Of a stretch of 64,000 bases of DNA, positions 1 through 64,000 are shown in pieces. Both the position numbers and the translations under genes were made by a program. The stretch's first letter is position 1. Each line of letters begins with the position of its first letter. The notes under the pieces are model-generated. The model searched no databases. It was given only the letters and a program-made list of their open reading frames with translations, and was not told the origin of the DNA. The stretch covers positions 1,240,001 to 1,304,000 of the forward strand of contig NC_135822.1 of the NCBI RefSeq assembly GCF_964213995.1, written 5' to 3'. This DNA is from Mustelus asterias. Taxonomy: Eukaryota.

Positions 1-1905
1 ATCCTTTTGTAGCCTCCTTATGTCCACTCCACAACTTACTTTGCTACCTATCTTTGTATGATCAGCAAATTTAGCAAGCATACCATCAGTCCCTTCATCC
101 AAATCTTTAATATAATTTGTAAAGAGTTGAGGCTCTCAGCATTGATCCCTGCGGCACAGCATAGATCACATCCTGCCAACCAGGAAATGATCCATCTGCT
201 CCGTTTGCAGTTAGGTAGCCAATCTTCTATCCATACCAATATGTTACTCCCTCCACTATCAGCTTTTATTTTCCGCAATAACCTTTGATGAGGCACCTTA
301 TAAACTACTTTCCAGAAATCTAAGTACAGTGCATCCACTGGTTCCCCTTTATCCACATCACATGTGACTTCTTCAAGAAATGCAACAAATTGGTTAAACC
401 TGATTTTTCTTTCACAAAATCATGTTGACTCTGCCTGATTTCCTTGAATTTATCCAAGTGTCCTTCTATAATGTCTTTAAGAAAAGCCTCTAATATTTTC
501 CCTATGATGGATGTTAGGTTAATTGTTCTGTAGTTCCCAAATTTCTGTCTCCCTCCCTTTTTAAATAAAGGAGTTATATTTGCTTTTTCCAATCTAATTG
601 AACCTTCCTGTTAAGGCACGGCTGATGGTAAATGCCAAGATGCCCAAATCACAAAGGGAAATCTGAAACAGCTGCTAAAATGTCTTTTTGCAATTTGTAT
701 ATTATGAGGAGAGGTTCTGAAATCAGGAAATGATGTCTCCAACCAATTGTGATGATTTTATATTAAAGTAAATATTTATTTAAAAAATATAAAGAAAAAG
801 TAAAAAGTACACAAACACAGGAATATCTTCACACACTTACCAGTATTTTAAAAAATGTACTAAGTATCTTAACTTAAACTACCCTCAGTGCTAACCTTCA
901 CCTTTTCTGTTCAGCAACAATCCTTATAGATTTTAAATCTATAGGATTCCAGCAATTCTTTTAACCAGACGATGCCCTTATTCTCTTGTAGTGTCCTCCA
1001 AGGGCACTGGTTATGCAGGTCTAGCCTTATACACCCTGTCTTCTGGGAGATTTAAGAACATAGCCCCTCATACAGGCTTCAATAGTTTCTTCACTGTGTT
1101 CCTTCCCTTTGATCTCTCTATTGTTCATCCAGTCCCTTCAGAAGTGTTCTCTTCCCAGAAATGATCAAACTCCTTTCTTTACTGTAGCTTTTATGTTTTA
1201 AAAATAAACTTACCCTATTTTTACCTTACACATTATACAACTTGTACATCTCCCTTTGAACCAAAACAAATCATTCCAATGCCACGCCAATTGTTGCCTT
1301 ATGTAAATTATGATTAAAGTTCCTCTTGGTTCATTAACATATCAAAACCACTTCTTGTGGTTGGTTTAGACCGTTGCAGCCACTCTGTCTCTTACTCCAA
1401 TTACAAGCCCCCACCACCTTGTTTTCCTCTACATAAGAAATATGACAGTGATGTTGCAAAAAGCAAAATATTACAATTCCTTGTTTTCTTGACACTTCCT
1501 CAAATCTAGTGAATTTTGGTAAATTAAGACCAATACTTCAACTATCTCTCTAGCCACGTCTTTTTAAGATCCTAGGATGAAGCCCATCAGAACTAGGGGA
1601 CTTTGTCACCCACAATTCCAACAATTTGCTCAATATCACTTCCCTGGTGATTGGAATTTTCCCTGAGTTCCTCCCTCTCTTCCATTTCCTGATTTGCAGC
1701 TATTTCTGGGATGTTACTTGTGAATGCTATAGTGAAGACTAATGCAAAAGGTCTATTCAATACACCTGCTATTTCCATATTTTCCATTATCAACTCCTCT
1801 GAGTTATTTTCTATCGGACCAGCGCTCACTATGTTAATGTTTCTTTTTTAAATACCGATAGAAACTTTTACTATGCGTCTTTATATTTCTAGCTAGCTTT
1901 CTCTC
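1..1905 (-). mobile_element. Decayed CR1 LINE ORF2 (RT) fragment, interrupted by a solo LTR at 609-1494
   Basis: Minus-strand ORF pieces carry CR1 RT motifs (ANITPLFKKGGRQKFGNYR.I.LTS; DKGEPVDALYLDF). The sequence resumes after the LTR. Confidence 0.85.
609..1494 (-). mobile_element. Solo LTR (~886 bp)
   Basis: Termini TGTTAAG...CTTGACA, flanked by a perfect 5-bp TSD CTTCC (604-608, 1495-1499), and splits a CR1. Strand is inferred from the TTTATT near the left end. Confidence 0.75.
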
Positions 1906-3630
1906 AGACTTCCCCATGCCTGGCACAGATCGTACTGATCCCAAAGAAAAGTGTGCAGGCCTAAGCATTGTGCCCGGTGCCAAACAGTTTCAATTCTCCC
2001 GGCCCCTTCCAAATGGCGCAAACTGGATCGCGCCTAGAAAGGGCCTGAGGCCAATTAGTATATTTAAAGTAGCATTTAAATAACCAATTCAACTCTTAGC
2101 GCACGGAATTCTCCGGCCATTGGGAGAGGCGTAAGAACACGAGAATCACTACTGGTTTCCACCAACTGAGACCTGGCACAATGGCCACACCAGGGGGCTC
2201 AGGGGCCATTGAAGTCCCCAGGTGGTCGGGGCATAGCTGGGCAGTGCCCATCCAGCAGTACCCACCTGTCGGTGCCCACCTGGCACCCGAGCAGTGGTCA
2301 CCAGGCACCCTTGCAGTGCCAGTTGGGAACTACCAGTGTGCCTGGAGCAGTCCAAGGGAGTGGGGCCTGAGTGGGGTCTCTGATGGGGGGGACTATGCAG
2401 GGGTGGATCATATTGGGGTCATGATGGGAGGGCATGTCAGGAGTCAGGCATGTGTCTCATGTGTTTATCGCTTTTACCTTAAAATGCATGAAGGTTAACA
2501 TTAGAATTAGCGAGTTGCATGGGGAAAAAGGTAAACCACCAGGTAGGTTGGTTTAATCAATATCTGATGTATTGCTCATTATAACACAGTACAAGTTCTC
2601 AATTACCTCAAGTTTCCCAATGTATATATAAATATTCTGCCTATTATCTGCTCAGCTGGTCTTCAGTGATGGAGCAGGCCCAAGGTAACCATCCTGCTGT
2701 CACTTCCTGATGACTGATTGGTTTATTCTCCAAGTGCTCTTCTTGTGGAGAGATCCATACTTTGAGGGTCTTTGTTGCAATGTCACAGCAGTTCTTTAGA
2801 CTTGCCTTTTTGTGGTTTCTACACATGGGCAGGGCCTTCTCAAGACCATAATAACACAGAAAACTATCACTGGCCCAGTAACACAGTCAATCCTCTCAGA
2901 CTAGTGACAAGATCACCTGTCTGCCATTGTCTGGCCATTCCCAGCAATATAGCAAAGTCCATTTGTTGGTGTGTCAGAGTTTCATTTACAAGCTGAGGTC
3001 CGTTGTTTTATGATCCATACATTTGATTGATTAATTGGTCTCCTAACTGCATCATTTCAGAATCACACAAATGCTTCTCACAATGTGGAGAATCTCCAAT
3101 TGGGATCTTCAGTTTAATTTTTTTGCGGGGGGGTTGGGATTGGAGTGGGAGAACAAGTGAACTACATCAAAGAAAATAGACTTTTGAAGGTAAATTCTTG
3201 ATCAGATGGTGAGCTGGGGTCCCTGACAGAAAGTACACCCAGAAAATATTTCTGTCAGCCTTCCTGTGCAGGGTCAATCTGCAATTACCGCTCAAGCACC
3301 TCAGCCAATGATGAGAAGGTTTAATGAAGATTAAAAATTGAATCCTAATGAGCCTTTCATGAGCTTTCTGCTCAGACACCAAACATGCCTTGCACTGACA
3401 CTGAGCAGCCATGGGGTGGGGTGCTTTGCACAACAGGCATTCTCCCCTCCAGCACACGGGAAGGTACAACTGCACCAGTTCCCACTGTATAAGCCCCAAC
3501 AGGTTTAGTATTTAACCAGTTTATTGTTGCCTTATTAATAATAAAAAGTGTCAATAACAATGCAGTTCCAGTGAGCTGGACAAGATGATGTAAACAACTA
3601 ATGACATCAAATCTCAGGCTCTTTATAAGT

Positions 3631-3900
3631 AGAATAATTACTCATTTCAACTTTGCAAGTGGTTATATTAAGTAGCGTTAATGGACTTGTGTTTACTTAA
3701 ATTCCCTTGGGATTTCAGATTAGAGTGGTTAACAGGGCCATGTGATGTTGTTGTTTATGTGTAGCTCTGGATCTGCAGCAGAGAGAGAAAAACAAGCTTT
3801 TGCAAAGAAAGGAGTTGGAGTTTAGCTGTTCTGGCTGAAGCTAGGAGAGTTTAGAAAGCTTCGGAAAGCTCTATCTCTCTCGGAAAACTTCAAGGCTTCA
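3631..3900 (+). repeat. Partial copy of the LTR-like element at 4190-4939
   Basis: About 270-bp diverged direct repeat of 4325-4590 (agaataattactcatttcaac...). Confidence 0.7.
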
Positions 3901-4189
3901 TTATAGAGGATTTTAATAAAGTGATATTGTGCATCATAAAATATCCTGCTTAAACATGGGAAATGTATATTAAGATTAAACTAAAGCCCTATCAATGCCA
4001 GCAACTGACATGTTGGAGAATTATGTCAGTGATCTTTGTACTATGCAAGTGGGTTCTTCACAATGCTGATAGATGTTGTGCTGACAGAAAACAACAGCAG
4101 CAATTATACACGCACACAGTGTTTAACCCACTATAACACGGTCATCATGTTTCTGTATGTACCAACACATTTGTCTTCTGTATCACATT

Positions 4190-4939
4190 TGTGATGAAAG
4201 TGTGCCAATGGGATGTTTATATATTATGTGCATTTTTATGTTTCAGGAGAATGTTTTAAAGTTCAGCTTTTCTCAACAGGTTTCAGTATGTCAGGAAGGA
4301 ATACAGTTCAAATGTTGCGAGAGCAGAATAATTACTCATTTCAACCTTGCAAGTGGTTATGTTAAGTAGAGTTAATAGACTTGTGTTTACTTAAGTTCCC
4401 CTGGGATTGCAGATTAGAGTGGTTAACAGGGTCATGTGATATTGTGGTTAATGTGCAGTCCTGGATCTGTAGCAGAAAATGAAACAAGCTTTTGCGGAAA
4501 GCAGTTGGAGTTTGGCTGTTTTGGTTGATGTCAAGAGAGTTTTGAAGGCTTCTGAAAGCTCTATATCTCTCTGAAAACTCCAAGGCGGTCTACACTCATT
4601 ATAGCAAGCATATTTGTGATTGCTAACTATATTTAAAGTGGGTTTTAAGTCTGTAAGAAGAATGGTGCTCATTTGGAACTGAACTTAAAAATCAGAGTTG
4701 TTTCTTTTCATCTTTAAAGATTGTTCAACTGTTAAGAGTTAAGCTGCTTCATTTTGTTAGAGTTATACACAAAGTGTGTTATGAATAACACTTGTTTTGA
4801 TAAAGGATCCCAAATCTGTCAGTGGAATTACTCCTGGAGCAAAGTATCCTTTCCTCATATTCATGTCAAAATATAAAATATGTTAGGGTCTAGTCTGGCT
4901 CCATAACATACCTTCAGGCTCTGGTCCGGGACCCTAACA
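4190..4939 (+). mobile_element. Solo LTR-like element
   Basis: TGTGA...TAACA termini with a near-TSD (catt/tatt). Both ends resemble the reverse complement of the element at 11564-12442. Confidence 0.6.
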
Positions 4940-5730
4940 TATTTCTGTGGAAAATTCATGCAAGTTTTAGATGCTAGAATTGCAAATTAGAACTAAATTC
5001 AAGGTATTGGTGAAACGTCTGTTCACATTATCTTCCAACAAGCCAGACATATATTACAATAATAAAACTTAAAATATGTCACCCTACATTCCCTTTCCAA
5101 ACCCTCCCTTCCTATTCATCCCACCAATTCCTGATTTCATTCCACACTTCTTGTTTCCTACTATAATCTGCAGGCTTTTAAAACCTCCAAGCGCAGCACT
5201 TATTAATTACTATTTCTTGATTCATCTCATCTTCTTTCATGATCTTTTAATCTTTAGTGAAATCCTGCATTGTAGGACTTGATGTTATGCGCAACTTTCT
5301 CAATTACAAAAATATGAGTTTAACTGGAAATTGCTATTTTATTGAAAAGGGCTGTACACATTTGGTTCATATTTTTTAATTGTTAATTCTGTCATTGCTA
5401 AGAACTTGTTTCTAATCTGATATTCAGGGAGTAACATGGAGTAGGCCAATGCTCACCTCTAGTTCCTGAGAGTTCTGGATGAGATGGATTGGGATTTGCA
5501 TTCAAACTCTGAGGTAAGAATAATTTAAATGTCACTGCAGTAAATGCACGGCCCTTTCAATGTGCAGTTGATGTACACAGTGACACATTAATACTGTTTA
5601 GCAGTATATATTGACTGATTCCTTTTCACAAATGTCAGTAAAACAGATTTAGTTTTAAGGGATTTGTAATTTTATTGTTAAATATGAGAAATTAGGTACA
5701 GATTTTAGTGGATTTACTTTAGTGTCGCTG

Positions 5731-6805
5731 TGTAAGGAAGGATCAACCCATAGTTAGATTCAGGTTAGACAAAGGTATGTGTATGTATCATGGTTTGGAG
5801 AGTTAAACTCTGCCTCTTTTGTGTTTAAAGAAATAATGACATGGGAACTAAATGAAAGCCTGGAGAAGTAAATAGTCATTGCTTAGGAACCTTTAAGGCA
5901 TTTTGAGTTTAGTTGTAGCTGATTTTGTAGCAGTTGGATTTAGAAGGCCTAGAAGATAGAGAAAACATCTCTCTCAGCCTTGCTAGAAAGAAAACCATAC
6001 TATGGAATATTTTTTAAGAGAGATGCTGAAAACTTAAAGAACAGCTACTTAACGAAATTCAAGAAATGAGGAAAAGCTTTCAAGAAGTATGAGGATGAAG
6101 GAACAAAGGGAACAAGTACTAGAACAGAGAACTGTTCAGAAAAGACAGACAGAACTGCAAAGAGGGCTGAGATGCCAGAAAGATATCTAAAGTGATTTTC
6201 AGGTTTGTGAGATTTTGCAAAAGCCTATGGAACATGAGTTGAAATAATTGTGAAAATCGGTGGCTGGCTCGCAGTATTTGCATAAAAGCATTGAAGGCAA
6301 AGGAAACTGCAATGGAGAGGTGGAAAACCTGGTGCTGGATTTCTTGTTGAAAGTGGAGTGGATGCTTTGCTTGAAGGGATAGCTGGAAAACCTGGAGTGG
6401 ATTATTAATGCAAAAAGCTGATGGCAAGCATTCTTTGAAAGAAGATTTTAAAGTCTGTCTTTTTGGGAGTGGAGTTTAGAAACTCTCATGTGACAATCAT
6501 CTGAAGGGATTGTAGAGAAATCCATGCAAGATCAGTTGAGTGGCATTGGCCATTTGGTTCAGAGTAGACTACTATTTTTAAAAACTGTATACATTTGTGA
6601 AGTTAAGGGTGGGGGGGGGGGGGTAAAGGGGTATTGTATTGTAATTAAACTTTTCATGTTTAATAAATGTTTGTCTCCTGTTGTTGAAAATAATTAGTAG
6701 TCCCGTGGCTCTGTTTCTCCATATGTTCTAAACATAAAGGTCCACTTACGATCTTTTGAGCTAGAAAATCATTCTGGAATTTTCCCATCCACTAGGATTG
6801 TAACA
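5731..6805 (+). mobile_element. Probable solo LTR
   Basis: TGTAA...TAACA termini and AATAAA at ~6662, with the same architecture as neighbouring LTR-like elements. No clear TSD. Confidence 0.4.
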
Positions 6806-8218
6806 CTAACACATGAACAATACATTGCAGATACTGTAAATTGAAACAAAAACAGAAAATGCTAGAAATACTCCATGGGTCTGGTTGGATCTGTGGAAAG
6901 AGAAATAAAGTTAACATTTCAGATTAAAGACCTTTCACCTAAAATAATTGGTTATTCATATCAATGTTGTTTGTTGCACCTTGCCCTGTATTCCTACATG
7001 ATGTGATTATACAGTAAAAGTTATTCCTTGTCTTTGAGGTACTTTGAAACAACTTTGAATGCAAAAGACACCATTTAACTGCAAGCCCATTCACTCAGCA
7101 GCAATAGCTTCAGAGCACAAGTCAATCAGTTTGATTGGACAATAAACAATGCAGCTTTTGCCTCACGCATGTCTCTGGATGCTTCCCACTCACTGGGTCC
7201 AACAGTCAAAGGTGATTCATGACTTTGAAAACAAACTGCGCACATACAAACTTTTATGGCCTCAATATTGCCTTATAAAGTTTGCAACTTTAACCAAAGT
7301 GTAAATGTGCCATTTGTGTGCAGGATTAAAGTTTGTACCCAGTTGCTAACCACAGAATATGCTCTAGCAGAAAGCCACCTGCGCATTTGTCATTTCAGGA
7401 AATCAATTGTGTTTAGCTGGATGCACATCTTTGAAGTACAATAGCGGTTTTTCTTTAATATCTGAAATTCCGCTACATTTTATATCCACATAATACAATG
7501 TGTATTAATTTGTGCATGATTTAGTACCAAATATTTTAATATAAAGCAAGAATGAACTGTTATCACTTATAATCAGGATTGTTCAGATACGGGGCTTGAT
7601 TTTAACTGTGAGTAGGTTTCAGGCAGATGCTGGTATTGTGGGTGGTGGCAGGATGTGGGAAAAGTAGAACAATTGTACATTGTGTTAAGAGCACAGCTGA
7701 TGTTAAAGGCTAAGGTATTTCCAAAACTCAGAAGGGAAATTTGTATAATGTGAGGAAAGATGTGAAGACCAGTGAAGGAGGTCCCAGACTCTTTTGTGAT
7801 GATTTAAACCACAATAAGGGTTTATTAAACAGTAAAACACACAAGAAAGCCACTTAAAATTCAGTTACCTACAGTAATGGCTAGATACAAGAGATCTTTA
7901 AATTTACCCCGTTCTAAACCTGTTCTTTTTCTAATCTCAGAGCTAAACTCCCAAACATCCCATAGGTTTTTAAATTTAAGCTAAATCTAGCAATAGTTAC
8001 CACACTGAGCACCTATCTCTTTTGGGATTGCTTCTAATTTCTCAAATCAGGCTTCCTTCAGGCATAACTTGTACAGAGTGAGCACAGCTTCCTGCCGTGT
8101 GGATGTGATCTCAAAACTAGCTCCCGACAAAGAGCGTTTTTGCCTCTAATATACTTTATTTTCAATCTTCCCTTATTTGAATTAATTTTCTCAGAGATTG
8201 CCCATGTTTACCTTTATT

Positions 8219-8467
8219 GCCAAAGAGAAAATGCTGGAAAATCTCAGCAGATCTGGCAGCATCTGTAAGGAGAGAAAAGAGCTGACATTTTGAGTCCAAA
8301 TGACCTTTGTCAAAATTCTTTCGGGTCCAGATGACCAGCTTTGACAAAGGGTCGTCGGGACTCGAAACATCAGCTCTTTTCTCTCCTTAGAGATGCTGCC
8401 AGACCTGCTGAGATTTTCCAGCATTTTCTCTTTTGGTTTCAGATTCCAGCATCTGCAGTAATTTGCT
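8219..8467. mobile_element. Penelope-like (family B) fold-back terminal-repeat insertion
   Basis: About 95-bp inverted arms (8220-8314 / 8340-8436), a hammerhead-like motif, and a 12-bp near-TSD TTTAC(C/T)TTTATT (8207-8218, 8468-8479). Confidence 0.7.
8337..8375 (+). ncRNA. Minimal type I hammerhead ribozyme-like motif with U3-A8 core variant
   Basis: AGCT-TTGACAA-a-GGGTC..GACTC-GAAAC-ATC-AGCT. The opposite arm also reads TTGACAA. Confidence 0.5.
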
Positions 8468-8661
8468 TTTACTTTTATTACCTGAGCCCACCTTTCAGAA
8501 TGTAAATGTGAAATTTACCCCCATCTCACATTATTACCAAGCTCTCCCTAGGTAAACACTTGCTCTGTTTATGCTAATCAACATATCCAAGCCTGAGTTC
8601 TCACAACTCAGATAATTTGTCTCTTTTCCATCTTTAAAAGCCTGTTTTCCTTTCAAACACA

Positions 8662-8745
8662 GTAAGAAGTCTCACAACACCAGGTTAAAGTCCAACAGGT
8701 TTATTTGGTAGCAAATACCATAAGCTTTCGGAGCTTTCCACATCA
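8662..8745. mobile_element. Penelope-like (family A) micro-insertion
   Basis: Matches the termini of the 33736-35459 element and ends in the inverted terminal piece TCCACATCA. Direct repeat TTCCTTTCAAACACA at 8647-8661 and 8746-8760. Confidence 0.8.
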
Positions 8746-9246
8746 TTCCTTTCAAACACACAGCCCCCAGAACACATTCCCAATTATTGAACTTCTTACT
8801 TTTCCGTTGTATTACAATGCCCTAACAATAGTGAGGATTGTAGGAACAGGAGGAGGTTGTTTAATTCCTCAACTCTGTTCTGTCATTCTATGAGATCATT
8901 GCTGACCTGTAGCCTAACTCCATATAATCCCTTTGTCCCATATTCCTTAATGCCCTCTGTTTATAAACACCTAGCAATCTCAGATTCAAATTAACTAATG
9001 ATCCAGCATTGAATGCAATTTTCAGGAGAGATTCTCAAACCTCTACTACATTTTGTATGAAATTCCAGAATGGATAAACCCTATTAACTCAACCTCCCCT
9101 CTCATCCCAAAAGGACGCATAGTACTCCTGGTATACCCTCAGCAAACTCTGTATAATAGTGGCAGGCTTCGCTCGCTCTTGTAATCCAACATTACTACAT
9201 CAACAACTGTATTCATATAACATCCTAAATTGGAAAAACAATCCAA

Positions 9247-9525
9247 GGTGGCAGCATGGTGACTTAGCACAGCGCCAGGTTCAATTCCTGGCTGGGTCAA
9301 TGTCTGTGGAGTCTGCACATTCTCCCTATACTGTATGGGTTTCCTCTGGGTGCTCCGGTTTCCTCCCATAGTCCAAAAGATGCGTTGGTTATGTCGATTG
9401 GCCATGCTAAATTCTCCCTCAGTGTACCCGAACAGGTGCTGGTGTGCGGCGACTAGGGGATTTTCACAGTAACCTCATTGCAGTGTTAATGTAAGCCTAC
9501 TTGTGGCACTAATAAAATAAACTTT
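9247..9525 (+). mobile_element. tRNA-derived V-SINE (HE1-like), tail type 2
   Basis: B-box-like GGTTCAATTCC, V-SINE core (gggtttcctc.gggtgctccggtttcctccc), tail cacagtaac.tcattgcagtgttaatgtaagcctacttgt. Confidence 0.8.
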
Positions 9526-10125
9526 AAAATTGAAGGTGCTTCGCATGGGCTAAGTTAAAGAGAATACACTGACTCGGACATTCACATTTCCGGTGTAATA
9601 ACTCCATTCTGCTGTATTTGACTTCAGCGAAAACTGGATTTGATTTGGCACAGTATCTCTGATAAATAAGCTGAAATAAGTTAAAATAACCCAAAGCAAA
9701 TCAAATCCATTTCCATTTGAGCTCCGTCCAGGCCACTGCACTGCATTCCAAACGCTGAAACATTGTCAGCATCCTCGCTATCTCCAACTCCCAGTAATTT
9801 CTCCCAGCATTATCCAGTCTCTCACTGTCTCCATCCCCCAGCCCAATCCATTCTCAATCCTGGTTTGAAATTCCCCCTGTTAAAACCTGCCACTTTCTCC
9901 AGCTCTCTCTCTGAAGGGCTGTTGGAGCTGATGAGAATATTTGGACCTTCACAGATAATACTTAAAATAAAAAACCAATTAAGATGACAATTAAAGATTT
10001 GTTGGATTGAAAAAGGGGCAGTCGCCAGTGTTATTTTGTTGGGACATCAAAGGGATTAAAGGGAGAGGAGTTTGTGAGTCTGACACAGGATTCTAACGCT
10101 ACATCCTGCCGTGAGCACCGCCCTG

Positions 10126-10131
10126 TATAAA
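10126..10131 (+). promoter_or_regulatory. TATA box of the TCR V promoter
   Basis: TATAAA lies 41 bp upstream of the leader ATG (first base to first base). Confidence 0.5.
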
Positions 10132-10166
10132 GGAGCTCTCCCTGTGTTAACCCAGTTTGTGTGAAG

Positions 10167-10212
10167 ATGCAATCCGAACCATTCACTGTCTTCATCTTTC
10201 TGTCATTGGCAG
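10167..10212 (+). CDS. TRBV: TCR V segment leader exon (L-part1)
   Basis: ATG..MQSEPFTVFIFLSLA-G|gtgag: a 46-nt hydrophobic exon with the phase-1 donor typical of antigen-receptor leaders. Confidence 0.85.
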
Positions 10213-10372
10213 GTGAGTATTTCAGTAGTTTAGCAGTGAGGGTTCCAATTGTACAATACACTTTATTTGAGAAGTTACGCTTCCATTGACTAAGGAAATG
10301 CTTCTGTTTATAATCAAACGTTTCATAATTCTCGGAATTTCCGTGATTAATCTGAATGTTTTCCTTATTTAG

Positions 10373-10675
10373 GCGCCGCTCCCGACAATATTGTCACCCA
10401 ATCTCCTCCTGCGACAATGTTTGTGGGGCAGGTTGTGGAAATAAGCTGCACCCAGACCAGCAACTGGGATTACATGTACTGGTACAAGCAGATTCCGGGA
10501 GGAAGCCTGAACTTCATCCTGTATGTTCAGCAAGCATTTGAAAGCCAGAACCCGTTTACCTCGGAAATTCCAGCGAGATTCAATGTTTCTCGGGCAGAGA
10601 TTCGCAACTGCAGCCTAGTAATCAACTCACTCCGGCTGAGTGACAGTGGGCTGTATTTCTGCGCTGCTAGTTTCA
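10373..10675 (+). CDS. TRBV: T-cell receptor variable gene segment, most likely beta chain
   Basis: tttag acceptor, in frame with the leader: GAAPDNIVTQSP..VEISCTQTSNWDYMYWYKQIPG..RFNVSR..SLRLSDSGLYFCAAS. Canonical Cys-Trp-Cys Ig V-set. YMYWYKQ, RFNVSR and CAAS are TRBV-like. Followed by an RSS. Confidence 0.85.
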
Positions 10676-10713
10676 CACAGCGAGGCAAACAGGAGTGAGT
10701 TCATACAAAAACA
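10676..10713 (+). other. V(D)J recombination signal sequence (23-class; 22-bp spacer)
   Basis: Heptamer CACAGCG 10676-10682, spacer 10683-10704, nonamer ACAAAAACA 10705-10713. Confidence 0.9.
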
Positions 10714-10754
10714 TCACTCACAACTGAACCCTGCCTCAACACAGACTTGCTTCC

Positions 10755-11563
10755 CGCTGAGTCTAAAACCAGAGGACACAATCTCAGAGTAAGACTGAGC
10801 TGAGGAGGAATTTCTTTACTCAAGAGGGTGGTGAATCTTTGGAATTCTCTACTCCAGAGGACTGTGGAAGTTAAATCATTGAACATGTTCAAGTCAGACA
10901 TGATAGATTTCTGAAAACTAATGACACCAAGGGATTGTGGGGAAAATAGTGTGAGACCTAGGTGACCAGCCAGGGTAGTGGGTGCCTGGAATTCACTGCC
11001 CGAGTTGATGGTGGAGGCAGAGATTCTAAACTCTTTAACAAGTACCTGGATCTGCACCTTAAGTGCTGTAAGCTACAGGGCTATGGGTCCGGTGCAGGAA
11101 GATGGGATTAGAAAGGGCACCTTGGTGTCATTGGTCTGGCATGGACACAATAGGCTGAATGGTCTCCTTCTGTGCTGTAGCTTTTCTATTCTGTTTGAAG
11201 GTGAAACCGGATCAATGGGCTGAATGGCCTACTCTTGGCCCAAGTTCCTATGTTCTTCAGTCGATGGTGTAATTTTGCAGACATTTCAAGGTTATAATCT
11301 TGAATCTTATAAAGTTTTTTCGGAATTGCTATATGTAATTTTGTGGAAAGTGGTTAGACATCAGCAATCCTAGTTCTAAGGTTGGGTCATTGAATTCATT
11401 CAGGCTTGAGTTTGAGAGATGTTTAATTGATCAGGGTTGGGGGGTATTGAAGGGTTATGGTGGGCAGACAGGAAAGTGGAGTTGGCAGTACAATCAGATC
11501 AGCCATGACCTTGCCAATGCTGGAGCAGGCTTGAAGGTTGGAATGGCCTTCTCCTTCTCCTAA
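10755..11563 (+). mobile_element. Nested CR1 3'-end fragments
   Basis: Motifs RVVNLWNSLP / AWNSLPE and CR1 tails (ggctgaatggcct...ttcctatgtt). Confidence 0.75.
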
Positions 11564-12442
11564 TGTTATGGACCAGATCAGAAAGTCCAAGGTATATTAT
11601 GTAGTTAGCCTAGACACTAATCATTTTTGATTTTGGCATTAGTGTGAGAACAAAGTGTTCCACTCCAGGTGTGATTCTATTCACCCACTAGGAAGCTTTT
11701 ATGAAAACAAAATTTATTTACCAACACAGTTCAAATGTACCAAAAAGAATTAGCATAATCTTTACCAATTGAAATACTTAAACAGAACAAGGTATAATTC
11801 TTAACTGCTAGTTAGTTCTATTAGTTTCAATTTAAGCAATATCCCCATAGACATAAACTCCTCTTAAGAATCAGTTAATAAGACACACAGGATTACATGA
11901 ACTTTCAGTCCTCCAGCCATTTTACCCCTCTAGACAGAGGTACAGCGAGACACCCATCTTCTGATTCGCAGACAGCAGCCTCCAGAGGAAGAGGAAAACC
12001 TATCTTCACAAAGCAGAACTCCAGGGAGGGAGAAGGAGAAAACAGCTCCTGCATTTTGCAGACCTTTGGAGATATATCTATCTTCCAGCAGGTCCCAGAC
12101 TTCAATATCCAGAAAGAGAGAGAGAGAACAAGAGCTACTGCTCTTTTCAAATTCAAATTGCAACTGCTTGCTTTTTTACTCTCTGTAAGCCTATCCACAC
12201 ACATGATTCTCTTGTCAATCAACCTAATCAAACCCTACTCTGAAAACCCAAGAGGATAACCCTAACATAACAGATTAAAACAAACACTCTAATAATTAGG
12301 AAGAATTAACCTACTGCAGTATCAACAGGTGGCCTGTCAGTTGTGCACAATTCAATATCATTAAACAGAGTTGAAATAAAAACACAATCTTCACCAGAAA
12401 CATGATACAAAATACATTTCTTAAAGGCACAGTATTATCACA
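11564..12442 (-). mobile_element. Solo LTR-like element
   Basis: TGTTA...TCACA termini, near-TSD ctaa/ttaa, inserted in a CR1 tail, related to 4190-4939. Confidence 0.6.
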
Positions 12443-12569
12443 TTAACTCATGAATATCTATATCCTATATTCTGAAGTAAGGAACAAAAATGGAAAATTC
12501 TGCAAACACTCAGCAGGCCAATCAGCATCTGAGGAGGAATCCGAGAAATGTTTTTTTTAGCAACACTGT

Positions 12570-12643
12570 TCCGAAAGCTAGTGGCTTTTGCTACCAAATA
12601 AACCTGTTGGACTTTAACCTGGTGTTGTTAGACTTCTTACTGT
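12570..12643 (+). mobile_element. Penelope-like (family A) terminal fragment
   Basis: ccgaaagct...gctaccaaataaacctgttggactttaacctggtgttgtt matches 35390-35457. Confidence 0.8.
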
Positions 12644-14624
12644 ATTCAGAATGAAATGCAGAATAAAAACAAGACGACAAATACAGAAAGGACTATTGAA
12701 AGGGTGCATTAAGCTTTTGGGGACTTCAACAAATGAAGTTCTGTTATGACTTAATACATATACATACAGAGAATAAATGAGATTAATCATTTCCCTTCTA
12801 AAGTCAAAAATCCATTCTACGTCCACTTTCCCCTGGATCTTGATAACCACGAGAATTATCATTGACTGTGCTGCTTTGATAACATTTACCATAAAACACC
12901 AAACTGCAGAACTCCTTATCTGCCAAGATCAACCTTCCACCTCTTGTAACCACTAGAGAACACAAAGTTGATATCTAACTCTAAACAAGATGTGTAAATA
13001 TCATTGTTAACAAGGTTGTGTACAGTATCTGGGGATGGAAAATCCAAACCATGCATTTGGTAGAATAATTATTAGAAACTGGGAAAGGTCTAATTGGCTA
13101 ATCAAATTCATTCATTTTTAATGAGTCTCATCCCACCTTTCACCGTGTTGCACAACCCTTTCCCTCTCCAGAAATACGTTCCCATTGCCTCTGAAATCCT
13201 TCCCAACTGTTTACTTCTGAAACTTGATTCCTGTTGTCTATTGCATTTTCTTTTCTGGATTATTTTCAAAATGAGAAGGCAGTCAGGCAGAACTTTCTCT
13301 GGGGTGCATCTGCATTTGCTGCTGCTGATGTAATAATCAATTTATCGAGATCAGCTTTGAGAATTTCCTTTACGATCTTCAAACATTCTGTGATGCGAAG
13401 CCGATACATCTTCTCCACAAAAGGGACAAGCATGACTTCCTTCCTCATAACAAAATCAAGGACAATATCCTCCCTACGATTAGGCAACTACAACTGCCAA
13501 GAAAGCATGTTTAAGTGTTTCGTAACAGGAAAGACCTCTATCAGGTCAGACCTCAGCTTCCTCTTCCAGAATGTTCAATCTTTTTAAATATTTATAACCT
13601 CTCAGTTCTAGCAGATATTTTTTTTAATGTTTCTGTGCCTCAAATGTATGCACTGTACTCAAACTGTGGTCTGACCAATGTTCTCTACAGGTTTGACATA
13701 ACTTTCCAACTATTGGTAATATAAAAGCTAAATACTGTGGATGCTAGAAATCTGGAATAAAAACAAAAAACACTGAATATATTCATGAAGTCTGGTAGCA
13801 TCTGGAGAGAGAGAAACATTTCAGGTTATAGCCTGTCATTGTAACTGATGTTCCCTGGCACTTAATTCTATTCTTCTAGAATAATGTAAAGTAAATGCAT
13901 CCCGAATAATGGATTTCGTAATAATCTCTGGAAATGGTGCAAATTCCATAGATTAATCAGATTTTTAAAATCGCCTTGGAAATCTTCCATGCAAATTACA
14001 TATCAAGTGAGTTTGAGCAGCCTCGCTACAGCACAGAATTCCTGCCATTTCTTATGTCTTCCCATTGGATTTCTTTATTAATCTCACCCTTTGATTTTCG
14101 TATCTTAGTCTCAGCACACATCTATTTATATTCTTATTCTGTGTGTCACAATAATTATATTTCATTTATAATATAGCACTGAGTACTGATGGTCAATGTG
14201 GAATGCCACAGGAGATAAACTAACATTTTCAAGAATAAGATTTGCAAAAAGTAGTTCTCAAAGTTTTTTTTAAGGTAAGAAAATACAAGTGGAATAATGA
14301 ATAAAATTTTGGAATTAGAGATATGTACAAAATTATCACTCTTTAGAAATGTGGCTGCATGCATAAGATGGACAGGAAATGGGGTTAAGAGATGGGACAA
14401 CAATATATCCAAAGGAATGATATTGTGAGTGATGGGGAAATCAATATGAGCTGACATTACTGTGTATTTTATTCTTTCATGGGATTGTCACTGGCTGGGT
14501 CAACATTGTTATCCACCCCTTATTGCCCTTCAGATGGTGGTGCTGTTAAGGCCACTCAAATCCTGCTAGCTGTTTCAATTGGTTCTGCAGTCAGCTCCCA
14601 ACATTCCTGTTTTGTTACAATGCC

Positions 14625-14673
14625 ATGATGTGGAGATGCCAGCGTTAACCAGGTGTTGTTAAAACTCTTACTG
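14625..14673. mobile_element. Penelope-like (family A) 49-bp fold-back micro-insertion
   Basis: Two pieces from opposite strands, with a perfect 13-bp TSD TTGTTACAATGCC (14612-14624, 14674-14686). Confidence 0.8.
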
Positions 14674-15358
14674 TTGTTACAATGCCCACAGACACTGGTA
14701 ACTTTTTTTAAGAATTGAATCTCCCAGCAGCCGCCAGAAATTACTGAATTACACACCTTAAGACTTTTACAAACTAAAGTCAACATAATCTAACGTTCTT
14801 AACAGACAAGGAATGCACCAAAATACAGAATTGGTATTTCCATATTAACTAATTAACACAATTGAAAAACCTCTTACAACTCCTTTTACTGTGCACTGCC
14901 CTCTGGCAGCTGTGTAATACCAGATCAAGTTGCAAGTTACTCTCAGCTTTGCGGTAAGATCACTTCTTTCTCCAAGTTAGTACCAGGTTGCAGCATCCTT
15001 GGAAAATTGCTCAACTCAGTGTGAGAATTCCGAAACCAACTTTCACCAATAGGACCCACCTCAGTGACTCCTTAAACGTCCAAATGTCTGTCCCCTTTGT
15101 CTCGAACAGAAAAGCAACGTTTACAAACATTCTGCTGGTTGTTAACAGGGCAGCGGTTCACTGCAGTCTCTGCTTGGTTCCTCTCTCCAGATTCCATTCT
15201 TTATTCCAGTTCTGTTCTCTGTGTGGGGAAACTCTCACTCGCTTCTCAATAGGTATCCCGTCGGGTTCCTTTCCCAATAACAAGGGACCAATTCTCCGAC
15301 AGAGGTTTGGTATACCTGTCACCCCACCCTCTCCAGACAGTCTGTTTCACAGAATCTT

Positions 15359-15509
15359 GATGTGGAGATGCCGGCGTTGGACTGGGGTAAATACAGTAAG
15401 AGTTTTAACAACACCAGGTTAAAGTCCTGCAGGAGGCAAGCTGTGGGGGCATTTGCTACCAAATAAACCTGTTGGACTTTAACCTGGTGTTGTTAAAACT
15501 CTTACTGTG
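15359..15509. mobile_element. Penelope-like (family A) fold-back micro-insertion
   Basis: Inverted termini, with a perfect 13-bp TSD TTCACAGAATCTT (15346-15358, 15510-15522). Confidence 0.85.
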
Positions 15510-16147
15510 TTCACAGAATCTTCACAGGGCAGGAGGGGGCCATTCGGCCCGTCCACCTGTACTAATTACATTAATTGAGACATTTTTAAAACATATAAAA
15601 TCCAAAGTTCGTCGCAGTTTAAACTCGGCAGCCATTCTCTAAACGGAATGAACAGATGCTGAGAGATGCAGACAGAAGCATGGCCACCATTCTTTGGATT
15701 CAGTTTCAGAGGAAGCGGTTGGGGGGAGAGTGGCTGAATTCTCAGCGCCAATTACCCCCTCCCAGGGCCATTCCTCTTCACCAATGAGAAACAAAGCTGC
15801 CGCAAGATTATGTCTCTCCAGGCAGTGTGGGTGGGGACAAGATCCTCCCCTGAACATCCACCCGCCCCGCATTCACCGATTTACAAAGAAACCCACCTGA
15901 GGAGTTCAGACACTGAAATAAAGCGTCGCCCAGTGTCCTCAGCCTGAACTGCAAACAGCCTGTGAACAAACTCTGGATTAACTGTGACATTTCTGCTCAT
16001 TCCCATTGGGACCTCCCCAAATCTCTGCTTTAATGTTGTTAACAGCTGTAACATAGCCAGGCTTTACAACATCTCCCCTGGGTATCCAACGTACACTAGA
16101 CATTTGGGACATTTCAGCGGCATGTGTCCGTGTGTCCCCCACCAATA

Positions 16148-16920
16148 CAAACATAGAAACTCGAAGCAGGAGGAGGCAATTCAGCCCTTCGAGCCTGCTC
16201 CGCCATTCATTTTGATCATGGCTGATCATCCAATTCAAAGCCTGACACCATATAACTTTGATTTCTTTAGCCCCTAGAGCTATATCTAATTTCTCCGAGA
16301 AATCAGACAATGTTTTGGCCTCAACTCCTTTCTGTGGTAATGAATTCCACACATTCACCACCCACTGGGTGAAGAAATTTCTTCTCACCTCTGTTCTAAA
16401 AAGTTTACCCCTTATCCTCAAAACTATGACTCATAGTTTGGACTTCCCTACAATTGGGAACATTCTTTCTGAATCTACCCTGTCTAACCCTGTTAGAATT
16501 TTATAAGTTTCTATGGGATCCCCTCTCACTCTTCTAAACTCCGGTGAATATAATCCTAACCAACTTAGTCTCTCCTCATATGACAGACCTGCCATCCCAG
16601 GAATCAGCCTGGTAAACCTTCATTGTATGCCCTCTGTAGCAAGGACATCCTCCCTCAGATAAGGACACCAAAACTGCACACATTACTCCAGGTATAGTCC
16701 AACCAATGCCCTATACAATTGCAGCAAAACATCCCTATCCCTATACTCAAATCTTCTCGCTATGATGGCCAACATACTATTTGCCTTCTTTACTGCCTGC
16801 TGTACCTGCATTCTTACTTTCAGCGACTGATGCATGAGGACACCAAGGTCTCGCTGAGTAACCACCTCTCTCAATTTACACCCATTCAAGTAATAATCTG
16901 TCTTCCTATTATTGCCACAA
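16148..16920 (-). mobile_element. CR1 LINE 3' fragment
   Basis: QRDLGVL...QAVKKANSMLA..., RRNFFTQ.VVNVWNSLP, and a CR1 tail. Confidence 0.9.
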
Positions 16921-17499
16921 AATCTTTACCCTGCCTCTCCCTCAGTATATACTGATTACAGTTCTTCCAGACACAACATGAAATGCTGCTTTCTATCTCT
17001 GGGAGTAATTAGTTGCTTATCCATTGAGACAGTGTGAGACATGGGTCTGAGTGAAATTAATTCTCTGCTGCTGGTCATCAGACAGATGCCAAATTTAAAA
17101 GCTCTAAGCCAACACACTAACATTCCCATCCAATAAAACTGTGATTTTAAGACCATAAAATACAGGAGCAGAATTAGGCCATTCAGCCCATTAAGTTTAT
17201 CAAAGATAAATGTTTAGGTCTTGCACTAATCACAATCATTTTGATTAACTTTAACAGTTAAATTTACTGGGAGTTTAAGTAATATTTACTTGTTGAGTGC
17301 ACTGTACACTCAGTGAATATTTTAATTATTTTTCAGTCTGTCCATGTACAGCAGAAATAGTGAATGTCAAAGGTTAGAGATGAATGGAGAGAAGAGCATA
17401 GTGATGTGGGAAATGAAGGTCAGGGAGTGGCAAGAAGGGAGAGAGAAAATACTGAAGAGTGAACACAAAATCATGACTATTTGGTGCAAAGGTAGCAAA

Positions 17500-18740
17500 A
17501 AGATTAAACTGAAGGCTTTGTATCTAAATGTGCATTGCTTTCATAACCAAGTGATCCATTGACAGTGCACATTGAGGTAAATATGATCTGATAGCTATTA
17601 CAGAGACATGGCAACAGAATGACAAGGATTGGCTCCTGAATTTTGAGGGCTATATTAGATTCCAGAATAGGAAACTCAGTAAAAGGTGCAGGGGTGGCAT
17701 TGTTAATCAGCAATGGCAATGGTGCAATAGTTAGTGATAACCATGGTTCAGGAGATCAGGATGTGTTATCAGTTTGGGTGGATATGAGGAAAAGTACGTG
17801 AAATAAGTCACAAATGGGAGTGGTTTACAGGCTCCCCAACAGTAACCACAATTTAGGACAAAGTACACAAGAAGAAATATTGGGCGTTTGTGATACAGGG
17901 ATGGCAATAACAATGAGTGACTTAATCTACATATAAACTGGAAGAATCAGATTGGATAAGGAGTTCTCAGAACGCTTTTGAGGTAGCTTCCTAGAACAGC
18001 ACATTCTGGAAACAACCAGGGTACAGGTTATATTAGAATTAATATTGTGTAATGTGACAAAATTAATTCATGACCTCAGAGTAGGCATTCTTATGTAGCA
18101 GCAGCCACAATATAAGTGGGCCTAAGACTAGTATTTTAAACTTAAGTAAGCACAACTATGTGGGCATAAAACTGAGCTGTCGTGAACTGGGATGCTAAGC
18201 TAGGGGATGGATCTATAGAGAAGCAATGTCAGACATTTAAGGGGATATTTCATAATACTCAGAATAAGTATATTCCTACCATAAAGAAAAATTCTACAAG
18301 GAGTCACCATCCTTGGTTAATTAAAGTTAAGGTAAGCATCAAACTGGAGGGAAAAAATATATAATTGTGCAAAAATGAGTAGCAGGTCGAATGCTTGGTT
18401 AGAGTTAAAACAAAACAGAGAATGTCTAAAAGGTTAATCAGGAGAAATAAACTAGGATATGAGAGAAAGGTAGCTGGGAATATAAAAACAGATAGCAAGA
18501 GTTTCTACAGATATTTAAATAGAGAAACAACAAGTAAAGAGAATCCCTACAGTGCAAGAATGACAATGGGGAGTTAATAGTAGATAAGGAAATGACAGAT
18601 AAAAAGAACGATTATTTTGCTTGTTTTCACTATAGAGGATACAAGAAATATTCCAGTATTGGTGTAAATTGGAAGATGTGGCTGAGACTGGAACTTGGTG
18701 AAATCACTAGGGAAGTGGTACTGAGCAAACTGATGGATTC
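17500..18740 (+). mobile_element. Decayed CR1 ORF2 5' region (APE endonuclease/linker)
   Basis: Degenerate LKALYLN, IAITETW, GVVYR.P and NIKTDSKSFYRY motifs with many stops. Confidence 0.7.
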
Positions 18741-18765
18741 CAGCCGTGGGAAACTTTTTCCTCGT

Positions 18766-19003
18766 GACTGTGTGGGTTTCCTCCGGGTGCTCCAGTTTCC
18801 TCCCACAGTCCAAAGATGTGCAGGCGAGGTGGATTGGCCGTGGTAAAATGCCCCATAGTGTCCAAAGATATGTAGGTTAGGGGGATTAGTGGGGTAAAAT
18901 ATGTAGGGTTAGAGGGATAGGATCTGGGTGGGGTACTTTTCAGAGTGTTGGTGCAGACTTCATGGGCCAAATGGCCTCTTTCTGCATTAGAAGGATTCTA
19001 TGA
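18766..19003 (+). mobile_element. V-SINE (HE1-like), 5' truncated, CR1-type tail
   Basis: V-SINE core plus the tail gggccaaatggcctc...ttctatg. Confidence 0.8.
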
Positions 19004-19384
19004 ATAGACCCTTGGTTCCCTTCACATTCCAGTATGCAAGGCTGGGCTTGTTTCCACTGGAGTTTAGGAGGGGTGACTTGATTTAAATATTTATGATACT
19101 GAATGATCTCGACAAGGTGGACACAGAAGTGATGTTCCCTCTTGTAGGTAATTCCAGAACTAGGAGACACTATTTTAAAATTAGGGGATGCCGTTATAGG
19201 ACAGAGATGATGAGATTGTTTTCCTCTCAGAGTTGTTTGACATTGGAACTCTGTCTCAGAAGGCGATAGAAATGGTGACACTAAATATTTTAAAAGCGGA
19301 GGTAGATAGATTCTTGTTAGACAAGCAAATAAAAGGTTATCAGAGGGTGGGAAATTTAGAACTCAACACAGATGAGCACCCCAT

Positions 19385-19600
19385 TCTCTCTTCCACCTTC
19401 TTCTGTCGGGAAAAAGATGCAAAAGTCTGAGGTTACGTACCAACTGACTCAAGAACAGCTTCTTCCCTGCTGCCATCAGACTTTTGAATGGACCTACCAT
19501 ATATTAAGCTGCTCTCTCTCTACACCCTAGCTATGACTGTAACATTACATTCTGCACTCTCTCCTTCCCTTCCGAGTACGGTATGTTTTGTCTGTATAGT
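19385..19600 (+). mobile_element. Rex1/Babar-type LINE 3' fragment
   Basis: Degenerate C-terminus LFHLL.SGKR..SLR.RTN.LKNSFFPAAIRLLN. The 3' UTR is shared with 30058-30182. Confidence 0.6.
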
Positions 19601-20084
19601 ATTGGATGGTCTAATCCTACTTCTGGTGCTCTCATGTTCTTCCTATAACAGTAGCGGAATTCAGGTTCACAATATACAGGGAAAGCTAGTTTCCACTTTA
19701 ACCCAGAATTTTCTCAAGTGTTTAAATATGCTGATTTGTCAAGTTGCTAATGGGAGGAAAGGTATTGGAATAATTTTGGCATTCTCAATGTAATAAAAGG
19801 AAATTATATTTTTCCAAGTTCAAATTCAGAAAAGGTCTTGATTGAAACAGATGGATAAAAGTGAATTAATCTGAGTGGTTGGAAGTCGCAGCAATATCAT
19901 GTTCCTCTAAGTTACATTTAAACATCACTGAGGCTGGATATTATTGAGTAAAACAGCAACATGCACAATGAAGATTTTAAGTAAAAGGTAAATAAGAATG
20001 AAATGCAACAGTGAGTTAAAGGTAAATTAAATTTTAAGAGGATGATCAAAGAGTTAAGTTTCACAATGAGCGTCATATGCTTTT

Positions 20085-20342
20085 CATAGAATCCCTACAG
20101 TGCAGAAGAGGCCATTTGGCCCATCAAGTCTGCACCAACTCTCTGACAGAGTATTTTACCCAGGCCCTACCCCTGTAATCCCACACATTTACCATGGCCA
20201 ATCTACCTAACCAGCATGTCTTTCGGACTGTGGGAGGAAACTGGAGCACCCGGAGGAAACCCACGCAGACATGGGGAGAACGTGCAAACTCCACACAGTC
20301 AACCAAGGCCAGAATTGAACCTGGGTCCCTGGAACTGAGGCA
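20085..20342 (-). mobile_element. V-SINE (HE1-like)
   Basis: Reverse-complement V-SINE core and catagaatc tail. Confidence 0.85.
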
Positions 20343-20749
20343 ACCTCTTCACCCCAGTAAACAGGTCACCAAACAAACAGTCACAGCTTTCAATCTGCTG
20401 ACAAGCCGGGTAGCTGGCTCGAGCTGCTAGTCACATGGTTCCCACAACCCAAATCAAGAGGCTGAGCACTCTTTATAAAGAGTGGATCACTACACTGCAC
20501 TTTACGTAATATGGAATCAATAGGTAAACTTTGCCATAACCTTAGGTCTGAAGAAAAAGATATTTTCATGCTAGTTATTGTATCAGCACGTCCCCTATAT
20601 CCCATTCACCTCAAATGCATGTGCATCAAAAACCCACCTATTTCAACAAAGGCAATCCCAGTCCCAATCGCCTGGCACTTGGTATCAAATACCTACCATT
20701 TGTCAGCACCAAAATAAAATTTGGCATCAATGTTTTTAAATGCCTAATA

Positions 20750-20895
20750 AGAACAAAGAACAAAGAACAGTACAGCACAGGAAACAGGCCCTTCGGCCCT
20801 CCAAGCCTGTGCCGCTCCTTGGTCCAACTAGACCAATCGTTTGTATCCCTCCATTCCCAGGCTGCTCATGTGACTATCCAGGTAAGTCTTAAAGG
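20750..20895 (-). mobile_element. CR1 3' tail, heavily 5'-truncated, fused to the TAF10 exon copy
   Basis: (aagaaca)n tail and aggcccttcggccctccaag, similar to the tails at 62888-63010 and 25500-25565. Confidence 0.85.
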
Positions 20896-21106
20896 TCATA
20901 TTGTGTGAAAGGCATTCGGAGCTGACACTGTACAGCAGTTGTTGGATGTTAACAATAGTCACTAGTTAGCTGATGAAGATATTTCCAGCTCTTTATGTAA
21001 AGTAATGAGGTTTCTTCACGTTTATACCATATTCAGTGAGAGCAGGAATTAAATCCTCCATGGTGAGGGTGTACTTTTTGTCCTAAAAACAACAGAATGC
21101 ATTTAA
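20896..21106 (-). pseudogene. TAF10: Duplicate of the TAF10 terminal exon (acceptor, 90-nt CDS at 20993-21082, 97 nt of 3' UTR)
   Basis: 211 bp with no visible mismatch to 22404-22614 (offset 1508 bp). Confidence 0.9.
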
Positions 21107-21339
21107 TACTATTAAAGGCTTAAAAAAAAAAAAATTTACATTAGTAGGTCACAACAGAAGACGGTTAGACCAATTGTGTCCCCCACTTGATCCCAATCAG
21201 GAAGCAGATCAGCAGCTCAGAGGAAGTGAAACTGAAATCCTGTTTAATTCAACAAACTACCAAAAATGAGAATTTCCCCACCCGCAAGATGTCATAGCTT
21301 TTAGATCAATAATTCTGGCAAAACACAAAATTAGGTAAA

Positions 21340-21345
21340 TTTATT
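21340..21345 (-). terminator. Candidate TAF10 polyadenylation signal
   Basis: First AATAAA noticed on the minus strand after the stop, followed by a T/GT-rich tract. Confidence 0.45.
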
Positions 21346-22500
21346 GTAAGAATTGGACATTTATAGAATGGAGGAATCTTTCTTAATTCAAGACTGCAAA
21401 TCAAAGTAAATTTGCAGTTGTGACTAAACATTTTTAAATGTAATAAGCCCTTACTCCTAAAAGGAGCAAAACCACTCACTCACTGAACTCATATAAAGGT
21501 TCCCGAAAGCTGTCAGAAATGCTATGGTAAAACAGATAGAGAATCCAAGGCAGTTAAAAGACAAATCTAATGGTTACCTGAACTTATAGAAAATGATAGA
21601 AATTAAACTTCTAAGCTTTAAAAAAGTGAGACCAATTTAAACAAAGATTAGATCAACTAATTTCATTTAAAAGATCCCAATTTTAAAGAAATGGTAATTA
21701 TTTGGTGGACCTTGTTTTAGAGAATCAGATATAACCGAGTAGAACAAGTTTAAATCCATACACCTGTTCTGATCAATAATCTGAAGCTGCAGTTTCAAAT
21801 TAAATAATAAACTTTAAGCAAGAACTTCAAATGATCTTATTCTCTCATGGGCCTAACTTTTTTTCCTTCCAGGTTAGTTTAAATGAGCTGGAATATCTGA
21901 TGTTAAAGAAAAGCAGAAGCTGGCTTGGAATTTTTTCCAAATACAAGGGAAGGTTGGCTAATTTCTCCTCAAAGAAAATAAGTTCACTACACTTTTGTTT
22001 TTAAAACAAGAACAGATTTACAATTTGAAATGCACCATATGAAAAGCATGCAACTCCACTTGAAAATAATGTGGCTATCCTCTTACTGGCTGCTAACCCT
22101 AGCTTGCTACATTTGAAAAACTATTATACAGAACATTTCCTAAAGGTGATAATTTTCCAGCTTAAGTTCTAACTGATCCTGAACAGGTTTACAGAAATGA
22201 GACAATATCTTCAAAACCCATTGTATACAGATCAAAAATTTTTTTCAAACCTATCATCACAAGTAATAATTCAAAAGGAAATGCGAGAATCAGTGAATAA
22301 TGAAGCCCTCCAAACGATGATCAAATGTTGGATGCAGATTCGGAACCACTTTCGAGCTCGTCAAATCGGAAAACTCAACTTGTGGCATATTTCTTTTCCA
22401 CCATCATATTGTGTGAAAGGCATTCGGAGCTGACACTGTACAGCAGTTGTTGGATGTTAACAATAGTCACTAGTTAGCTGATGAAGATATTTCCAGCTCT

Positions 22501-22590
22501 TTATGTAAAGTAATGAGGTTTCTTCACGTTTATACCATATTCAGTGAGAGCAGGAATTAAATCCTCCATGGTGAGGGTGTACTTTTTGTC
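22501..22590 (-). CDS. TAF10: TAF10 exon 5
   Basis: ttttag|DKKYTLTMEDLIPALTEYGINVKKPHYFT*. Confidence 0.93.
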   Translation of the reverse strand, partial: DKKYTLTMEDLIPALTEYGINVKKPHYFT

Positions 22591-25500
22591 CTAAAAACAA
22601 CAGAATGCATTTAAACAATGACATTGAAAGCAGAAAGTAACAGCTTAGAATACATATCTCCAAGTCCAAATTTCAACCATCTACAAATAAAAAATACTTG
22701 GATGTTTTTTCTTTCACTTGCTCCGTTAAGACCAGACAAAATAGAAACTAATTCTGGGAACCAAAAGATATCTTCAAGGGGATATTGAAAACATTTTGGA
22801 ATGGACAAAAGTGGCAGTTAATGGAACTCAACAACTGCCATTGTGGAGTGGTTATATTATCAGTTCATGGTTAGTTAGCTCAGTTGGCTAGATATTTAGT
22901 GTGTGGTTCAGAATAACACCAATAGAGCAGGTTTGATACCTCAGCTGCAATGAGAAGACTTGGACCTGCCTCTTCACCAACCCCGAGAGTGGAAGGCAAT
23001 GGCAAACCATTGCTGATAAAACCCACAAAGGGAACAGCTCAGGCTGAAGCATTAATAGACAATGAGTCAAGGACCTGCCTTCAGGCTGAGCACACTAGTG
23101 TGAAATGATTCATTTTGGTAGGAAGAACATAGACTATATAAAATAATGAGCAGAGTTCTGATGGGAGTGCAGGAGCAGAGTGCGTGCAAATATGCAGAAA
23201 TCAATGAAGGTGACAGGACAGGTTGAAACTGTGGGTAAAGTACACATATCCTTCTTGAGTTTTTTGCCCAAAGGCAGGTCCTTGGTGATTATTTACTGAA
23301 GTGTAGCAAGCACCACAACTTTTACTATGGGTAGGGCAAGGCGGCCCAGTATCTACCTCAACTGGAATGGGAATCTAACCCAGTGCTGTTGGCATGAATC
23401 CAATCTGCATTCTAGCCCACCGAGCTAAAGGAAAACCTAGGCTTGATTTAGTGCAGCATAAAGTATGTTAAAGTTGCACAGAACACTGGTTCAGCCTATC
23501 TTGGGTCTGGGTGACATACTTGTGATCAATGACATCTGTCTGATTTCCCTCCTGTTTTAGGATGCTTTGTACCTGCTCATAGACATTATACTGGAGTCCC
23601 TTTCGCAGCCACAGAAGCACCTATCTGTGCACCTGACTATTGAATCTCCTGCCACTATTGCTTTGGCCACTGCTGTTGCTGTCCCCTGATGGATATTCCT
23701 CATCAGTATCCAAAACGACATACTTGTCAGATAAGGGGACAACCATAGAAGACCTCTGCACTGGCTGCCTACTCCATCTGGCGATCACCCATCTATCTTC
23801 CTGCACCGAAGGATGTGGGTGAGATCCTTAATGAATACTTTGCATTGGTATTCACAAAGGAGAGGGACATGTTGATTGATGGAGTTTCGGAGGGATATGT
23901 AAACCCTCTAGAGCAAGTCATTACGAGGGACAAAGTGTTAGGTGAATTAAAAGGCATTAAGGTAGACAAATCCCCAGAACCAGATGGCATCTATCCCAGA
24001 TTACTGAGGGAGACAAGCGAGGAAATTGCTGGGCCTCTAACAGAAATCTTTGTTTCCTCGTTGGCCACTGGTGAGGTCAGTAAGAAGTCTTACAACACCA
24101 GGTTAAACACTGGTGAGGTCCCAGAGGATTGGAGGATAGCCAATGTTGTCCCTTTATTTAAGAAGGGTAGCAAGGATAACCTGGGTCATTATAGGCCAGT
24201 GAGCTTGATATCAGTGATAGTGAAATTGTTGGAGAAGATTCTTAGAGATAGGATCTATGCACATTTGGAACTGAATGGTCTTATTAGCGACAGACAACAT
24301 GGTTTTGTATGAGGGAGGTCATGTCTCACTAATTTAATTGAGTTTTTTCAGGTGACAAAAATGATTGATGAGGGAAGGGCTGTGGATGTTGTCTACCTGG
24401 ACTTTAGTAAAGCATTTGGCAAGGTCCCTCATGGCAGGTTGGTGCAAAAGGATAAATCACACGAGATCAAGGGTGAACTAGCTAGATGGATTCAGAACTG
24501 GCTTGGCCATAGAAGACAGAGGGTAGCGGTGGAAGGGTGTTTTTCTGAATGGAGGTCTGTAACTAGTGGTGTTCCACAGGGATCAGTGCTGGGACCTCAT
24601 ATATATATATAAAAAATATATTATATATAAAAATGACTTGGAACAAAAAACGTAGCTGGTTTGATTAGCAAGTTTGCGGATGATACTAAGACCGCTGGAG
24701 TTGCAGATAGTGATGCAGATTGTCAGGGAATACAGCAGGATATAGACAGGCTGGAAAATTGGACGGAGAAATGGCAGATGGAATTTAATCTGGACAAATG
24801 AGAGGTAGATTCAATTCAGGTGGGAGCTATAAAATAAATGGCAGAACCATCAGGAGCATAGACACACAGAGAGATCTGGGAGTACAGGTCCACAGGTCCA
24901 TAAAAGTGGTAGCACAGGTGGAAAAGGTGGTGAAGAAAGCATATGGCATGCTTGCCTTCATCGGATGGGGCATCGAATATAAAGTTGGCAAATTATGTTA
25001 CAGTTGTATAAAACATTGGTGAGGCCACATTTGGAATACTGTGTCCAATTCTGGTCACCACACTACCAGAAGGATGTGGAAGCTTTGGAGAGAGTACAGA
25101 AAAGGTTTAGCAGGATGTTGCCTGGTATGGAGGGTATTAGCTATGAGGAGAGATTGAATAAACTGGGGTTGTTCTCCCTGGAAAGACGGAGGCTGAGGGG
25201 CGACCTGAAAGAAGGTTATAAAAGTATGAGGGACATAGACAGAGTGAACAGTTGGAAGCTTTTCCCCAGGGCAGAAATGACAATTACAAGGGGCCACAAG
25301 TTCAAGGTAAGGGGGGAAAGGTTCAATATAGAAGTGCGGGGGGGAGCTTTTTTTTCCAGGCCCCCACCACCCTCACAGAGGGTGGTGGGGCCTGGAATGC
25401 ATTGGCAAATGAGGTGGTTGAGGCAGTTGCGTGAGCGACATTTAAGACTAATCTGGATAGGCACGGGAAATAGAGGGATACAGGCTGTTGGTCCAGATAG

Positions 25501-28500
25501 GAAAACATGATTGGCATAGGCTTGGAGGGCCGAAGGGCCTGTTCCTGTGTTGTACTGTTCTTTGCTCTATTGGTGGTCGAGGGAAAGGACAAGGGAAAAG
25601 GGCAGGTCTGTGTCATTAGGATATCGGTCCTGTGAAAGATAAACACCAAAGTAAACTAGTTGGACCATGCACCATATTTCCATGTTTTTTTTTTCTTGAG
25701 ACTAGCCCAAGTCATCATAATTTCAACCTAACATTAGAACTCCTGACATTTGCAAAGCCCATTCGTTGCAAAATTAGTTTGTGTTTATATTAAGTGCTGA
25801 AAACTTCTAACAAGAACAGAAATGTTTTACGAAAGTGAGCTTGTCTCGCCAAAAGAATAGCAGAGTAAACAGAATCCATAGAATCACAGAATCCCTACAG
25901 TGCAGAAGGAGGCCATTCAGCCCATCAAGTCTGCACCAACCATAATCTCACCCAGGCCCTATCCCCATGCATTTACACTCGCTCTTCCCCTTGACACTAA
26001 AGGCAATTTAGCATGGCCAATCCACCTAACTGCTCGTTTTTGGAGTGAGAGAGGAAACCGGAGCACCCGGAGGAAACCCACGCAGACACTGGGAGAACGT
26101 GCAAACCCCACACAGACAGTGACCCAAGCTGGAAATCGAACCCTGGCACTGTGAGGCGGCAGCGCTAACCACTGTGCTACCATGCTGCCAAACTGACAAA
26201 TGCAAATTCAGACCCAATTATTTCTTTGAATTTTTCATGGAGTAGAAGCAGAATAATTTTCTAAACTAAATCGCGAGGTGACAGTTTTACAACTTTGCAC
26301 AAAGTGCCCTTCATCAATGATTTTCAGAAGTAGAGATAAGAATTGTGCCTTCTATTCTTGGTTTGGCGACGAAAGTCTTTCTGCAGGTGCTTCACAATGA
26401 ATGTAACAATGATGCTATGCTTCAAACAGTGAGAACCAACCTTGCTTTTGTTTCTGGAACTTCCTGATGCCGTTCCCTTCATTTTACAGTGCTGCAAGGC
26501 ATCATTTGCAATATCTGAAATGAACTTTTGTGCAGCCAAAGATATTAAACGAATTCTGTATAAAAAACACAATACAGTCAAAAGCCCGATTTAACAGTAA
26601 CTCAGTAGTTTGCATTGATCCAGTTCTATTTCACAGGAAGTAGATGTTAATTCTTCAAAGATTATAGAAGGTTTTCTCATTGAAATTACAGTTTGTCTAG
26701 TTCCATGAAATTAGTATGTTTCCATATTGCAGACTTTAAAAAAAAATAACTTTGTGGTGGATCTACTGGGGGCATCTACAAATTCTAGCAATTACAATCT
26801 CCATCTGACAAATAAACATCTCTTATTCTGTCCAATTACAAAGTGGCTTACCGAGGTGGAAGACATTTCTTGAACACACACTGCTGCAAGTATATTTGCG
26901 ACAGCTGGGACCAACAGGAGATAGATACATATGCATTTATTTAAATGAATAGCAAAGTGAAACACACGCTACATCATAGATGCTTGTAAAATTGAACATT
27001 TCTCATGGCAGAAACTATGTAAATTGACATTATTACACAAACCAGAATGGATGGAAGGCAAAACATTAACATACATTCGAGGATCCGAAGCCTCAAAGCC
27101 TGCTCGATTCAGATAATATCCTGTCACAGCATCTGGTATCTAAAACGTACAGAAGATGAGAGATAAGAACTCAATGCTACATTTAAAATCATTGAAATAT
27201 GTATTCACATCATTAAGATATTTAACAAATACTTTCATCATCAGCTGTCCTCGCAGTACCTACCCTGACAAGCTCTCCAAAAACATTTTGTTTCAATGAG
27301 ATCATTTTGCATTCTTCTAAATATGCAAGATTCCATCTACTCCAACCAATGGGCTGAATGGCCTCTTTCTGTGTTGTGTATCCTATGTAATCCTAATTAA
27401 TGTAATTCCATCTATTTTTGATGAAGGATCACATCTGAAATAATATATTTCCCTCTCAAGTCTAGAACAACCTGCTGGGCATTTCCAAAATTGTGTGGGC
27501 TCATTGTTCATAAATTTGACTTTAAATTTCTAAATATTGCAGGTCCCATCTGCAGAAGCTAATTCTTAAACTATATATTGATCAGAATTCTGTTTTCATC
27601 TGGCCACCCACTCCCTCCAATCTAAAATCAACTCCATTTTGGGCCAATCTCCAAGTCTACAAAGCTCTGCTGAGAGTTGAAACAGGCCATTTAATCATTG
27701 GAAACCATGTCAGTTTAAATGTCATACTAATAACATTGTTCTTACACTGCAGCTAATTATAATTTAAAGCATTGTCTATTTGGTTAACTGATAAGCAAGC
27801 TGAAAATATGGAAAGTCAATCATAACTGTACACTTAAACATTGTTTCTAAGAATGAACTTGAATTATTAAAACAAGATAAATGAACTTACTGTCGGTGTA
27901 TAATCCTCTAATTGCATTAGGAAGTCTGCCAGTGGTGTTGTTGATATGACAGGTTTGACATCACCATTGGCAATCCCTTGAGGAACATAGACACCATTTG
28001 AAATGGAAGTTTCTGCTGCAGAGGCAGCAGCAGCTGGAACTGAAAGTACACAAGAAAAGATATTATGAACAAATTGGAACAGAATTATAATTGTTTATAT
28101 ATAGTTTTTACAATTCAGCAAGAATATATGTTTCTATTTTAATTTAACATTTTGATGTTATATATAAACATAGTCATAGTGTCATAGAGGTTTACAGCAT
28201 GGAAACAGGCCCTTCGGCCCAACTTGTCCATGCTGCCCTTTTTTTTTAAAGCAAGTCCCAATTGCCCACATTTGGCCCATATCCCTCTATACCCATCGTA
28301 CCCATGTAACTATCTAAATGCTTTTTAAAAGACAAAATTGTACCCGCCTCTACTAATACCTCTCGCAGCTTGTTCCAGACACTCACCATTCTGTGAGAAA
28401 AAATTGTCCCTCCGGACACTTTTGTATCTCTCCCCTCTCACCTTAAACCTATGCCCTCTAGTTTTAGAGTCCCCTACCTTTGGGAAAAGATATTGACTAT

Positions 28501-29401
28501 CTAGCTGATCTGCGCCTCTCATTATTTTATAGACCTCTATAATATCACCCCTCAGCCTCCTATGCTCCAGAGAAAAAAGTCCCAGTTTATCCAGCCTCTC
28601 CTTATAACTCAATCCATCAAATCCCAGTAGCATCCTAGTAAATCTTTTCTGCACTCTTTCTAGTTTAATAATATCCTTTCTATAATAGGATGATCAGAAT
28701 TGCACAGTATTCCAAGTGTGGCCTTACCAATGTCTTGTACAACTTCAACAAGACGTCCCAACTCCTGTATTCAACATCCTTATTCTTTCATTGGATCACA
28801 ATTGATAGAGACATACAGATTAAGGTAATTGTAAAATCTGTATTGCCTTTTACAAACTCTTTGGAGCAAATTCAGTAAAATCGAATAATGTGGATCTCTG
28901 TTTACCATCACACCAACATTCACACTGTCAGTGTTTCCCAAACTGACCAGTACTAAAAACACTGGGGCAGTGCCCGAGAGTGAGTAATTAGAAGCGAAAG
29001 AATCGGATATCCACAAACTAATACTTCAGTAGGTATGTTTGTACTGACACAAGACTAAGTGACATGATACAAGATAGTCCTGAATACACAAGTAATTTGT
29101 TTAATTGCATTTGATATTTACTGAGAAATCTCAACTATCATTTGTAAAACCAAAATGCTGAGAGTCTGAAACACAAACAGTAAATGCTGCACAGACTGGG
29201 CAGTTGTGGAGACAGAGTTAGTGTTCCCATCCTGAGTGACTTTCCACCAGTCTGTCCCGCTCCTGGGATTATCCACCGCTCTCCCCGCAGGGACTGTCCC
29301 CCGCCCCGGACCCCGCACCCACCGCTCCCCGGCGCCCCGCTCCCGGTCGCAGCCGCGGTGGCCCCGGCCGCCAGGCTCAGCTGCGGGTTCTCCGAGTTCA
29401 T
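22501..29401 (-). CDS. TAF10: TATA-box binding protein associated factor 10 (TFIID/SAGA subunit), 5 coding exons, 165 aa
   Basis: Exons 29401-29323, 28039-27891, 27139-27075, 26555-26441 and 22590-22501 are all GT-AG and phase-consistent (498 nt). They encode [64 protein letters not shown]...YTLTMEDL.PALTEYGINVKKPHYFT. Confidence 0.96.
23555..23808 (-). mobile_element. CR1 ORF1 fragment (SGNH esterase region)
   Basis: AIVAGDSIVR.TDR.FCG.ERDS motif typical of the CR1 ORF1 esterase. Confidence 0.7.
23809..25565 (+). mobile_element. CR1 LINE ORF2 RT region and 3' tail
   Basis: [71 protein letters not shown]. Frameshifted. Confidence 0.95.
24079..24107 (-). mobile_element. Penelope-like (family A) 29-bp micro-insertion inside a CR1
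   Basis: agtaagaagtcttacaacaccaggttaaa with a perfect 13-bp TSD CACTGGTGAGGTC (24066-24078, 24108-24120). Confidence 0.85.
25877..26189 (-). mobile_element. V-SINE (HE1-like), near full length
   Basis: tRNA-like head ggcagcatggtagcacagtggttagc...ggttcgatt, V core, CR1-type tail. Confidence 0.9.
26441..26555 (-). CDS. TAF10: TAF10 exon 4
   Basis: tacag|..[38 protein letters not shown]|gttggt. Confidence 0.96.
27075..27139 (-). CDS. TAF10: TAF10 exon 3
   Basis: tttag|[21 protein letters not shown]..|gtatgt. Confidence 0.96.
27891..28039 (-). CDS. TAF10: TAF10 exon 2
   Basis: tttcag|..[39 protein letters not shown]|gtaagt. Confidence 0.93.
28168..28775 (-). mobile_element. CR1 3' fragment (same subfamily as 39683-40134 and 54934-55897)
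   Basis: [28 protein letters not shown] and a CR1 tail. Confidence 0.92.
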
Positions 29402-29560
29402 GTTGAGGGCGGCAGTCTCTCGCTCCTTCAGGCCGCCATCTTCCGTCCCTCCGCAAACTACTTCCCCGGTCCGCGGATAAACCCTTCCGGCCCCGCCCGA
29501 GCCGCACAGCCCCGGAACATGGTTCCGCCTGAGAGTGGGAGCCAGTATGGTCAGAACCCA
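29270..29560 (-). promoter_or_regulatory. TAF10 CpG-island promoter with YY1/TISU and ETS motifs
   Basis: CpG-rich. GAAGATGGCGGC at 29443-29432, CCGGAA motifs and a GC box. Confidence 0.7.
29323..29401 (-). CDS. TAF10: TAF10 exon 1 (coding part)
   Basis: MNSENPQLSLAAGATAAATGSGAPGS-G|gtgggt within a CpG island. Phase 1 matches exon 2. Confidence 0.75.
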
Positions 29561-30050
29561 TCCCCTCCCCTAAACTCTCCCTCCCCATCCTCCAAATTCT
29601 CCCTCCCCAAACTCCCCCTCCCCATCAACCCACCCCCCAAACTCCCCCCATCAACCCAACCCCCCAAACTCCCCCTTACATCAACCCACCCCCCCCCCAA
29701 ACTCCCCCTCCCCATCAACCCACCCCCCAAACTCCTCCCCACATCAACCCACCCCCCCCAAACTCCCCCCCCACACCAACCCACCCCCCCAAACTCCCCC
29801 CCACACCAACCCAACCCCCCAAACTCCCCCCCACACCAACCCAACCCCCCAAACTCCCCCCACACCAACCCACCCCCCCAAACTCTCCCTCCCCATCAAC
29901 CCACCCCCCAAACTCCTCCCCACACCAACCCACCCCCCCAAACTCCCCCCCACACCGACCCACCCCCCCCCAAACTCCCCCTACATCAACCCACCCCCCC
30001 AAACTCCCCCCCACATCAACCCACCCCCCCCAAACTCCCCATCCCCCAAA
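29560..30050. repeat. C-rich ~30-bp minisatellite (G-quadruplex-prone on the minus strand)
   Basis: Tandem units of ccaaactccccccccacaccaacccaccccc. Confidence 0.9.
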
Positions 30051-30057
30051 GTCCAAT

Positions 30058-30182
30058 CTATGACTCTAACACTACATTCTGCACTCTCGTTTCCTTTTCT
30101 ATGAACGGTATGCTTTGTCTGTATAACGCGCAATAAATAATATTTTTCACTGTAAGTACGTGACAATAATAAATCAAATCAA
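30058..30182 (+). mobile_element. Rex1/Babar-type LINE 3' tail
   Basis: Similar to 19530-19600 and ends aataaatcaaatcaa. Confidence 0.55.
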
Positions 30183-30293
30183 TATATGGATTGTATTTGA
30201 AATTTGTACTATGTTCTGGGATACAAGGTGGGAGGTGTGGAGGCAGATTCTGAAGGTACAGGGTACGGGTGGGGATGGCGGAGTGATGGGAAG

Positions 30294-30355
30294 AACCTGG
30301 TGTTGTGAGAGTTCTTACTGTGTTTACCCCAGTCCAACGCCGGCATCTCCACATC
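30294..30355 (+). mobile_element. Penelope-like (family A) terminal fragment with tail
   Basis: aacctggtgttgtgag...ccagtccaacgccggcatctccacatc is the reverse complement of 33736-33797. Confidence 0.8.
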
Positions 30356-30713
30356 GTGATTCATTGGCAGGAAGAAATTCAGCAACAACAGAAAATAATA
30401 GAAACACATCAACTTCAAAAGGGAGTGCAGAAGCAGTGAGACCCAGAAGTTATATACGCACAAATCATTCATATTGGATGTCAAGTCCAGAGTCCAGTTA
30501 ATAAGGTGTACAGGTTATTGGGCTTTATAAATAGAGGTACAGGTTACAACAGTCAGGAAGTTATGGTGAAACTTTGTAAAACACTAGTTTGGCTTCAATT
30601 GGAGCATTTCATCCAATTCTGGCTACCACAATTCAGGAAGGATTTGAAAGTATTAGAGAGGGTGTAGGAAAGATTTATGAGCATGGTTCCAGGAATGAGG
30701 GGCTTAAATGATA

Positions 30714-31879
30714 GAATTTTTTGAGGAGGTAACTAAGTGTGTTGATGAAGGTAGGGCAGTTGATGTCATATACATCGGCTTATGATGAAAGTGAGGAGGT
30801 GTGGGATAGAGGGAAAGTTGGCCGATTGGATAGGTAACTGGCTGTCTGATCGAAGACAGAGGGTGGTGGTCGATGGAAAATTTTTGGATTGGAGGCAGGT
30901 TGCTAGCAGAGTGCCGCAGGGATCAGTGCTTGGTCCTCTGCTCTTTGGGATTTTTATTAATGACTTAGAGGAGGGGGCTGAAGGGTGGATCAGTAAATTT
31001 GCTGATGACACCAAGATTGGTGGAGTAGTGGATGAGGTGGAGGGCTGTTGTAGGCTGCAAAGAGACATAGATAGGATGCAAAGCTGGGCTGAAAAATGGC
31101 AAATGGAGTTTAACCCTGATAAATGTGAGGTGATTCATTTTGGTAGGACTAATTTAAATGTGGATTACAGGGTCAAAGGTAGGGTTCTGAAGACTGTGGA
31201 GGAACAGAGAGATCTTGGGGTTCATATCCACAGATCTCTAAAGGTTGCCACTCAAGTGGATAGAGCTGTGAAGAAGGCCTATAGCGTGTTAGCTTTTATT
31301 AACAGGGGGTTGGAGTTTAAGAGCTGTGGGGTTATGCTGCAACTGTACAGGACCTTGGTGAGACCACATTTGGAATATTGTGTGCAGTTCTGGTCACCTC
31401 ACTATAAGAAGGATGTGGAAGCGCTGGAAAGAGTGCAGAGGAGATTTACCAGGATGCTGCCTGGTTTGGAGGGTAGGTCTTATGAGGAAAGGTTGAGAGA
31501 GCTAGGGCTGTTCTCTCTGGAGTGGAGGAGGCTGAGGGGAGACTTAATAGAGGTTTATAAAATGATGAAGGGGATAGATAGAGTGAACGTTCAAAGACTA
31601 TTTCCTCGCGTGGATGGAGCTATTACAAGGGGGCATAACTATAGGGTTCGTGGTGGGAGATACAGTTCTTTACGCAGAGAGTGGTTGGTGTGTGGAATGG
31701 ACTGCCTGCAGTGATAGTGGAGTCAGACACTTTAGGAACATTTAAGCGGTTATTGGATAGGCACATGGAGCACACCAGGATGATAGGGAGTGGGATAGCT
31801 TGATCTTGGTTTCAGATAAAGCTCGGCACAACATCGTGGGCCGAAGGGCCTGTTCTGTGCTGTACTGTTCTATGTTCTA
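30714..31879 (+). mobile_element. CR1 LINE 3' portion
   Basis: 310-aa ORF with [16 protein letters not shown] and LVRPHLEYC; tail ttctatgttcta. Confidence 0.95.
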
Positions 31880-33249
31880 AACCTAACGGGAAAAGACAGT
31901 TTGGACCAGTGCTCTTATTTCCCAGTTTTTGCTGGTGTTCCATTTTAAGGTATACAAGACCAGTTTTCCCATTTTTACTATTTTTTTTCCTTCTGGAAAG
32001 ACTTTAACATGGATAGATTGAAAAAACTTAGACTCATTAGAGCAGATCACAAATAGATTTTATGAAGATGTTAAAAATCATGAGAGCTCTGGACAGGATG
32101 CATGGGGAAAATCTGTTCCCATTGGTATAATGGTCAAGAATCAGAGGCCACCGATGTAAGAATAGCAAAGGAACCAGGAGCAATGAAAATCTTCTTTACA
32201 CAAGTAATTAGGATCTGGAAGGCACTGCCTGAGAATCTTGTGGCCTCTTTTAAGGTAGACAGGTTTAATCATGGCTTTCAAATGGGAATTCATAATTATT
32301 TGTAGAAAAAAAATTGTAAGTCTACAGGGGAAAAGCAGCAAAGTAGGATTAGCTAAATTGGTCTTACAGAGATCTGGCATGGTCCATAAGAACTAGGAGC
32401 CATTCAGCCCCTTGAGCCTGCTCCGCCATTCAATACGATCATGGCTGATCTCATGTTGGTCTCATCTCCACCTTCCTGCCCACTCCCCACAAACCTTCAT
32501 CTTTCTACTAATTAAAAACCTATCGATCTCCTCCTTAAATGTGTTCCGGCGTCCACTGCACTCTGGGGTAGAGAATTCCACAGATTCACCACCCTTTTGA
32601 GTGAATAATTCCTCCTCATTTCTGTTTTAAATCTGCCATCCTTTATCCTAAAACTATGGACTCTTATTCTATATGCATGAAGGGCTAAATACCTTTCTCT
32701 CTGTTGTAACCACTCTATGATTCTAAGTGTGGCCACAAACAACATTTCCTGTCTCTGGAACTGTGACCGTGATACATTTTTCTACTCGATTTCTCTGCAG
32801 CGTTTGGCATGGTTAACATATTAATATATTGTTCTCCTCGAACACCTCTTCTCTGATGACCCTGATTTCTTTATTTATTCGATAATAGCCACATCCCGTA
32901 AATGAATAAATGTTAAAACAGGATATTGAAGGAAGCGGGAATGGAAATTGCAGGGGCCATAACCTTGCAGCCTTCTCTAGACTTAGAGTGGTGCCAGAGG
33001 ACTTACCCACTGGGCATCTGTGTACTGACGGAGAAAGAAAGAGATGGATTTGTCTCTCCTTTTGAAATTGCAGCTTGCCAACGCTGAAGACTGAAAGTAA
33101 GAAGGGCAGGAAAAGTGATTAGAATATTAAATCTCTTCGGCTCGATGCTGGATAAAACATTGTGTTCTGTTGGGCTAAGACAGTTGCTGCAATCTCACTC
33201 AAAATCTTCACTTGTCTGATTTCAGCTTCCTAATCTTCCTCCCTTAACC

Positions 33250-33387
33250 TGATGTGGAGATGCCAGCATTGCACTGGGGTGGGCACAGCAAGAAGTCTTA
33301 CAACACCAGGTTAAAGTTCTGGAACAGCCCCCACAAAAGCTTGTGACTCCAAATAAACCTGTTGGACTTTAACCTGGTGTTGTGAGA
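33250..33387. mobile_element. Penelope-like (family A) fold-back micro-insertion, older
   Basis: Inverted termini and a degenerate 13-bp TSD TCCCTTAACCTGA / TCCATTAAACTGA. Confidence 0.75.
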
Positions 33388-33828
33388 TCCATTAAACTGA
33401 GCATTGACAGCCATGCCATCAACTATATCTGCACTAGATTCTAGAGCTTCTTCCTTAAACTCCATGGCCAGTTTTTCTACCTTGAAGGCCCCTTCTTAAA
33501 ACCAACCTCAACCTCTTTGATCAAGCTTTTTGATAACTCTGCTAATAGGTTTAGCATCTAATCTTAAAATTCTGTTTGTGAAGCATTTGGAGGGCATTTC
33601 TCTACATTAATGATACAATATCATTGCAACTTGTTCTCTGGCTAAATGGTTATAATTACTTCCCTGATTATCCACTCATTGAAGGTTACATGTTGTAGAT
33701 ACATTCCAGATTGTTTTCCTGTGTCTCTCATCCCAGATGTGGAGATGCCGGCGTTGGACTGGGGTGAACACAGTAAGAGTTTTAAGAACACCAGGTTAAA
33801 GTCCAACAGGTTTATTTGGTAGCAAATA

Positions 33829-33865
33829 CCATTAGCTTTCGGAGCGCTGCTCCTTCGTCAGATGG
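33829..33865 (-). ncRNA. Minimal type I hammerhead ribozyme (PLE terminal repeat)
   Basis: Reverse complement of the motif at 35367-35403. Confidence 0.7.
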
Positions 33866-35366
33866 AGTGGAAATGTGCTCTCAAACAGGGCACAGTGACA
33901 CAAAATCAAGTTACAGCATACTGATTAGAATGCGAATCCCTACAGCCAACCAGATCTTAAAGATACAGACAATGTGGGTGGAGGGAGCATTAAGCACAGG
34001 TTAAAGAGATGTGTATTGTCTCCAGGCAGGATAGCCCGCAAGTCCAGGAGGCAAGCTGTGGGGGTTACTGATAATGTGACATAAATCCAACATCCCGGTT
34101 TAGGCCGTCCTCACGTGTGCGGAACTTGGCTATCAGTTTCTGCTCAGCAACTCTGCGCTGTCGTGTGTCGTGAAGGCCGCCTTGGAGAACACTTACCTGA
34201 AGATCAGAGGCTGAATGCCCGTGACTGCTGAAGTGCTCCCCCACAGGAAGAGAACAGTCTTGCCTGGTGATTGTCGAGCGGTGTTCATTCATCCGTTGTC
34301 GTAGCGTCTGCATGGTTTCCCCAATGTACCATGCCTCGGGACATCCTTTCCTGCAGCGTATCAGGTAGACAACGTTGGCCGAGTTGCAAGAGTAGTACCG
34401 TGTACCTGGTAGATGGTGTTCTCACATGGGATGATGGCATCCGTGTTGATGAATCCGTGTCAGTTCCGACGCGCCACAGCGAAAAACCGCACTGACCTCC
34501 TCAGAAGACAAACACGGGACACGGTGGACAGAGTACCCTTCGTCGTCCAGTACTTCCCCGGAGTGGAGAAGCTACGGCATCTCCTTCGGAGCCTTCAAGA
34601 TGTCATTGATGAAGACGAACATCTTGCCAAGGCCATCCCCACACCTCCACTTCTTGCCTTCAAACAACCGCGCAACCTCAAACAGACCATTGTCCGCAGC
34701 AAACTACCCAGCCTTCAGGAGAACAGTGACCACGACACCATACAACCCTGCCATAGCAACCTCTGCAAGACGTGCGAATCATCGACACGGATGCCATCAT
34801 CTCACGTGAGAACACCATCTACCAGGTACACGGTACCTACTCTTGCAACTCGGCCAACGTTGTCTACCCGATTCGCTGCAGGAAAGGATGTCCCGAGGCA
34901 TGGTACATTGGGGAAACCATGCAGACGCTTCGACAACGGATGAATGAACACCGCTCGACAATCACCAGGCAAGACTGTTCTCTTCCTGTGGGGGAGCACT
35001 TCAGCAGTCACGGGCATTCGGCCTCTGACCTTCGGGTAAGCCTTCTCCAAGGCGGCCTTCATGACACACGACAGCGCAGAGTTGCTGAGCAGAAACTGAT
35101 AGCCAAGTTCCGCACACGTGAGGACGGCCTAAACCGAGATGTTGGATTTATGTCACATTATCAGTAACCCCCACAGCTTGCCTCCTGGACTTGCGGGCTA
35201 TCCTGTCTGGAGACAATACACATCTCTTTAACCTGTGCTTAATGCTCCCTCCACCCACATTGTCTGTATCTTTAAGACCTGGTTGGCTGTCGGGATTCGC
35301 ATTCTAATCAGTATTCTGTAACTTGATTTTGTGTCTCTGTGCCCTGTTTGTGAGCAGATTTCCACT

Positions 35367-35403
35367 CCATCTGACGAAGGAGCAGCGCTCCGAAAGCTAA
35401 TGG
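35367..35403 (+). ncRNA. Minimal type I hammerhead ribozyme (PLE terminal repeat)
   Basis: CCAT-CTGACGA-a-GGAGC agc GCTCC-GAAA-GC-TA-ATGG: core CUGANGA/GAAA, stem II, palindromic AGCU stem III, stem I CCAU/AUGG. Confidence 0.72.
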
Positions 35404-35489
35404 TATTTGCTACCAAATAAACCTGTTGGACTTTAACCTGGTGTTGTTAAAACTCTTCCTCTCTCAGCCCATCCATGCCTTAGTCCAGG

Positions 35490-35638
35490 GTTCCGTCTGT
35501 CAATCAATAACGGAGGCGGGGTTTCCCCATGCCAATCACAGACTGGGGGCGGGGCTCCGGTTGTCAATCACCCCAAGGGGCGGGGTATTCGGCGACCGGC
35601 ATCGGCGTGTTTCGCTGTCCCTCAGTCGAGGCCACGAG
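35490..35638 (+). promoter_or_regulatory. PPIH CpG-island promoter
   Basis: CCAAT box (~35532), several GGGGCGGGG Sp1 boxes, CpG-rich. Confidence 0.7.
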
Positions 35639-35704
35639 ATGGCGGGGCTCCCGTCCAACTCCAACAACCCCATCGTTTTCTTCGACATCACCATTGGCGG
35701 CCAG
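35639..35704 (+). CDS. PPIH: PPIH exon 1
   Basis: [22 protein letters not shown]|gtaag. Confidence 0.95.
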
Positions 35705-38700
35705 GTAAGCGGCTGAGGGGCGGCGGCGGAGCTTCTGGAAATTTGGCGCGGATTTACCGAGAGAAACGGTGCTGCTGTCTGGATTAGTCAATTGAGCAGG
35801 CCCCGGCTCTGTGATTGGCTGCTGCCGGCAGCCCCGGCTCTGTGATTGGTTGCTGCCGGCAGCCCCGGCTTTCTGATTGGCTGCTGCCTGCAGCCCCGGC
35901 TCTCTGATTGGCTGCCGCCCTGGCCTCCCGATTTCTGATTGGCTGCTACCCTCAGCCCCGGTTCTGATTGGTTCGAATCTATGATGCGCAGCCAGCATGG
36001 TTGGAGCAGTCCAGGAAACCATTCGGACCCTCGTGTCTGTGCTAGCTCCCTCAGCTCATCCCATTCGCCTTTCTCTGTAGCCCATGAGAGATTTTTACCC
36101 TCAGATCATTATTGAATCCTCTTTTGAAACCCACAATTGAGTTTCTCTCCAGCTCCCTCTTGGGCAACGCATTCGGCACTCTTACCACTCTCCCAGCAGA
36201 ACTGTACTCAACCCCAATCTGTAGCCTCTTGGCCCGCATATCCCCTATCTTACCATTACCCCCCAAACCACGGGGATCAATGGAGAGTGTGGAAGGGAAT
36301 GCAAGGAGCAGCACCAAGCATGCCTAAAAACGAGGTGTCAACCTGGTGAAGCTACACCACAGGACTACTTGCATGGCAAATGGCAAAAACAGCAAGTGAT
36401 AGACAGAGCTAAGCAATCCCACAACCAACAGATCGGATCTAAGCTCTGCCGTTCACATCCAAATGGTGGTGGACAATTAAACAATTCATTGGAGGAGGAG
36501 GCTCCACAAATATCCCCATCCTCAATGATGGAGGAGCTCAGCACATAAGTCTAAATCATGAGGCTGAAACATTCACAACAATCCTCAACCAGAAGTGCTG
36601 GATGGATGATCCACCTCAGCCTCCTCCAAAGGACCCCAACATAGACGAATGAGGGAGGGTCTCATAGAGACTTATAAAATTCTAACAGGACTAGACAGGG
36701 TAGATGCAAGGAGGATGTTCCCGATGGTGGGGGAGTCCAGAACCAGGGGTCACAGTCTGAGGATTCAGGGTAGACCATTTAGAATGAAGGTGAGGAGACA
36801 TTTTTTCACCCAAAGAGTGGTGAGCCTGTGGAACTCATTACCACAGGAAGTAGTTGATGCCAAAACATTGAATGTATTCAAGAGGCGGCTGGATATAGCA
36901 CTTGGGGCAAATGGGACCAAAGGTTATGGGGAAAAAGCAGGATTAGGCTATTGAGTTGGATGATTATCCATGATCGTAATGAATGGCGGAGCAGGCTCGA
37001 AGGGCCAAATGGCCTCCTATCTTTTATGTTCCTGCCACAGAGTCAGTCTTCAGTCAATTTGATTCATAGAATCCCTACGATGCAGAGGAGGCCAATTAGC
37101 TCATGGAGTCTACACCGACTCTCCAAAAGAGCATCTTACCCAGGCCCACCTCTCCGCCCTATCCCCATAACCCCATGCATTTACCACGGCTAATCCCCCT
37201 AACCTACACATCCTTGGACTCTTAAGGGGCAATTTAGCATGACCAATCCACCTAACCTGCACATCTTTGGAGTGGGAGGCAATCAGAGGAAACCCACGCA
37301 GAGATGGGGAGAATGTGCAAACTACACACAGACAGACCCAAGGCCAGAATTGAACCCAGGTCCCTGGCGCTGTGAGGCAGTGAACATAAAGCTGGACAAT
37401 TACAACCCGGCCAATTACCGCCCAATCAGTCTACTCTCGATCATCAGTAAAGTGATGGAAGGGGTTGTCAACAGTGCAATCAAATGGCACTTGCTCAGCA
37501 ATAACCTGCTCACTGATGCTCAGTTTGGGTTCTGCCAGAGCCATTCAGCTCCTTATCTCATTACATTCTTGCTTCAAACATGGCCAAAAGAGCTAAATTC
37601 CAGAGGTGAGGTGAGAGTGACTGCCCTTGTCAACAAGGTCGCATTTGACCGAGTGTGGCATCAAGAAACATTGGCAAACTGGAGTCAGTGGGAATCGGGG
37701 GAAAACTGGGATTTGTGTTGGGTCCCCTATTATTTGTCATTTTACATAAACAACATTGATGACAATGTGAGAGGTAGGATTAGTAACTTTGCGGATGACA
37801 CAAAGATTGGCCAGGTGGTTAACATTGAGGCGGAGTGTCTTGGGCTAAAAGAAGATATAGACAGACTGGGCAGATAAATGGCAGATGGAATTTAACCTGA
37901 AAAGTGTGAGGTAATACACTTTGGAAGGAGTAATTTAACGAGGAAGTATTCAATGAATGTCATGACACTCAGAAGTTCTGTGGAACAAAGGGATCTTGGC
38001 GCTTTTATCTACAGATCTCTGAAAGCGGGAGGGCATGTTAGTAGGGTGGTGAAAAAGGCATATGGGACATTTGCTTTTATCAATTGAGGCATAGATTACA
38101 AAAGCAGGGAAGTAATGTTGGCGTTATATAGAACTTTGGTGAGGCCACAGCTAGAGCACTGTGTGCAGTTCCGGTCGCCATATTATAGGAAGGATGTGAT
38201 TGCACTGGAGGGGGTGCAGAGGAGATTCACCAGGATGCTGCCTGTGATGGAGCATTTAAATTACGAAGAGAGGTTGGGTAGGCTTGGGTTGTTTTCATTG
38301 AAGCAGAGAAGACTGAGGGGGCAACCTGATTGAGGTGTACAAGATTATGAGGGACATGGACAGGGTGGATAGGGAGCAGCTGTTCCCCTTAGTTGAAGGG
38401 CGAGACACGAGGAGACATAGGGGTAAGAGGTTTAGGAGGGATGTGAGGAAAAACCTTTTTACCCAGTTGGTGTTGACGGTCTGGAATGCACTGCCTGGGA
38501 GGGTGGGTAGAGGCGGGTTGCCTCACAACCTGGATGAGCACTTGGCATGTTATAACATTCAAGGCTATGGGCCAATTGGAAACCTCTAGCACATGATGTC
38601 AATTACAATGTAATACATCAGTGCTTTGCTATTGACACTGATTGGCCTCTGATCAATGGATGTCCCCCAGTCAAACCAGTGTAATTTAGCATGAGACATT

Positions 38701-41700
38701 GGAAAGAGGTACTCTTCTTACTGATCAAGTGAATGCCTCATCAAGTGTTTGTCCAGCTGGAAGACATAGAAACATAGAAAACTACAGCACAAAACAAGCC
38801 CTTTGGCCCCACAAGTTGTGCCGAACATATCCCTACCTTTTAGGCCTACCTATAACCCTCCATCCTGTTAAGTCCCACGTACTCATCCAGGAGTCTCTTA
38901 AAAGACCCTATTGAGTTTGCCTCCACCACCACTGACGGCAGCCGATTCCACTCGCCCACTACCCTCTGTGAAAAACTTCCCCCTAACATTTCCCCTGTAC
39001 CTACCCCCCAGCACCTTAAGCCTGTGTCCTCTCGCAGCAGCCATTTCCACCCTGGGAAAAAGCCTCTGAGAGTCCACCCGATCTATGCCTCTCAACATCT
39101 TATACACCTCTATTAGGTCTCCTCTCATCCTACGTCTCTCCAAGGAGAAAAGACCGAGCTCCCTCAGCCTATCCTCATAAGGCATGCCACTCAATCCAGG
39201 CAACATCCTTGTAAATCTCCTCTGCACTCTTTCAATCTTTTCCACATCCTTCCTGTAATGAGGCAACCAGAACTGAGCACAGTACTCCAAGTGGGGTCTG
39301 ATGAGGGTCTTATATAGCTGTATCATTATCCCCAGACTCCTAAACTCAATCCCTCGATTGATAAAGGCCAGCACACCATACGCCTTCTTAACCACCAATA
39401 TACCGATAAAAAATTTGATGGGAAAGCATTCTTTTAGAATTCTGATTATGTAACTCTCCAGAGAAATAAGCTTGCAAAGTGAAAGCAACATAGATTGTTT
39501 CCCATTCTGTACATATTGGGTATGGTTAATTTTGCTGTTGTGTTGTTGAACAGTATTATTCTATAATTCCACTGAGCATGGAAAGGATAACTGATCTGGC
39601 TTTCGTGCATGATCCAGCAGTCCAGAATGGTACAAATCTGATTGATGTAGAAAGAATCTACCTTCTGCCATAGTCAATTATATGATGGTTTGAGTTATGG
39701 GGGGAGGCTGGATGGACTGGGACTTTTTTCTCTGGAGCGTAGAGGGCTGAGGGGTGAACTTGTTGAGGTCTATAGAATGATGAGGAGCATAGATCAGCTA
39801 GATAGTCAATATCTTTTCCCAGAGGTAGGGGAGTCTGGGACTAGAGGGCACAGGTTTAAGGTGAGAGGGGAGAGATACAAAAGTGTCCAGGGGGGCAATT
39901 TCTTTCACACAGAGTGTGGTGAGTGTCTGGAACAAGCTGCCGGAGGTAGTAGTGGAGGCGGGTACAATTTTGTCTTTTGGAAAGCATTTGGACAGTTACA
40001 TGGGTAAATGGGTATGGAGGGATATGGGCCAAATGCGGGCAATTTGGACTAGCTTCAGGATTTAAAAAAAAAGGGTGGCATGGACAAGTTGGGCCGAAGG
40101 GCCTGTTTCCATGCTGTAAACCTCTATGACTCTAAGTGCTGGTAAATGGGATGCGGTGGGAGTTCAGGTGTTTCTCGCGTGCTGGTGAGGACCCGATGTG
40201 CCGATGTGTACTGTATGATTCTATGGTTGGAGTCATACCGAGCACAAAGGAAGATGGTTGTCCTATCAGTCATATCAGTTCAAGGGCATCACTACAGGAG
40301 TTCTTCAGGCCCAGCTATCTTCAGCTGCTTCATCAGTGATCTTCCTCCCATCATAAGGTCAGAAGTCAGGATTTTTGCTGATGATTGCACAATGTTCAGC
40401 ACCATTCACTACTCAGATGCTGAAGCAGTCCATGTCCAAATGCAGCAAGACCTGAACGATGTTCAAGTTTGGGCTGATAAGTGGCAAGTAATATTCACGC
40501 CACACAAGTGCCAGGCAATGACCATCATCAACAAGAGAGAATCTAACCATCGCCTCTTTGACATTCGGTGGCATGGATGAGTGCAGCTCCAACAATACAC
40601 AAGAAGTTAACATCATTTGGGACAAAGCTGCCCGCTTGATTGGCATCATGCACTCTCTCCACCACCGACACACAGTGGCAGTGTGTACCATCTACAAAAT
40701 GCACTGTAGGAACTCGCCAAGGCTCCTTAGACAACACCTTCCAAACCCACGACTCGATCGCTGTGGAACCAGCCGTGTTGGCTCCATGAGGCCCTGCCTC
40801 AACAGAGAGACAGCGCAAAACATGCTCTGAGGTGTTACTTGTGTCAAGAGCCAGAAAACCTGGTCTGAAAACTTGGCTGTGTTTCTGGAGAGACAGACGC
40901 TGGTTTTCAGTCAGCACCTGACGGTCTGGATGGAATTTTACCAAACGTTTGTTAACGTGCTGATTGTAAAATCCTCATCCTTGTTTCCCAATTCCTCAAT
41001 GGCCCTGTTTCTGTTATCAGGGTAAATTAGTGGGGTTACGAGGATAGGGCCTGGATGGGATTGTTGTCGGTGCAGGCTCGATGGACCGAATGTCCTCCAT
41101 CTGTACTGTAGGGGTTCTATGATTCTAAGGTAACTGTTTTTCTCTTTAGAAGGCAGGGGTAATATAAATTCATCTGTTATGAATCAATTTCAAGTCACAG
41201 TTTTCAATCTGTGGTGTGTGGAGTGATACAGAAACCTGTGTGGTGATTTCTGTATTTTTTTGATCTGGCTAGGGGATTATTTCAGTTTTATGTAAATTGT
41301 TTTATAAGAAAAACTCTGATCAAATAATATTCCCAGACTCTGGGAGCAGTTATGTGACTGGGTTACTTAGCAGTAGGAACACTTCACCTCAGCTGCTTGA
41401 CAGGCACTCTGCTGGAAAGGAGAGGAGGATAGAAAATGGATGAAAGTCTCCGGTGTGGAGCCGAACCAGGCACCATTTTAAAAACATTTCTTTCATGGTT
41501 GCTCCTAATTCCTGGGATGGAGTTTGTCTTTACCCCTTGCACCTCCTTCAGGATCTCCTTGTCTTTGGGCAGTTGGGGAATAAGTCTATATGGCAAGATA
41601 GTGAGAATCTATCATATTTATAGAAGATGCCTGATAGCAATAATGTAATTCTGAAAGATGTGTTGGTTAGGGTGCATTGACCCGAGTAGGCGCCGGACTG

Positions 41701-44700
41701 TGGCGACTAGGGGAATTTCACAGTAACTTCATTACAATGTTAATGTAAGTCTTACTTGTGACTAATAAATAAACTTTTATTTTTCAATAATTTAAAATCA
41801 CTGGCTTTAAAAATAAATTTGCATCTGAGCCCTCAGTTTGTTTTTTCTCCCTGTTTCCCGCTCAGGTTTTCTTTCTTACCCGACCCAATCTAGCTACATC
41901 GACATGCCGTGGAGGGTAAATTCACTTCAATTGCTAATTATATCAGCACTAGCAGGTTATAGGTAATTACCCCAAGGAAGAGAAAGCCATGATTATTCAA
42001 AGAGTCTAAAACTTGCTAGTCAACTGAACGTGTTAGTGACAGTGACGAAAGATCCAGGGATTTGCCTCCCTGACATTCCTTAGGTGGGAGATGCAATTTC
42101 ATGCGGATGATGCATGGTATTCCCCCCCCCATTCCCTTTTCCGTACACAGCAGAGATGTGCAGAGCAATGACAAGCTGTCATTGTCAAGGGATTTCAGGG
42201 ATTTCTAAGGAACATTCCTTGGGCTCTGGAAACAGTTATTATTCGAGGATTTCAGGGATTTGACTGTGAAGGAAGACCTGGGTTGTACAAACCACAGGGG
42301 TAATAGAAACATAGAAACTTGGGTCAAGGGGAGCGAGAGCTAGGTGAAGATATTTGAGGGTTTGGAGAAAAGGCAGTGTTCCCCTGTACTTTACTTCAAT
42401 CTGAATTTTAAAAATATCCTTTTTAAAAGGAGTATATTACCAACCTCACAGGAGCTTGGAGGTAGTTCCATACCACACGTTGTGCAGGTTCAGAGAATTG
42501 ATTGGGTGGCATGGTAGCACAGTGGTTTGCACATTCTTCCTGTGTCTGCATGGGTTTCCTCCGGGTGCTCCAGTTTTCTCCCACAGTCCAAAGGTGTGCA
42601 GTTTAGGTGGATTGGCACAGTGGTTAGCGCTGCTGCTTCACAGCGCCAGGGACCCGGGTTCAATTCCCGGCTTGAGTCACTGTGTGGAGTTTGCACGTTT
42701 TCTCCGTGTCTGCGTGGGTTTCCTCCGGGTGCTCCGGTTTCCTCCCACGGTCTGAAAGACGTGCTGGTTAGGTGCATTGACCCGAACAGGCGCTGGACTG
42801 TGGCGACTAGGGGAATTTCACAGTAACTTCATTGCAGTGTTAATGTAAGCCTTACTTGTTACTAATAAATAAACTTTACTTTGTTACAGCAACAAGGAGG
42901 CCATTTGGCCCCTTGTCTGTGCCAGGGCTGATATAACCTTATGTCTTGCCTGTTGATGAAAGATGCAGCGAGATCATACACTACACCAGCTGCTGATGAT
43001 AGAGCAAATTGTTCCAACACAATTGCTTCGTCTAGGTGTTCAGAATCTACTTAAACAGCCAGTGAAAAATCCAGTGAATGACACCAAACTGCAGCGTTTG
43101 GAGTGGGGCGGAGGGGAGGGGAGGAGAGAAGAGAAAGCTGGCAGTGCACTGTGGTTCAGTTGTTAAATTTACATGAAATTTAGACTTCCGTGTACAGTAC
43201 ATGGAGCTGTGGCAGCAGTCGGTATGAGATGTGATTAGGAACAATATGTCTGATGGGAAGGTTTCCACACGACCTTTTGAATCCAAGAGTGGTAAAGATG
43301 CAGTGACTTTATGCTGTAGGATCTTCAGTGAGTCAAACCTGGTTTATATCAACAATCTTGAGACAATATCCTGCACATATTTCCCTAGGGTAAGGGGATT
43401 GGATGGGAAGGAGTTCATTAGGTGTGTTCAGGAGGATTTCCTGACACAGCATGTGGACAAGCCTACAAGAGGAGAGGCTGTACTTGATCTGATACTGACC
43501 AATGAACCTGGACAGGTGTCAGATCTCTCAGTGGGAGAGCATCTTGGGGATAGCGATCATACCTCTATTTCCTTTATGCTTGCATTGGAAAAAGAGAGGA
43601 TCAGGCTAGCTAGGAAAGCGTTTATATGGCGTAAGGGGAAATATGAAGACATAAGGCAGCAAATTAGAGGAGTAAATTGGAAGGAGGTATTCTCGGGGAA
43701 ATGTACTGAAGAGAGGTGGCAGTTTTTCAAGGAATGCCTGTCTAGAGTTCTACAGGACAACGTTCCGAGCAGACAGGGAGGTAGGTTAAAGGAATCATGG
43801 TGCACGAAAGCTGTGCGGGACCTAATCGCGAAGAAAAGGAAAGCGTACAAAAGGTTCAGAGAGCTTGACGAAGATAGGGATCTAGATGAGTATACGGCTT
43901 GTAGGAAGGGACTAAAGAAGGAAATTAGGAGACCCAGAAGGGTTCAAGAGAAGGCCTTGACAGGTAGGATTAAGGAGAACCCTAAGGCGTTCTATAAATA
44001 TGTGAAAAGTAAAAGGATGAGACGTGAAGGAATAGGGCCTATAAAAGGTGAAGGCGGGAAGGTCTGGATAGAACCAGTAGAAATGGCAGAGGTGCTCAAT
44101 GAGTATTTTGCCTCGGTTTTCACTGAGGAAAAGGACCTGGGTGGATGTACTGCGGACTTGCGGTGGACTGAAAAGATTGAGTATGTGGACTTTAACAAAG
44201 AGGTTGTGCTGGAATCTTTGAATGGCATCAAAATAGATAAGTCGCCGGGTCCGGATGGGATGTACCCCAGGTTACTGTGGGAGGCGAGGGAAGAGATTGC
44301 AGAGCCTCTGGTGATGATCTTTGCGTCGTTGATGGAGACGGGAGAGGTGGCGGAGGATTGGAGGATTGCGGATGTGGTTCCTATTTTCAAGAAGGGGAAT
44401 AGGGATAGCCCAGGAAATTACCGATCGGTGAGTCTAACCTCAGTAGTTGGTAAGCTGATGGAGAAGATCCTGAGGGACAAGATTTATGAGCATTTAGAGA
44501 GGTTTAGTATGCTCAAGAATACTCAGCATGGCTTTGTCAAAGGCAGATCGTGCCTTACGAGCCTGGTAGAGTTCTTCGAAAATGTGACTAAACACATTGA
44601 CGAAGGGAAAGCGGTAGATGTGGTTTATATGGATTTTAGCAAGGCGTTCGATAAGGTCCCCATGCAAGGCTTCTAGAAAAAGTGAGAGGGCATGGGATCC

Positions 44701-47700
44701 AAAGGGCTGCTGCCCTGTGGATCCAGAACTGGCTTGCCCAAAGGAGGCAGAGAGTGGGTATAGATGGGTCTTTTTCTAAATGGAGGTCGGTCACCAGTGG
44801 TGTGCCCCAGGGATCTGTTCTGGGACCCTTGCTGTTTGTCATTTTCATAAATGACCTGGATGAGGAAGTGGAGGGATGGGTTGGTAAGTTTGCCGACGCC
44901 ATGAAGGTTGGTGGGGTTGTGGATAGTCTGGAGGGATGTCAGAAGTTACAGAGGGACATAGATAGGATGCAAGACTGGGCGGACAAGTGGCAGATGGACT
45001 TCAACCCAGATAAATGCGTCGTGGTCCATTTTGGCAGGTCAAATGGGATGAAGGAGTACAATATAAAGGGAAAGACTCTTAGTACTGTGGAGGATCTGAA
45101 GGACCTTGGGGTCCGGATCCATAGGACTCTAAAATCGGCCCCGCAGGTGGAGGAGGTGGTCAAGAAGGCGTATGGTGTGCTGGCCTTTATCAATCGAGGG
45201 ATTGAGCTTAGGAGTCCGGGGATAATGATGCAGCTATATAAGACCCTCGTCTGACCCCACTTGGAGTACTATGCTCAGTTCTGGTCGCCTCATTACAGGA
45301 AGGATGTGGAAAAGATTGAAAGGGTGCAGAGGAGATTTACAAGGATGTTGCCTGGATTGAGTGGCATGCCTTATGAGGATAGGCTGAGGGAGCTCGGTCT
45401 TTTCTCCTTGGAGAGACGTAGGATGAGAGGAGACCTAATAGAGGTATATAAGATGTTGAGAGGCATAGATCGAGTGGACTCTCAGAGGCTTTTTCCCAGG
45501 GTGGAAATGGCTGCTACGAGAGGACACAGGTTTAAGGTGCTGGGGGGTTGTTACAGGGGAAATGTTAGGGGGAAGCTTTTCATACAGAGGGTGGTGGGCG
45601 AGTGGAATCGGCTGCCGTCAGTGGTGGTGGAGGCAAACTCAATAGGGACTTTTAAGAGACTCCTGGATGAGTACATGGGACTTAATAGGATGGAGGGTTA
45701 TAGGTAGGCCGAGAAGGTAGGGATATGTTCGGCACAACTTGTGGGGCCGAAGGGCGTGTTTGTGCTGTAGTTTTCTATGTTTCTATTTAGTTTAGTGATG
45801 TAGTATGCCACATAGCATACCACAACTTATAACCTTTCAAAATTCCTCATTTTGATTTGTTAACCTGCTCAAACTTTTGAAAATTGATGAAAGTTATGTG
45901 ATAACTTTCCGAAGATGTGTGGGCTAGGTTGATTGGCCATTCTAAATTGCCCCTTAGTGTCCCGGGATGCATAGGTTAGAGGGGTTAGTGGGTAAATATG
46001 TAGGGATATGTGGATAGGGCCTGGGTGGGATTGTGGTTGGTGCAGACTCGATGGGCCAATGGCCTCTTTCTGCACTGTAGGATTCTATGATTCTATAAAC
46101 ATAAACAAATTATACGGACGAACCCGTTTATCTCTCACAGGAAGTGGGCCGGATGAAGATTGAGTTGTTTGCTGATGTAGTGCCCAGGGTAGCAGAGAAC
46201 ATCAGGTAAAGTGCCACTGTTAATTGACAATATTTACTTTAATAATATTCTTTCTTGTTATTATCACTGACTGTATTTGTTTTCTTATTTTAGGCAGTTC
46301 TGTACTGGAGAATTCAGGTTAGTATTAGCTTTCATTCCATTTAAGAATCACGTGGTTCGATGTTATTACCAGTATTCTGAAAACTCGATGCCAAAGGAGG
46401 CCCCCAGTGTTACCAGTACGCATCAGATTTTATTTTCCTGTTTTAATTAATTGGATGTGGGTGTCGCTGGCTGGGCCATCCCTAATTGCCCTTAAACTGA
46501 GTGGCTTGCTGGGCCATTTCAGAGGACGTTCAAGAGTCAACTACATTGCTGCGAATCTGGAGTCAGGTAAGGATGGCAAATTTCCTTCCCTAAAGGATAT
46601 TAGTAAACCAGATCGGTTTTTACACTGATGACGGTCAGCTTTAGACTTTCAATTCCAGATTTTTAAAAATTGTACTTTTTTAAATTTCACCATCTGCCAT
46701 GGTGGGGATTCAGGCCCAGGTTCCCAGAGCATTACCCTGGGTCTCTGGATTATTTGTTTTTTAAAGTTTATTTATCAGTCACAAGTAAGGCAATGAAGTT
46801 ACTGTGAAATTCCCGGAATCACCACAGTCCGGTGCCTGTTCACGTCAATGCACCTAACCAGCACTTCTTTCAGAATGTGGGAGGAAACCGGAGCACCCGG
46901 AGGAAACCCACGCAGACACGGGGAGAACGTGCAAACTCCACACAGACAGTGACCCAAGCCGGGAATTGAACCCGGGTCCCTGGTGCTGTGAAGCAGCAGT
47001 GCTAACCACTGTGCTACCATGCCGCCCCAGTGATAATACCGCTATGCCACCACCTCCCCAGATGAATTACTCATATTTTCTTTTCAACCAACCATTTATG
47101 TGGTTACTGTTTTCTTCGATCAATGATGAGCAGCAGCTTAAATCTAAAGGGATTGAGCATAAAGGGCTGAGTCGAATGAAGGTGGAACATGCTGGTGCTA
47201 ATACAGCTTCTCCCTCTCTCTTTCCTGGCTATTCCAGCACCCATTCTTCATGAGTGAACGTTGTTACTGATGCTGTTTTCTACTGTGAAGACCATTGCAA
47301 TGAAGCCCATGCCCCTAATTACCCATTGGTCACATCTACATTTCAGGGAATAGTTACTGAACAGCAAGAAAGTGCTGGGGTCTGAGATCACCCAACTTTC
47401 CAGAGTGGTGTGGGGTTTAATTTAAATTGGCGCACTTAGCTAAGAACAGAAGCATGCCATTTGCCCCATCAAGTCTACTCTGTTTTGTTAGCAGTGGGAG
47501 CCACCTTTCTAATTTTAATCTGCCTGCCCCCTCCCCATAGTACTTGTGAAATGCTTGTTCTCTATGTATGAGTGTGTGTGTGTCTTCTGGTGTCTACTTT
47601 GCTTCATTGTCCTCTGATTTCCCATTGTTATAATGGTTACAAAATAGATCATACACCAGCAACTTGCAGCTATCCTTGAAATCATTTTGCTGACTGCATT

Positions 47701-50700
47701 TCGCCTGCATAAAGGCAATCATTTGATTCTTGACCTTGGGTCAGCTGCTCATGATTTTGGATTGCAGTTGTTTTAAACTAGAAAAGACCTACAAACTTCT
47801 TCAGGGCTAGTGGTTTGTATCACTTTACTTTGGATTAATCTATTAACTCCACAGATTGAAGTTGACTTTTTTGTTTCAACAGGAAGGATGGTGTTCCTAT
47901 AGGTTATAAAGGAAGTACATTCCACAGGTATGCCCTAACATTTTAAGATTCTTTTTGGGTATTGACATGGTTATAGCACTAAACATCAATCAGCACTCCA
48001 TAAGACCTAGGGTTCCTTTTGAACCTGGCTGTGACTTAATTTACCTAAACACAGGGTAAATATAACAAGGCTCAGATTCAACAAAGAAACTTTGACACTG
48101 GAATTGGGCTCCTCACTATCTTGTACTGAGCCTTAATTAGATCACATTTGGGTTATAGTGTCCATTTCTGGTTTTATTTTATAGAAAAGATCCAGAGCTA
48201 ATAGGGTGCAACAAAGATCTACAAGGATGATACCAGAACTGTGAACAGAATTGTTACATCAAAGAATTAGGCCTTTAGCGAATGATATCTGTGCTCGTTC
48301 TGTGGAAGCAACTTCCCTGGTTTCCACTTCCCTGGTTTCTCCACGTAACATTCTTCCTTTTCCGTTAACAATCTAATCCCCTCTTGAATGCCTTGATTTA
48401 ACCTTCCTCCGCCACTTTCGAACAGCCTATTCCAGATCCTAACCACTTAATGAAGCTTTTCCTCACGCCATCATTCCTTTTTTGCCAATTACCTTAAATC
48501 TGTGAACCTCTTGCTCTCAATCCTTTCGTTAATGGGGAAGATGAAAGGGTGGATCTGGTTTCTTTCCTCTTAAAAAGAGAAAACTGAGAGATGAGCTGGT
48601 CGCAGTCCTCAAATTATGAAGCATTTGATAGAGAGTGAGAGAGAGAGAGTTCCCCCTTGTGGGGAAGAGCAAACATAGAGGCTATCCAAGAAATAGGGAA
48701 TTAGAGAGCAACTTTATCCAGAGAGTAGTGGGAAGGAACTCTGCACCGCAGGAAGTGATTGAGGTGAATAGTTTGGATGCATTCAAGGGGAAGCTAAATA
48801 TCCCATCCGGACCCAAGTGCAGCTAATTATATTTCGTAATCTGAATCATTATTATGTTTCTGCTTTATAATAATTCAATGCTGTGTTCAACTGGTTTGCC
48901 CCCAGCCATCACTGAGTGATAGACTTTATCTGGCTGGCTCAAATTAATTATTAATTAAAATTCAATAGCTACAATTTAACATTAAGGTAGACGTTGCTCT
49001 AAATGATTGGTTGACATCAGTAAATCTGTACTTTGGTGTAATTTCTGTTTCTTAAAGTTAACATCAAACATGTCAGTGCCCGATGTTTTCTGTTTTATTG
49101 TACTAAAACAAAAGACTATTTATGTACTTTCCTGGAGTTTTTAACTGAAAGTATGTTCTCAATCAGTTTAACAAAGCTTAATTCAGGGGAACTTTGTTGT
49201 AAAATTTAGACCTAAGGAACTGTTTTGTCATGTATCAAAACCAGAAAATTCTGCAGATGGTCACTTGGCATCCATGGGGGCAATATTCAAGTTCATGGCT
49301 CAGATTTTGCAATCAGTAGTGAAGCAAGAGCACTTACTTCTGGCCTTGAAGATAGCTGCCCAGTAAGGATCGAGCGATCTCTGTGCCGTGGTTTCCCCAT
49401 TCTAGCTGTAATCTAAATAGGGGATCTCATGATGTGTAGCAACCATGTGTCAGCAAGCAGGATAAGCAGCCAATCGCAGTGGAACATTCTCACCAAGTGT
49501 AAAACAGGAAATTAAAAACATTGATTGCTTTCACTCTTAATTTAAATTTTCAAATAGTGAAGTAAATGATAAAGATGGGTTTAAGATTGAAGCTAAAATA
49601 AAGGAAACCAAACTTTTAAAAAAATGTGTGATGGTTTTATCATTATGGAGAAATTTGACATTCCACAACATAATATCAGCTTCTCGAGGCTGGTCAGGAT
49701 ATTTAGCAGTAATTATGAATCTGATGTATTGTTAATAAATTCTACATCATTCAACAATGTGTACCTCGTTCAAGGGTTTTTACAATGAGACGAACTGTTA
49801 GGGTGGAAGTTCTGATCAATTCAGTTGATTCCCAATGATGGAAACAACATGAACATTCCAAAGGATATGTTAACAGGACACTTAGAAAATAATGGTAGAA
49901 TTGGCAGAGTCAGTATGGATTTACAATAAGGAAATCATGCGTAAAAACCCATTGGAGTTTTTTGAGGATGTAACTGGCAGAATAGATGAGGGGAAATAGG
50001 AGATAGGGATCTAGATGAGTATACGGCTTGTAGGAAGGGACTAAAGAAGGAAATTAGGAGAGCCAGAAGGGATCACGAGAAGGCCTTGGCAAGTAGAATT
50101 CAGGAAAACCCTAAGGCATTCTATAAATATGTGAAGAGTAAAAGGATGAGACGTGAAGGAATAGGGCCTATAAAAGGTGAAGGCGGGAAAATCAGTACGG
50201 AACCAGTAGAAATGGCAGAGGTGCTTAATGAGTATTTTGCCTCGGTTTTTACAGAGGAGAAGGGCCTGGGTGGATGTACTGCGGGCTTGCGGTGGACTGA
50301 AAAGATTGAGTATGTGGACTTTAAGAAAGAGGTTGTGCTGGAATCTTTGAATGGCATCAAGATAGATAAGTCGCCCGGTCCGGATGGGGTGTACCCCAGG
50401 TTAGTGTGGGAGGCGAGGGAGAGATTGCAGAGCCTCTGGCGATGATCTTTGCATCGTCGATGGAGACGGGAGAGGTGGCGGAGGATTGGAGGATTGCGGA
50501 TGTGGTTCCTATTTTCAAGAAGGGGAATAGGGATAGCCCAGGAAATTACCGACCGGTGAGTCTAACCTCAGTGGTTGGTAAACTGATGGAGAAGATCCTG
50601 AGGGACAAGATTTATGAGCATTTAGAGAGGTTTAGTATGCTCAAGAATACTCAGCATGGCTTTGTCAAAGGCAGATTGTGCCTTACGAGCCTGGTAGAGT

Positions 50701-53700
50701 TCTTCGAAAATGTGACTAAACATATTGACGAAGGGAAAGCGGTAGATGTGGTTTATATGGATTTTAGCAAGGCGTTCGATAAGGTCCCCCGTGCAAGGCT
50801 TCTAGAAAAAGTGAGAGGGCATGGGATCCAAAGGGCTGCTGCCCTGTGGATCCAGAACTGGCTTGGCCAAAGGAGGCAGAGAGTGTGTATAGATGGGTCT
50901 TTCTCTAATTGGAGGTCGGTCACCAGTGGTGTGCCCCAGGGATCTGTTCTGGGACCCTTGCTGTCATTTTCATAAATGACCTGGATGAGGAAGTGGAGGG
51001 ATGGGTTGGTAAGTTTGCCGACGACACGAAGGTTGGTGGGGTTGTGGATAGTCTGGAGGGATGTCAGAAGTTACAGAGGGACATAGATAGGATGCAAGAC
51101 TGGGCGGACAAGTGGCAGATGGACTTCAACCCAGATAAATGCGTAGTGGTCCATTTTGGCAGGTCAAATGGGATGAAGGAGTACAATATAAAGGGAAAGA
51201 CTCTTAGTATTGTGGACGATCAGAAGGACCTTGGGGTCCGGGTCCATAGGACTCTAAAATTGGCCCCGCAGGTGGAGGAGGTGGTCAAGAAGGCGTATGG
51301 TGTGCTGGCCTTAATCAATCGAGGGATTGAGTTTAGGAGTCCGGGGATAATGATGCAGCTATATAAGACCCTCCTAAGACCCCACTTGGAGTACTATGCT
51401 CAGTTCTGGTCGCCTCATTACAGGAAGGATGTGGAAAAGGTTGAAAGGATGCAGAGGCGATTTACAAGGATGTTGCCTGGATTGAGTGGCATGCCTTATG
51501 AGGATAGGCTGAGGGAGCTCGGTCTTTTCTCCTTGGAGAGACGTAGGATGAGAGGAGACCGAATAGAGGTATATAAGATGTTGAGAGGCATAGATCGGGT
51601 GGACTGTCAGAGGCTTTTTCCCAGGGTGGAAATGGCTGCTACGAGAGGACACAGGTTTAAGGTGCTGGGGGGTAGGTACAGGGGAAATGTTAGGGGGAAG
51701 TTTCTCACACAGAGGGTGGTGGGCGAGTGGAATCGGCTGCCGTCAGTGGTGGTGGAGGCAAACTCAATAGGGTCTTTTAAGAGACTCCTGGATGAGTACA
51801 TGGGACTTAATAGGATGGAGGGTTATAGATAGGCCTAAAAGGTAGGGATATGTTCGGCACAACTTGTGGGGCCGGAGGGCCTGTTTTGTGCTGTAGTTTT
51901 CTATGTTTCTGTGAAAGTGGTAGATGTGGTATATTTAGATTTTCAGAAAGCTTTAGAGAAGGTGTCGTGCAAGAGATTAGTAAACATCGGAGCAGGAGTA
52001 GGCCATTCAGCCCTTCGAGCCTGCTTCACCATTCAACATGATCTTGACTGATCCTCTATCTCAATGCCTCACTCCAGCTCTCTTCCCATACCCACTGAAA
52101 CTTTTAGAGTCTGGAAACCTATCTTTTTCCTTCTTGAGTATATTCAGAGCTCCACAGCTTTTAGTGTTAGAGAATTCCACAGCTTCACCACAAAATCAGA
52201 GTACATGGGATTGGGACGAATATTCTAGCATGGATTGAGAACTAGTTAACGAACAGAAAACAGAGACTAGGAATGAATGAATCATTTTCAGATTAGCAAG
52301 CTGTGATTAGCCAGTACTACAAGGATCAGTATTTGGGCCCCAGCTATTCACAATCGATTCACAACCACCACCCACCTGGAAGTTCCCCTCCGGGCTACTC
52401 CTCATCCTGACTGGGAAATATATCGGCCGTTCCTTCATTGCTGTGGGATCAAAATCCTGGAACTCCTTCCCTAACTGCACAGTGGGTGTACCTACACCAC
52501 AGAGACTGCAGCAGTTCAAGAAGGCAACTTACGTTCTCACGGATAATTACAGACGAGCGATAAATGCCGGCGTAGCCAGCTAAACTCAGTCCTGTGAGTG
52601 AATTTTTTAAAAATCAATGATTTGGATGTGGGAATTAAATGTAATATTTCCAAGTTTGCATACTTCGAATACAAAAATGCTTCAAGGAGATTTGGAGAAG
52701 ATAAGCAAGTGGGCAAAAATTTGCCAGATGGAATACAATGTGGAGAAATATGAGGTTATCCACTTTGGTAGGAAAAACAGAATAACAGAATATTTTTAAA
52801 TATCGAGAGGCATGGAAGTATTGAATTTTAAAGGGACCTGGATGTCCTTGTTCATGAGTCACTGAAAGCTAACATGCAGGTACAGCAAGCAATTAAAAAG
52901 ATAAAAAGATTTGAGTATAGGAATAAAAATGTCTTCTTGCAATTAAATAGATCCTTAGCAAGATCGCACTTGTGCAGTTTTGATCTCCTTACCTAAGAAA
53001 AGATAAACTTGCCATAGAGGGAGTGCAACAAAGGTTCAAAAGATCGTAGAATCTTTACAATGCAGAAGGAGGGCATTCGGCCCATTGAATCTGCACAGAA
53101 TCCGTGAAAAAGCTATTTTACACTCTCTCTGTCATAAATATATTTTAGTGGCTCCTCATAATATTTTTTTCTAACATCCCATGTTAATATTGCAATAGTG
53201 ATGTGGAGATGCCGGCGTTGGACTGGGGTAAACACAGTAAGAAGTCCAACAGGTTTATTTGGTAGCAAAAGCCACGTAGCTTTTGAAAGCTCGTGGCTTT
53301 TGCTACCAAATAAACCTGTTGGACTTTAACCCGGTGTTGTTAGACTTCTTACAATATTGCAATAGCCATGCGACTGCCTCCACGTTTAAGCTGGCCATTC
53401 TTCTGTTACAACAGCTTGGGTTTCTATAGCTCCTAGTAATGTTGAAAAGAACAGCCCAAGGCTCTTAGTCATTGTCATACAGCACAGGAAAGGCCCTTCG
53501 GCCCATCTTCATAGAAATCATAGAAACCCTACAGTGCAGAAAGAGGCCACTCGGCCCATTGAGTCTGCACCGACCATGATCCCACCCAGGCCCTATGCCC
53601 ATATCCCTGCATATTTACCAACTAGCCCCTCTAACCTACGCATCCCAGGACACTAAGGGGAATTTAGCATGGCCAATTAACCTAATCCGCACATCTTTGG

Positions 53701-56700
53701 ACTGTGGGAGGAAACCGGAGCACCCGGCGGAAACCCACGCAGACACAAGGAGAATGTGCAAACTCCACACAGACAGTGACCCAAGCCGGGAATCGAACCC
53801 AGGGCCCTGGAGCTGTGAAGCAGCAGTGCTAACCACTGTGCTACCGTGCCGCCGTCAGACACATAATCCAAAATTAAAACGATCCCAATCCAAAGAACTG
53901 GATTTTAAGGAAGGTCTCAAAAGAGATAAGGAGGGTGAAGAGGCAGAGGAATTTCAGGAAGACATCCACGTCCTTTCTTGTATTTATGTTTTATTTCCTG
54001 TATTTTCCTCTTTTTGTTCTGTTAAGTTTTAAATGCTGTTCATCTGTAAGTTTTTCCAGTTCTGATAAAGCTTTGTAAACAAATTGCTAACTCTGCTTTC
54101 TGTACAGTTTTTTTTTTGTTTTAATATTATTGTGTTTGATGTATATTCAAATACATTATAGCAATAGTTAAAGTTAATTACAGGAGTGTCTATTTCTGTG
54201 ACTGTAGTGCCTTGGTTCCATTGGTTTACTGCAACAGAGCTTTCTATTTTTCAGGGTAATCAAGGACTTTATGATACAAGGGGGAGACTTTGTGAATGTA
54301 AGTAAAGTAATGTCAGTGTCAGTCAGCTTGTAACACTGACAATTCAGGAGATAGGGGGAAAGCTGTTTGGCTAGGTGGGGGTGGCAGAGATGGGAAGACA
54401 TGTGATGAAACCCCCAAGCATAAGTTGAATAACAGTTGGAAATCCTCTGCATTGAGCTGTCACCCAAAGCTGCATCCAACCTTTGTGCCCCACAGGAATC
54501 ACTGCCCTCACATGGCAGTGTGTGACGTGGATTCAGATCCTCCTTAATCGGGTAATGGGTGGAATGTGCAGGGTGAAAAGTGCAATTCAAATGCAGGCTA
54601 TGTTCTGTGGCAGTTGGAGCTGAGTTGAGCGTTGTTGTGGGTGGGTGATGGGATAGAACTCTCGCCCTCCATCAGAGTTCTAGAATTTAGCTGCGGGGAC
54701 TGAAATACACATTGCAGCAAAGCAGCAAGATTTCAAAACTCCCAGTGATGTGGAGAGCTGGGCAGACATAATTGGACCCCCACTCCCCATCCCCCATCCC
54801 AAGAAGTACAGAAGGAGCTTGGTCTATTTTGAGGACTGGGCCTCCTTCTCCTCCACTGCTAGGTTTTACTTTGTCCACGACAGATCCTCCAGCCAGTACG
54901 CTGTCAAAATTGTATTCGATCCCAACTCCCATTTAGAGTCATAGAGGTTTACAGCATGGAAACAGGCCCTTCGGCCCAATTTGTCCATGCCGCCCTTTTT
55001 TTTAAACCTCCAAGCTAATCCCAATTGCCCACATTTGGCCCATATCCGTCTATACCCATCGCACCCATGTAACTATCTAAATGTTTTTTAAAAGACAAAA
55101 TTGTACCTGCCTCTACTACTACCTCTGGCAGCTTGTTTCAGACACTCACCACCCTCTGTGTGAAAAAATTGCCCCTCTGGACATTTTTGTATCTCTCCCC
55201 TCTCACCTTAAACCTATGCCCTCTAGTTTTGGACTCCCCAACCCTTGGGAAAAGATATTGACTATCTAGCTGATCTGTGCCTCTCATTATTTTATAGACC
55301 TCTATAAGATCACCCCTCAGCTTCCTACGCTCCAGAGAAAAAAGTCCGAGTCTATTCAGCCTCTCCTTATAACTCAAACCACCAAATCCCGGTAGCGCCC
55401 TAGTAAATCTTTTCTGCACTCTTTCTAGTTTAATAATATCCTTTCTATAATAGGGTGACCAGAACTGCACACAGTATTCCAAGTGTGGCCTTACCAATGT
55501 CTTGTACAACTTCAACAAGATGTCCCAACTCCCGTATTTAATGTTCTGACCGATGAAACCAAGTATGCCGAATGCCTTCTTCACCACTCTGTCCACATGT
55601 GACTCCACTTTCAAGGAGCTATGAACATGTACCCCTAGATCTCTTTGTTCTGTAACTCTCCCCAATGCTCTACCATTAACTGAGTAAGTCCTGCCCTGGT
55701 TTAATCTACCAAAATGCATCACCTCTCATTTGTCTTAATTAAACTCCATCTGCCATTCGTCAGCCCACTGGCCCAATTGATCAAGATTCCATTGCAATTG
55801 GAGATAACTTTCTTCACTGTCCACAATGTTACCAATCTTGGTGTCATCTGCAAACTCACTAACCATGCCCCCTATATTCTCATCCAAATCATTAATATGC
55901 CTGAATTTAAGATATTCCTGCCTGATTCTGGTGGATGCATGGTTCCCGACAATAACACTGGAGAGGATTTGGTGCAAAACAATATCGGAAGCCTGTTACT
56001 ATAATTCCTAGCTATGTCATTGCTTGGTTTCTTTTGATGAAGAGCGTTTCCTCCTCCCACCCCACCCCCACAAAATTCAAATAAGAATGTGTTCCCACAT
56101 TATTGTATAAATCACCAAGTGAGCAGGCTGGAAATGTTAAGACCTCAGGCTGATGGTAGTGGAATGGGAGGAGAAAGCCAGTAAGGCACAGTCTCCTACC
56201 AGCACCACATGGAAATCATAGGGGTGAGCATTATATCATAGAATCCCTACAGTGCAGAGGAAGGCTATTCGGCCAATCGAGTCTGCACCAACCACAATCC
56301 CACCCAGGCCCTATTCCCATAACCCCACATATTTACCCTGCTAATCCCCCTGACGCTAAGGTCAATTTAGCATGGTCAATCGACCTAACCTGCACATCTT
56401 TGGACACCACAGATTGAATTGCCTTTGTTTCAAAAATGCTACAGCGTAATTACAAGGTTAGTAATAGTTTACACACCTTTAAATGCGTCAGCATGAAACT
56501 TGTTGCCCAGTTTGAGTGAACCTTTGAGTTTTGGGTATTCGTAACCATTATGAGGGAGCAGCTGTTCTTCAATTTGAACAAACCAGAAGAAACGGGATTT
56601 AATATCGGTCATAGATGCACCCAATCCCTTACCTCTTTTATTGTTAAGTATTCTTCAAATATCTTATGGAAGTGAGCATTATATAGGTATATGACAGTTC

Positions 56701-59700
56701 ACTGTGTTTTGTGTGAATGCAAATCTGAAGCATTTCAAGTGTAATCTTCTAAATCCTCGAGTTTTCTTTGTATTACCCACATGCTTAAATTTATACGCTA
56801 GTAGAAACTGTACCATGTGATTATTTTTTTTAACAAAAATACATGTTCCCTTTTTTTGTGTTTGCTGGTATTTTCCTTTCTATAATAATGCAACTAACAT
56901 CTTGTTCACAGGGAGATGGAACTGGTGTTTGTAGCATTTATAGAGGACCATTTGCAGATGAAAACTTCAAATTGAGACACAATGCCCCAGGTCTTTTATC
57001 CATGGTAAGGGAATCCAAAGCTATTTATGTAGCATTTCTATGACATTCAGTTCAGTGAAAAATTAGTATTTGTTAAGGGAAGAAAGACATATTTGCAATT
57101 ATATAGCACTCTTCACAACCACCAGACATCTCAAAGTGTTTACTGTTCATGAAATGTTTTTGAAGAGTAGTCAGTGTTATACTGTAGGCACCACAACTGC
57201 TAGTTTGCACTCAGCAAGCTTCCACTAACAGCAATGTGATAATAGCCAGATAATCTGTTAATTCAGATATAAATATGGGTAACCCCATGTTCTTCTGCAA
57301 AATGGTGCCATGGGATCTTTACATCCACCCAAGCAGGGTGATGGGGGGTGGTATTTAGATTAATGCTTAAAGACTGTACCTCCAGCAGTGCAGAGCTCCT
57401 TCAGTACTGCACTGAAGCGTTTGTGTTCACACCCTGGAGTGGAACTTGAACCTGGTGGATGGAAACTCCAAATCTGTATTGAAACTTTTCTTTTAAGCAC
57501 TGTGCTAACCAATTTATTTTCTGAACTTCCAACAGGCAAACAGTGGCCCAAATACAAATGGTTGCCAGTTCTTTATTACATGCTCTAAATGTGATTGGCT
57601 CGATGGGAAACATGTTGTTTTTGGTAAGGAAACAGAAGTATATCCAAAAGACTTCGGTAGATGCGGTTGTTGTTCATTGGATTTGTGTCTATAGTTTAGA
57701 GTCAATAGAAAAGTAAACCTTTCATAAAGGCAGCACAGTGATTAGCACTGCTGCCTCACAGCGCCAGGGATCCGGGTCCGATTCCTGGCTTGGGTCACTG
57801 TCTGTGTGGAGTTTGCCTGTTCTCCTCATGTCTGCATGGGTTTCAGGGAGATTAGCAGGGTAAATATGTGGCATTGCGGGGATGGGGCCTGGATGGGACT
57901 GTGGTCAGTGCAGACTCTATGGGCCAAATGGCCTCCTGCACTGTAGGATTCTTTGAAAATATAGAAAAGACAAATTTTCAGGTTTCTCATCCAAATTTTA
58001 CAAATAAAAACTCCATCTCTGTCTGCTCCTTGGTCGTTAAAGTTAATAAATCTGTGGTAATTATGGGAGTACTAGATAGTCACAGTGTAACTGATAGGTG
58101 ACAGACCTGTTTCAATAATGCCAATTTCCTCACCAAAGTGGCTCTTTGCTTCCTTGCAAGTGAGTGTTAGAAGATGAAATGTAGCATCCTCGCAATCCTG
58201 ATTCTGTCATCAGCCAAACTCAGATAGTTATGCTAGGGTTCAGAATGAGAAATCCTGACCAATTTCCTCCTCCCTTAACTGGGGAAGTTAAGATCAAAGG
58301 TAACAGTCCTAATGCCACCAGAATTTATTTTTCAAGAGCTTTATTTTTAAGAGTATAGGTGACTGTAGCTTCTGACAGATTGCATGCAAATAATTTTGGA
58401 ATTCCTTAGATACTGAAACAGTCTGTGCCCAAATGGAGCAAGACCTGGGCTTGTGCTTACAAATGGCATTCATGCCACACAGGTGCCAGGCAACGACCAT
58501 CTGCAACAAGAGAAAATTAAACATCGCCCCTTGAGATTCAATGACATTAACATTGCTGAATCCCCCGACGTGAAACTGAACTGGACGAGCCATGTAAATA
58601 CTGTGGCTACAAAAACAGGTCAGAGGCTGTGAATTCTGTGGTGATTAACTCACAATCTGACTCTCCAAAGTCTGTTCACCATCTACAAGGTACACGTCAG
58701 GAGTGTGATAGAATACTCTCCACTTACATGAATGAGTGCAACTCCAACAACACTTAGAACAAAGCATCCCACTTGATTAGCTTCCCATCCACAAACATTT
58801 ACTCACTCCACCACTGACACACAGTGGCAGCAGTGTGTACCATCTACAAGATGCACTGCAGGAACTCACCAAGGCTCCTTTGTCAGCACCTTCCAAACCC
58901 ATGACCACTACCATCTAGAAGGACGAGGGCAGCAGATACATGGGAATACTGCCTGGAAGTTCCCCTCCAGTCACTTACCATCCTGACTTGGAAATATATC
59001 ACTGTTCCTTCACTGTCACTGAGTCCAAATCCTGGAATTCCCTCCCTAACAGCACTGTGTGTGTACCTACACCTCAGGGACTGCAGTGGTTCAAGAAGGC
59101 AGCTCACCACCACCTTCTGAAGGCAGATAGGGTTGGGCAACAAATGCTGGCCAAGCTCATGAGTTAATATAAAAAGCTTTTCAAAACTGCAGACTTAATA
59201 ATGTTGAGAGGGCAGATGGCTGTTTTTGTTCTTTTTTGGATTTGATATTTCTCATTTGAGGAAATGAGAATATTTCTAGAATTATTTTCCACAGAAGAGT
59301 GTTAGGGTATCAGTGTGAAAGAAGAAAATCTTTAGCATTTCTCCTTTTGTGCACAGGGGCAATACTGTGGCGCAGTGGCTAGTGCTGCTGCCTCACAGCG
59401 CCAGGGTCCCAGGTTCAATTCCAGCCTTGGGTCACTGTCTGTGCGGAGTTTGCACATTCTCCCCGTGTCAGCGTAGGCTTCCTCCGATTTCCTCCCACAG
59501 TCCAAAAATATGCAGGTTAGGTTGATTGGCCATGGTAAATTGCCTCAGTTTCAGAGGGACTAGCAGGGTAAATACGTGGGGTTACAGAGATAGGGCCTGA
59601 GTGGGATTGTTGTTGGTGTAGTCTCGATGGGCCAAATGGCCTCCTTTCGCACTGTAAGGATTCTATGATTTTAACATTCGATATGATTGTTCCCAGGCCG

Positions 59701-61100
59701 AAGCCAATGCTTTTCTGCAGCTGGCCACTAGGGAGCGCTTAAATGTTTTGGGTGGAGTAGCTTGTGCATATTTTCCTATCTTCCCTGTGATAGCAGCTTG
59801 TATTCAGAGAATGGTTATTGCACTGGCATTTCTAATTTGCACTCTGTCAACAGAGATCAGGGCAAGAATTCATAGTGTGGAAAAAATTAAGTGCAGCCTC
59901 TTGGTCTGTTACTGATACATTTCATTAAAACATGCCCTTGTAAGGTCCCATTTTATTTATTGATTTAATTTTTAGAAGGAACCAATAATGTCTTGTTAAA
60001 ATTTTATTTTATCCAGGTAAAATTATTGATGGCTTACTCGTAATGAGGAAAATTGAGGTAAGCAATGATCTATTTTGGTAATATTTATAACTGAAAAGCA
60101 AATACTGTAGCTGAGTTAAATATTTGCTATTCAAACAGTGAGGTGCTGTCTGCTGCCAAATATTTTTGTTTGCATCTAATATACACATGTAGTTCACCAG
60201 AAAAATTACATGAAGCAGACTTTTATGGTCCCTCCAGCCAGCAGGATCTTCTGGTCCCACTGGCAAGAGACAGGGGAGGTGTTGACCTAGTGGTATTATC
60301 GTAGACTATTAATCCAGAAACTCAGTAAATGTTCTGGGGACCCGGGTTTGAATCCCTCCACGACAGATGGTGGAATTTGAATTCAATTTTTAAAAATCTG
60401 GAATTAAGAATCGACTGATGACCATGAAATCATTGTTGATTGTCGGAAAAGCCCACCTGGTGCATTAATGCCCCTTCGGGAAGGAAATCTGCCATCCTTT
60501 CCTGATCTGGCCTACATGTGACCCCAGAGCCACAGCAATGTGATTGACTCTCAGCTGCCCTCCACGGGCAACTAGGGATGGGCAATAAATGCTGGCTCAG
60601 CCAGCGACACCCAAACCCCACGAATGAATAAAAAAAATGATGGAAAGGCTTTGAAGAGTCAGGAAGTCAACACTCGCAAAAGAATGCGCTGCCTCAGACC
60701 AGCCTGTCCATAACAGCATTACAATGCCCCCATATTCTCCCCCCTCCCTCCCTGCAACTGAACAGTATAACCAGGTTATTCCCCATGCCCATTCCTCATC
60801 ATGCTGAATCTATTTCCTGGCCACCACACCCTGCAATCTGATTCTAGTTTAATGGTCTACCTACTCTGTAACTGTTTCATTTGAACACTGACCCTGGTTT
60901 TGACACCCATATACTGCCACATGGAAGATTGAATAGTATATTAAGTTTTTGGTTGTGAAAATAAAGCAGCATGTTCTATATGAAGGTTTTCACATTTGTT
61001 ATCTCGTCATTAATATATCTTCTGCCTGCAGAATGTCCCTGCTGGACCCAGCAACAAGCCTAAACTTCCGGTGGTGATTGCACAGTGTGGAGAAATGTAG
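35639..61100 (+). CDS. PPIH: Peptidyl-prolyl cis-trans isomerase H (cyclophilin H, U4/U6 snRNP), 9 coding exons, 177 aa
   Basis: Exons 35639-35704, 46141-46205, 46294-46317, 47883-47927, 54255-54297, 56912-57004, 57536-57623, 60017-60057 and 61032-61100 are all GT-AG (534 nt). PPIH-diagnostic [19 protein letters not shown] and [14 protein letters not shown]. Confidence 0.97.
35800..35975. repeat. 31-bp tandem array, each unit containing a CCAAT box (minus strand)
   Basis: ATTGG at 35814, 35845, 35876, 35907, 35938 and 35967. Confidence 0.85.
36270..37710 (+). mobile_element. Second CR1-group LINE family fragment, interrupted by a CR1 3' end (36646-37035) and a V-SINE (37065-37380, minus)
   Basis: [20 protein letters not shown]...DAQFGF...AFDRVWH RT motifs, distinct from the main CR1 family. 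Confidence 0.75.
37711..38578 (+). mobile_element. CR1 3' portion
   Basis: [21 protein letters not shown]. Confidence 0.9.
38763..39396 (-). mobile_element. Young CR1 3' fragment (same subfamily as 43383-45786 and 50001-51910)
   Basis: Near-identical [24 protein letters not shown] region and tail. Confidence 0.95.
39683..40134 (+). mobile_element. CR1 3' fragment with clustered A>G substitutions
   Basis: Aligns to 28168-28620 and 54934-55380 (both minus), with about 18 A>G changes. Confidence 0.92.
40225..40752 (+). mobile_element. Second CR1-group LINE family RT fragment
   Basis: [35 protein letters not shown]. Confidence 0.75.
42505..42880 (+). mobile_element. V-SINE dimer (internally deleted copy plus full copy, tail type 2)
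   Basis: Two successive heads and V cores; tail as in 9247-9525. Confidence 0.85.
43383..45786 (+). mobile_element. Young CR1 LINE, 5'-truncated (APE end, RT, tail)
   Basis: Long ORFs with [27 protein letters not shown] and VPQGSVLGP. Few disablements. Confidence 0.97.
46141..46205 (+). CDS. PPIH: PPIH exon 2
   Basis: cacag|[21 protein letters not shown]..|gtaaa. Confidence 0.95.
46294..46317 (+). CDS. PPIH: PPIH exon 3 (24-nt microexon)
   Basis: tttag|.QFCTGEF..|gttag. Confidence 0.93.
46450..46752 (-). mobile_element. SacSINE1/DeuSINE-like SINE
   Basis: Reverse-complement similarity to 60273-60638. Confidence 0.6.
46763..47028 (-). mobile_element. V-SINE, tail type 2
   Basis: Full tRNA-like head and V core. 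Confidence 0.9.
47883..47927 (+). CDS. PPIH: PPIH exon 4
   Basis: aacag|.[14 protein letters not shown]..|gtatg. Confidence 0.95.
50001..51910 (+). mobile_element. Young CR1 LINE, 5'-truncated, nested in an older CR1 (49855-53040)
   Basis: Nearly identical to 43872-45786; complete RT motifs including KFADDTK. Confidence 0.97.
53199..53352. mobile_element. Penelope-like (family A) fold-back micro-insertion
   Basis: Inverted termini, with a perfect 13-bp TSD AATATTGCAATAG (53186-53198, 53353-53365). Confidence 0.85.
53510..53854 (-). mobile_element. V-SINE (HE1-like), full length
   Basis: Head ggcggcacggtagcacagtggttagc, B box ggttcgattccc, V core, CR1-type tail. Confidence 0.92.
54255..54297 (+). 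CDS. PPIH: PPIH exon 5
   Basis: ttcag|.[14 protein letters not shown]|gtaag. Confidence 0.96.
54934..55897 (-). mobile_element. CR1 3' portion
   Basis: [24 protein letters not shown] and a tail. Confidence 0.95.
56912..57004 (+). CDS. PPIH: PPIH exon 6
   Basis: cacag|[31 protein letters not shown]|gtaag. Confidence 0.96.
57536..57623 (+). CDS. PPIH: PPIH exon 7
   Basis: aacag|[29 protein letters not shown].|gtaag. Confidence 0.96.
57729..57951 (+). mobile_element. V-SINE, internally deleted
   Basis: tRNA-like head and CR1-type tail. Confidence 0.8.
58405..59160 (+). mobile_element. Second CR1-group LINE family 3' end
   Basis: Overlaps 40420-40752 in sequence and ends gggcaacaaatgctggcc, the tail shared with the SINE at 60273. 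Confidence 0.75.
59356..59670 (+). mobile_element. V-SINE (HE1-like)
   Basis: Head, V core and ttctatgatt tail. Confidence 0.85.
60017..60057 (+). CDS. PPIH: PPIH exon 8
   Basis: tccag|.[13 protein letters not shown]|gtaag. Confidence 0.95.
60273..60638 (+). mobile_element. tRNA-derived SINE, SacSINE1/DeuSINE-like
   Basis: A-box/B-box-like head (cctagtgg...gggtttgaatccc) and tail gggcaataaatgctggc...gaatgaataaaaaaaa. Confidence 0.7.
61032..61100 (+). CDS. PPIH: PPIH exon 9 (last coding exon)
   Basis: tgcag|[22 protein letters not shown]. Confidence 0.96.
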   Translation, partial: NVPAGPSNKPKLPVVIAQCGEM

Positions 61101-61658
61101 AGTAGACTGATAAAGGAAAGTCTGGTTCTGAGAAGTGTAAAGAGATCTGCACTATGCCCCGCATGTTATTTGTCATGGTGTCCATGGAAGCTAAATGGTC
61201 GTTGGTTGTTTTGGAGATCTGGGATTTTGACTTCAAAGTTTTTCACCTAAGATCCTCACCTAGGCCAATAGGAAATTTCCGTGCTATGAATGAGCTAATC
61301 TAAAATCATTTCTGCTCTGAAAAGAAATCATTTTGATACAGATATTTATTTTTAAACCTCACCTTGGGACAAAAATATAGCCCCGGTGAACAGCTGGCTT
61401 ATGAGCATGTTTCTGAATCTGAATCAAAAAAAGACTGTCCAGAAAATGAGCCTTTTATTTGTAACTATAATCTTGGTTTAATGGTCTTTCTTAATAACCA
61501 AACTTCAAGTTATTGATTTTCATTTTTTCCAAAAGGAATCTGCATTGTTAAATTCCAGTTAAAGCAAAGCTGAGTGTTACTACTGCAGCTTATATTCAGT
61601 TTATATTTGTTTTTCAGACCACAGCATTTTCTAATGAGCCAAATGGACAGTGTCAATT

Positions 61659-61675
61659 AATAAATTTGAAATAAA
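61659..61675 (+). terminator. PPIH polyadenylation signals (tandem AATAAA)
   Basis: AATAAA at 61659-61664 and 61670-61675, followed by a GT-rich tract. Confidence 0.65.
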
Positions 61676-61979
61676 ACTTTTGACTACGTTATTTAGCGTG
61701 TGAGTGGTGATAATTCCAAGTATTAACCATTTTATGGAATTCCTTTTGCAAAGGATTGGAACCCAAATACTGTATGAATTGGGAAACAATTCTAAATTTC
61801 ATGTATCTCTGATATTCACAGCTAATATATTATAATTCTTTATTGAGTACTGACAGCAATTAGGAGGGAATTGGCCCAAAATAACTGGACAGGTAAGTTA
61901 ACAAATGAGCGGATGAATCGAGAATGGGAAGTCTTCAAATATAAAAGTACAAAATAAATACATTTCTAATCAGGCCAGA

Positions 61980-62885
61980 TGTAGTTTGAGTTAATGTAGT
62001 GTTAGAGTGCCATTTTGAGTACAAAGTGTTCATATAAGCCTTTCTCATATGTAATTGTTTTACTGCCATCTGTTGAGGGTTCTGAGCATGTGTGGGTTTT
62101 GGAGGGTTTTTCAGTCTGCAGGAGAGTGTTGCGTAAGCAAGATCTGTTTTACTAGTGCTCCTGTTTTGATCGTTACTACTGTTGTGCTGAGTTGCAGTTA
62201 TTGTTAAATCTTGTTATTTATATAAAGAAGGCCATTATTTAAACAACGCTTTTGATTACCCTTACTTGTGGTCTCAAGTTACCACATCCTTTTGGCAAAG
62301 AGGAGAAAATGACAAGAAAAGAAAACAAAGTTTTTCCATGTTCAGGGTGGCGATATGGAGTTGCGTACAGTGAACCACTATTTTCATCATGGGTTTATTC
62401 GATGGAATTTCAAGTTAGCAATACCATTGCTATGTTCGGGGCAGTTAGTGAGTTCAATGAGAGAAGCAAAGACTGGGCTGAATGATTGGAGAAGTTGCGG
62501 CATTTTTTAGCAAACGGAATGGAAGATGAGGGGAAGCAGCGTTCGATTGTTCTGTGTGTGTGGGACAAAGACTGAAGATGATGAGGGATCTGGCTATGCC
62601 ACAGAAGCCAGGGGAGATTTCGTTAGCAGATTTGAATGCTCTAGTCCAGAATCAACACAACTCAAAGCCCTTGGTCTTTGTGCAAAGATTAAGATTTTAT
62701 AGCCATTTTCAAAAAGGTTAATCGGTAGCTAACTTTGTGGCAGAATTATGCCTGCTTTCAGAACACTGATTTTGGAACAGTTTTAGAAGATATTCTCAGA
62801 GATAGGCTGGTCTGTGGCATTAGTGAGAACAGCATTCAGCTGATTGCTGAATGAAGGTGCACTCATGGCGTGGACAAGGTATTGG
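61980..62885 (+). mobile_element. Decayed Gypsy LTR retrotransposon: 5' LTR (~61980-62286), PBS-like site, gag relic
   Basis: TG...CA followed by TGGCAAAGAGG. Degenerate gag MFGAVSEFNE..DWAE...FVAEL..LSEH..FG..LEDILRDRLVCGI. Confidence 0.7.
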
Positions 62886-62887
62886 AA

Positions 62888-63928
62888 GCAAAGAACAATA
62901 CAGGAACAGGCCCTTAGGCCCTCCAAGTCTGCGCCGCTCATGTGCCCACTAGACCATTCTTTTGTATCCCTCTATGCCCAGTCTGTTCATGTGGCTATCT
63001 AGATAAGTCTTAAATGATCCCAGCGCGTCCGCCTCAATCACCTTGCTTGGCAGTGCATTCCAGACCCCCACCACCGTCTGTGTAAAATACATTCCCCTGA
63101 CATCTGTGTTGAACCTTGCCCCCCTCACCTTGAACCCATGACCCCTTGTGTTCGTCACCTCCGACCTGGGAAAAAGCTTCCCACTGTTCACCCTATCTAT
63201 GCCCTTCATAATTTTATACACCTCTATTAGGTCACCCCTCATCCTCTGTCTTTCCAGGGAGAACAACCTCAGTTTACCCAATCTCTCCTCATAACTAAGC
63301 CCCTTCATACCAGGCAACATCCTGGTAAACCTTCTCTGTACTCTCTCCAAAGCCTCCACGTCCTTCTGGTAGTGTGGCGACCAGAACTGGATGCAGTATT
63401 CCAAATGTGGTCTAACCAACATTCTATACAGCTGCAACATCATATGCCAATTTTTATATTCTATGCCCCGTCCAATAAAGGCAAGCATGCCATATGCCAC
63501 CTTCACCACCCTCTTCACCTGTGCTGCCATCTTTAAGGATCTGTGGACTTGTACACCCAGGTCCCTCTGTGTGTCTATACTCCTGATGGTTCTGCCATTT
63601 ATTGTATAGCTCCCCCTTACATTAGATCTACCGAAATGCATCACTTCGCATTTATCTGGATTAAATTCCATCTGCCATTTCTCCGCCCAATTTTCCAGCC
63701 TATCTATATCCTGCTGTATTCTCTGACAATGTTCATCACTATCCGCAACTCCAGCAATCTTTGTGTCATCCGCAAACTTACTGATCACACCAGCTACATC
63801 TTCCTCCAAATCATTTATATATGTCAGAAACAGCAGAGGTTCCAGTACAGAGCCCTGCGGAACACCACTAGTCCCAGACCTCCAACCGGAAAAAGACACC
63901 TCCACTGCTACCCTCTGTCTTCTATGGC
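62888..63928 (-). mobile_element. CR1 3' portion
   Basis: 333-aa ORF with [16 protein letters not shown] and LVRPHLEYC, plus a tail. Confidence 0.95.
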
Positions 63929-64000
63929 TAAACACAGTAAGAAGTCTCACAACACCAGGTTAAAGTCCAACAGGTTTATTTGGTAGCAAATACCATAAGC
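63929..64000 (-). mobile_element. Penelope-like (family A) terminal repeat, cut by the window edge
   Basis: Matches 8655-8725. Confidence 0.85.

Follow-up and report, generated by a model that had tools for sequence, protein, structure and literature searches.

Fold-back insertions of a Penelope-like element in a shark window suggest paired nicks and reverse transcription from both target ends

Introduction

How does a Penelope-like element come to lie in its target as an inverted copy of itself, with a short tail at one end only? The architecture is already known: complex insertions with an inverted pLTR and a 30–40-bp tail have been described (PMC8557442, PMC3846280), as has a 34-bp repeat at the ORF start of Penelope-like elements (PMC2377424). 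The origin of the inverted copies and one-sided tails was stated to be unresolved (PMC8557442). In the text of the one in vitro study (PMC11167929), a two-start-site account of the tail is already published, and the later integration steps are left unvalidated. The window analysed here, a 64-kb stretch of Mustelus asterias DNA, contains ten insertions of one such family. We consider it probable that a symmetric, likely dimeric enzyme nicks both target strands about 13 nt apart and primes reverse transcription (RT) from both ends. A mirror-image target motif and a candidate hammerhead core in the pLTR are our additions to an earlier note on this DNA.

Results

Inventory of the insertions

The terminal repeat is found in ten insertions, all of them with the end of a Neptune-type Penelope-like element and all where the earlier note had placed them; apart from a 2-seed match at 20679, seeding with 14-mers gave no further multi-seed cluster in the window. 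Below, d counts nucleotides from 33736 into the element and TSD stands for target-site duplication.

I1, span 8647..8760: 84-bp fold-back insert 8662-8745; exact 15-bp TSD (8647-8661 / 8746-8760); short arm on the left, reaching d109, and a tail piece of about 10 nt on the right
I2, 12570..12648, plus strand: single sense arm with a short end, d about 107 to 33; no TSD; 4 nt of microhomology (12645-12648)
I3, span 14612..14686: 49-bp insert 14625-14673; exact 13-bp TSD (14612/14674); tail arm to d19, short arm d63 to 35, without overlap
I4, span 15346..15522: 151-bp insert 15359-15509; exact 13-bp TSD (15346/15510); tail arm d0-68, then a 20-nt piece d309-328, then short arm d94 to 33, with 5-nt microhomology at the short end
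I5, span 24066..24120, minus strand: 29-bp single short arm 24079-24107 in a CR1-type LINE copy; exact 13-bp TSD (24066/24108)
I6, 30294..30355, plus strand: single sense arm with the full tail, d61 to 0; TSD not found
I7, span 33240..33400: older fold-back insert, about 33250-33387; 13-bp TSD with 2 mismatches (33240/33388); tail arm d0-66, short arm about d46 to 103 and a piece near d321-328
I8, span 33724..35471: 1.72-kb insert 33736-35459; 12-bp TSD with 1 mismatch (33724/35460); antisense tail arm of about 720 nt, sense short arm of about 1000 nt
I9, span 53186..53365: 154-bp insert 53199-53352; exact 13-bp TSD (53186/53353); the tail arm reaches d103 but has lost 21 nt internally, the short arm runs from d104 to 37, and the centre is palindromic
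I10, 63919..64000, minus strand: short arm from 63932 within a CR1-type copy, truncated where the window stops; 3-nt microhomology (63929-63931); predicted TSD 63919-63931

These copies are dead, mostly tiny, hairpin-shaped Penelope-like remnants, most of them below 170 bp. Six have outward-facing element ends at both termini, while I2, I5 and I6 are single-arm inserts. In I1 the tail piece, 8735-8746, agrees with the tail in 11 of 12 letters, yet a different stretch of the pLTR fits it in 10 of 12 as well.

Identity of the element

34461..35164, plus strand: 3' remnant of the element ORF, with a CX4CXXC linker and a GIY-YIG endonuclease
35371..35403, plus strand: candidate minimal type I hammerhead core in the pLTR, from a pattern scan, with stem II in folds
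33829-33861, minus strand: mirror copy of this candidate hammerhead

The ORF remnant has C-x3-C between both GIY-YIG motifs, a frameshift near 34772 and its stop at 35162-35164. This copy is truncated and the 64-kb window contains no RT domain; the relatives P0005 (80% identical) and P0014 (64%) carry one upstream of the endonuclease, which in relatives is C-terminal and has its motifs. The Pfam GIY-YIG match of the remnant (E 0.0013, 19.5 bits) lies under the cut-off of 22.6. The CX4CXXC linker occurs in the window frame and in P0001, P0005 and P0014. A CX2-5CxxC linker between RT and endonuclease is a feature of Neptune and Nematis, and is missing from Penelope and Poseidon. Judged from its sequence, the family is thus an endonuclease-bearing Penelope-like one, of Neptune type by its linker; the preference for Neptune over Nematis rests on vertebrate distribution. 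The microsatellite target bias of Neptune, which is a tendency and not a defining trait, was seen at none of seven rebuilt targets. The definition of endonuclease-bearing Penelope-like elements includes a CCHH motif whose two cysteines lie between GIY and YIG (PMC8557442): C-x3-C is present in the window frame and in relatives, and H75 and H81 are conserved in the alignment. Besides, the pLTR is inverted, with a 30–40-bp tail at one end, in all six two-armed inserts.

Hammerhead cleavage is predicted after 35399 (d97); Rfam gave no match for this hammerhead. We considered that arms might end at its predicted cut and rejected this, the arm ends nearby being d94 and d103-109. A pattern scan for a 22-nt pLTR motif gave 0 matches in metagenome and 0 in viral contigs, and a protein scan of metagenome contigs found 6 weak loci (37–61% identity over 23–67 residues).

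A tail end and a short end

33736..33772, minus strand: tail of about 36 nt, the last 5' leader bases upstream of the ORF start codon

The element ends are of two kinds. Tail ends fall at d0 to -2 (seven copies). Short ends, taken on element-only letters, fall at d32-39 in eight of nine cases and at about d46 in the ninth (33387). Each of the six two-armed inserts pairs one tail end with one short end, which would happen in 1.6% of cases if the sites were picked independently. Both kinds recur genome-wide, in hundreds of contigs per run: among the matches listed, loose ends before 33736 occur in 565 (X22), 864 (X5) and 762 (X13) contigs, and before 33787 in 557 (X22), 454 (X1), 1170 (X5) and 918 (X13). 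These counts are contigs per run, contig depth never being taken as copy number, and X22 is possibly a sample of the window's own source, hence not independent.

The earlier note placed the priming of one arm at the RNA terminus. This would suit the tightness of the tail ends, in seven copies and hundreds of contigs, but the supposed extreme terminus lies at the ORF start codon. The translation of the tail ends in ...RHLHI and abuts the first Met of the ORF; in the relatives P0035 and P0036 the tail reads directly into the first ORF codons; and the junction consensus from contigs runs on into the start codon and the ORF. Poly(A) is absent from the inserts, and the starts seen in vitro are internal, according to the text of PMC11167929. 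Priming at a true RNA 3' terminus thus has very little to commend it. Because the tail abuts the first Met and junction contigs enter the start codon, both priming sites are, on this reading of the sequence, internal to the RNA.

For the second site, an end that recurs across runs was borne out, its fixation at one base was not: it is a window, d32-39, with frequent target microhomology (at least 3 nt at four of nine short ends). In contigs with a loose end before 33787 the consensus fades at about d31-35. Folding of the pLTR end yielded nothing significant (z between -1.35 and 0.40), which leaves a stem around the short site as a suggestion at most.

Target-site duplications and empty sites

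Among the nine inserts with both ends in the window, seven have a TSD of 12–15 bp, and in five of these it is 13 bp; the four perfect 13-bp copies and three near or overlapping ones of the earlier note were all recovered. The same boundary comparison gave none at 12570 (I2) and 30294 (I6). In 3000 random boundary pairs with the same slack, an exact TSD of at least 13 bp arose in 8, one of at least 12 bp with at most 1 mismatch in 17, and one of at least 13 bp with at most 2 mismatches in 40. The TSDs of the window are therefore far above chance, a statistic that rests on only seven TSD-bounded sites. With microhomology, several apparent lengths may conceal shorter true ones: the TSD of I1 has up to 7 letters in common with the element, and only that at 53186 is exactly 13 with zero shared bases.

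At several sites relatives lack the insert, and at one the loss is exact: in an X1 contig 14611 is followed directly by 14674, so that I3 and one TSD copy are gone. I4 is missing from X5 and X11 contigs, approximately, as the skips exceed expectation by 11 and 23 letters. For I1, an X1 contig begins at 8746 and its other 203 letters fit an empty site by arithmetic. At I2 the matches of X1 and X5 contigs run from 12645 onward; at I8, where the left flank was compared, the match of an X1 contig ends at 33722. For I5 the comparison is one of protein, with a LINE paralogue: once the 29-bp insert and a single copy of its TSD are taken out, the reading frame of the LINE aligns gap-free to the paralogue at 44290. 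These empty sites indicate real insertions with a staggered cut of about 13 nt, in agreement with the earlier proposal.

A mirror-image target motif

Most TSDs lie within a mirror-image motif: on either strand a TG stands 1–2 nt outside the duplication (TG-N16-17-CA). TG lies in this 2-position window at 12 of 14 half-sites, against a background of 14.9% (P 8e-9); the motif was recognised post hoc in the window's seven sites, and with free choice of dinucleotide and position 0 of 20000 random sets reached 12. It is missing at the short side of I7 and the tail side of I1. Three of four half-sites outside motif discovery fit (both sides of I10, one of them read from a paralogue, and I2); I6 fails, missing the motif by 2 nt. 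A second Penelope-type family, at 8222, is without it. The spacing from TG to CA is 16–17 nt at all five sites with both half-sites, and likewise in I1 via its 15-bp repeat. In contigs, the junction consensuses are generally rich in A/T, but in three runs C appears at d-20 to -18; for X5 the letters from d-20 to -15 are C,C,T,T,G,G.

TSDs of 12–15 bp together with this motif make it likely that the enzyme cuts both strands together. One could conceive instead a sequential target-primed reverse transcription, in which a first nick and cDNA are followed by a variable second nick, primed with a second RNA (dual priming); one nickase that used the same half-site twice, without any concerted dimer, would then account for the 13-bp mode and the symmetric motif. 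Such an order with a variable TSD is the published view (PMC8557442) and rotifer TSDs are reported as 8–10 bp; the single-arm inserts I2, I5 and I6 would also suit it, as would the arm differences of I8, which hint at two closely related RNA templates (22 of 681 sites differ; over d39-364, 2 of 9 differences are alleles common in X22, P about 0.01-0.04). Yet it explains neither the narrow TG-to-CA spacing nor the pairing of tail and short end in six of six, and we hold it to be unlikely.

Arms and inner joints

Arms as short as the 10–30 nt of the earlier note are seen. In three of the six two-armed inserts (I1, I3 and I8) each arm includes sequence missing from its partner; in I8 this amounts to 36 nt for the tail arm and about 315 nt for the short arm. 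Arms overlap in four of six. Priming from both 3' ends, as previously proposed, is the simplest reading of such non-nested arms, although internal deletions are seen in I4, I7 and I9, and arms could thus have become un-nested by later loss.

In the published alternative one strand snaps back and copies itself, and the endonuclease trims one end to leave the one-sided tail: antisense-RNA self-priming was proposed for rotifer elements (PMC3846280), and the tail was called a likely product of EN-mediated resolution (PMC8557442). The zero-loop palindromic centre of I9 looks like such a product, and in I4, I8 and I9 both arms have subfamily variants in common. But this centre occurs in only one of the six two-armed inserts, the arms of I1 and I3 do not overlap at all, and those of I8 each hold unique sequence. 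Moreover, snap-back from the tail arm predicts a tail arm at least as long as the short arm: the reverse is found in four of six and the two are level in one (in I4 the tail arm outreaches the short arm once its 20-nt piece is counted). In vitro, the two start sites appear without trimming (text of PMC11167929). We judge self-priming a rather poor prospect for this family.

Inner arm ends cluster at d61-69 and d94-109, and at the inner joint of I8 there is an 8-nt local duplication (34439-34446 / 34453-34460). The clustering is not the random pattern expected if the small hairpins were leftovers of long inverted elements that had since lost their centres. Instability is a general trait of long inverted repeats, three inserts do have internal deletions, and the empty sites prove absence in relatives, not birth at short size; but I5, at 29 bp, has one arm and an intact 13-bp TSD, and deletion leaves ends, TSD and target motif unexplained, blurring arm lengths at most. 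This reading seems to us distinctly improbable. Still less credible is a non-autonomous MITE-like family moving as a ready-made hairpin: small size, inverted ends and high copy number recall one, but the six hairpins have six different centres and lengths with asymmetric ends, and a recurrent fold-back centre was not found among 15 of 48 joints listed. Neither the symmetric terminal inverted repeats nor the shared internal sequence of the MITE class was seen.

Discussion

Proposed integration mechanism

The target is loosely palindromic, its TSD of 12–15 bp, mode 13, flanked by TG on each strand. Two nicks, placed by one symmetric complex and not by a later variable second nick, would leave 13-nt 3' overhangs. 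The end of one arm lies at the ORF start codon, that of the other 32–39 nt upstream; both would be internal start sites on an RNA that continues into the ORF, and pairing of a few bases with the overhang would help to select the upstream one. The upstream-primed cDNA would lead and usually extend further; both cDNAs would end prematurely, in many cases near d61-69 or at the candidate hammerhead (d94-109), and with the 5' leader of a normal transcript as template the arms could not grow much beyond 330 nt. The cDNA ends would then be joined through short microhomology or filler, and repaired.

A stricter form has a concerted, restriction-enzyme-like double nick by a dimer on two TG half-sites 16–17 nt apart, 13-nt 3' overhangs, and double priming as the main route, always at the start codon and about 35 nt upstream; we rate its chances at slightly below even. 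Strict pairing does not follow from the in vitro reactions by themselves: there, the start sites were used without preference for a strand and shared no homology with the cut DNA (PMC11167929). If true, the concerted rule would account at once for three features of Penelope-like elements: inverted copy, one-sided tail and TSD. Three sharp predictions follow from the inserts: nicks paired at 13 nt, a target motif with mirror symmetry, and strict pairing of tail and short end. Any shark assembly would allow them to be counted, and the existing assay would allow a test. Inserts of 29–154 bp may escape repeat annotation; absent in related species, the inserts could act as presence/absence markers.

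Comparison with known systems

With endonuclease-bearing Penelope-like insertions our inserts share the inverted 5'-truncated copy, the tail at one end only, the TSD, the C-terminal GIY-YIG and the tail at the pLTR/ORF junction, and with a candidate hammerhead they resemble them in the pLTR too. The TSD peaks here at 13 bp, against 8–10 bp in described rotifer copies and "variable" in PMC8557442; the copies are mostly below 170 bp, add a mirror-image motif outside the TSD, and often have non-nested arms, which published self-priming does not predict. In the Penelope-like literature we found no near-fixed-length TSDs bracketed by a mirror-image motif. Like known pLTR hammerheads, our candidate is a core motif with palindromic helix III inside the pLTR; in contrast to tandem retrozyme arrays, the inserts are not tandem and most end at or before the predicted ribozyme.

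A biochemical parallel (PMC11167929) is the Poseidon protein of the anole (Anolis carolinensis), PAc, which in vitro nicks and extends both strands, uses two internal start sites flanking the tail and is predicted to dimerise. Cutting and extension of both strands would be common to our family, along with two internal starts bounding the tail and a predicted dimer. PAc belongs to the Poseidon clade, prefers AT-rich ATT sites and starts more than 100 nt inside the ORF without cut-DNA homology, according to the same paper, whereas our family has a Neptune-type linker and a TG/CA target, would start at the start codon and shortly ahead of it, and has microhomology at four of nine short ends. Nick spacing, TSD and a pairing rule are not given in the text of that paper.

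L1 twin priming and the postulated dual priming (PMC2837659) likewise have opposite cDNAs from both overhangs, one TSD and an inner joint where microhomology is slight or missing. In L1 the first start is at poly(A), the second site varies, an internal deletion lies between the pieces and TSDs range over 7–20 bp (PMC2837659); in our family both starts are stereotyped and internal, arms mostly overlap, and double priming seems to be the main route and not a side route. An L1-type twin-priming product was considered and set aside, given the missing poly(A) and the overlapping arms: the inserts work like twin or dual priming, yet they are not L1 products.

Inserts and target duplications

When the 1.7-kb element was compared with the window by BLAST, together with a 14-mer scan, the ten insertions sharing the element end that an earlier note had claimed were recovered at their places. 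The nine inserts lying wholly inside the window were searched for flanking direct repeats, which gave the note's four perfect 13-bp target duplications (TSDs) and its three near or overlapping ones of 12-15 bp.

Inserts I1 to I10, with coordinates (TSDs included where present), TSD, possible true TSD length by inspection, and inner reach (as d, defined below) of the arms starting at the short end (earlier stop) and at the tail end (longer terminus)
I1, 8647..8760: exact 15 bp (7-15); short 109, tail about 10
I2, 12570..12648: none found
I3, 14612..14686: exact 13 bp (11-13); short 63, tail 19
I4, 15346..15522: exact 13 bp (7-13); short 94, tail 68 (328 counting a 20-nt piece)
I5, 24066..24120: exact 13 bp (12-13)
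I6, 30294..30355: none found
I7, 33240..33400: 13 bp, two mismatches (10-13); short 103 or more, tail 66
I8, 33724..35471 (1.72 kb): 12 bp, one mismatch; short about 1035, tail 720
I9, 53186..53365: exactly 13 bp, no ambiguity; short 104, tail 103
I10, 63919..64000: cut by the window end

Among 3000 random boundary pairs an exact 13 occurred in 8, 12 with one mismatch in 17 and 13 with two in 40. Because element and target share letters, the true TSD is possibly shorter in most inserts.

Four of 24 public sequencing runs (coded X) were compared with stretch 8300-16000 in search of the empty sites proposed as a check in relatives. That of I3 is exact: in an X1 contig 14611 is followed directly by 14674, so that the 62 missing bases are I3 plus one TSD copy, and I3 is also absent from X5 and X11 (net 66 and 70). 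The I4 site is approximate, since the skips in X5 and X11 exceed the expected 164 by 11 and 23 letters; in its target a 7-nt sequence occurs twice at a spacing of 11 nt, a possible source of the surplus in X5. For I1, an X1 contig starts at 8746 and its remaining 203 letters match the empty site by arithmetic only. I5 lies inside a LINE, whose copies we take to be CR1, and the frame minus insert and one TSD copy matches the paralogue without gaps.

Target motif

In the seven empty targets rebuilt for motif analysis, TG stands just outside the TSD on each strand at 12 of 14 half-sites, against a background of 14.9% (P 8e-9); none of 20000 random sets reached 12, any dinucleotide in any 2-position window within 10 nt being allowed. 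The misses are the short side of I7 and the tail side of I1, the latter off by one base. Outside motif discovery, three of four half-sites fit TG (both of I10, the right one taken from a paralogue, and the right one of I2) and that of I6 misses it by 2 nt. Let d be the number of nt between 33736 and a position inside the element, with negative values beyond the tail. The consensuses across the junctions, otherwise rich in A and T, have C at d-20 to -18 in X22, X5 and X13; X5 reads C,C,T,T,G,G from d-20 through d-15 and X11 has G at -16. These are the positions at which a smeared C-T-G beyond a 13-nt TSD would fall.

Two element ends

Contigs of X22, X1, X5 and X13 were surveyed against stretch 33450-34100. 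Among the matches listed, the exit from the element into unrelated flanks comes before 33736 in 565 (X22), 864 (X5) and 762 (X13) contigs, with none of this kind for X1; for a variant subfamily the exit comes before 33787, in 557 (X22), 454 (X1), 1170 (X5) and 918 (X13), and its consensus fades at about d31-35. Tail and short ends both recur genome-wide in four runs, of which X22 may come from the same sample as the window. The two distinct ends claimed are recurrent across hundreds of contigs in the runs surveyed. X22 contigs at 33736 joints show direct partial tandems, in which a second arm, beginning at the tail and including the start codon, comes after the first.

The tail translates as ...RHLHI. 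Since the related protein P0035 has RHLHI directly before MTT, with which the related P0036 starts, and the junction consensus runs on into these codons, the tail end is, as read from sequence, the ORF start codon and not the RNA terminus. Priming of one arm at the RNA terminus, as claimed before, is on this evidence very improbable. The second site, supposed to be internal and fixed, does recur, but not at a single base: the short end spreads over d32-39 in 8 of 9 copies. Microhomology to the target, 3-7 nt long, is present at this end in 4 of 9 (P 9e-6 on base composition, inflated by element variants and by two boundaries picked after the fact).

Arm geometry and mechanism

Six inserts carry outward element ends at both termini, as announced, and tail and short end are paired in all six. 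The arms of I1 and I3 have zero sequence in common and each arm of I8 holds sequence absent from the other, so that neither arm was copied from the other without extra events. Self-priming with trimming, which according to passages of PMC3846280 predicts a palindromic centre, finds one in I9 but in no other two-armed insert, and with the arms non-overlapping in I1 and I3 and non-nested in I8 we consider it unlikely.

The inner ends of the arms form two clusters, at d61-69 and at d94-109; I8 alone extends past d328. Stretches 15430-15449 (within I4) and 33325-33335 (within I7) were also singled out. The internal deletions of I4, I7 and I9 make later sequence loss possible there; they speak for later deletion of longer inserts, an origin we nevertheless hold to be quite improbable. 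The inner joint of I8 has an 8-nt local duplication, and local duplication at a joint resembles end-joining. Its arms show 22 differences over 681 sites; 2 of the 9 in d39-364 are alleles common in X22 (P 0.01-0.04), which hints, though weakly, at two templates.

What the sequences show directly is a duplicated and symmetric target, two stereotyped ends, their pairing and non-nested arms. The mechanism we favour, and think probable, is that a symmetric, likely dimeric complex would nick the two strands with a 13-nt stagger; each 3' overhang would act as a primer, the start codon serving one and a site about 35 nt upstream the other, the upstream-primed cDNA leading, and the two cDNAs would end early and then be joined. 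The 13-nt staggered cut with both ends priming, proposed earlier, keeps the support of the duplication and the two ends, priming at both being presumed, and loses its start at the RNA terminus. More tentatively, the double nick might be concerted, a dimer reading two TG half-sites and priming both ends, always at the start codon and ~35 nt upstream. Sequential nicking with dual priming is an unlikely alternative, and a MITE is scarcely credible.

Element identity and neighbouring features

The sense arm of I8 codes for the remnant of a GIY-YIG domain, whose Pfam match (E 0.0013) falls below the cut-off; the three best protein matches are Mustelus proteins, 91-94% identical, which makes the host shark-like, and relatives at 80% and 64% identity have an RT domain. 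The remnant and the relatives' RT domain together identify the element, by its coding sequence, as a Penelope-like retrotransposon. It has the linker motif CX4CXXC, a mark of Neptune or Nematis and not of Penelope/Poseidon in passages of PMC8557442, which would assign it to either type. A pattern scan gave a minimal candidate hammerhead core in the pLTR (d125-97), to which Rfam gives no score. In septin 5a, XRCC5, USP8, FAM210B and other shark gene models a fragment of the element's endonuclease is annotated as exon or isoform.

A second, unrelated-looking fold-back (8222-8471, window 8207-8482), Penelope-type by its architecture, bears a tail of 38 nt on one side only and is flanked by a duplication of 11-15 bp with 2 mismatches; the TG/CA target motif is absent around it, and more than 1000 contigs per run exit it at 8471.

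Other features of the window
6826-6935, 12469-12536, 13722-13816, 29155-29209: older single-arm relatives of the 8222 family, 70-75% identical
20896-21106 and 22404-22614: two identical direct copies of 211 nt at a distance of 1508 bp, either recently duplicated or an artefact of assembly
29230-29520, minus strand: GC-rich, possible first exon or promoter of the host
29601-30040: 30-bp C-rich tandem array adjoining the GC-rich stretch
35800-35971: 31-bp unit repeated 5.6 times in tandem, a CCAAT-like box in every unit (minus strand), 330 bp past I8
38765-39560: CR1-type LINE, inverted third copy
43228-45760 and 49990-51913: CR1-type LINE, near-identical copies (93-97%), 6.1 kb apart

Comparison with known systems

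The insertions are real and their architecture is ordinary for the Penelope-like class: inverted copy, 30-40-bp one-sided tail, TSDs and hammerhead are already described in passages of PMC8557442, PMC3846280, PMC2377424 and PMC4209133, the first terming the TSD variable. Titles, abstract starts and passages of the Penelope-like literature, including passages of PMC8969392 and bioRxiv 10.64898/2026.07.22.740005, contain no fixed 13-bp TSD, palindromic target or obligate pairing of tail and short ends. Target symmetry, narrow TSD length and the pairing rule, based here on seven sites and coarse genome-wide consensus lines, allow an open question of mechanism to be tested. The ideas of twin and dual priming come from L1 (PMC2837659). 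PMC11167929 reports extension on both strands from two start sites, predicts a dimer and places the tail of the anole element between two internal RT start sites; a tail ending at the start codon agrees with these.

Follow-up and report, generated by a model that had tools for sequence, protein, structure and literature searches.

A-to-G hypermutated LINE copies in the genome of Mustelus asterias as a probable DNA record of ADAR-edited RNA

A 5'-truncated LINE copy with 19 sense-strand A-to-G changes was found in a window of 64,000 nucleotides of Mustelus asterias DNA (contig NC_135822.1, positions 1,240,001 to 1,304,000 of the forward strand), and the changes were likely (with a probability of roughly 85%) made by ADAR on double-stranded RNA and then fixed in DNA by LINE reverse transcription. 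ADAR deaminates adenosine in long duplexes, with 5' U or A preferred and 5' G depleted (PMC4365171, PMC5663115, PMC8586724), and reverse transcriptase reads the resulting inosine as G (PMC5224506). This mechanism is well supported at the level of the LINE family, and is the likely one for the copy in the window. The family, which we take to be CR1, as did the first-pass annotation of the window, encodes a reverse transcriptase (RVT_1 above the cut-off in two frames of a longer sister copy, L009). The hypermutated copy, its parts and two sister copies, all in window coordinates, are as follows.

39683..40134, plus strand: 5'-truncated 3' end of a young non-LTR (CR1-type) retrotransposon, with the end of the ORF, the 3' UTR and a short tandem tail
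39699..40016, plus strand: A-to-G hypermutated span, with 19/96 adenines changed in 318 bp, 16 of the 19 after T or A
40017..40134, plus strand: unedited 3' end and tail, with 0/31 adenines changed in the last 118 bases
28172..28774, minus strand: unedited sister copy, A>G 2/181 and T>C 0/154
54934..55898, minus strand: unedited sister copy, A>G 7/283 and T>C 2/248

The first-pass annotation had read about 18 sense A>G changes in about 340 bp from a comparison with sister copies at 28168-28620 and 54934-55380. Both sisters exist, but on the minus strand, and they extend further than had been described (28172-28774 and 54934-55898). Where the two sisters agree, 20 A>G changes face 11 other substitutions, which bears out the claim that A>G outnumbers the other private changes; all seven of the clustered motifs quoted are present in the sequence, and the open frame of the copy gives SYGGR, YRMM and SGTRGH at the residues said to be broken. 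The copy is 91-92% identical to its nearest genomic copies. As a reference, the majority base of the 29 nearest genomic copies was taken column by column, wherever agreement was at least 75%, the copies being drawn from 40 scored out of 9877 candidates; since the 29 copies were picked by likeness to the copy under study, the test is conservative. Against this majority, 19/130 A sites are G, all within 318 bp, and the remaining changes consist of one T>C, two G>A, one C>T and three transversions, against a background in the 29 copies of, on average, 1.9 A>G and 7.6 changes of other kinds per copy. The excess, whose significance against the family majority had been left to be established, is strong (binomial p 1.1e-8; Poisson p 3.5e-13), and it holds after correction for 1e5 copies; the asymmetry between A>G and T>C has a p of 7e-5. 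An APOBEC-type excess of sense G-to-A was not found in the copy (2 G>A vs 19 A>G), and a plus-strand A>G excess is absent from the flanking older repeats (5 of 26 changes over 40190-40760 and 1 of 7 over 40950-41200).

The sequence context of the changes is skewed on both sides. Adenines were changed at 9/28 sites preceded by T, 7/25 preceded by A, 1/17 preceded by C and 2/26 preceded by G, that is, at 16/53 sites after T or A vs 3/43 after C or G (p 0.005), and the earlier statement that most of the altered adenines follow T or A is correct for 16 of the 19. On the 3' side, the changed fractions are 9/25 before A, 9/43 before G, 0/10 before C and 1/18 before T, so that 18 of the 19 changed adenines precede a purine (p 0.010). 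This purine bias differs from the 3' G enrichment reported for ADAR in the cited descriptions, as G alone gives a p of 0.80.

One alternative to editing is inheritance, in which the G alleles would mark a rare subfamily or would be ancestral and lost by the other copies. Sites 39703, 39891 and 39954 are indeed also G in four to seven of 31 other copies, and the scoring took in 40 of 9877 candidates; a few single G sites may be inherited, although inheritance of the set as a whole is contradicted by the genome-wide counts. The unedited form of a family 22-mer has 19,618 genomic occurrences, which sets the family size at 19,618 copies at least, whereas the GG version has 15 and the mirror CC version has 3. 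The 14 other copies with the GG allele have 2-10 A>G each and do not carry the rest of the G set. Furthermore, two full-length relatives of the same sub-lineage, recognized by common private 3' alleles, have A at 19/19 sites. Given these unedited relatives and the count of 15 vs 19,618, the G set is not a subfamily; shared G alleles in many copies had been named beforehand as the finding that would overturn the editing interpretation, and no subfamily was found to carry the set. Inheritance of the G alleles is thus scarcely credible as the explanation.

The changes are probably not an artefact of assembly or sequencing, as might arise, for example, from edited RNA reads leaking into polishing. 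A contig from sequencing run X15 (39653-39730) spans the unique flank and the first 4 of the 19 sites with 0 differences, all four being G, and its depth of 22.6 vs 20.9 in the flank is that of a single-copy region; to this extent, the check in raw DNA reads proposed in the first-pass annotation came out in favor of G. This outside support covers 4/19 sites and comes from one run, of unrecorded library type and possibly from the assembly's own sample, so that it may not be independent. Run X17 covers the flank only, and runs X1 and X20 have no coverage of the unique flank. Trace data are known to contain systematic clusters of mismatches, those described being of the G-to-A type (PMC2873906). 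On the other hand, the flank-anchored contig carries the G alleles at single-copy depth, the same pattern is found at twelve loci over many chromosomes, and a transcribed hairpin source described below shows no editing in 5/5 assembled copies, whereas its dispersed retrocopies carry the changes. With these observations, an artefact is highly improbable.

The edited copy is part of a larger insertion, the remaining parts of which, in window coordinates, are the following.

38300..38574, plus strand: left half of an older CR1-type element, matching an intact copy as far as L072:3466
38575..38768, plus strand: 5' part of a captured unique sequence, a copy of G000:C9:99551913-99551720, 97.4% identical, with no A>G
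38769..39397, minus strand: inverted element of a second CR1-type family, which interrupts the captured piece and is unedited
39398..39682, plus strand: 3' part of the captured sequence, a copy of G000:C9:99551724-99551431, 92.5% identical, with no A>G
40134..40226, plus strand: right half of the same older element, which resumes at L072:3466 with a one-base overlap

Since the older element breaks off at 38574 and picks up again at 40134 from the base of the intact copy where it had stopped, 38575-40134 was inserted as one block, and 5' truncation, an intact 3' tandem tail and a single insertion into a continuous target are all present there. The inserted unit is therefore 1.56 kb long and chimeric, and not the 452-bp LINE copy for which it had been taken. 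The 3' part of the captured sequence is fused bluntly to the 5' end of the LINE, the C9 match stops exactly where the LINE begins, and the sequence of 39398..39682 is present at two genomic places only, the window and C9. Among the 149 adenines of the captured 479 bases, none has changed to G. The capture of these bases fits a template switch, and it also fits a now-missing C9 allele that held the LINE. A source for the edited copy was absent among the 40 candidates scored out of 9877, among 7 other hits of its private-3'-allele pattern, and among the 4 long family copies present in the 330 kb of sequence that surround the C9 donor; its duplex partner was not found either in these comparisons. 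The captured stretch (39398-39682; G000:C9:99551431-99551913) is itself exon-like, with AG and GT ends and a frame open on the LINE strand; its 50 residues match no Pfam family, and the best match to a solved structure has an E value of 1.4.

The inverted neighbor at 38769..39397 raises the question of whether the changes were made in place, after insertion, by a transcript that pairs the copy with 38769-39397, is edited and templates repair, or by the action of ADAR on an RNA:DNA hybrid. The neighbor and the edited copy match at 63% over 39686-40028, a stretch nearly equal to the changed span of 39699-40016, and RNA of the present-day locus is predicted to be paired with the neighboring arm at 261/348 bases. 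A change without retrocopying is also suggested by L097, a hypermutated copy that has no evident tail on its edited strand. However, the two arms agree at no more than 63%, and the facing arm is essentially unchanged, with 2/81 adenines changed vs 19/96 in the edited copy (p 0.0003); compared with four sisters and counted on the plus strand, 38769..39397 shows two A>G, two T>C and eight C>T or G>A. Sparing of the tail is also found in L049, which has no such neighbor in the 3 kb fetched around it, and the copies that could be matched to a source were edited before insertion. In-place change is unlikely on this evidence, and editing of the RNA before insertion is the preferred reading.

The first-pass annotation had proposed that strand-specific A>G clusters be sought in other copies, and pattern searches of the genome yielded 11 more. 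Two sense patterns were used, each requiring at least 3/6 A>G and each giving 11 hits, and A>G was scored outside the pattern. For the first pattern, 7/11 hits are hypermutated outside the pattern, with T>C of 0-1 each: L049 (40/120 A>G), L051 (36/111), L052 (28/111), L053 (14/28), L054 (48/105), L055 (64/120) and the copy in the window (16/120). The second pattern returned 4/11 hits that repeat those of the first, and 5 of its 7 new hits are clear, namely L093 (85/177), L092 (25/55), L089 (15/60), L086 (16/36) and, by pairwise comparison, L090 (55 A>G vs 4 T>C). In total, 12 clear loci, including 39683..40134, derive from at most 10 sources. L050, L056, L057 and L058 among the hits of the first pattern, as well as L046-L048 and L096, were judged to be chance hits, and L044 (13/122, with 18 transversions), L085 (19/128, with 7 T>C) and L091 (12/287) were regarded as uncertain and left uncounted. 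From the overlap of the two sense searches, a rough estimate is about 10-20 hypermutated copies among at least 20,000. In an unselected sample consisting of the window and 230 kb of C9, one of six family copies is hypermutated, and this is 39683..40134 itself.

The neighbor preference recurs in the other copies. In a pool of 10 copies, which includes the uncertain L085 and L091, the rates of change by 5' neighbor are 0.64 for T, 0.48 for A, 0.32 for C and 0.19 for G (G depletion p 1e-17), and those by 3' neighbor are 0.51 for A, 0.45 for G, 0.35 for C and 0.25 for T. The sites changed in the window copy agree with those in seven other edited copies overall (p 0.003), but not within sites preceded by T or A (p 0.19), so the concordance adds nothing beyond context. 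The last ~95 bases are spared in L049 (1/23) and changed in L055 (8/23) and L093 (8/21). L093 (85/177) and L055 (81/302) are the most heavily changed copies, and both were edited into the 3' tail and still inserted; the changes of L055 are confined to its 3' half.

For three of the hypermutated copies, the source could be identified. L051, L052 and L054 have a common LINE-SINE junction and common marks other than A>G, and the junction pattern is found at 9 genomic places, L051, L052, L054, L060 and L064-L068. The last five (G000:C180, C274, C277, C477 and C574, all small contigs) are 99.3-99.9% identical over a unit of at least 20 kb, which holds a LINE-SINE chimera with inverted arms just downstream and is unedited in 5/5 copies. 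The inverted arms are 94.5% and 90.6% identical, and are predicted to be paired at 192/200 and 149/162 bases, vs 9/143 in the tail. L060 is a short unedited retrocopy of the unit, identical at 226/226 positions. L051, L052 and L054 are each on a chromosome of their own, differ in 5' end and in flanks, and all end at the internal tail. In these three retrocopies, 44/126, 36/111 and 58/107 adenines of the stem were changed (138/344), whereas outside the stem the changes number 1/110, 0/59 and 0/28 (1/197; p 1.4e-31 vs the stem). Other changes amount to 3 in one copy, 5 in another, every one of them at the edge of the alignment, and 0 in the third, and L063 has none. L052 was changed in the nearer stem only. 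Confinement of A>G to the predicted RNA duplex in this source-retrocopy set supports the interpretation of the changes as RNA editing given in the first-pass annotation, and the three copies were edited before insertion. Each pair of them has common sites that are absent from the third, and these non-nested sets indicate that the three copies record separate molecules. ADAR favors A opposite C, and A opposite C in the stem was changed at 13/17 positions vs 120/254 for paired A (p 0.024). In the three source-matched copies, the rate after 5' G (0.38) is above that after 5' C (0.25). At the adjacent source positions 1243-1244, L051 shows A>T in contrast to the A>G of L054, possibly through misreading of inosine or a later change. 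A CpG-rich stretch is present in the unit at C180:521000-526000. The unit was also considered as rDNA, a possibility that was discarded after 0 Rfam hits in the 60 kb scanned.

Error-prone synthesis of the second DNA strand, by DNA polymerase eta or from a skewed nucleotide pool, could also place G opposite template T during insertion. Polymerase eta prefers A after A or T. Second-strand synthesis would give the same polarity as that observed, and the enzyme has been described as tending to insert dGTP opposite template T, which produces A-to-G (PMC13716900). However, the changes in the three retrocopies stop at the edges of the RNA duplex (138/344 vs 1/197), and a DNA polymerase would be blind to whether an A lies opposite C in the RNA stem, where changes are favored. 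In addition, the captured 479 bases of the same insert in the window have 0 A>G, and about half of all A were changed in L063 with no other change. A polymerase origin is very unlikely in view of these features, and editing of RNA remains the preferred source of the changes.

In the proposed mechanism, a read-through or host transcript that carries LINE pieces in inverted orientation would fold into a duplex, in which ADAR may hyper-edit adenines to inosine. LINE reverse transcriptase could then prime at the LINE or SINE 3' tail and read inosine as G. For 39683..40134, reverse transcription may have begun in the unedited tail and run through 452 bases before continuing into the 479 bases of C9 sequence, and the chimeric product would have split the older element in one event, which could have taken place in the germ line or the early embryo. 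The first-pass annotation had supposed that a hyperedited LINE transcript was retrotransposed; retrotransposition of a hyperedited transcript is supported, but the template was probably not an active LINE mRNA. For the three source-matched copies, the edited template was read-through or host RNA with inverted LINE pieces, and a template of the same kind is likely for 39683..40134. Both the identity of the enzyme as ADAR and the germline timing are inferred. The adenosine deaminase family PF02137, a match that does not distinguish ADAR from ADAD or ADAT, is present at several loci of the genome. More generally, it seems probable, though with less confidence than for the 19 changes themselves, that ADAR hyper-edits germline transcripts with inverted LINE pieces, which LINE reverse transcriptase, primed at internal tails, then copies into chromosomes time and again, that the L064-L068 hairpin recently gave at least three independently edited retrocopies and one unedited one, each a record of a single molecule, and that ADAR acts as a heritable, strand-specific mutagen of, roughly, one family copy per one to two thousand.

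Several known systems resemble parts of this mechanism. ADAR hyper-editing of inverted repeats (PMC4365171, PMC5663115) is alike in its dense A-to-G clusters and 5' preference; the sites described there exist in RNA only, whereas those in the shark copies lie in genomic DNA where new insertions occurred. Retroviral hyperediting in RAV-1, avian leukosis virus and HTLV-2/STLV-3 (reviewed in PMC8586724) likewise leaves A-to-G after reverse transcription, but the cases reviewed are exogenous viruses in infected cells, in contrast to non-LTR retrocopies in a vertebrate assembly with an unedited source for three of them. In APOBEC-edited retroelements (PMC4866542, PMC3880073, PMC2873906), deaminase footprints were also fixed in single copies and found against the subfamily majority; the footprint is G-to-A from deamination of C in cDNA, unlike the A-to-G here. 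The survey in PMC4866542 is described as filtering for G-to-A and not for A-to-G, and the main text of PMC3880073 has no mention of ADAR or A-to-G. Restriction of LINE-1 by ADAR1 was reported to be independent of editing, in a human cell assay with no edit in more than 2.5 kb of L1 RNA, in a study that also mentions edited pairs of truncated LINEs within 3' UTRs (PMC5224506); ADAR acts on LINE biology in that system as well, but here, unlike there, the edited RNA was apparently retrotransposed. Chimeric U6/L1 and LINE-mRNA retrocopies (PMC4476161, PMC6789731, 10.1101/2025.02.02.635956) similarly have non-LINE sequence fused 5' of a truncated LINE end, whereas in the window intron-like DNA of unique sequence makes up the 5' part, and the LINE part is hypermutated. 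By these accounts, dense editing of inverted repeats in RNA, retroviral A-to-G and APOBEC G-to-A in retroelements are already known. No publication on ADAR-type A-to-G fixed in genomic LINE copies was found among the titles and opening lines of abstracts searched, a coverage that leaves out most subscription journals.

RNA editing is generally taken to leave DNA untouched, and surveys of retroelements for deaminase footprints looked for APOBEC G-to-A. An unedited source hairpin and edited retrocopies in one assembly tie together RNA structure, editing and heritable change, and such copies preserve in DNA which germline RNAs had formed duplexes and been edited. They further indicate that LINE reverse transcriptase is able to copy RNA in which roughly half of the adenines are inosine, and L064-L068 is a named locus where editing and retrotransposition can be tested today. 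Hypermutated copies also appear older than their true age. For 39683..40134 itself, no function in the organism is proposed.

Hypermutation of the opposite polarity exists but is rarer than sense A>G; two mirror patterns gave 0 and 3 hits, of which 2/3 are T>C-rich. One of these, L097:662-1825 (G000:C75:5304551-5305714), has T>C at 31/278 and A>G at 1/302 sites, lacks a tail of its own, has an internal deletion and shows no 5' neighbor bias on the other strand, and it is not explained by simple retrocopying of sense RNA. The other, L095:1485-1642, consists of two short T>C-rich pieces (8/25 and 11/16) that are antisense and lie upstream of an unedited tailed copy, which fits an edited antisense passenger, although 0/122 sites are changed in the facing sense arm. 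Other repeats were encountered in the course of the comparisons. L011 and L019 on G000:C8, 4.5 kb apart, have flanks that are 99.7% identical over 2685 bases and represent a recent tandem duplication. The window holds a perfect direct repeat of 211 bases (20896-21106 and 22404-22614) and an inverted repeat of 702 bases (33755-34455 and 34776-35475), the arms of which are 95.9% alike and about 320 bases apart, making it a candidate editing substrate.
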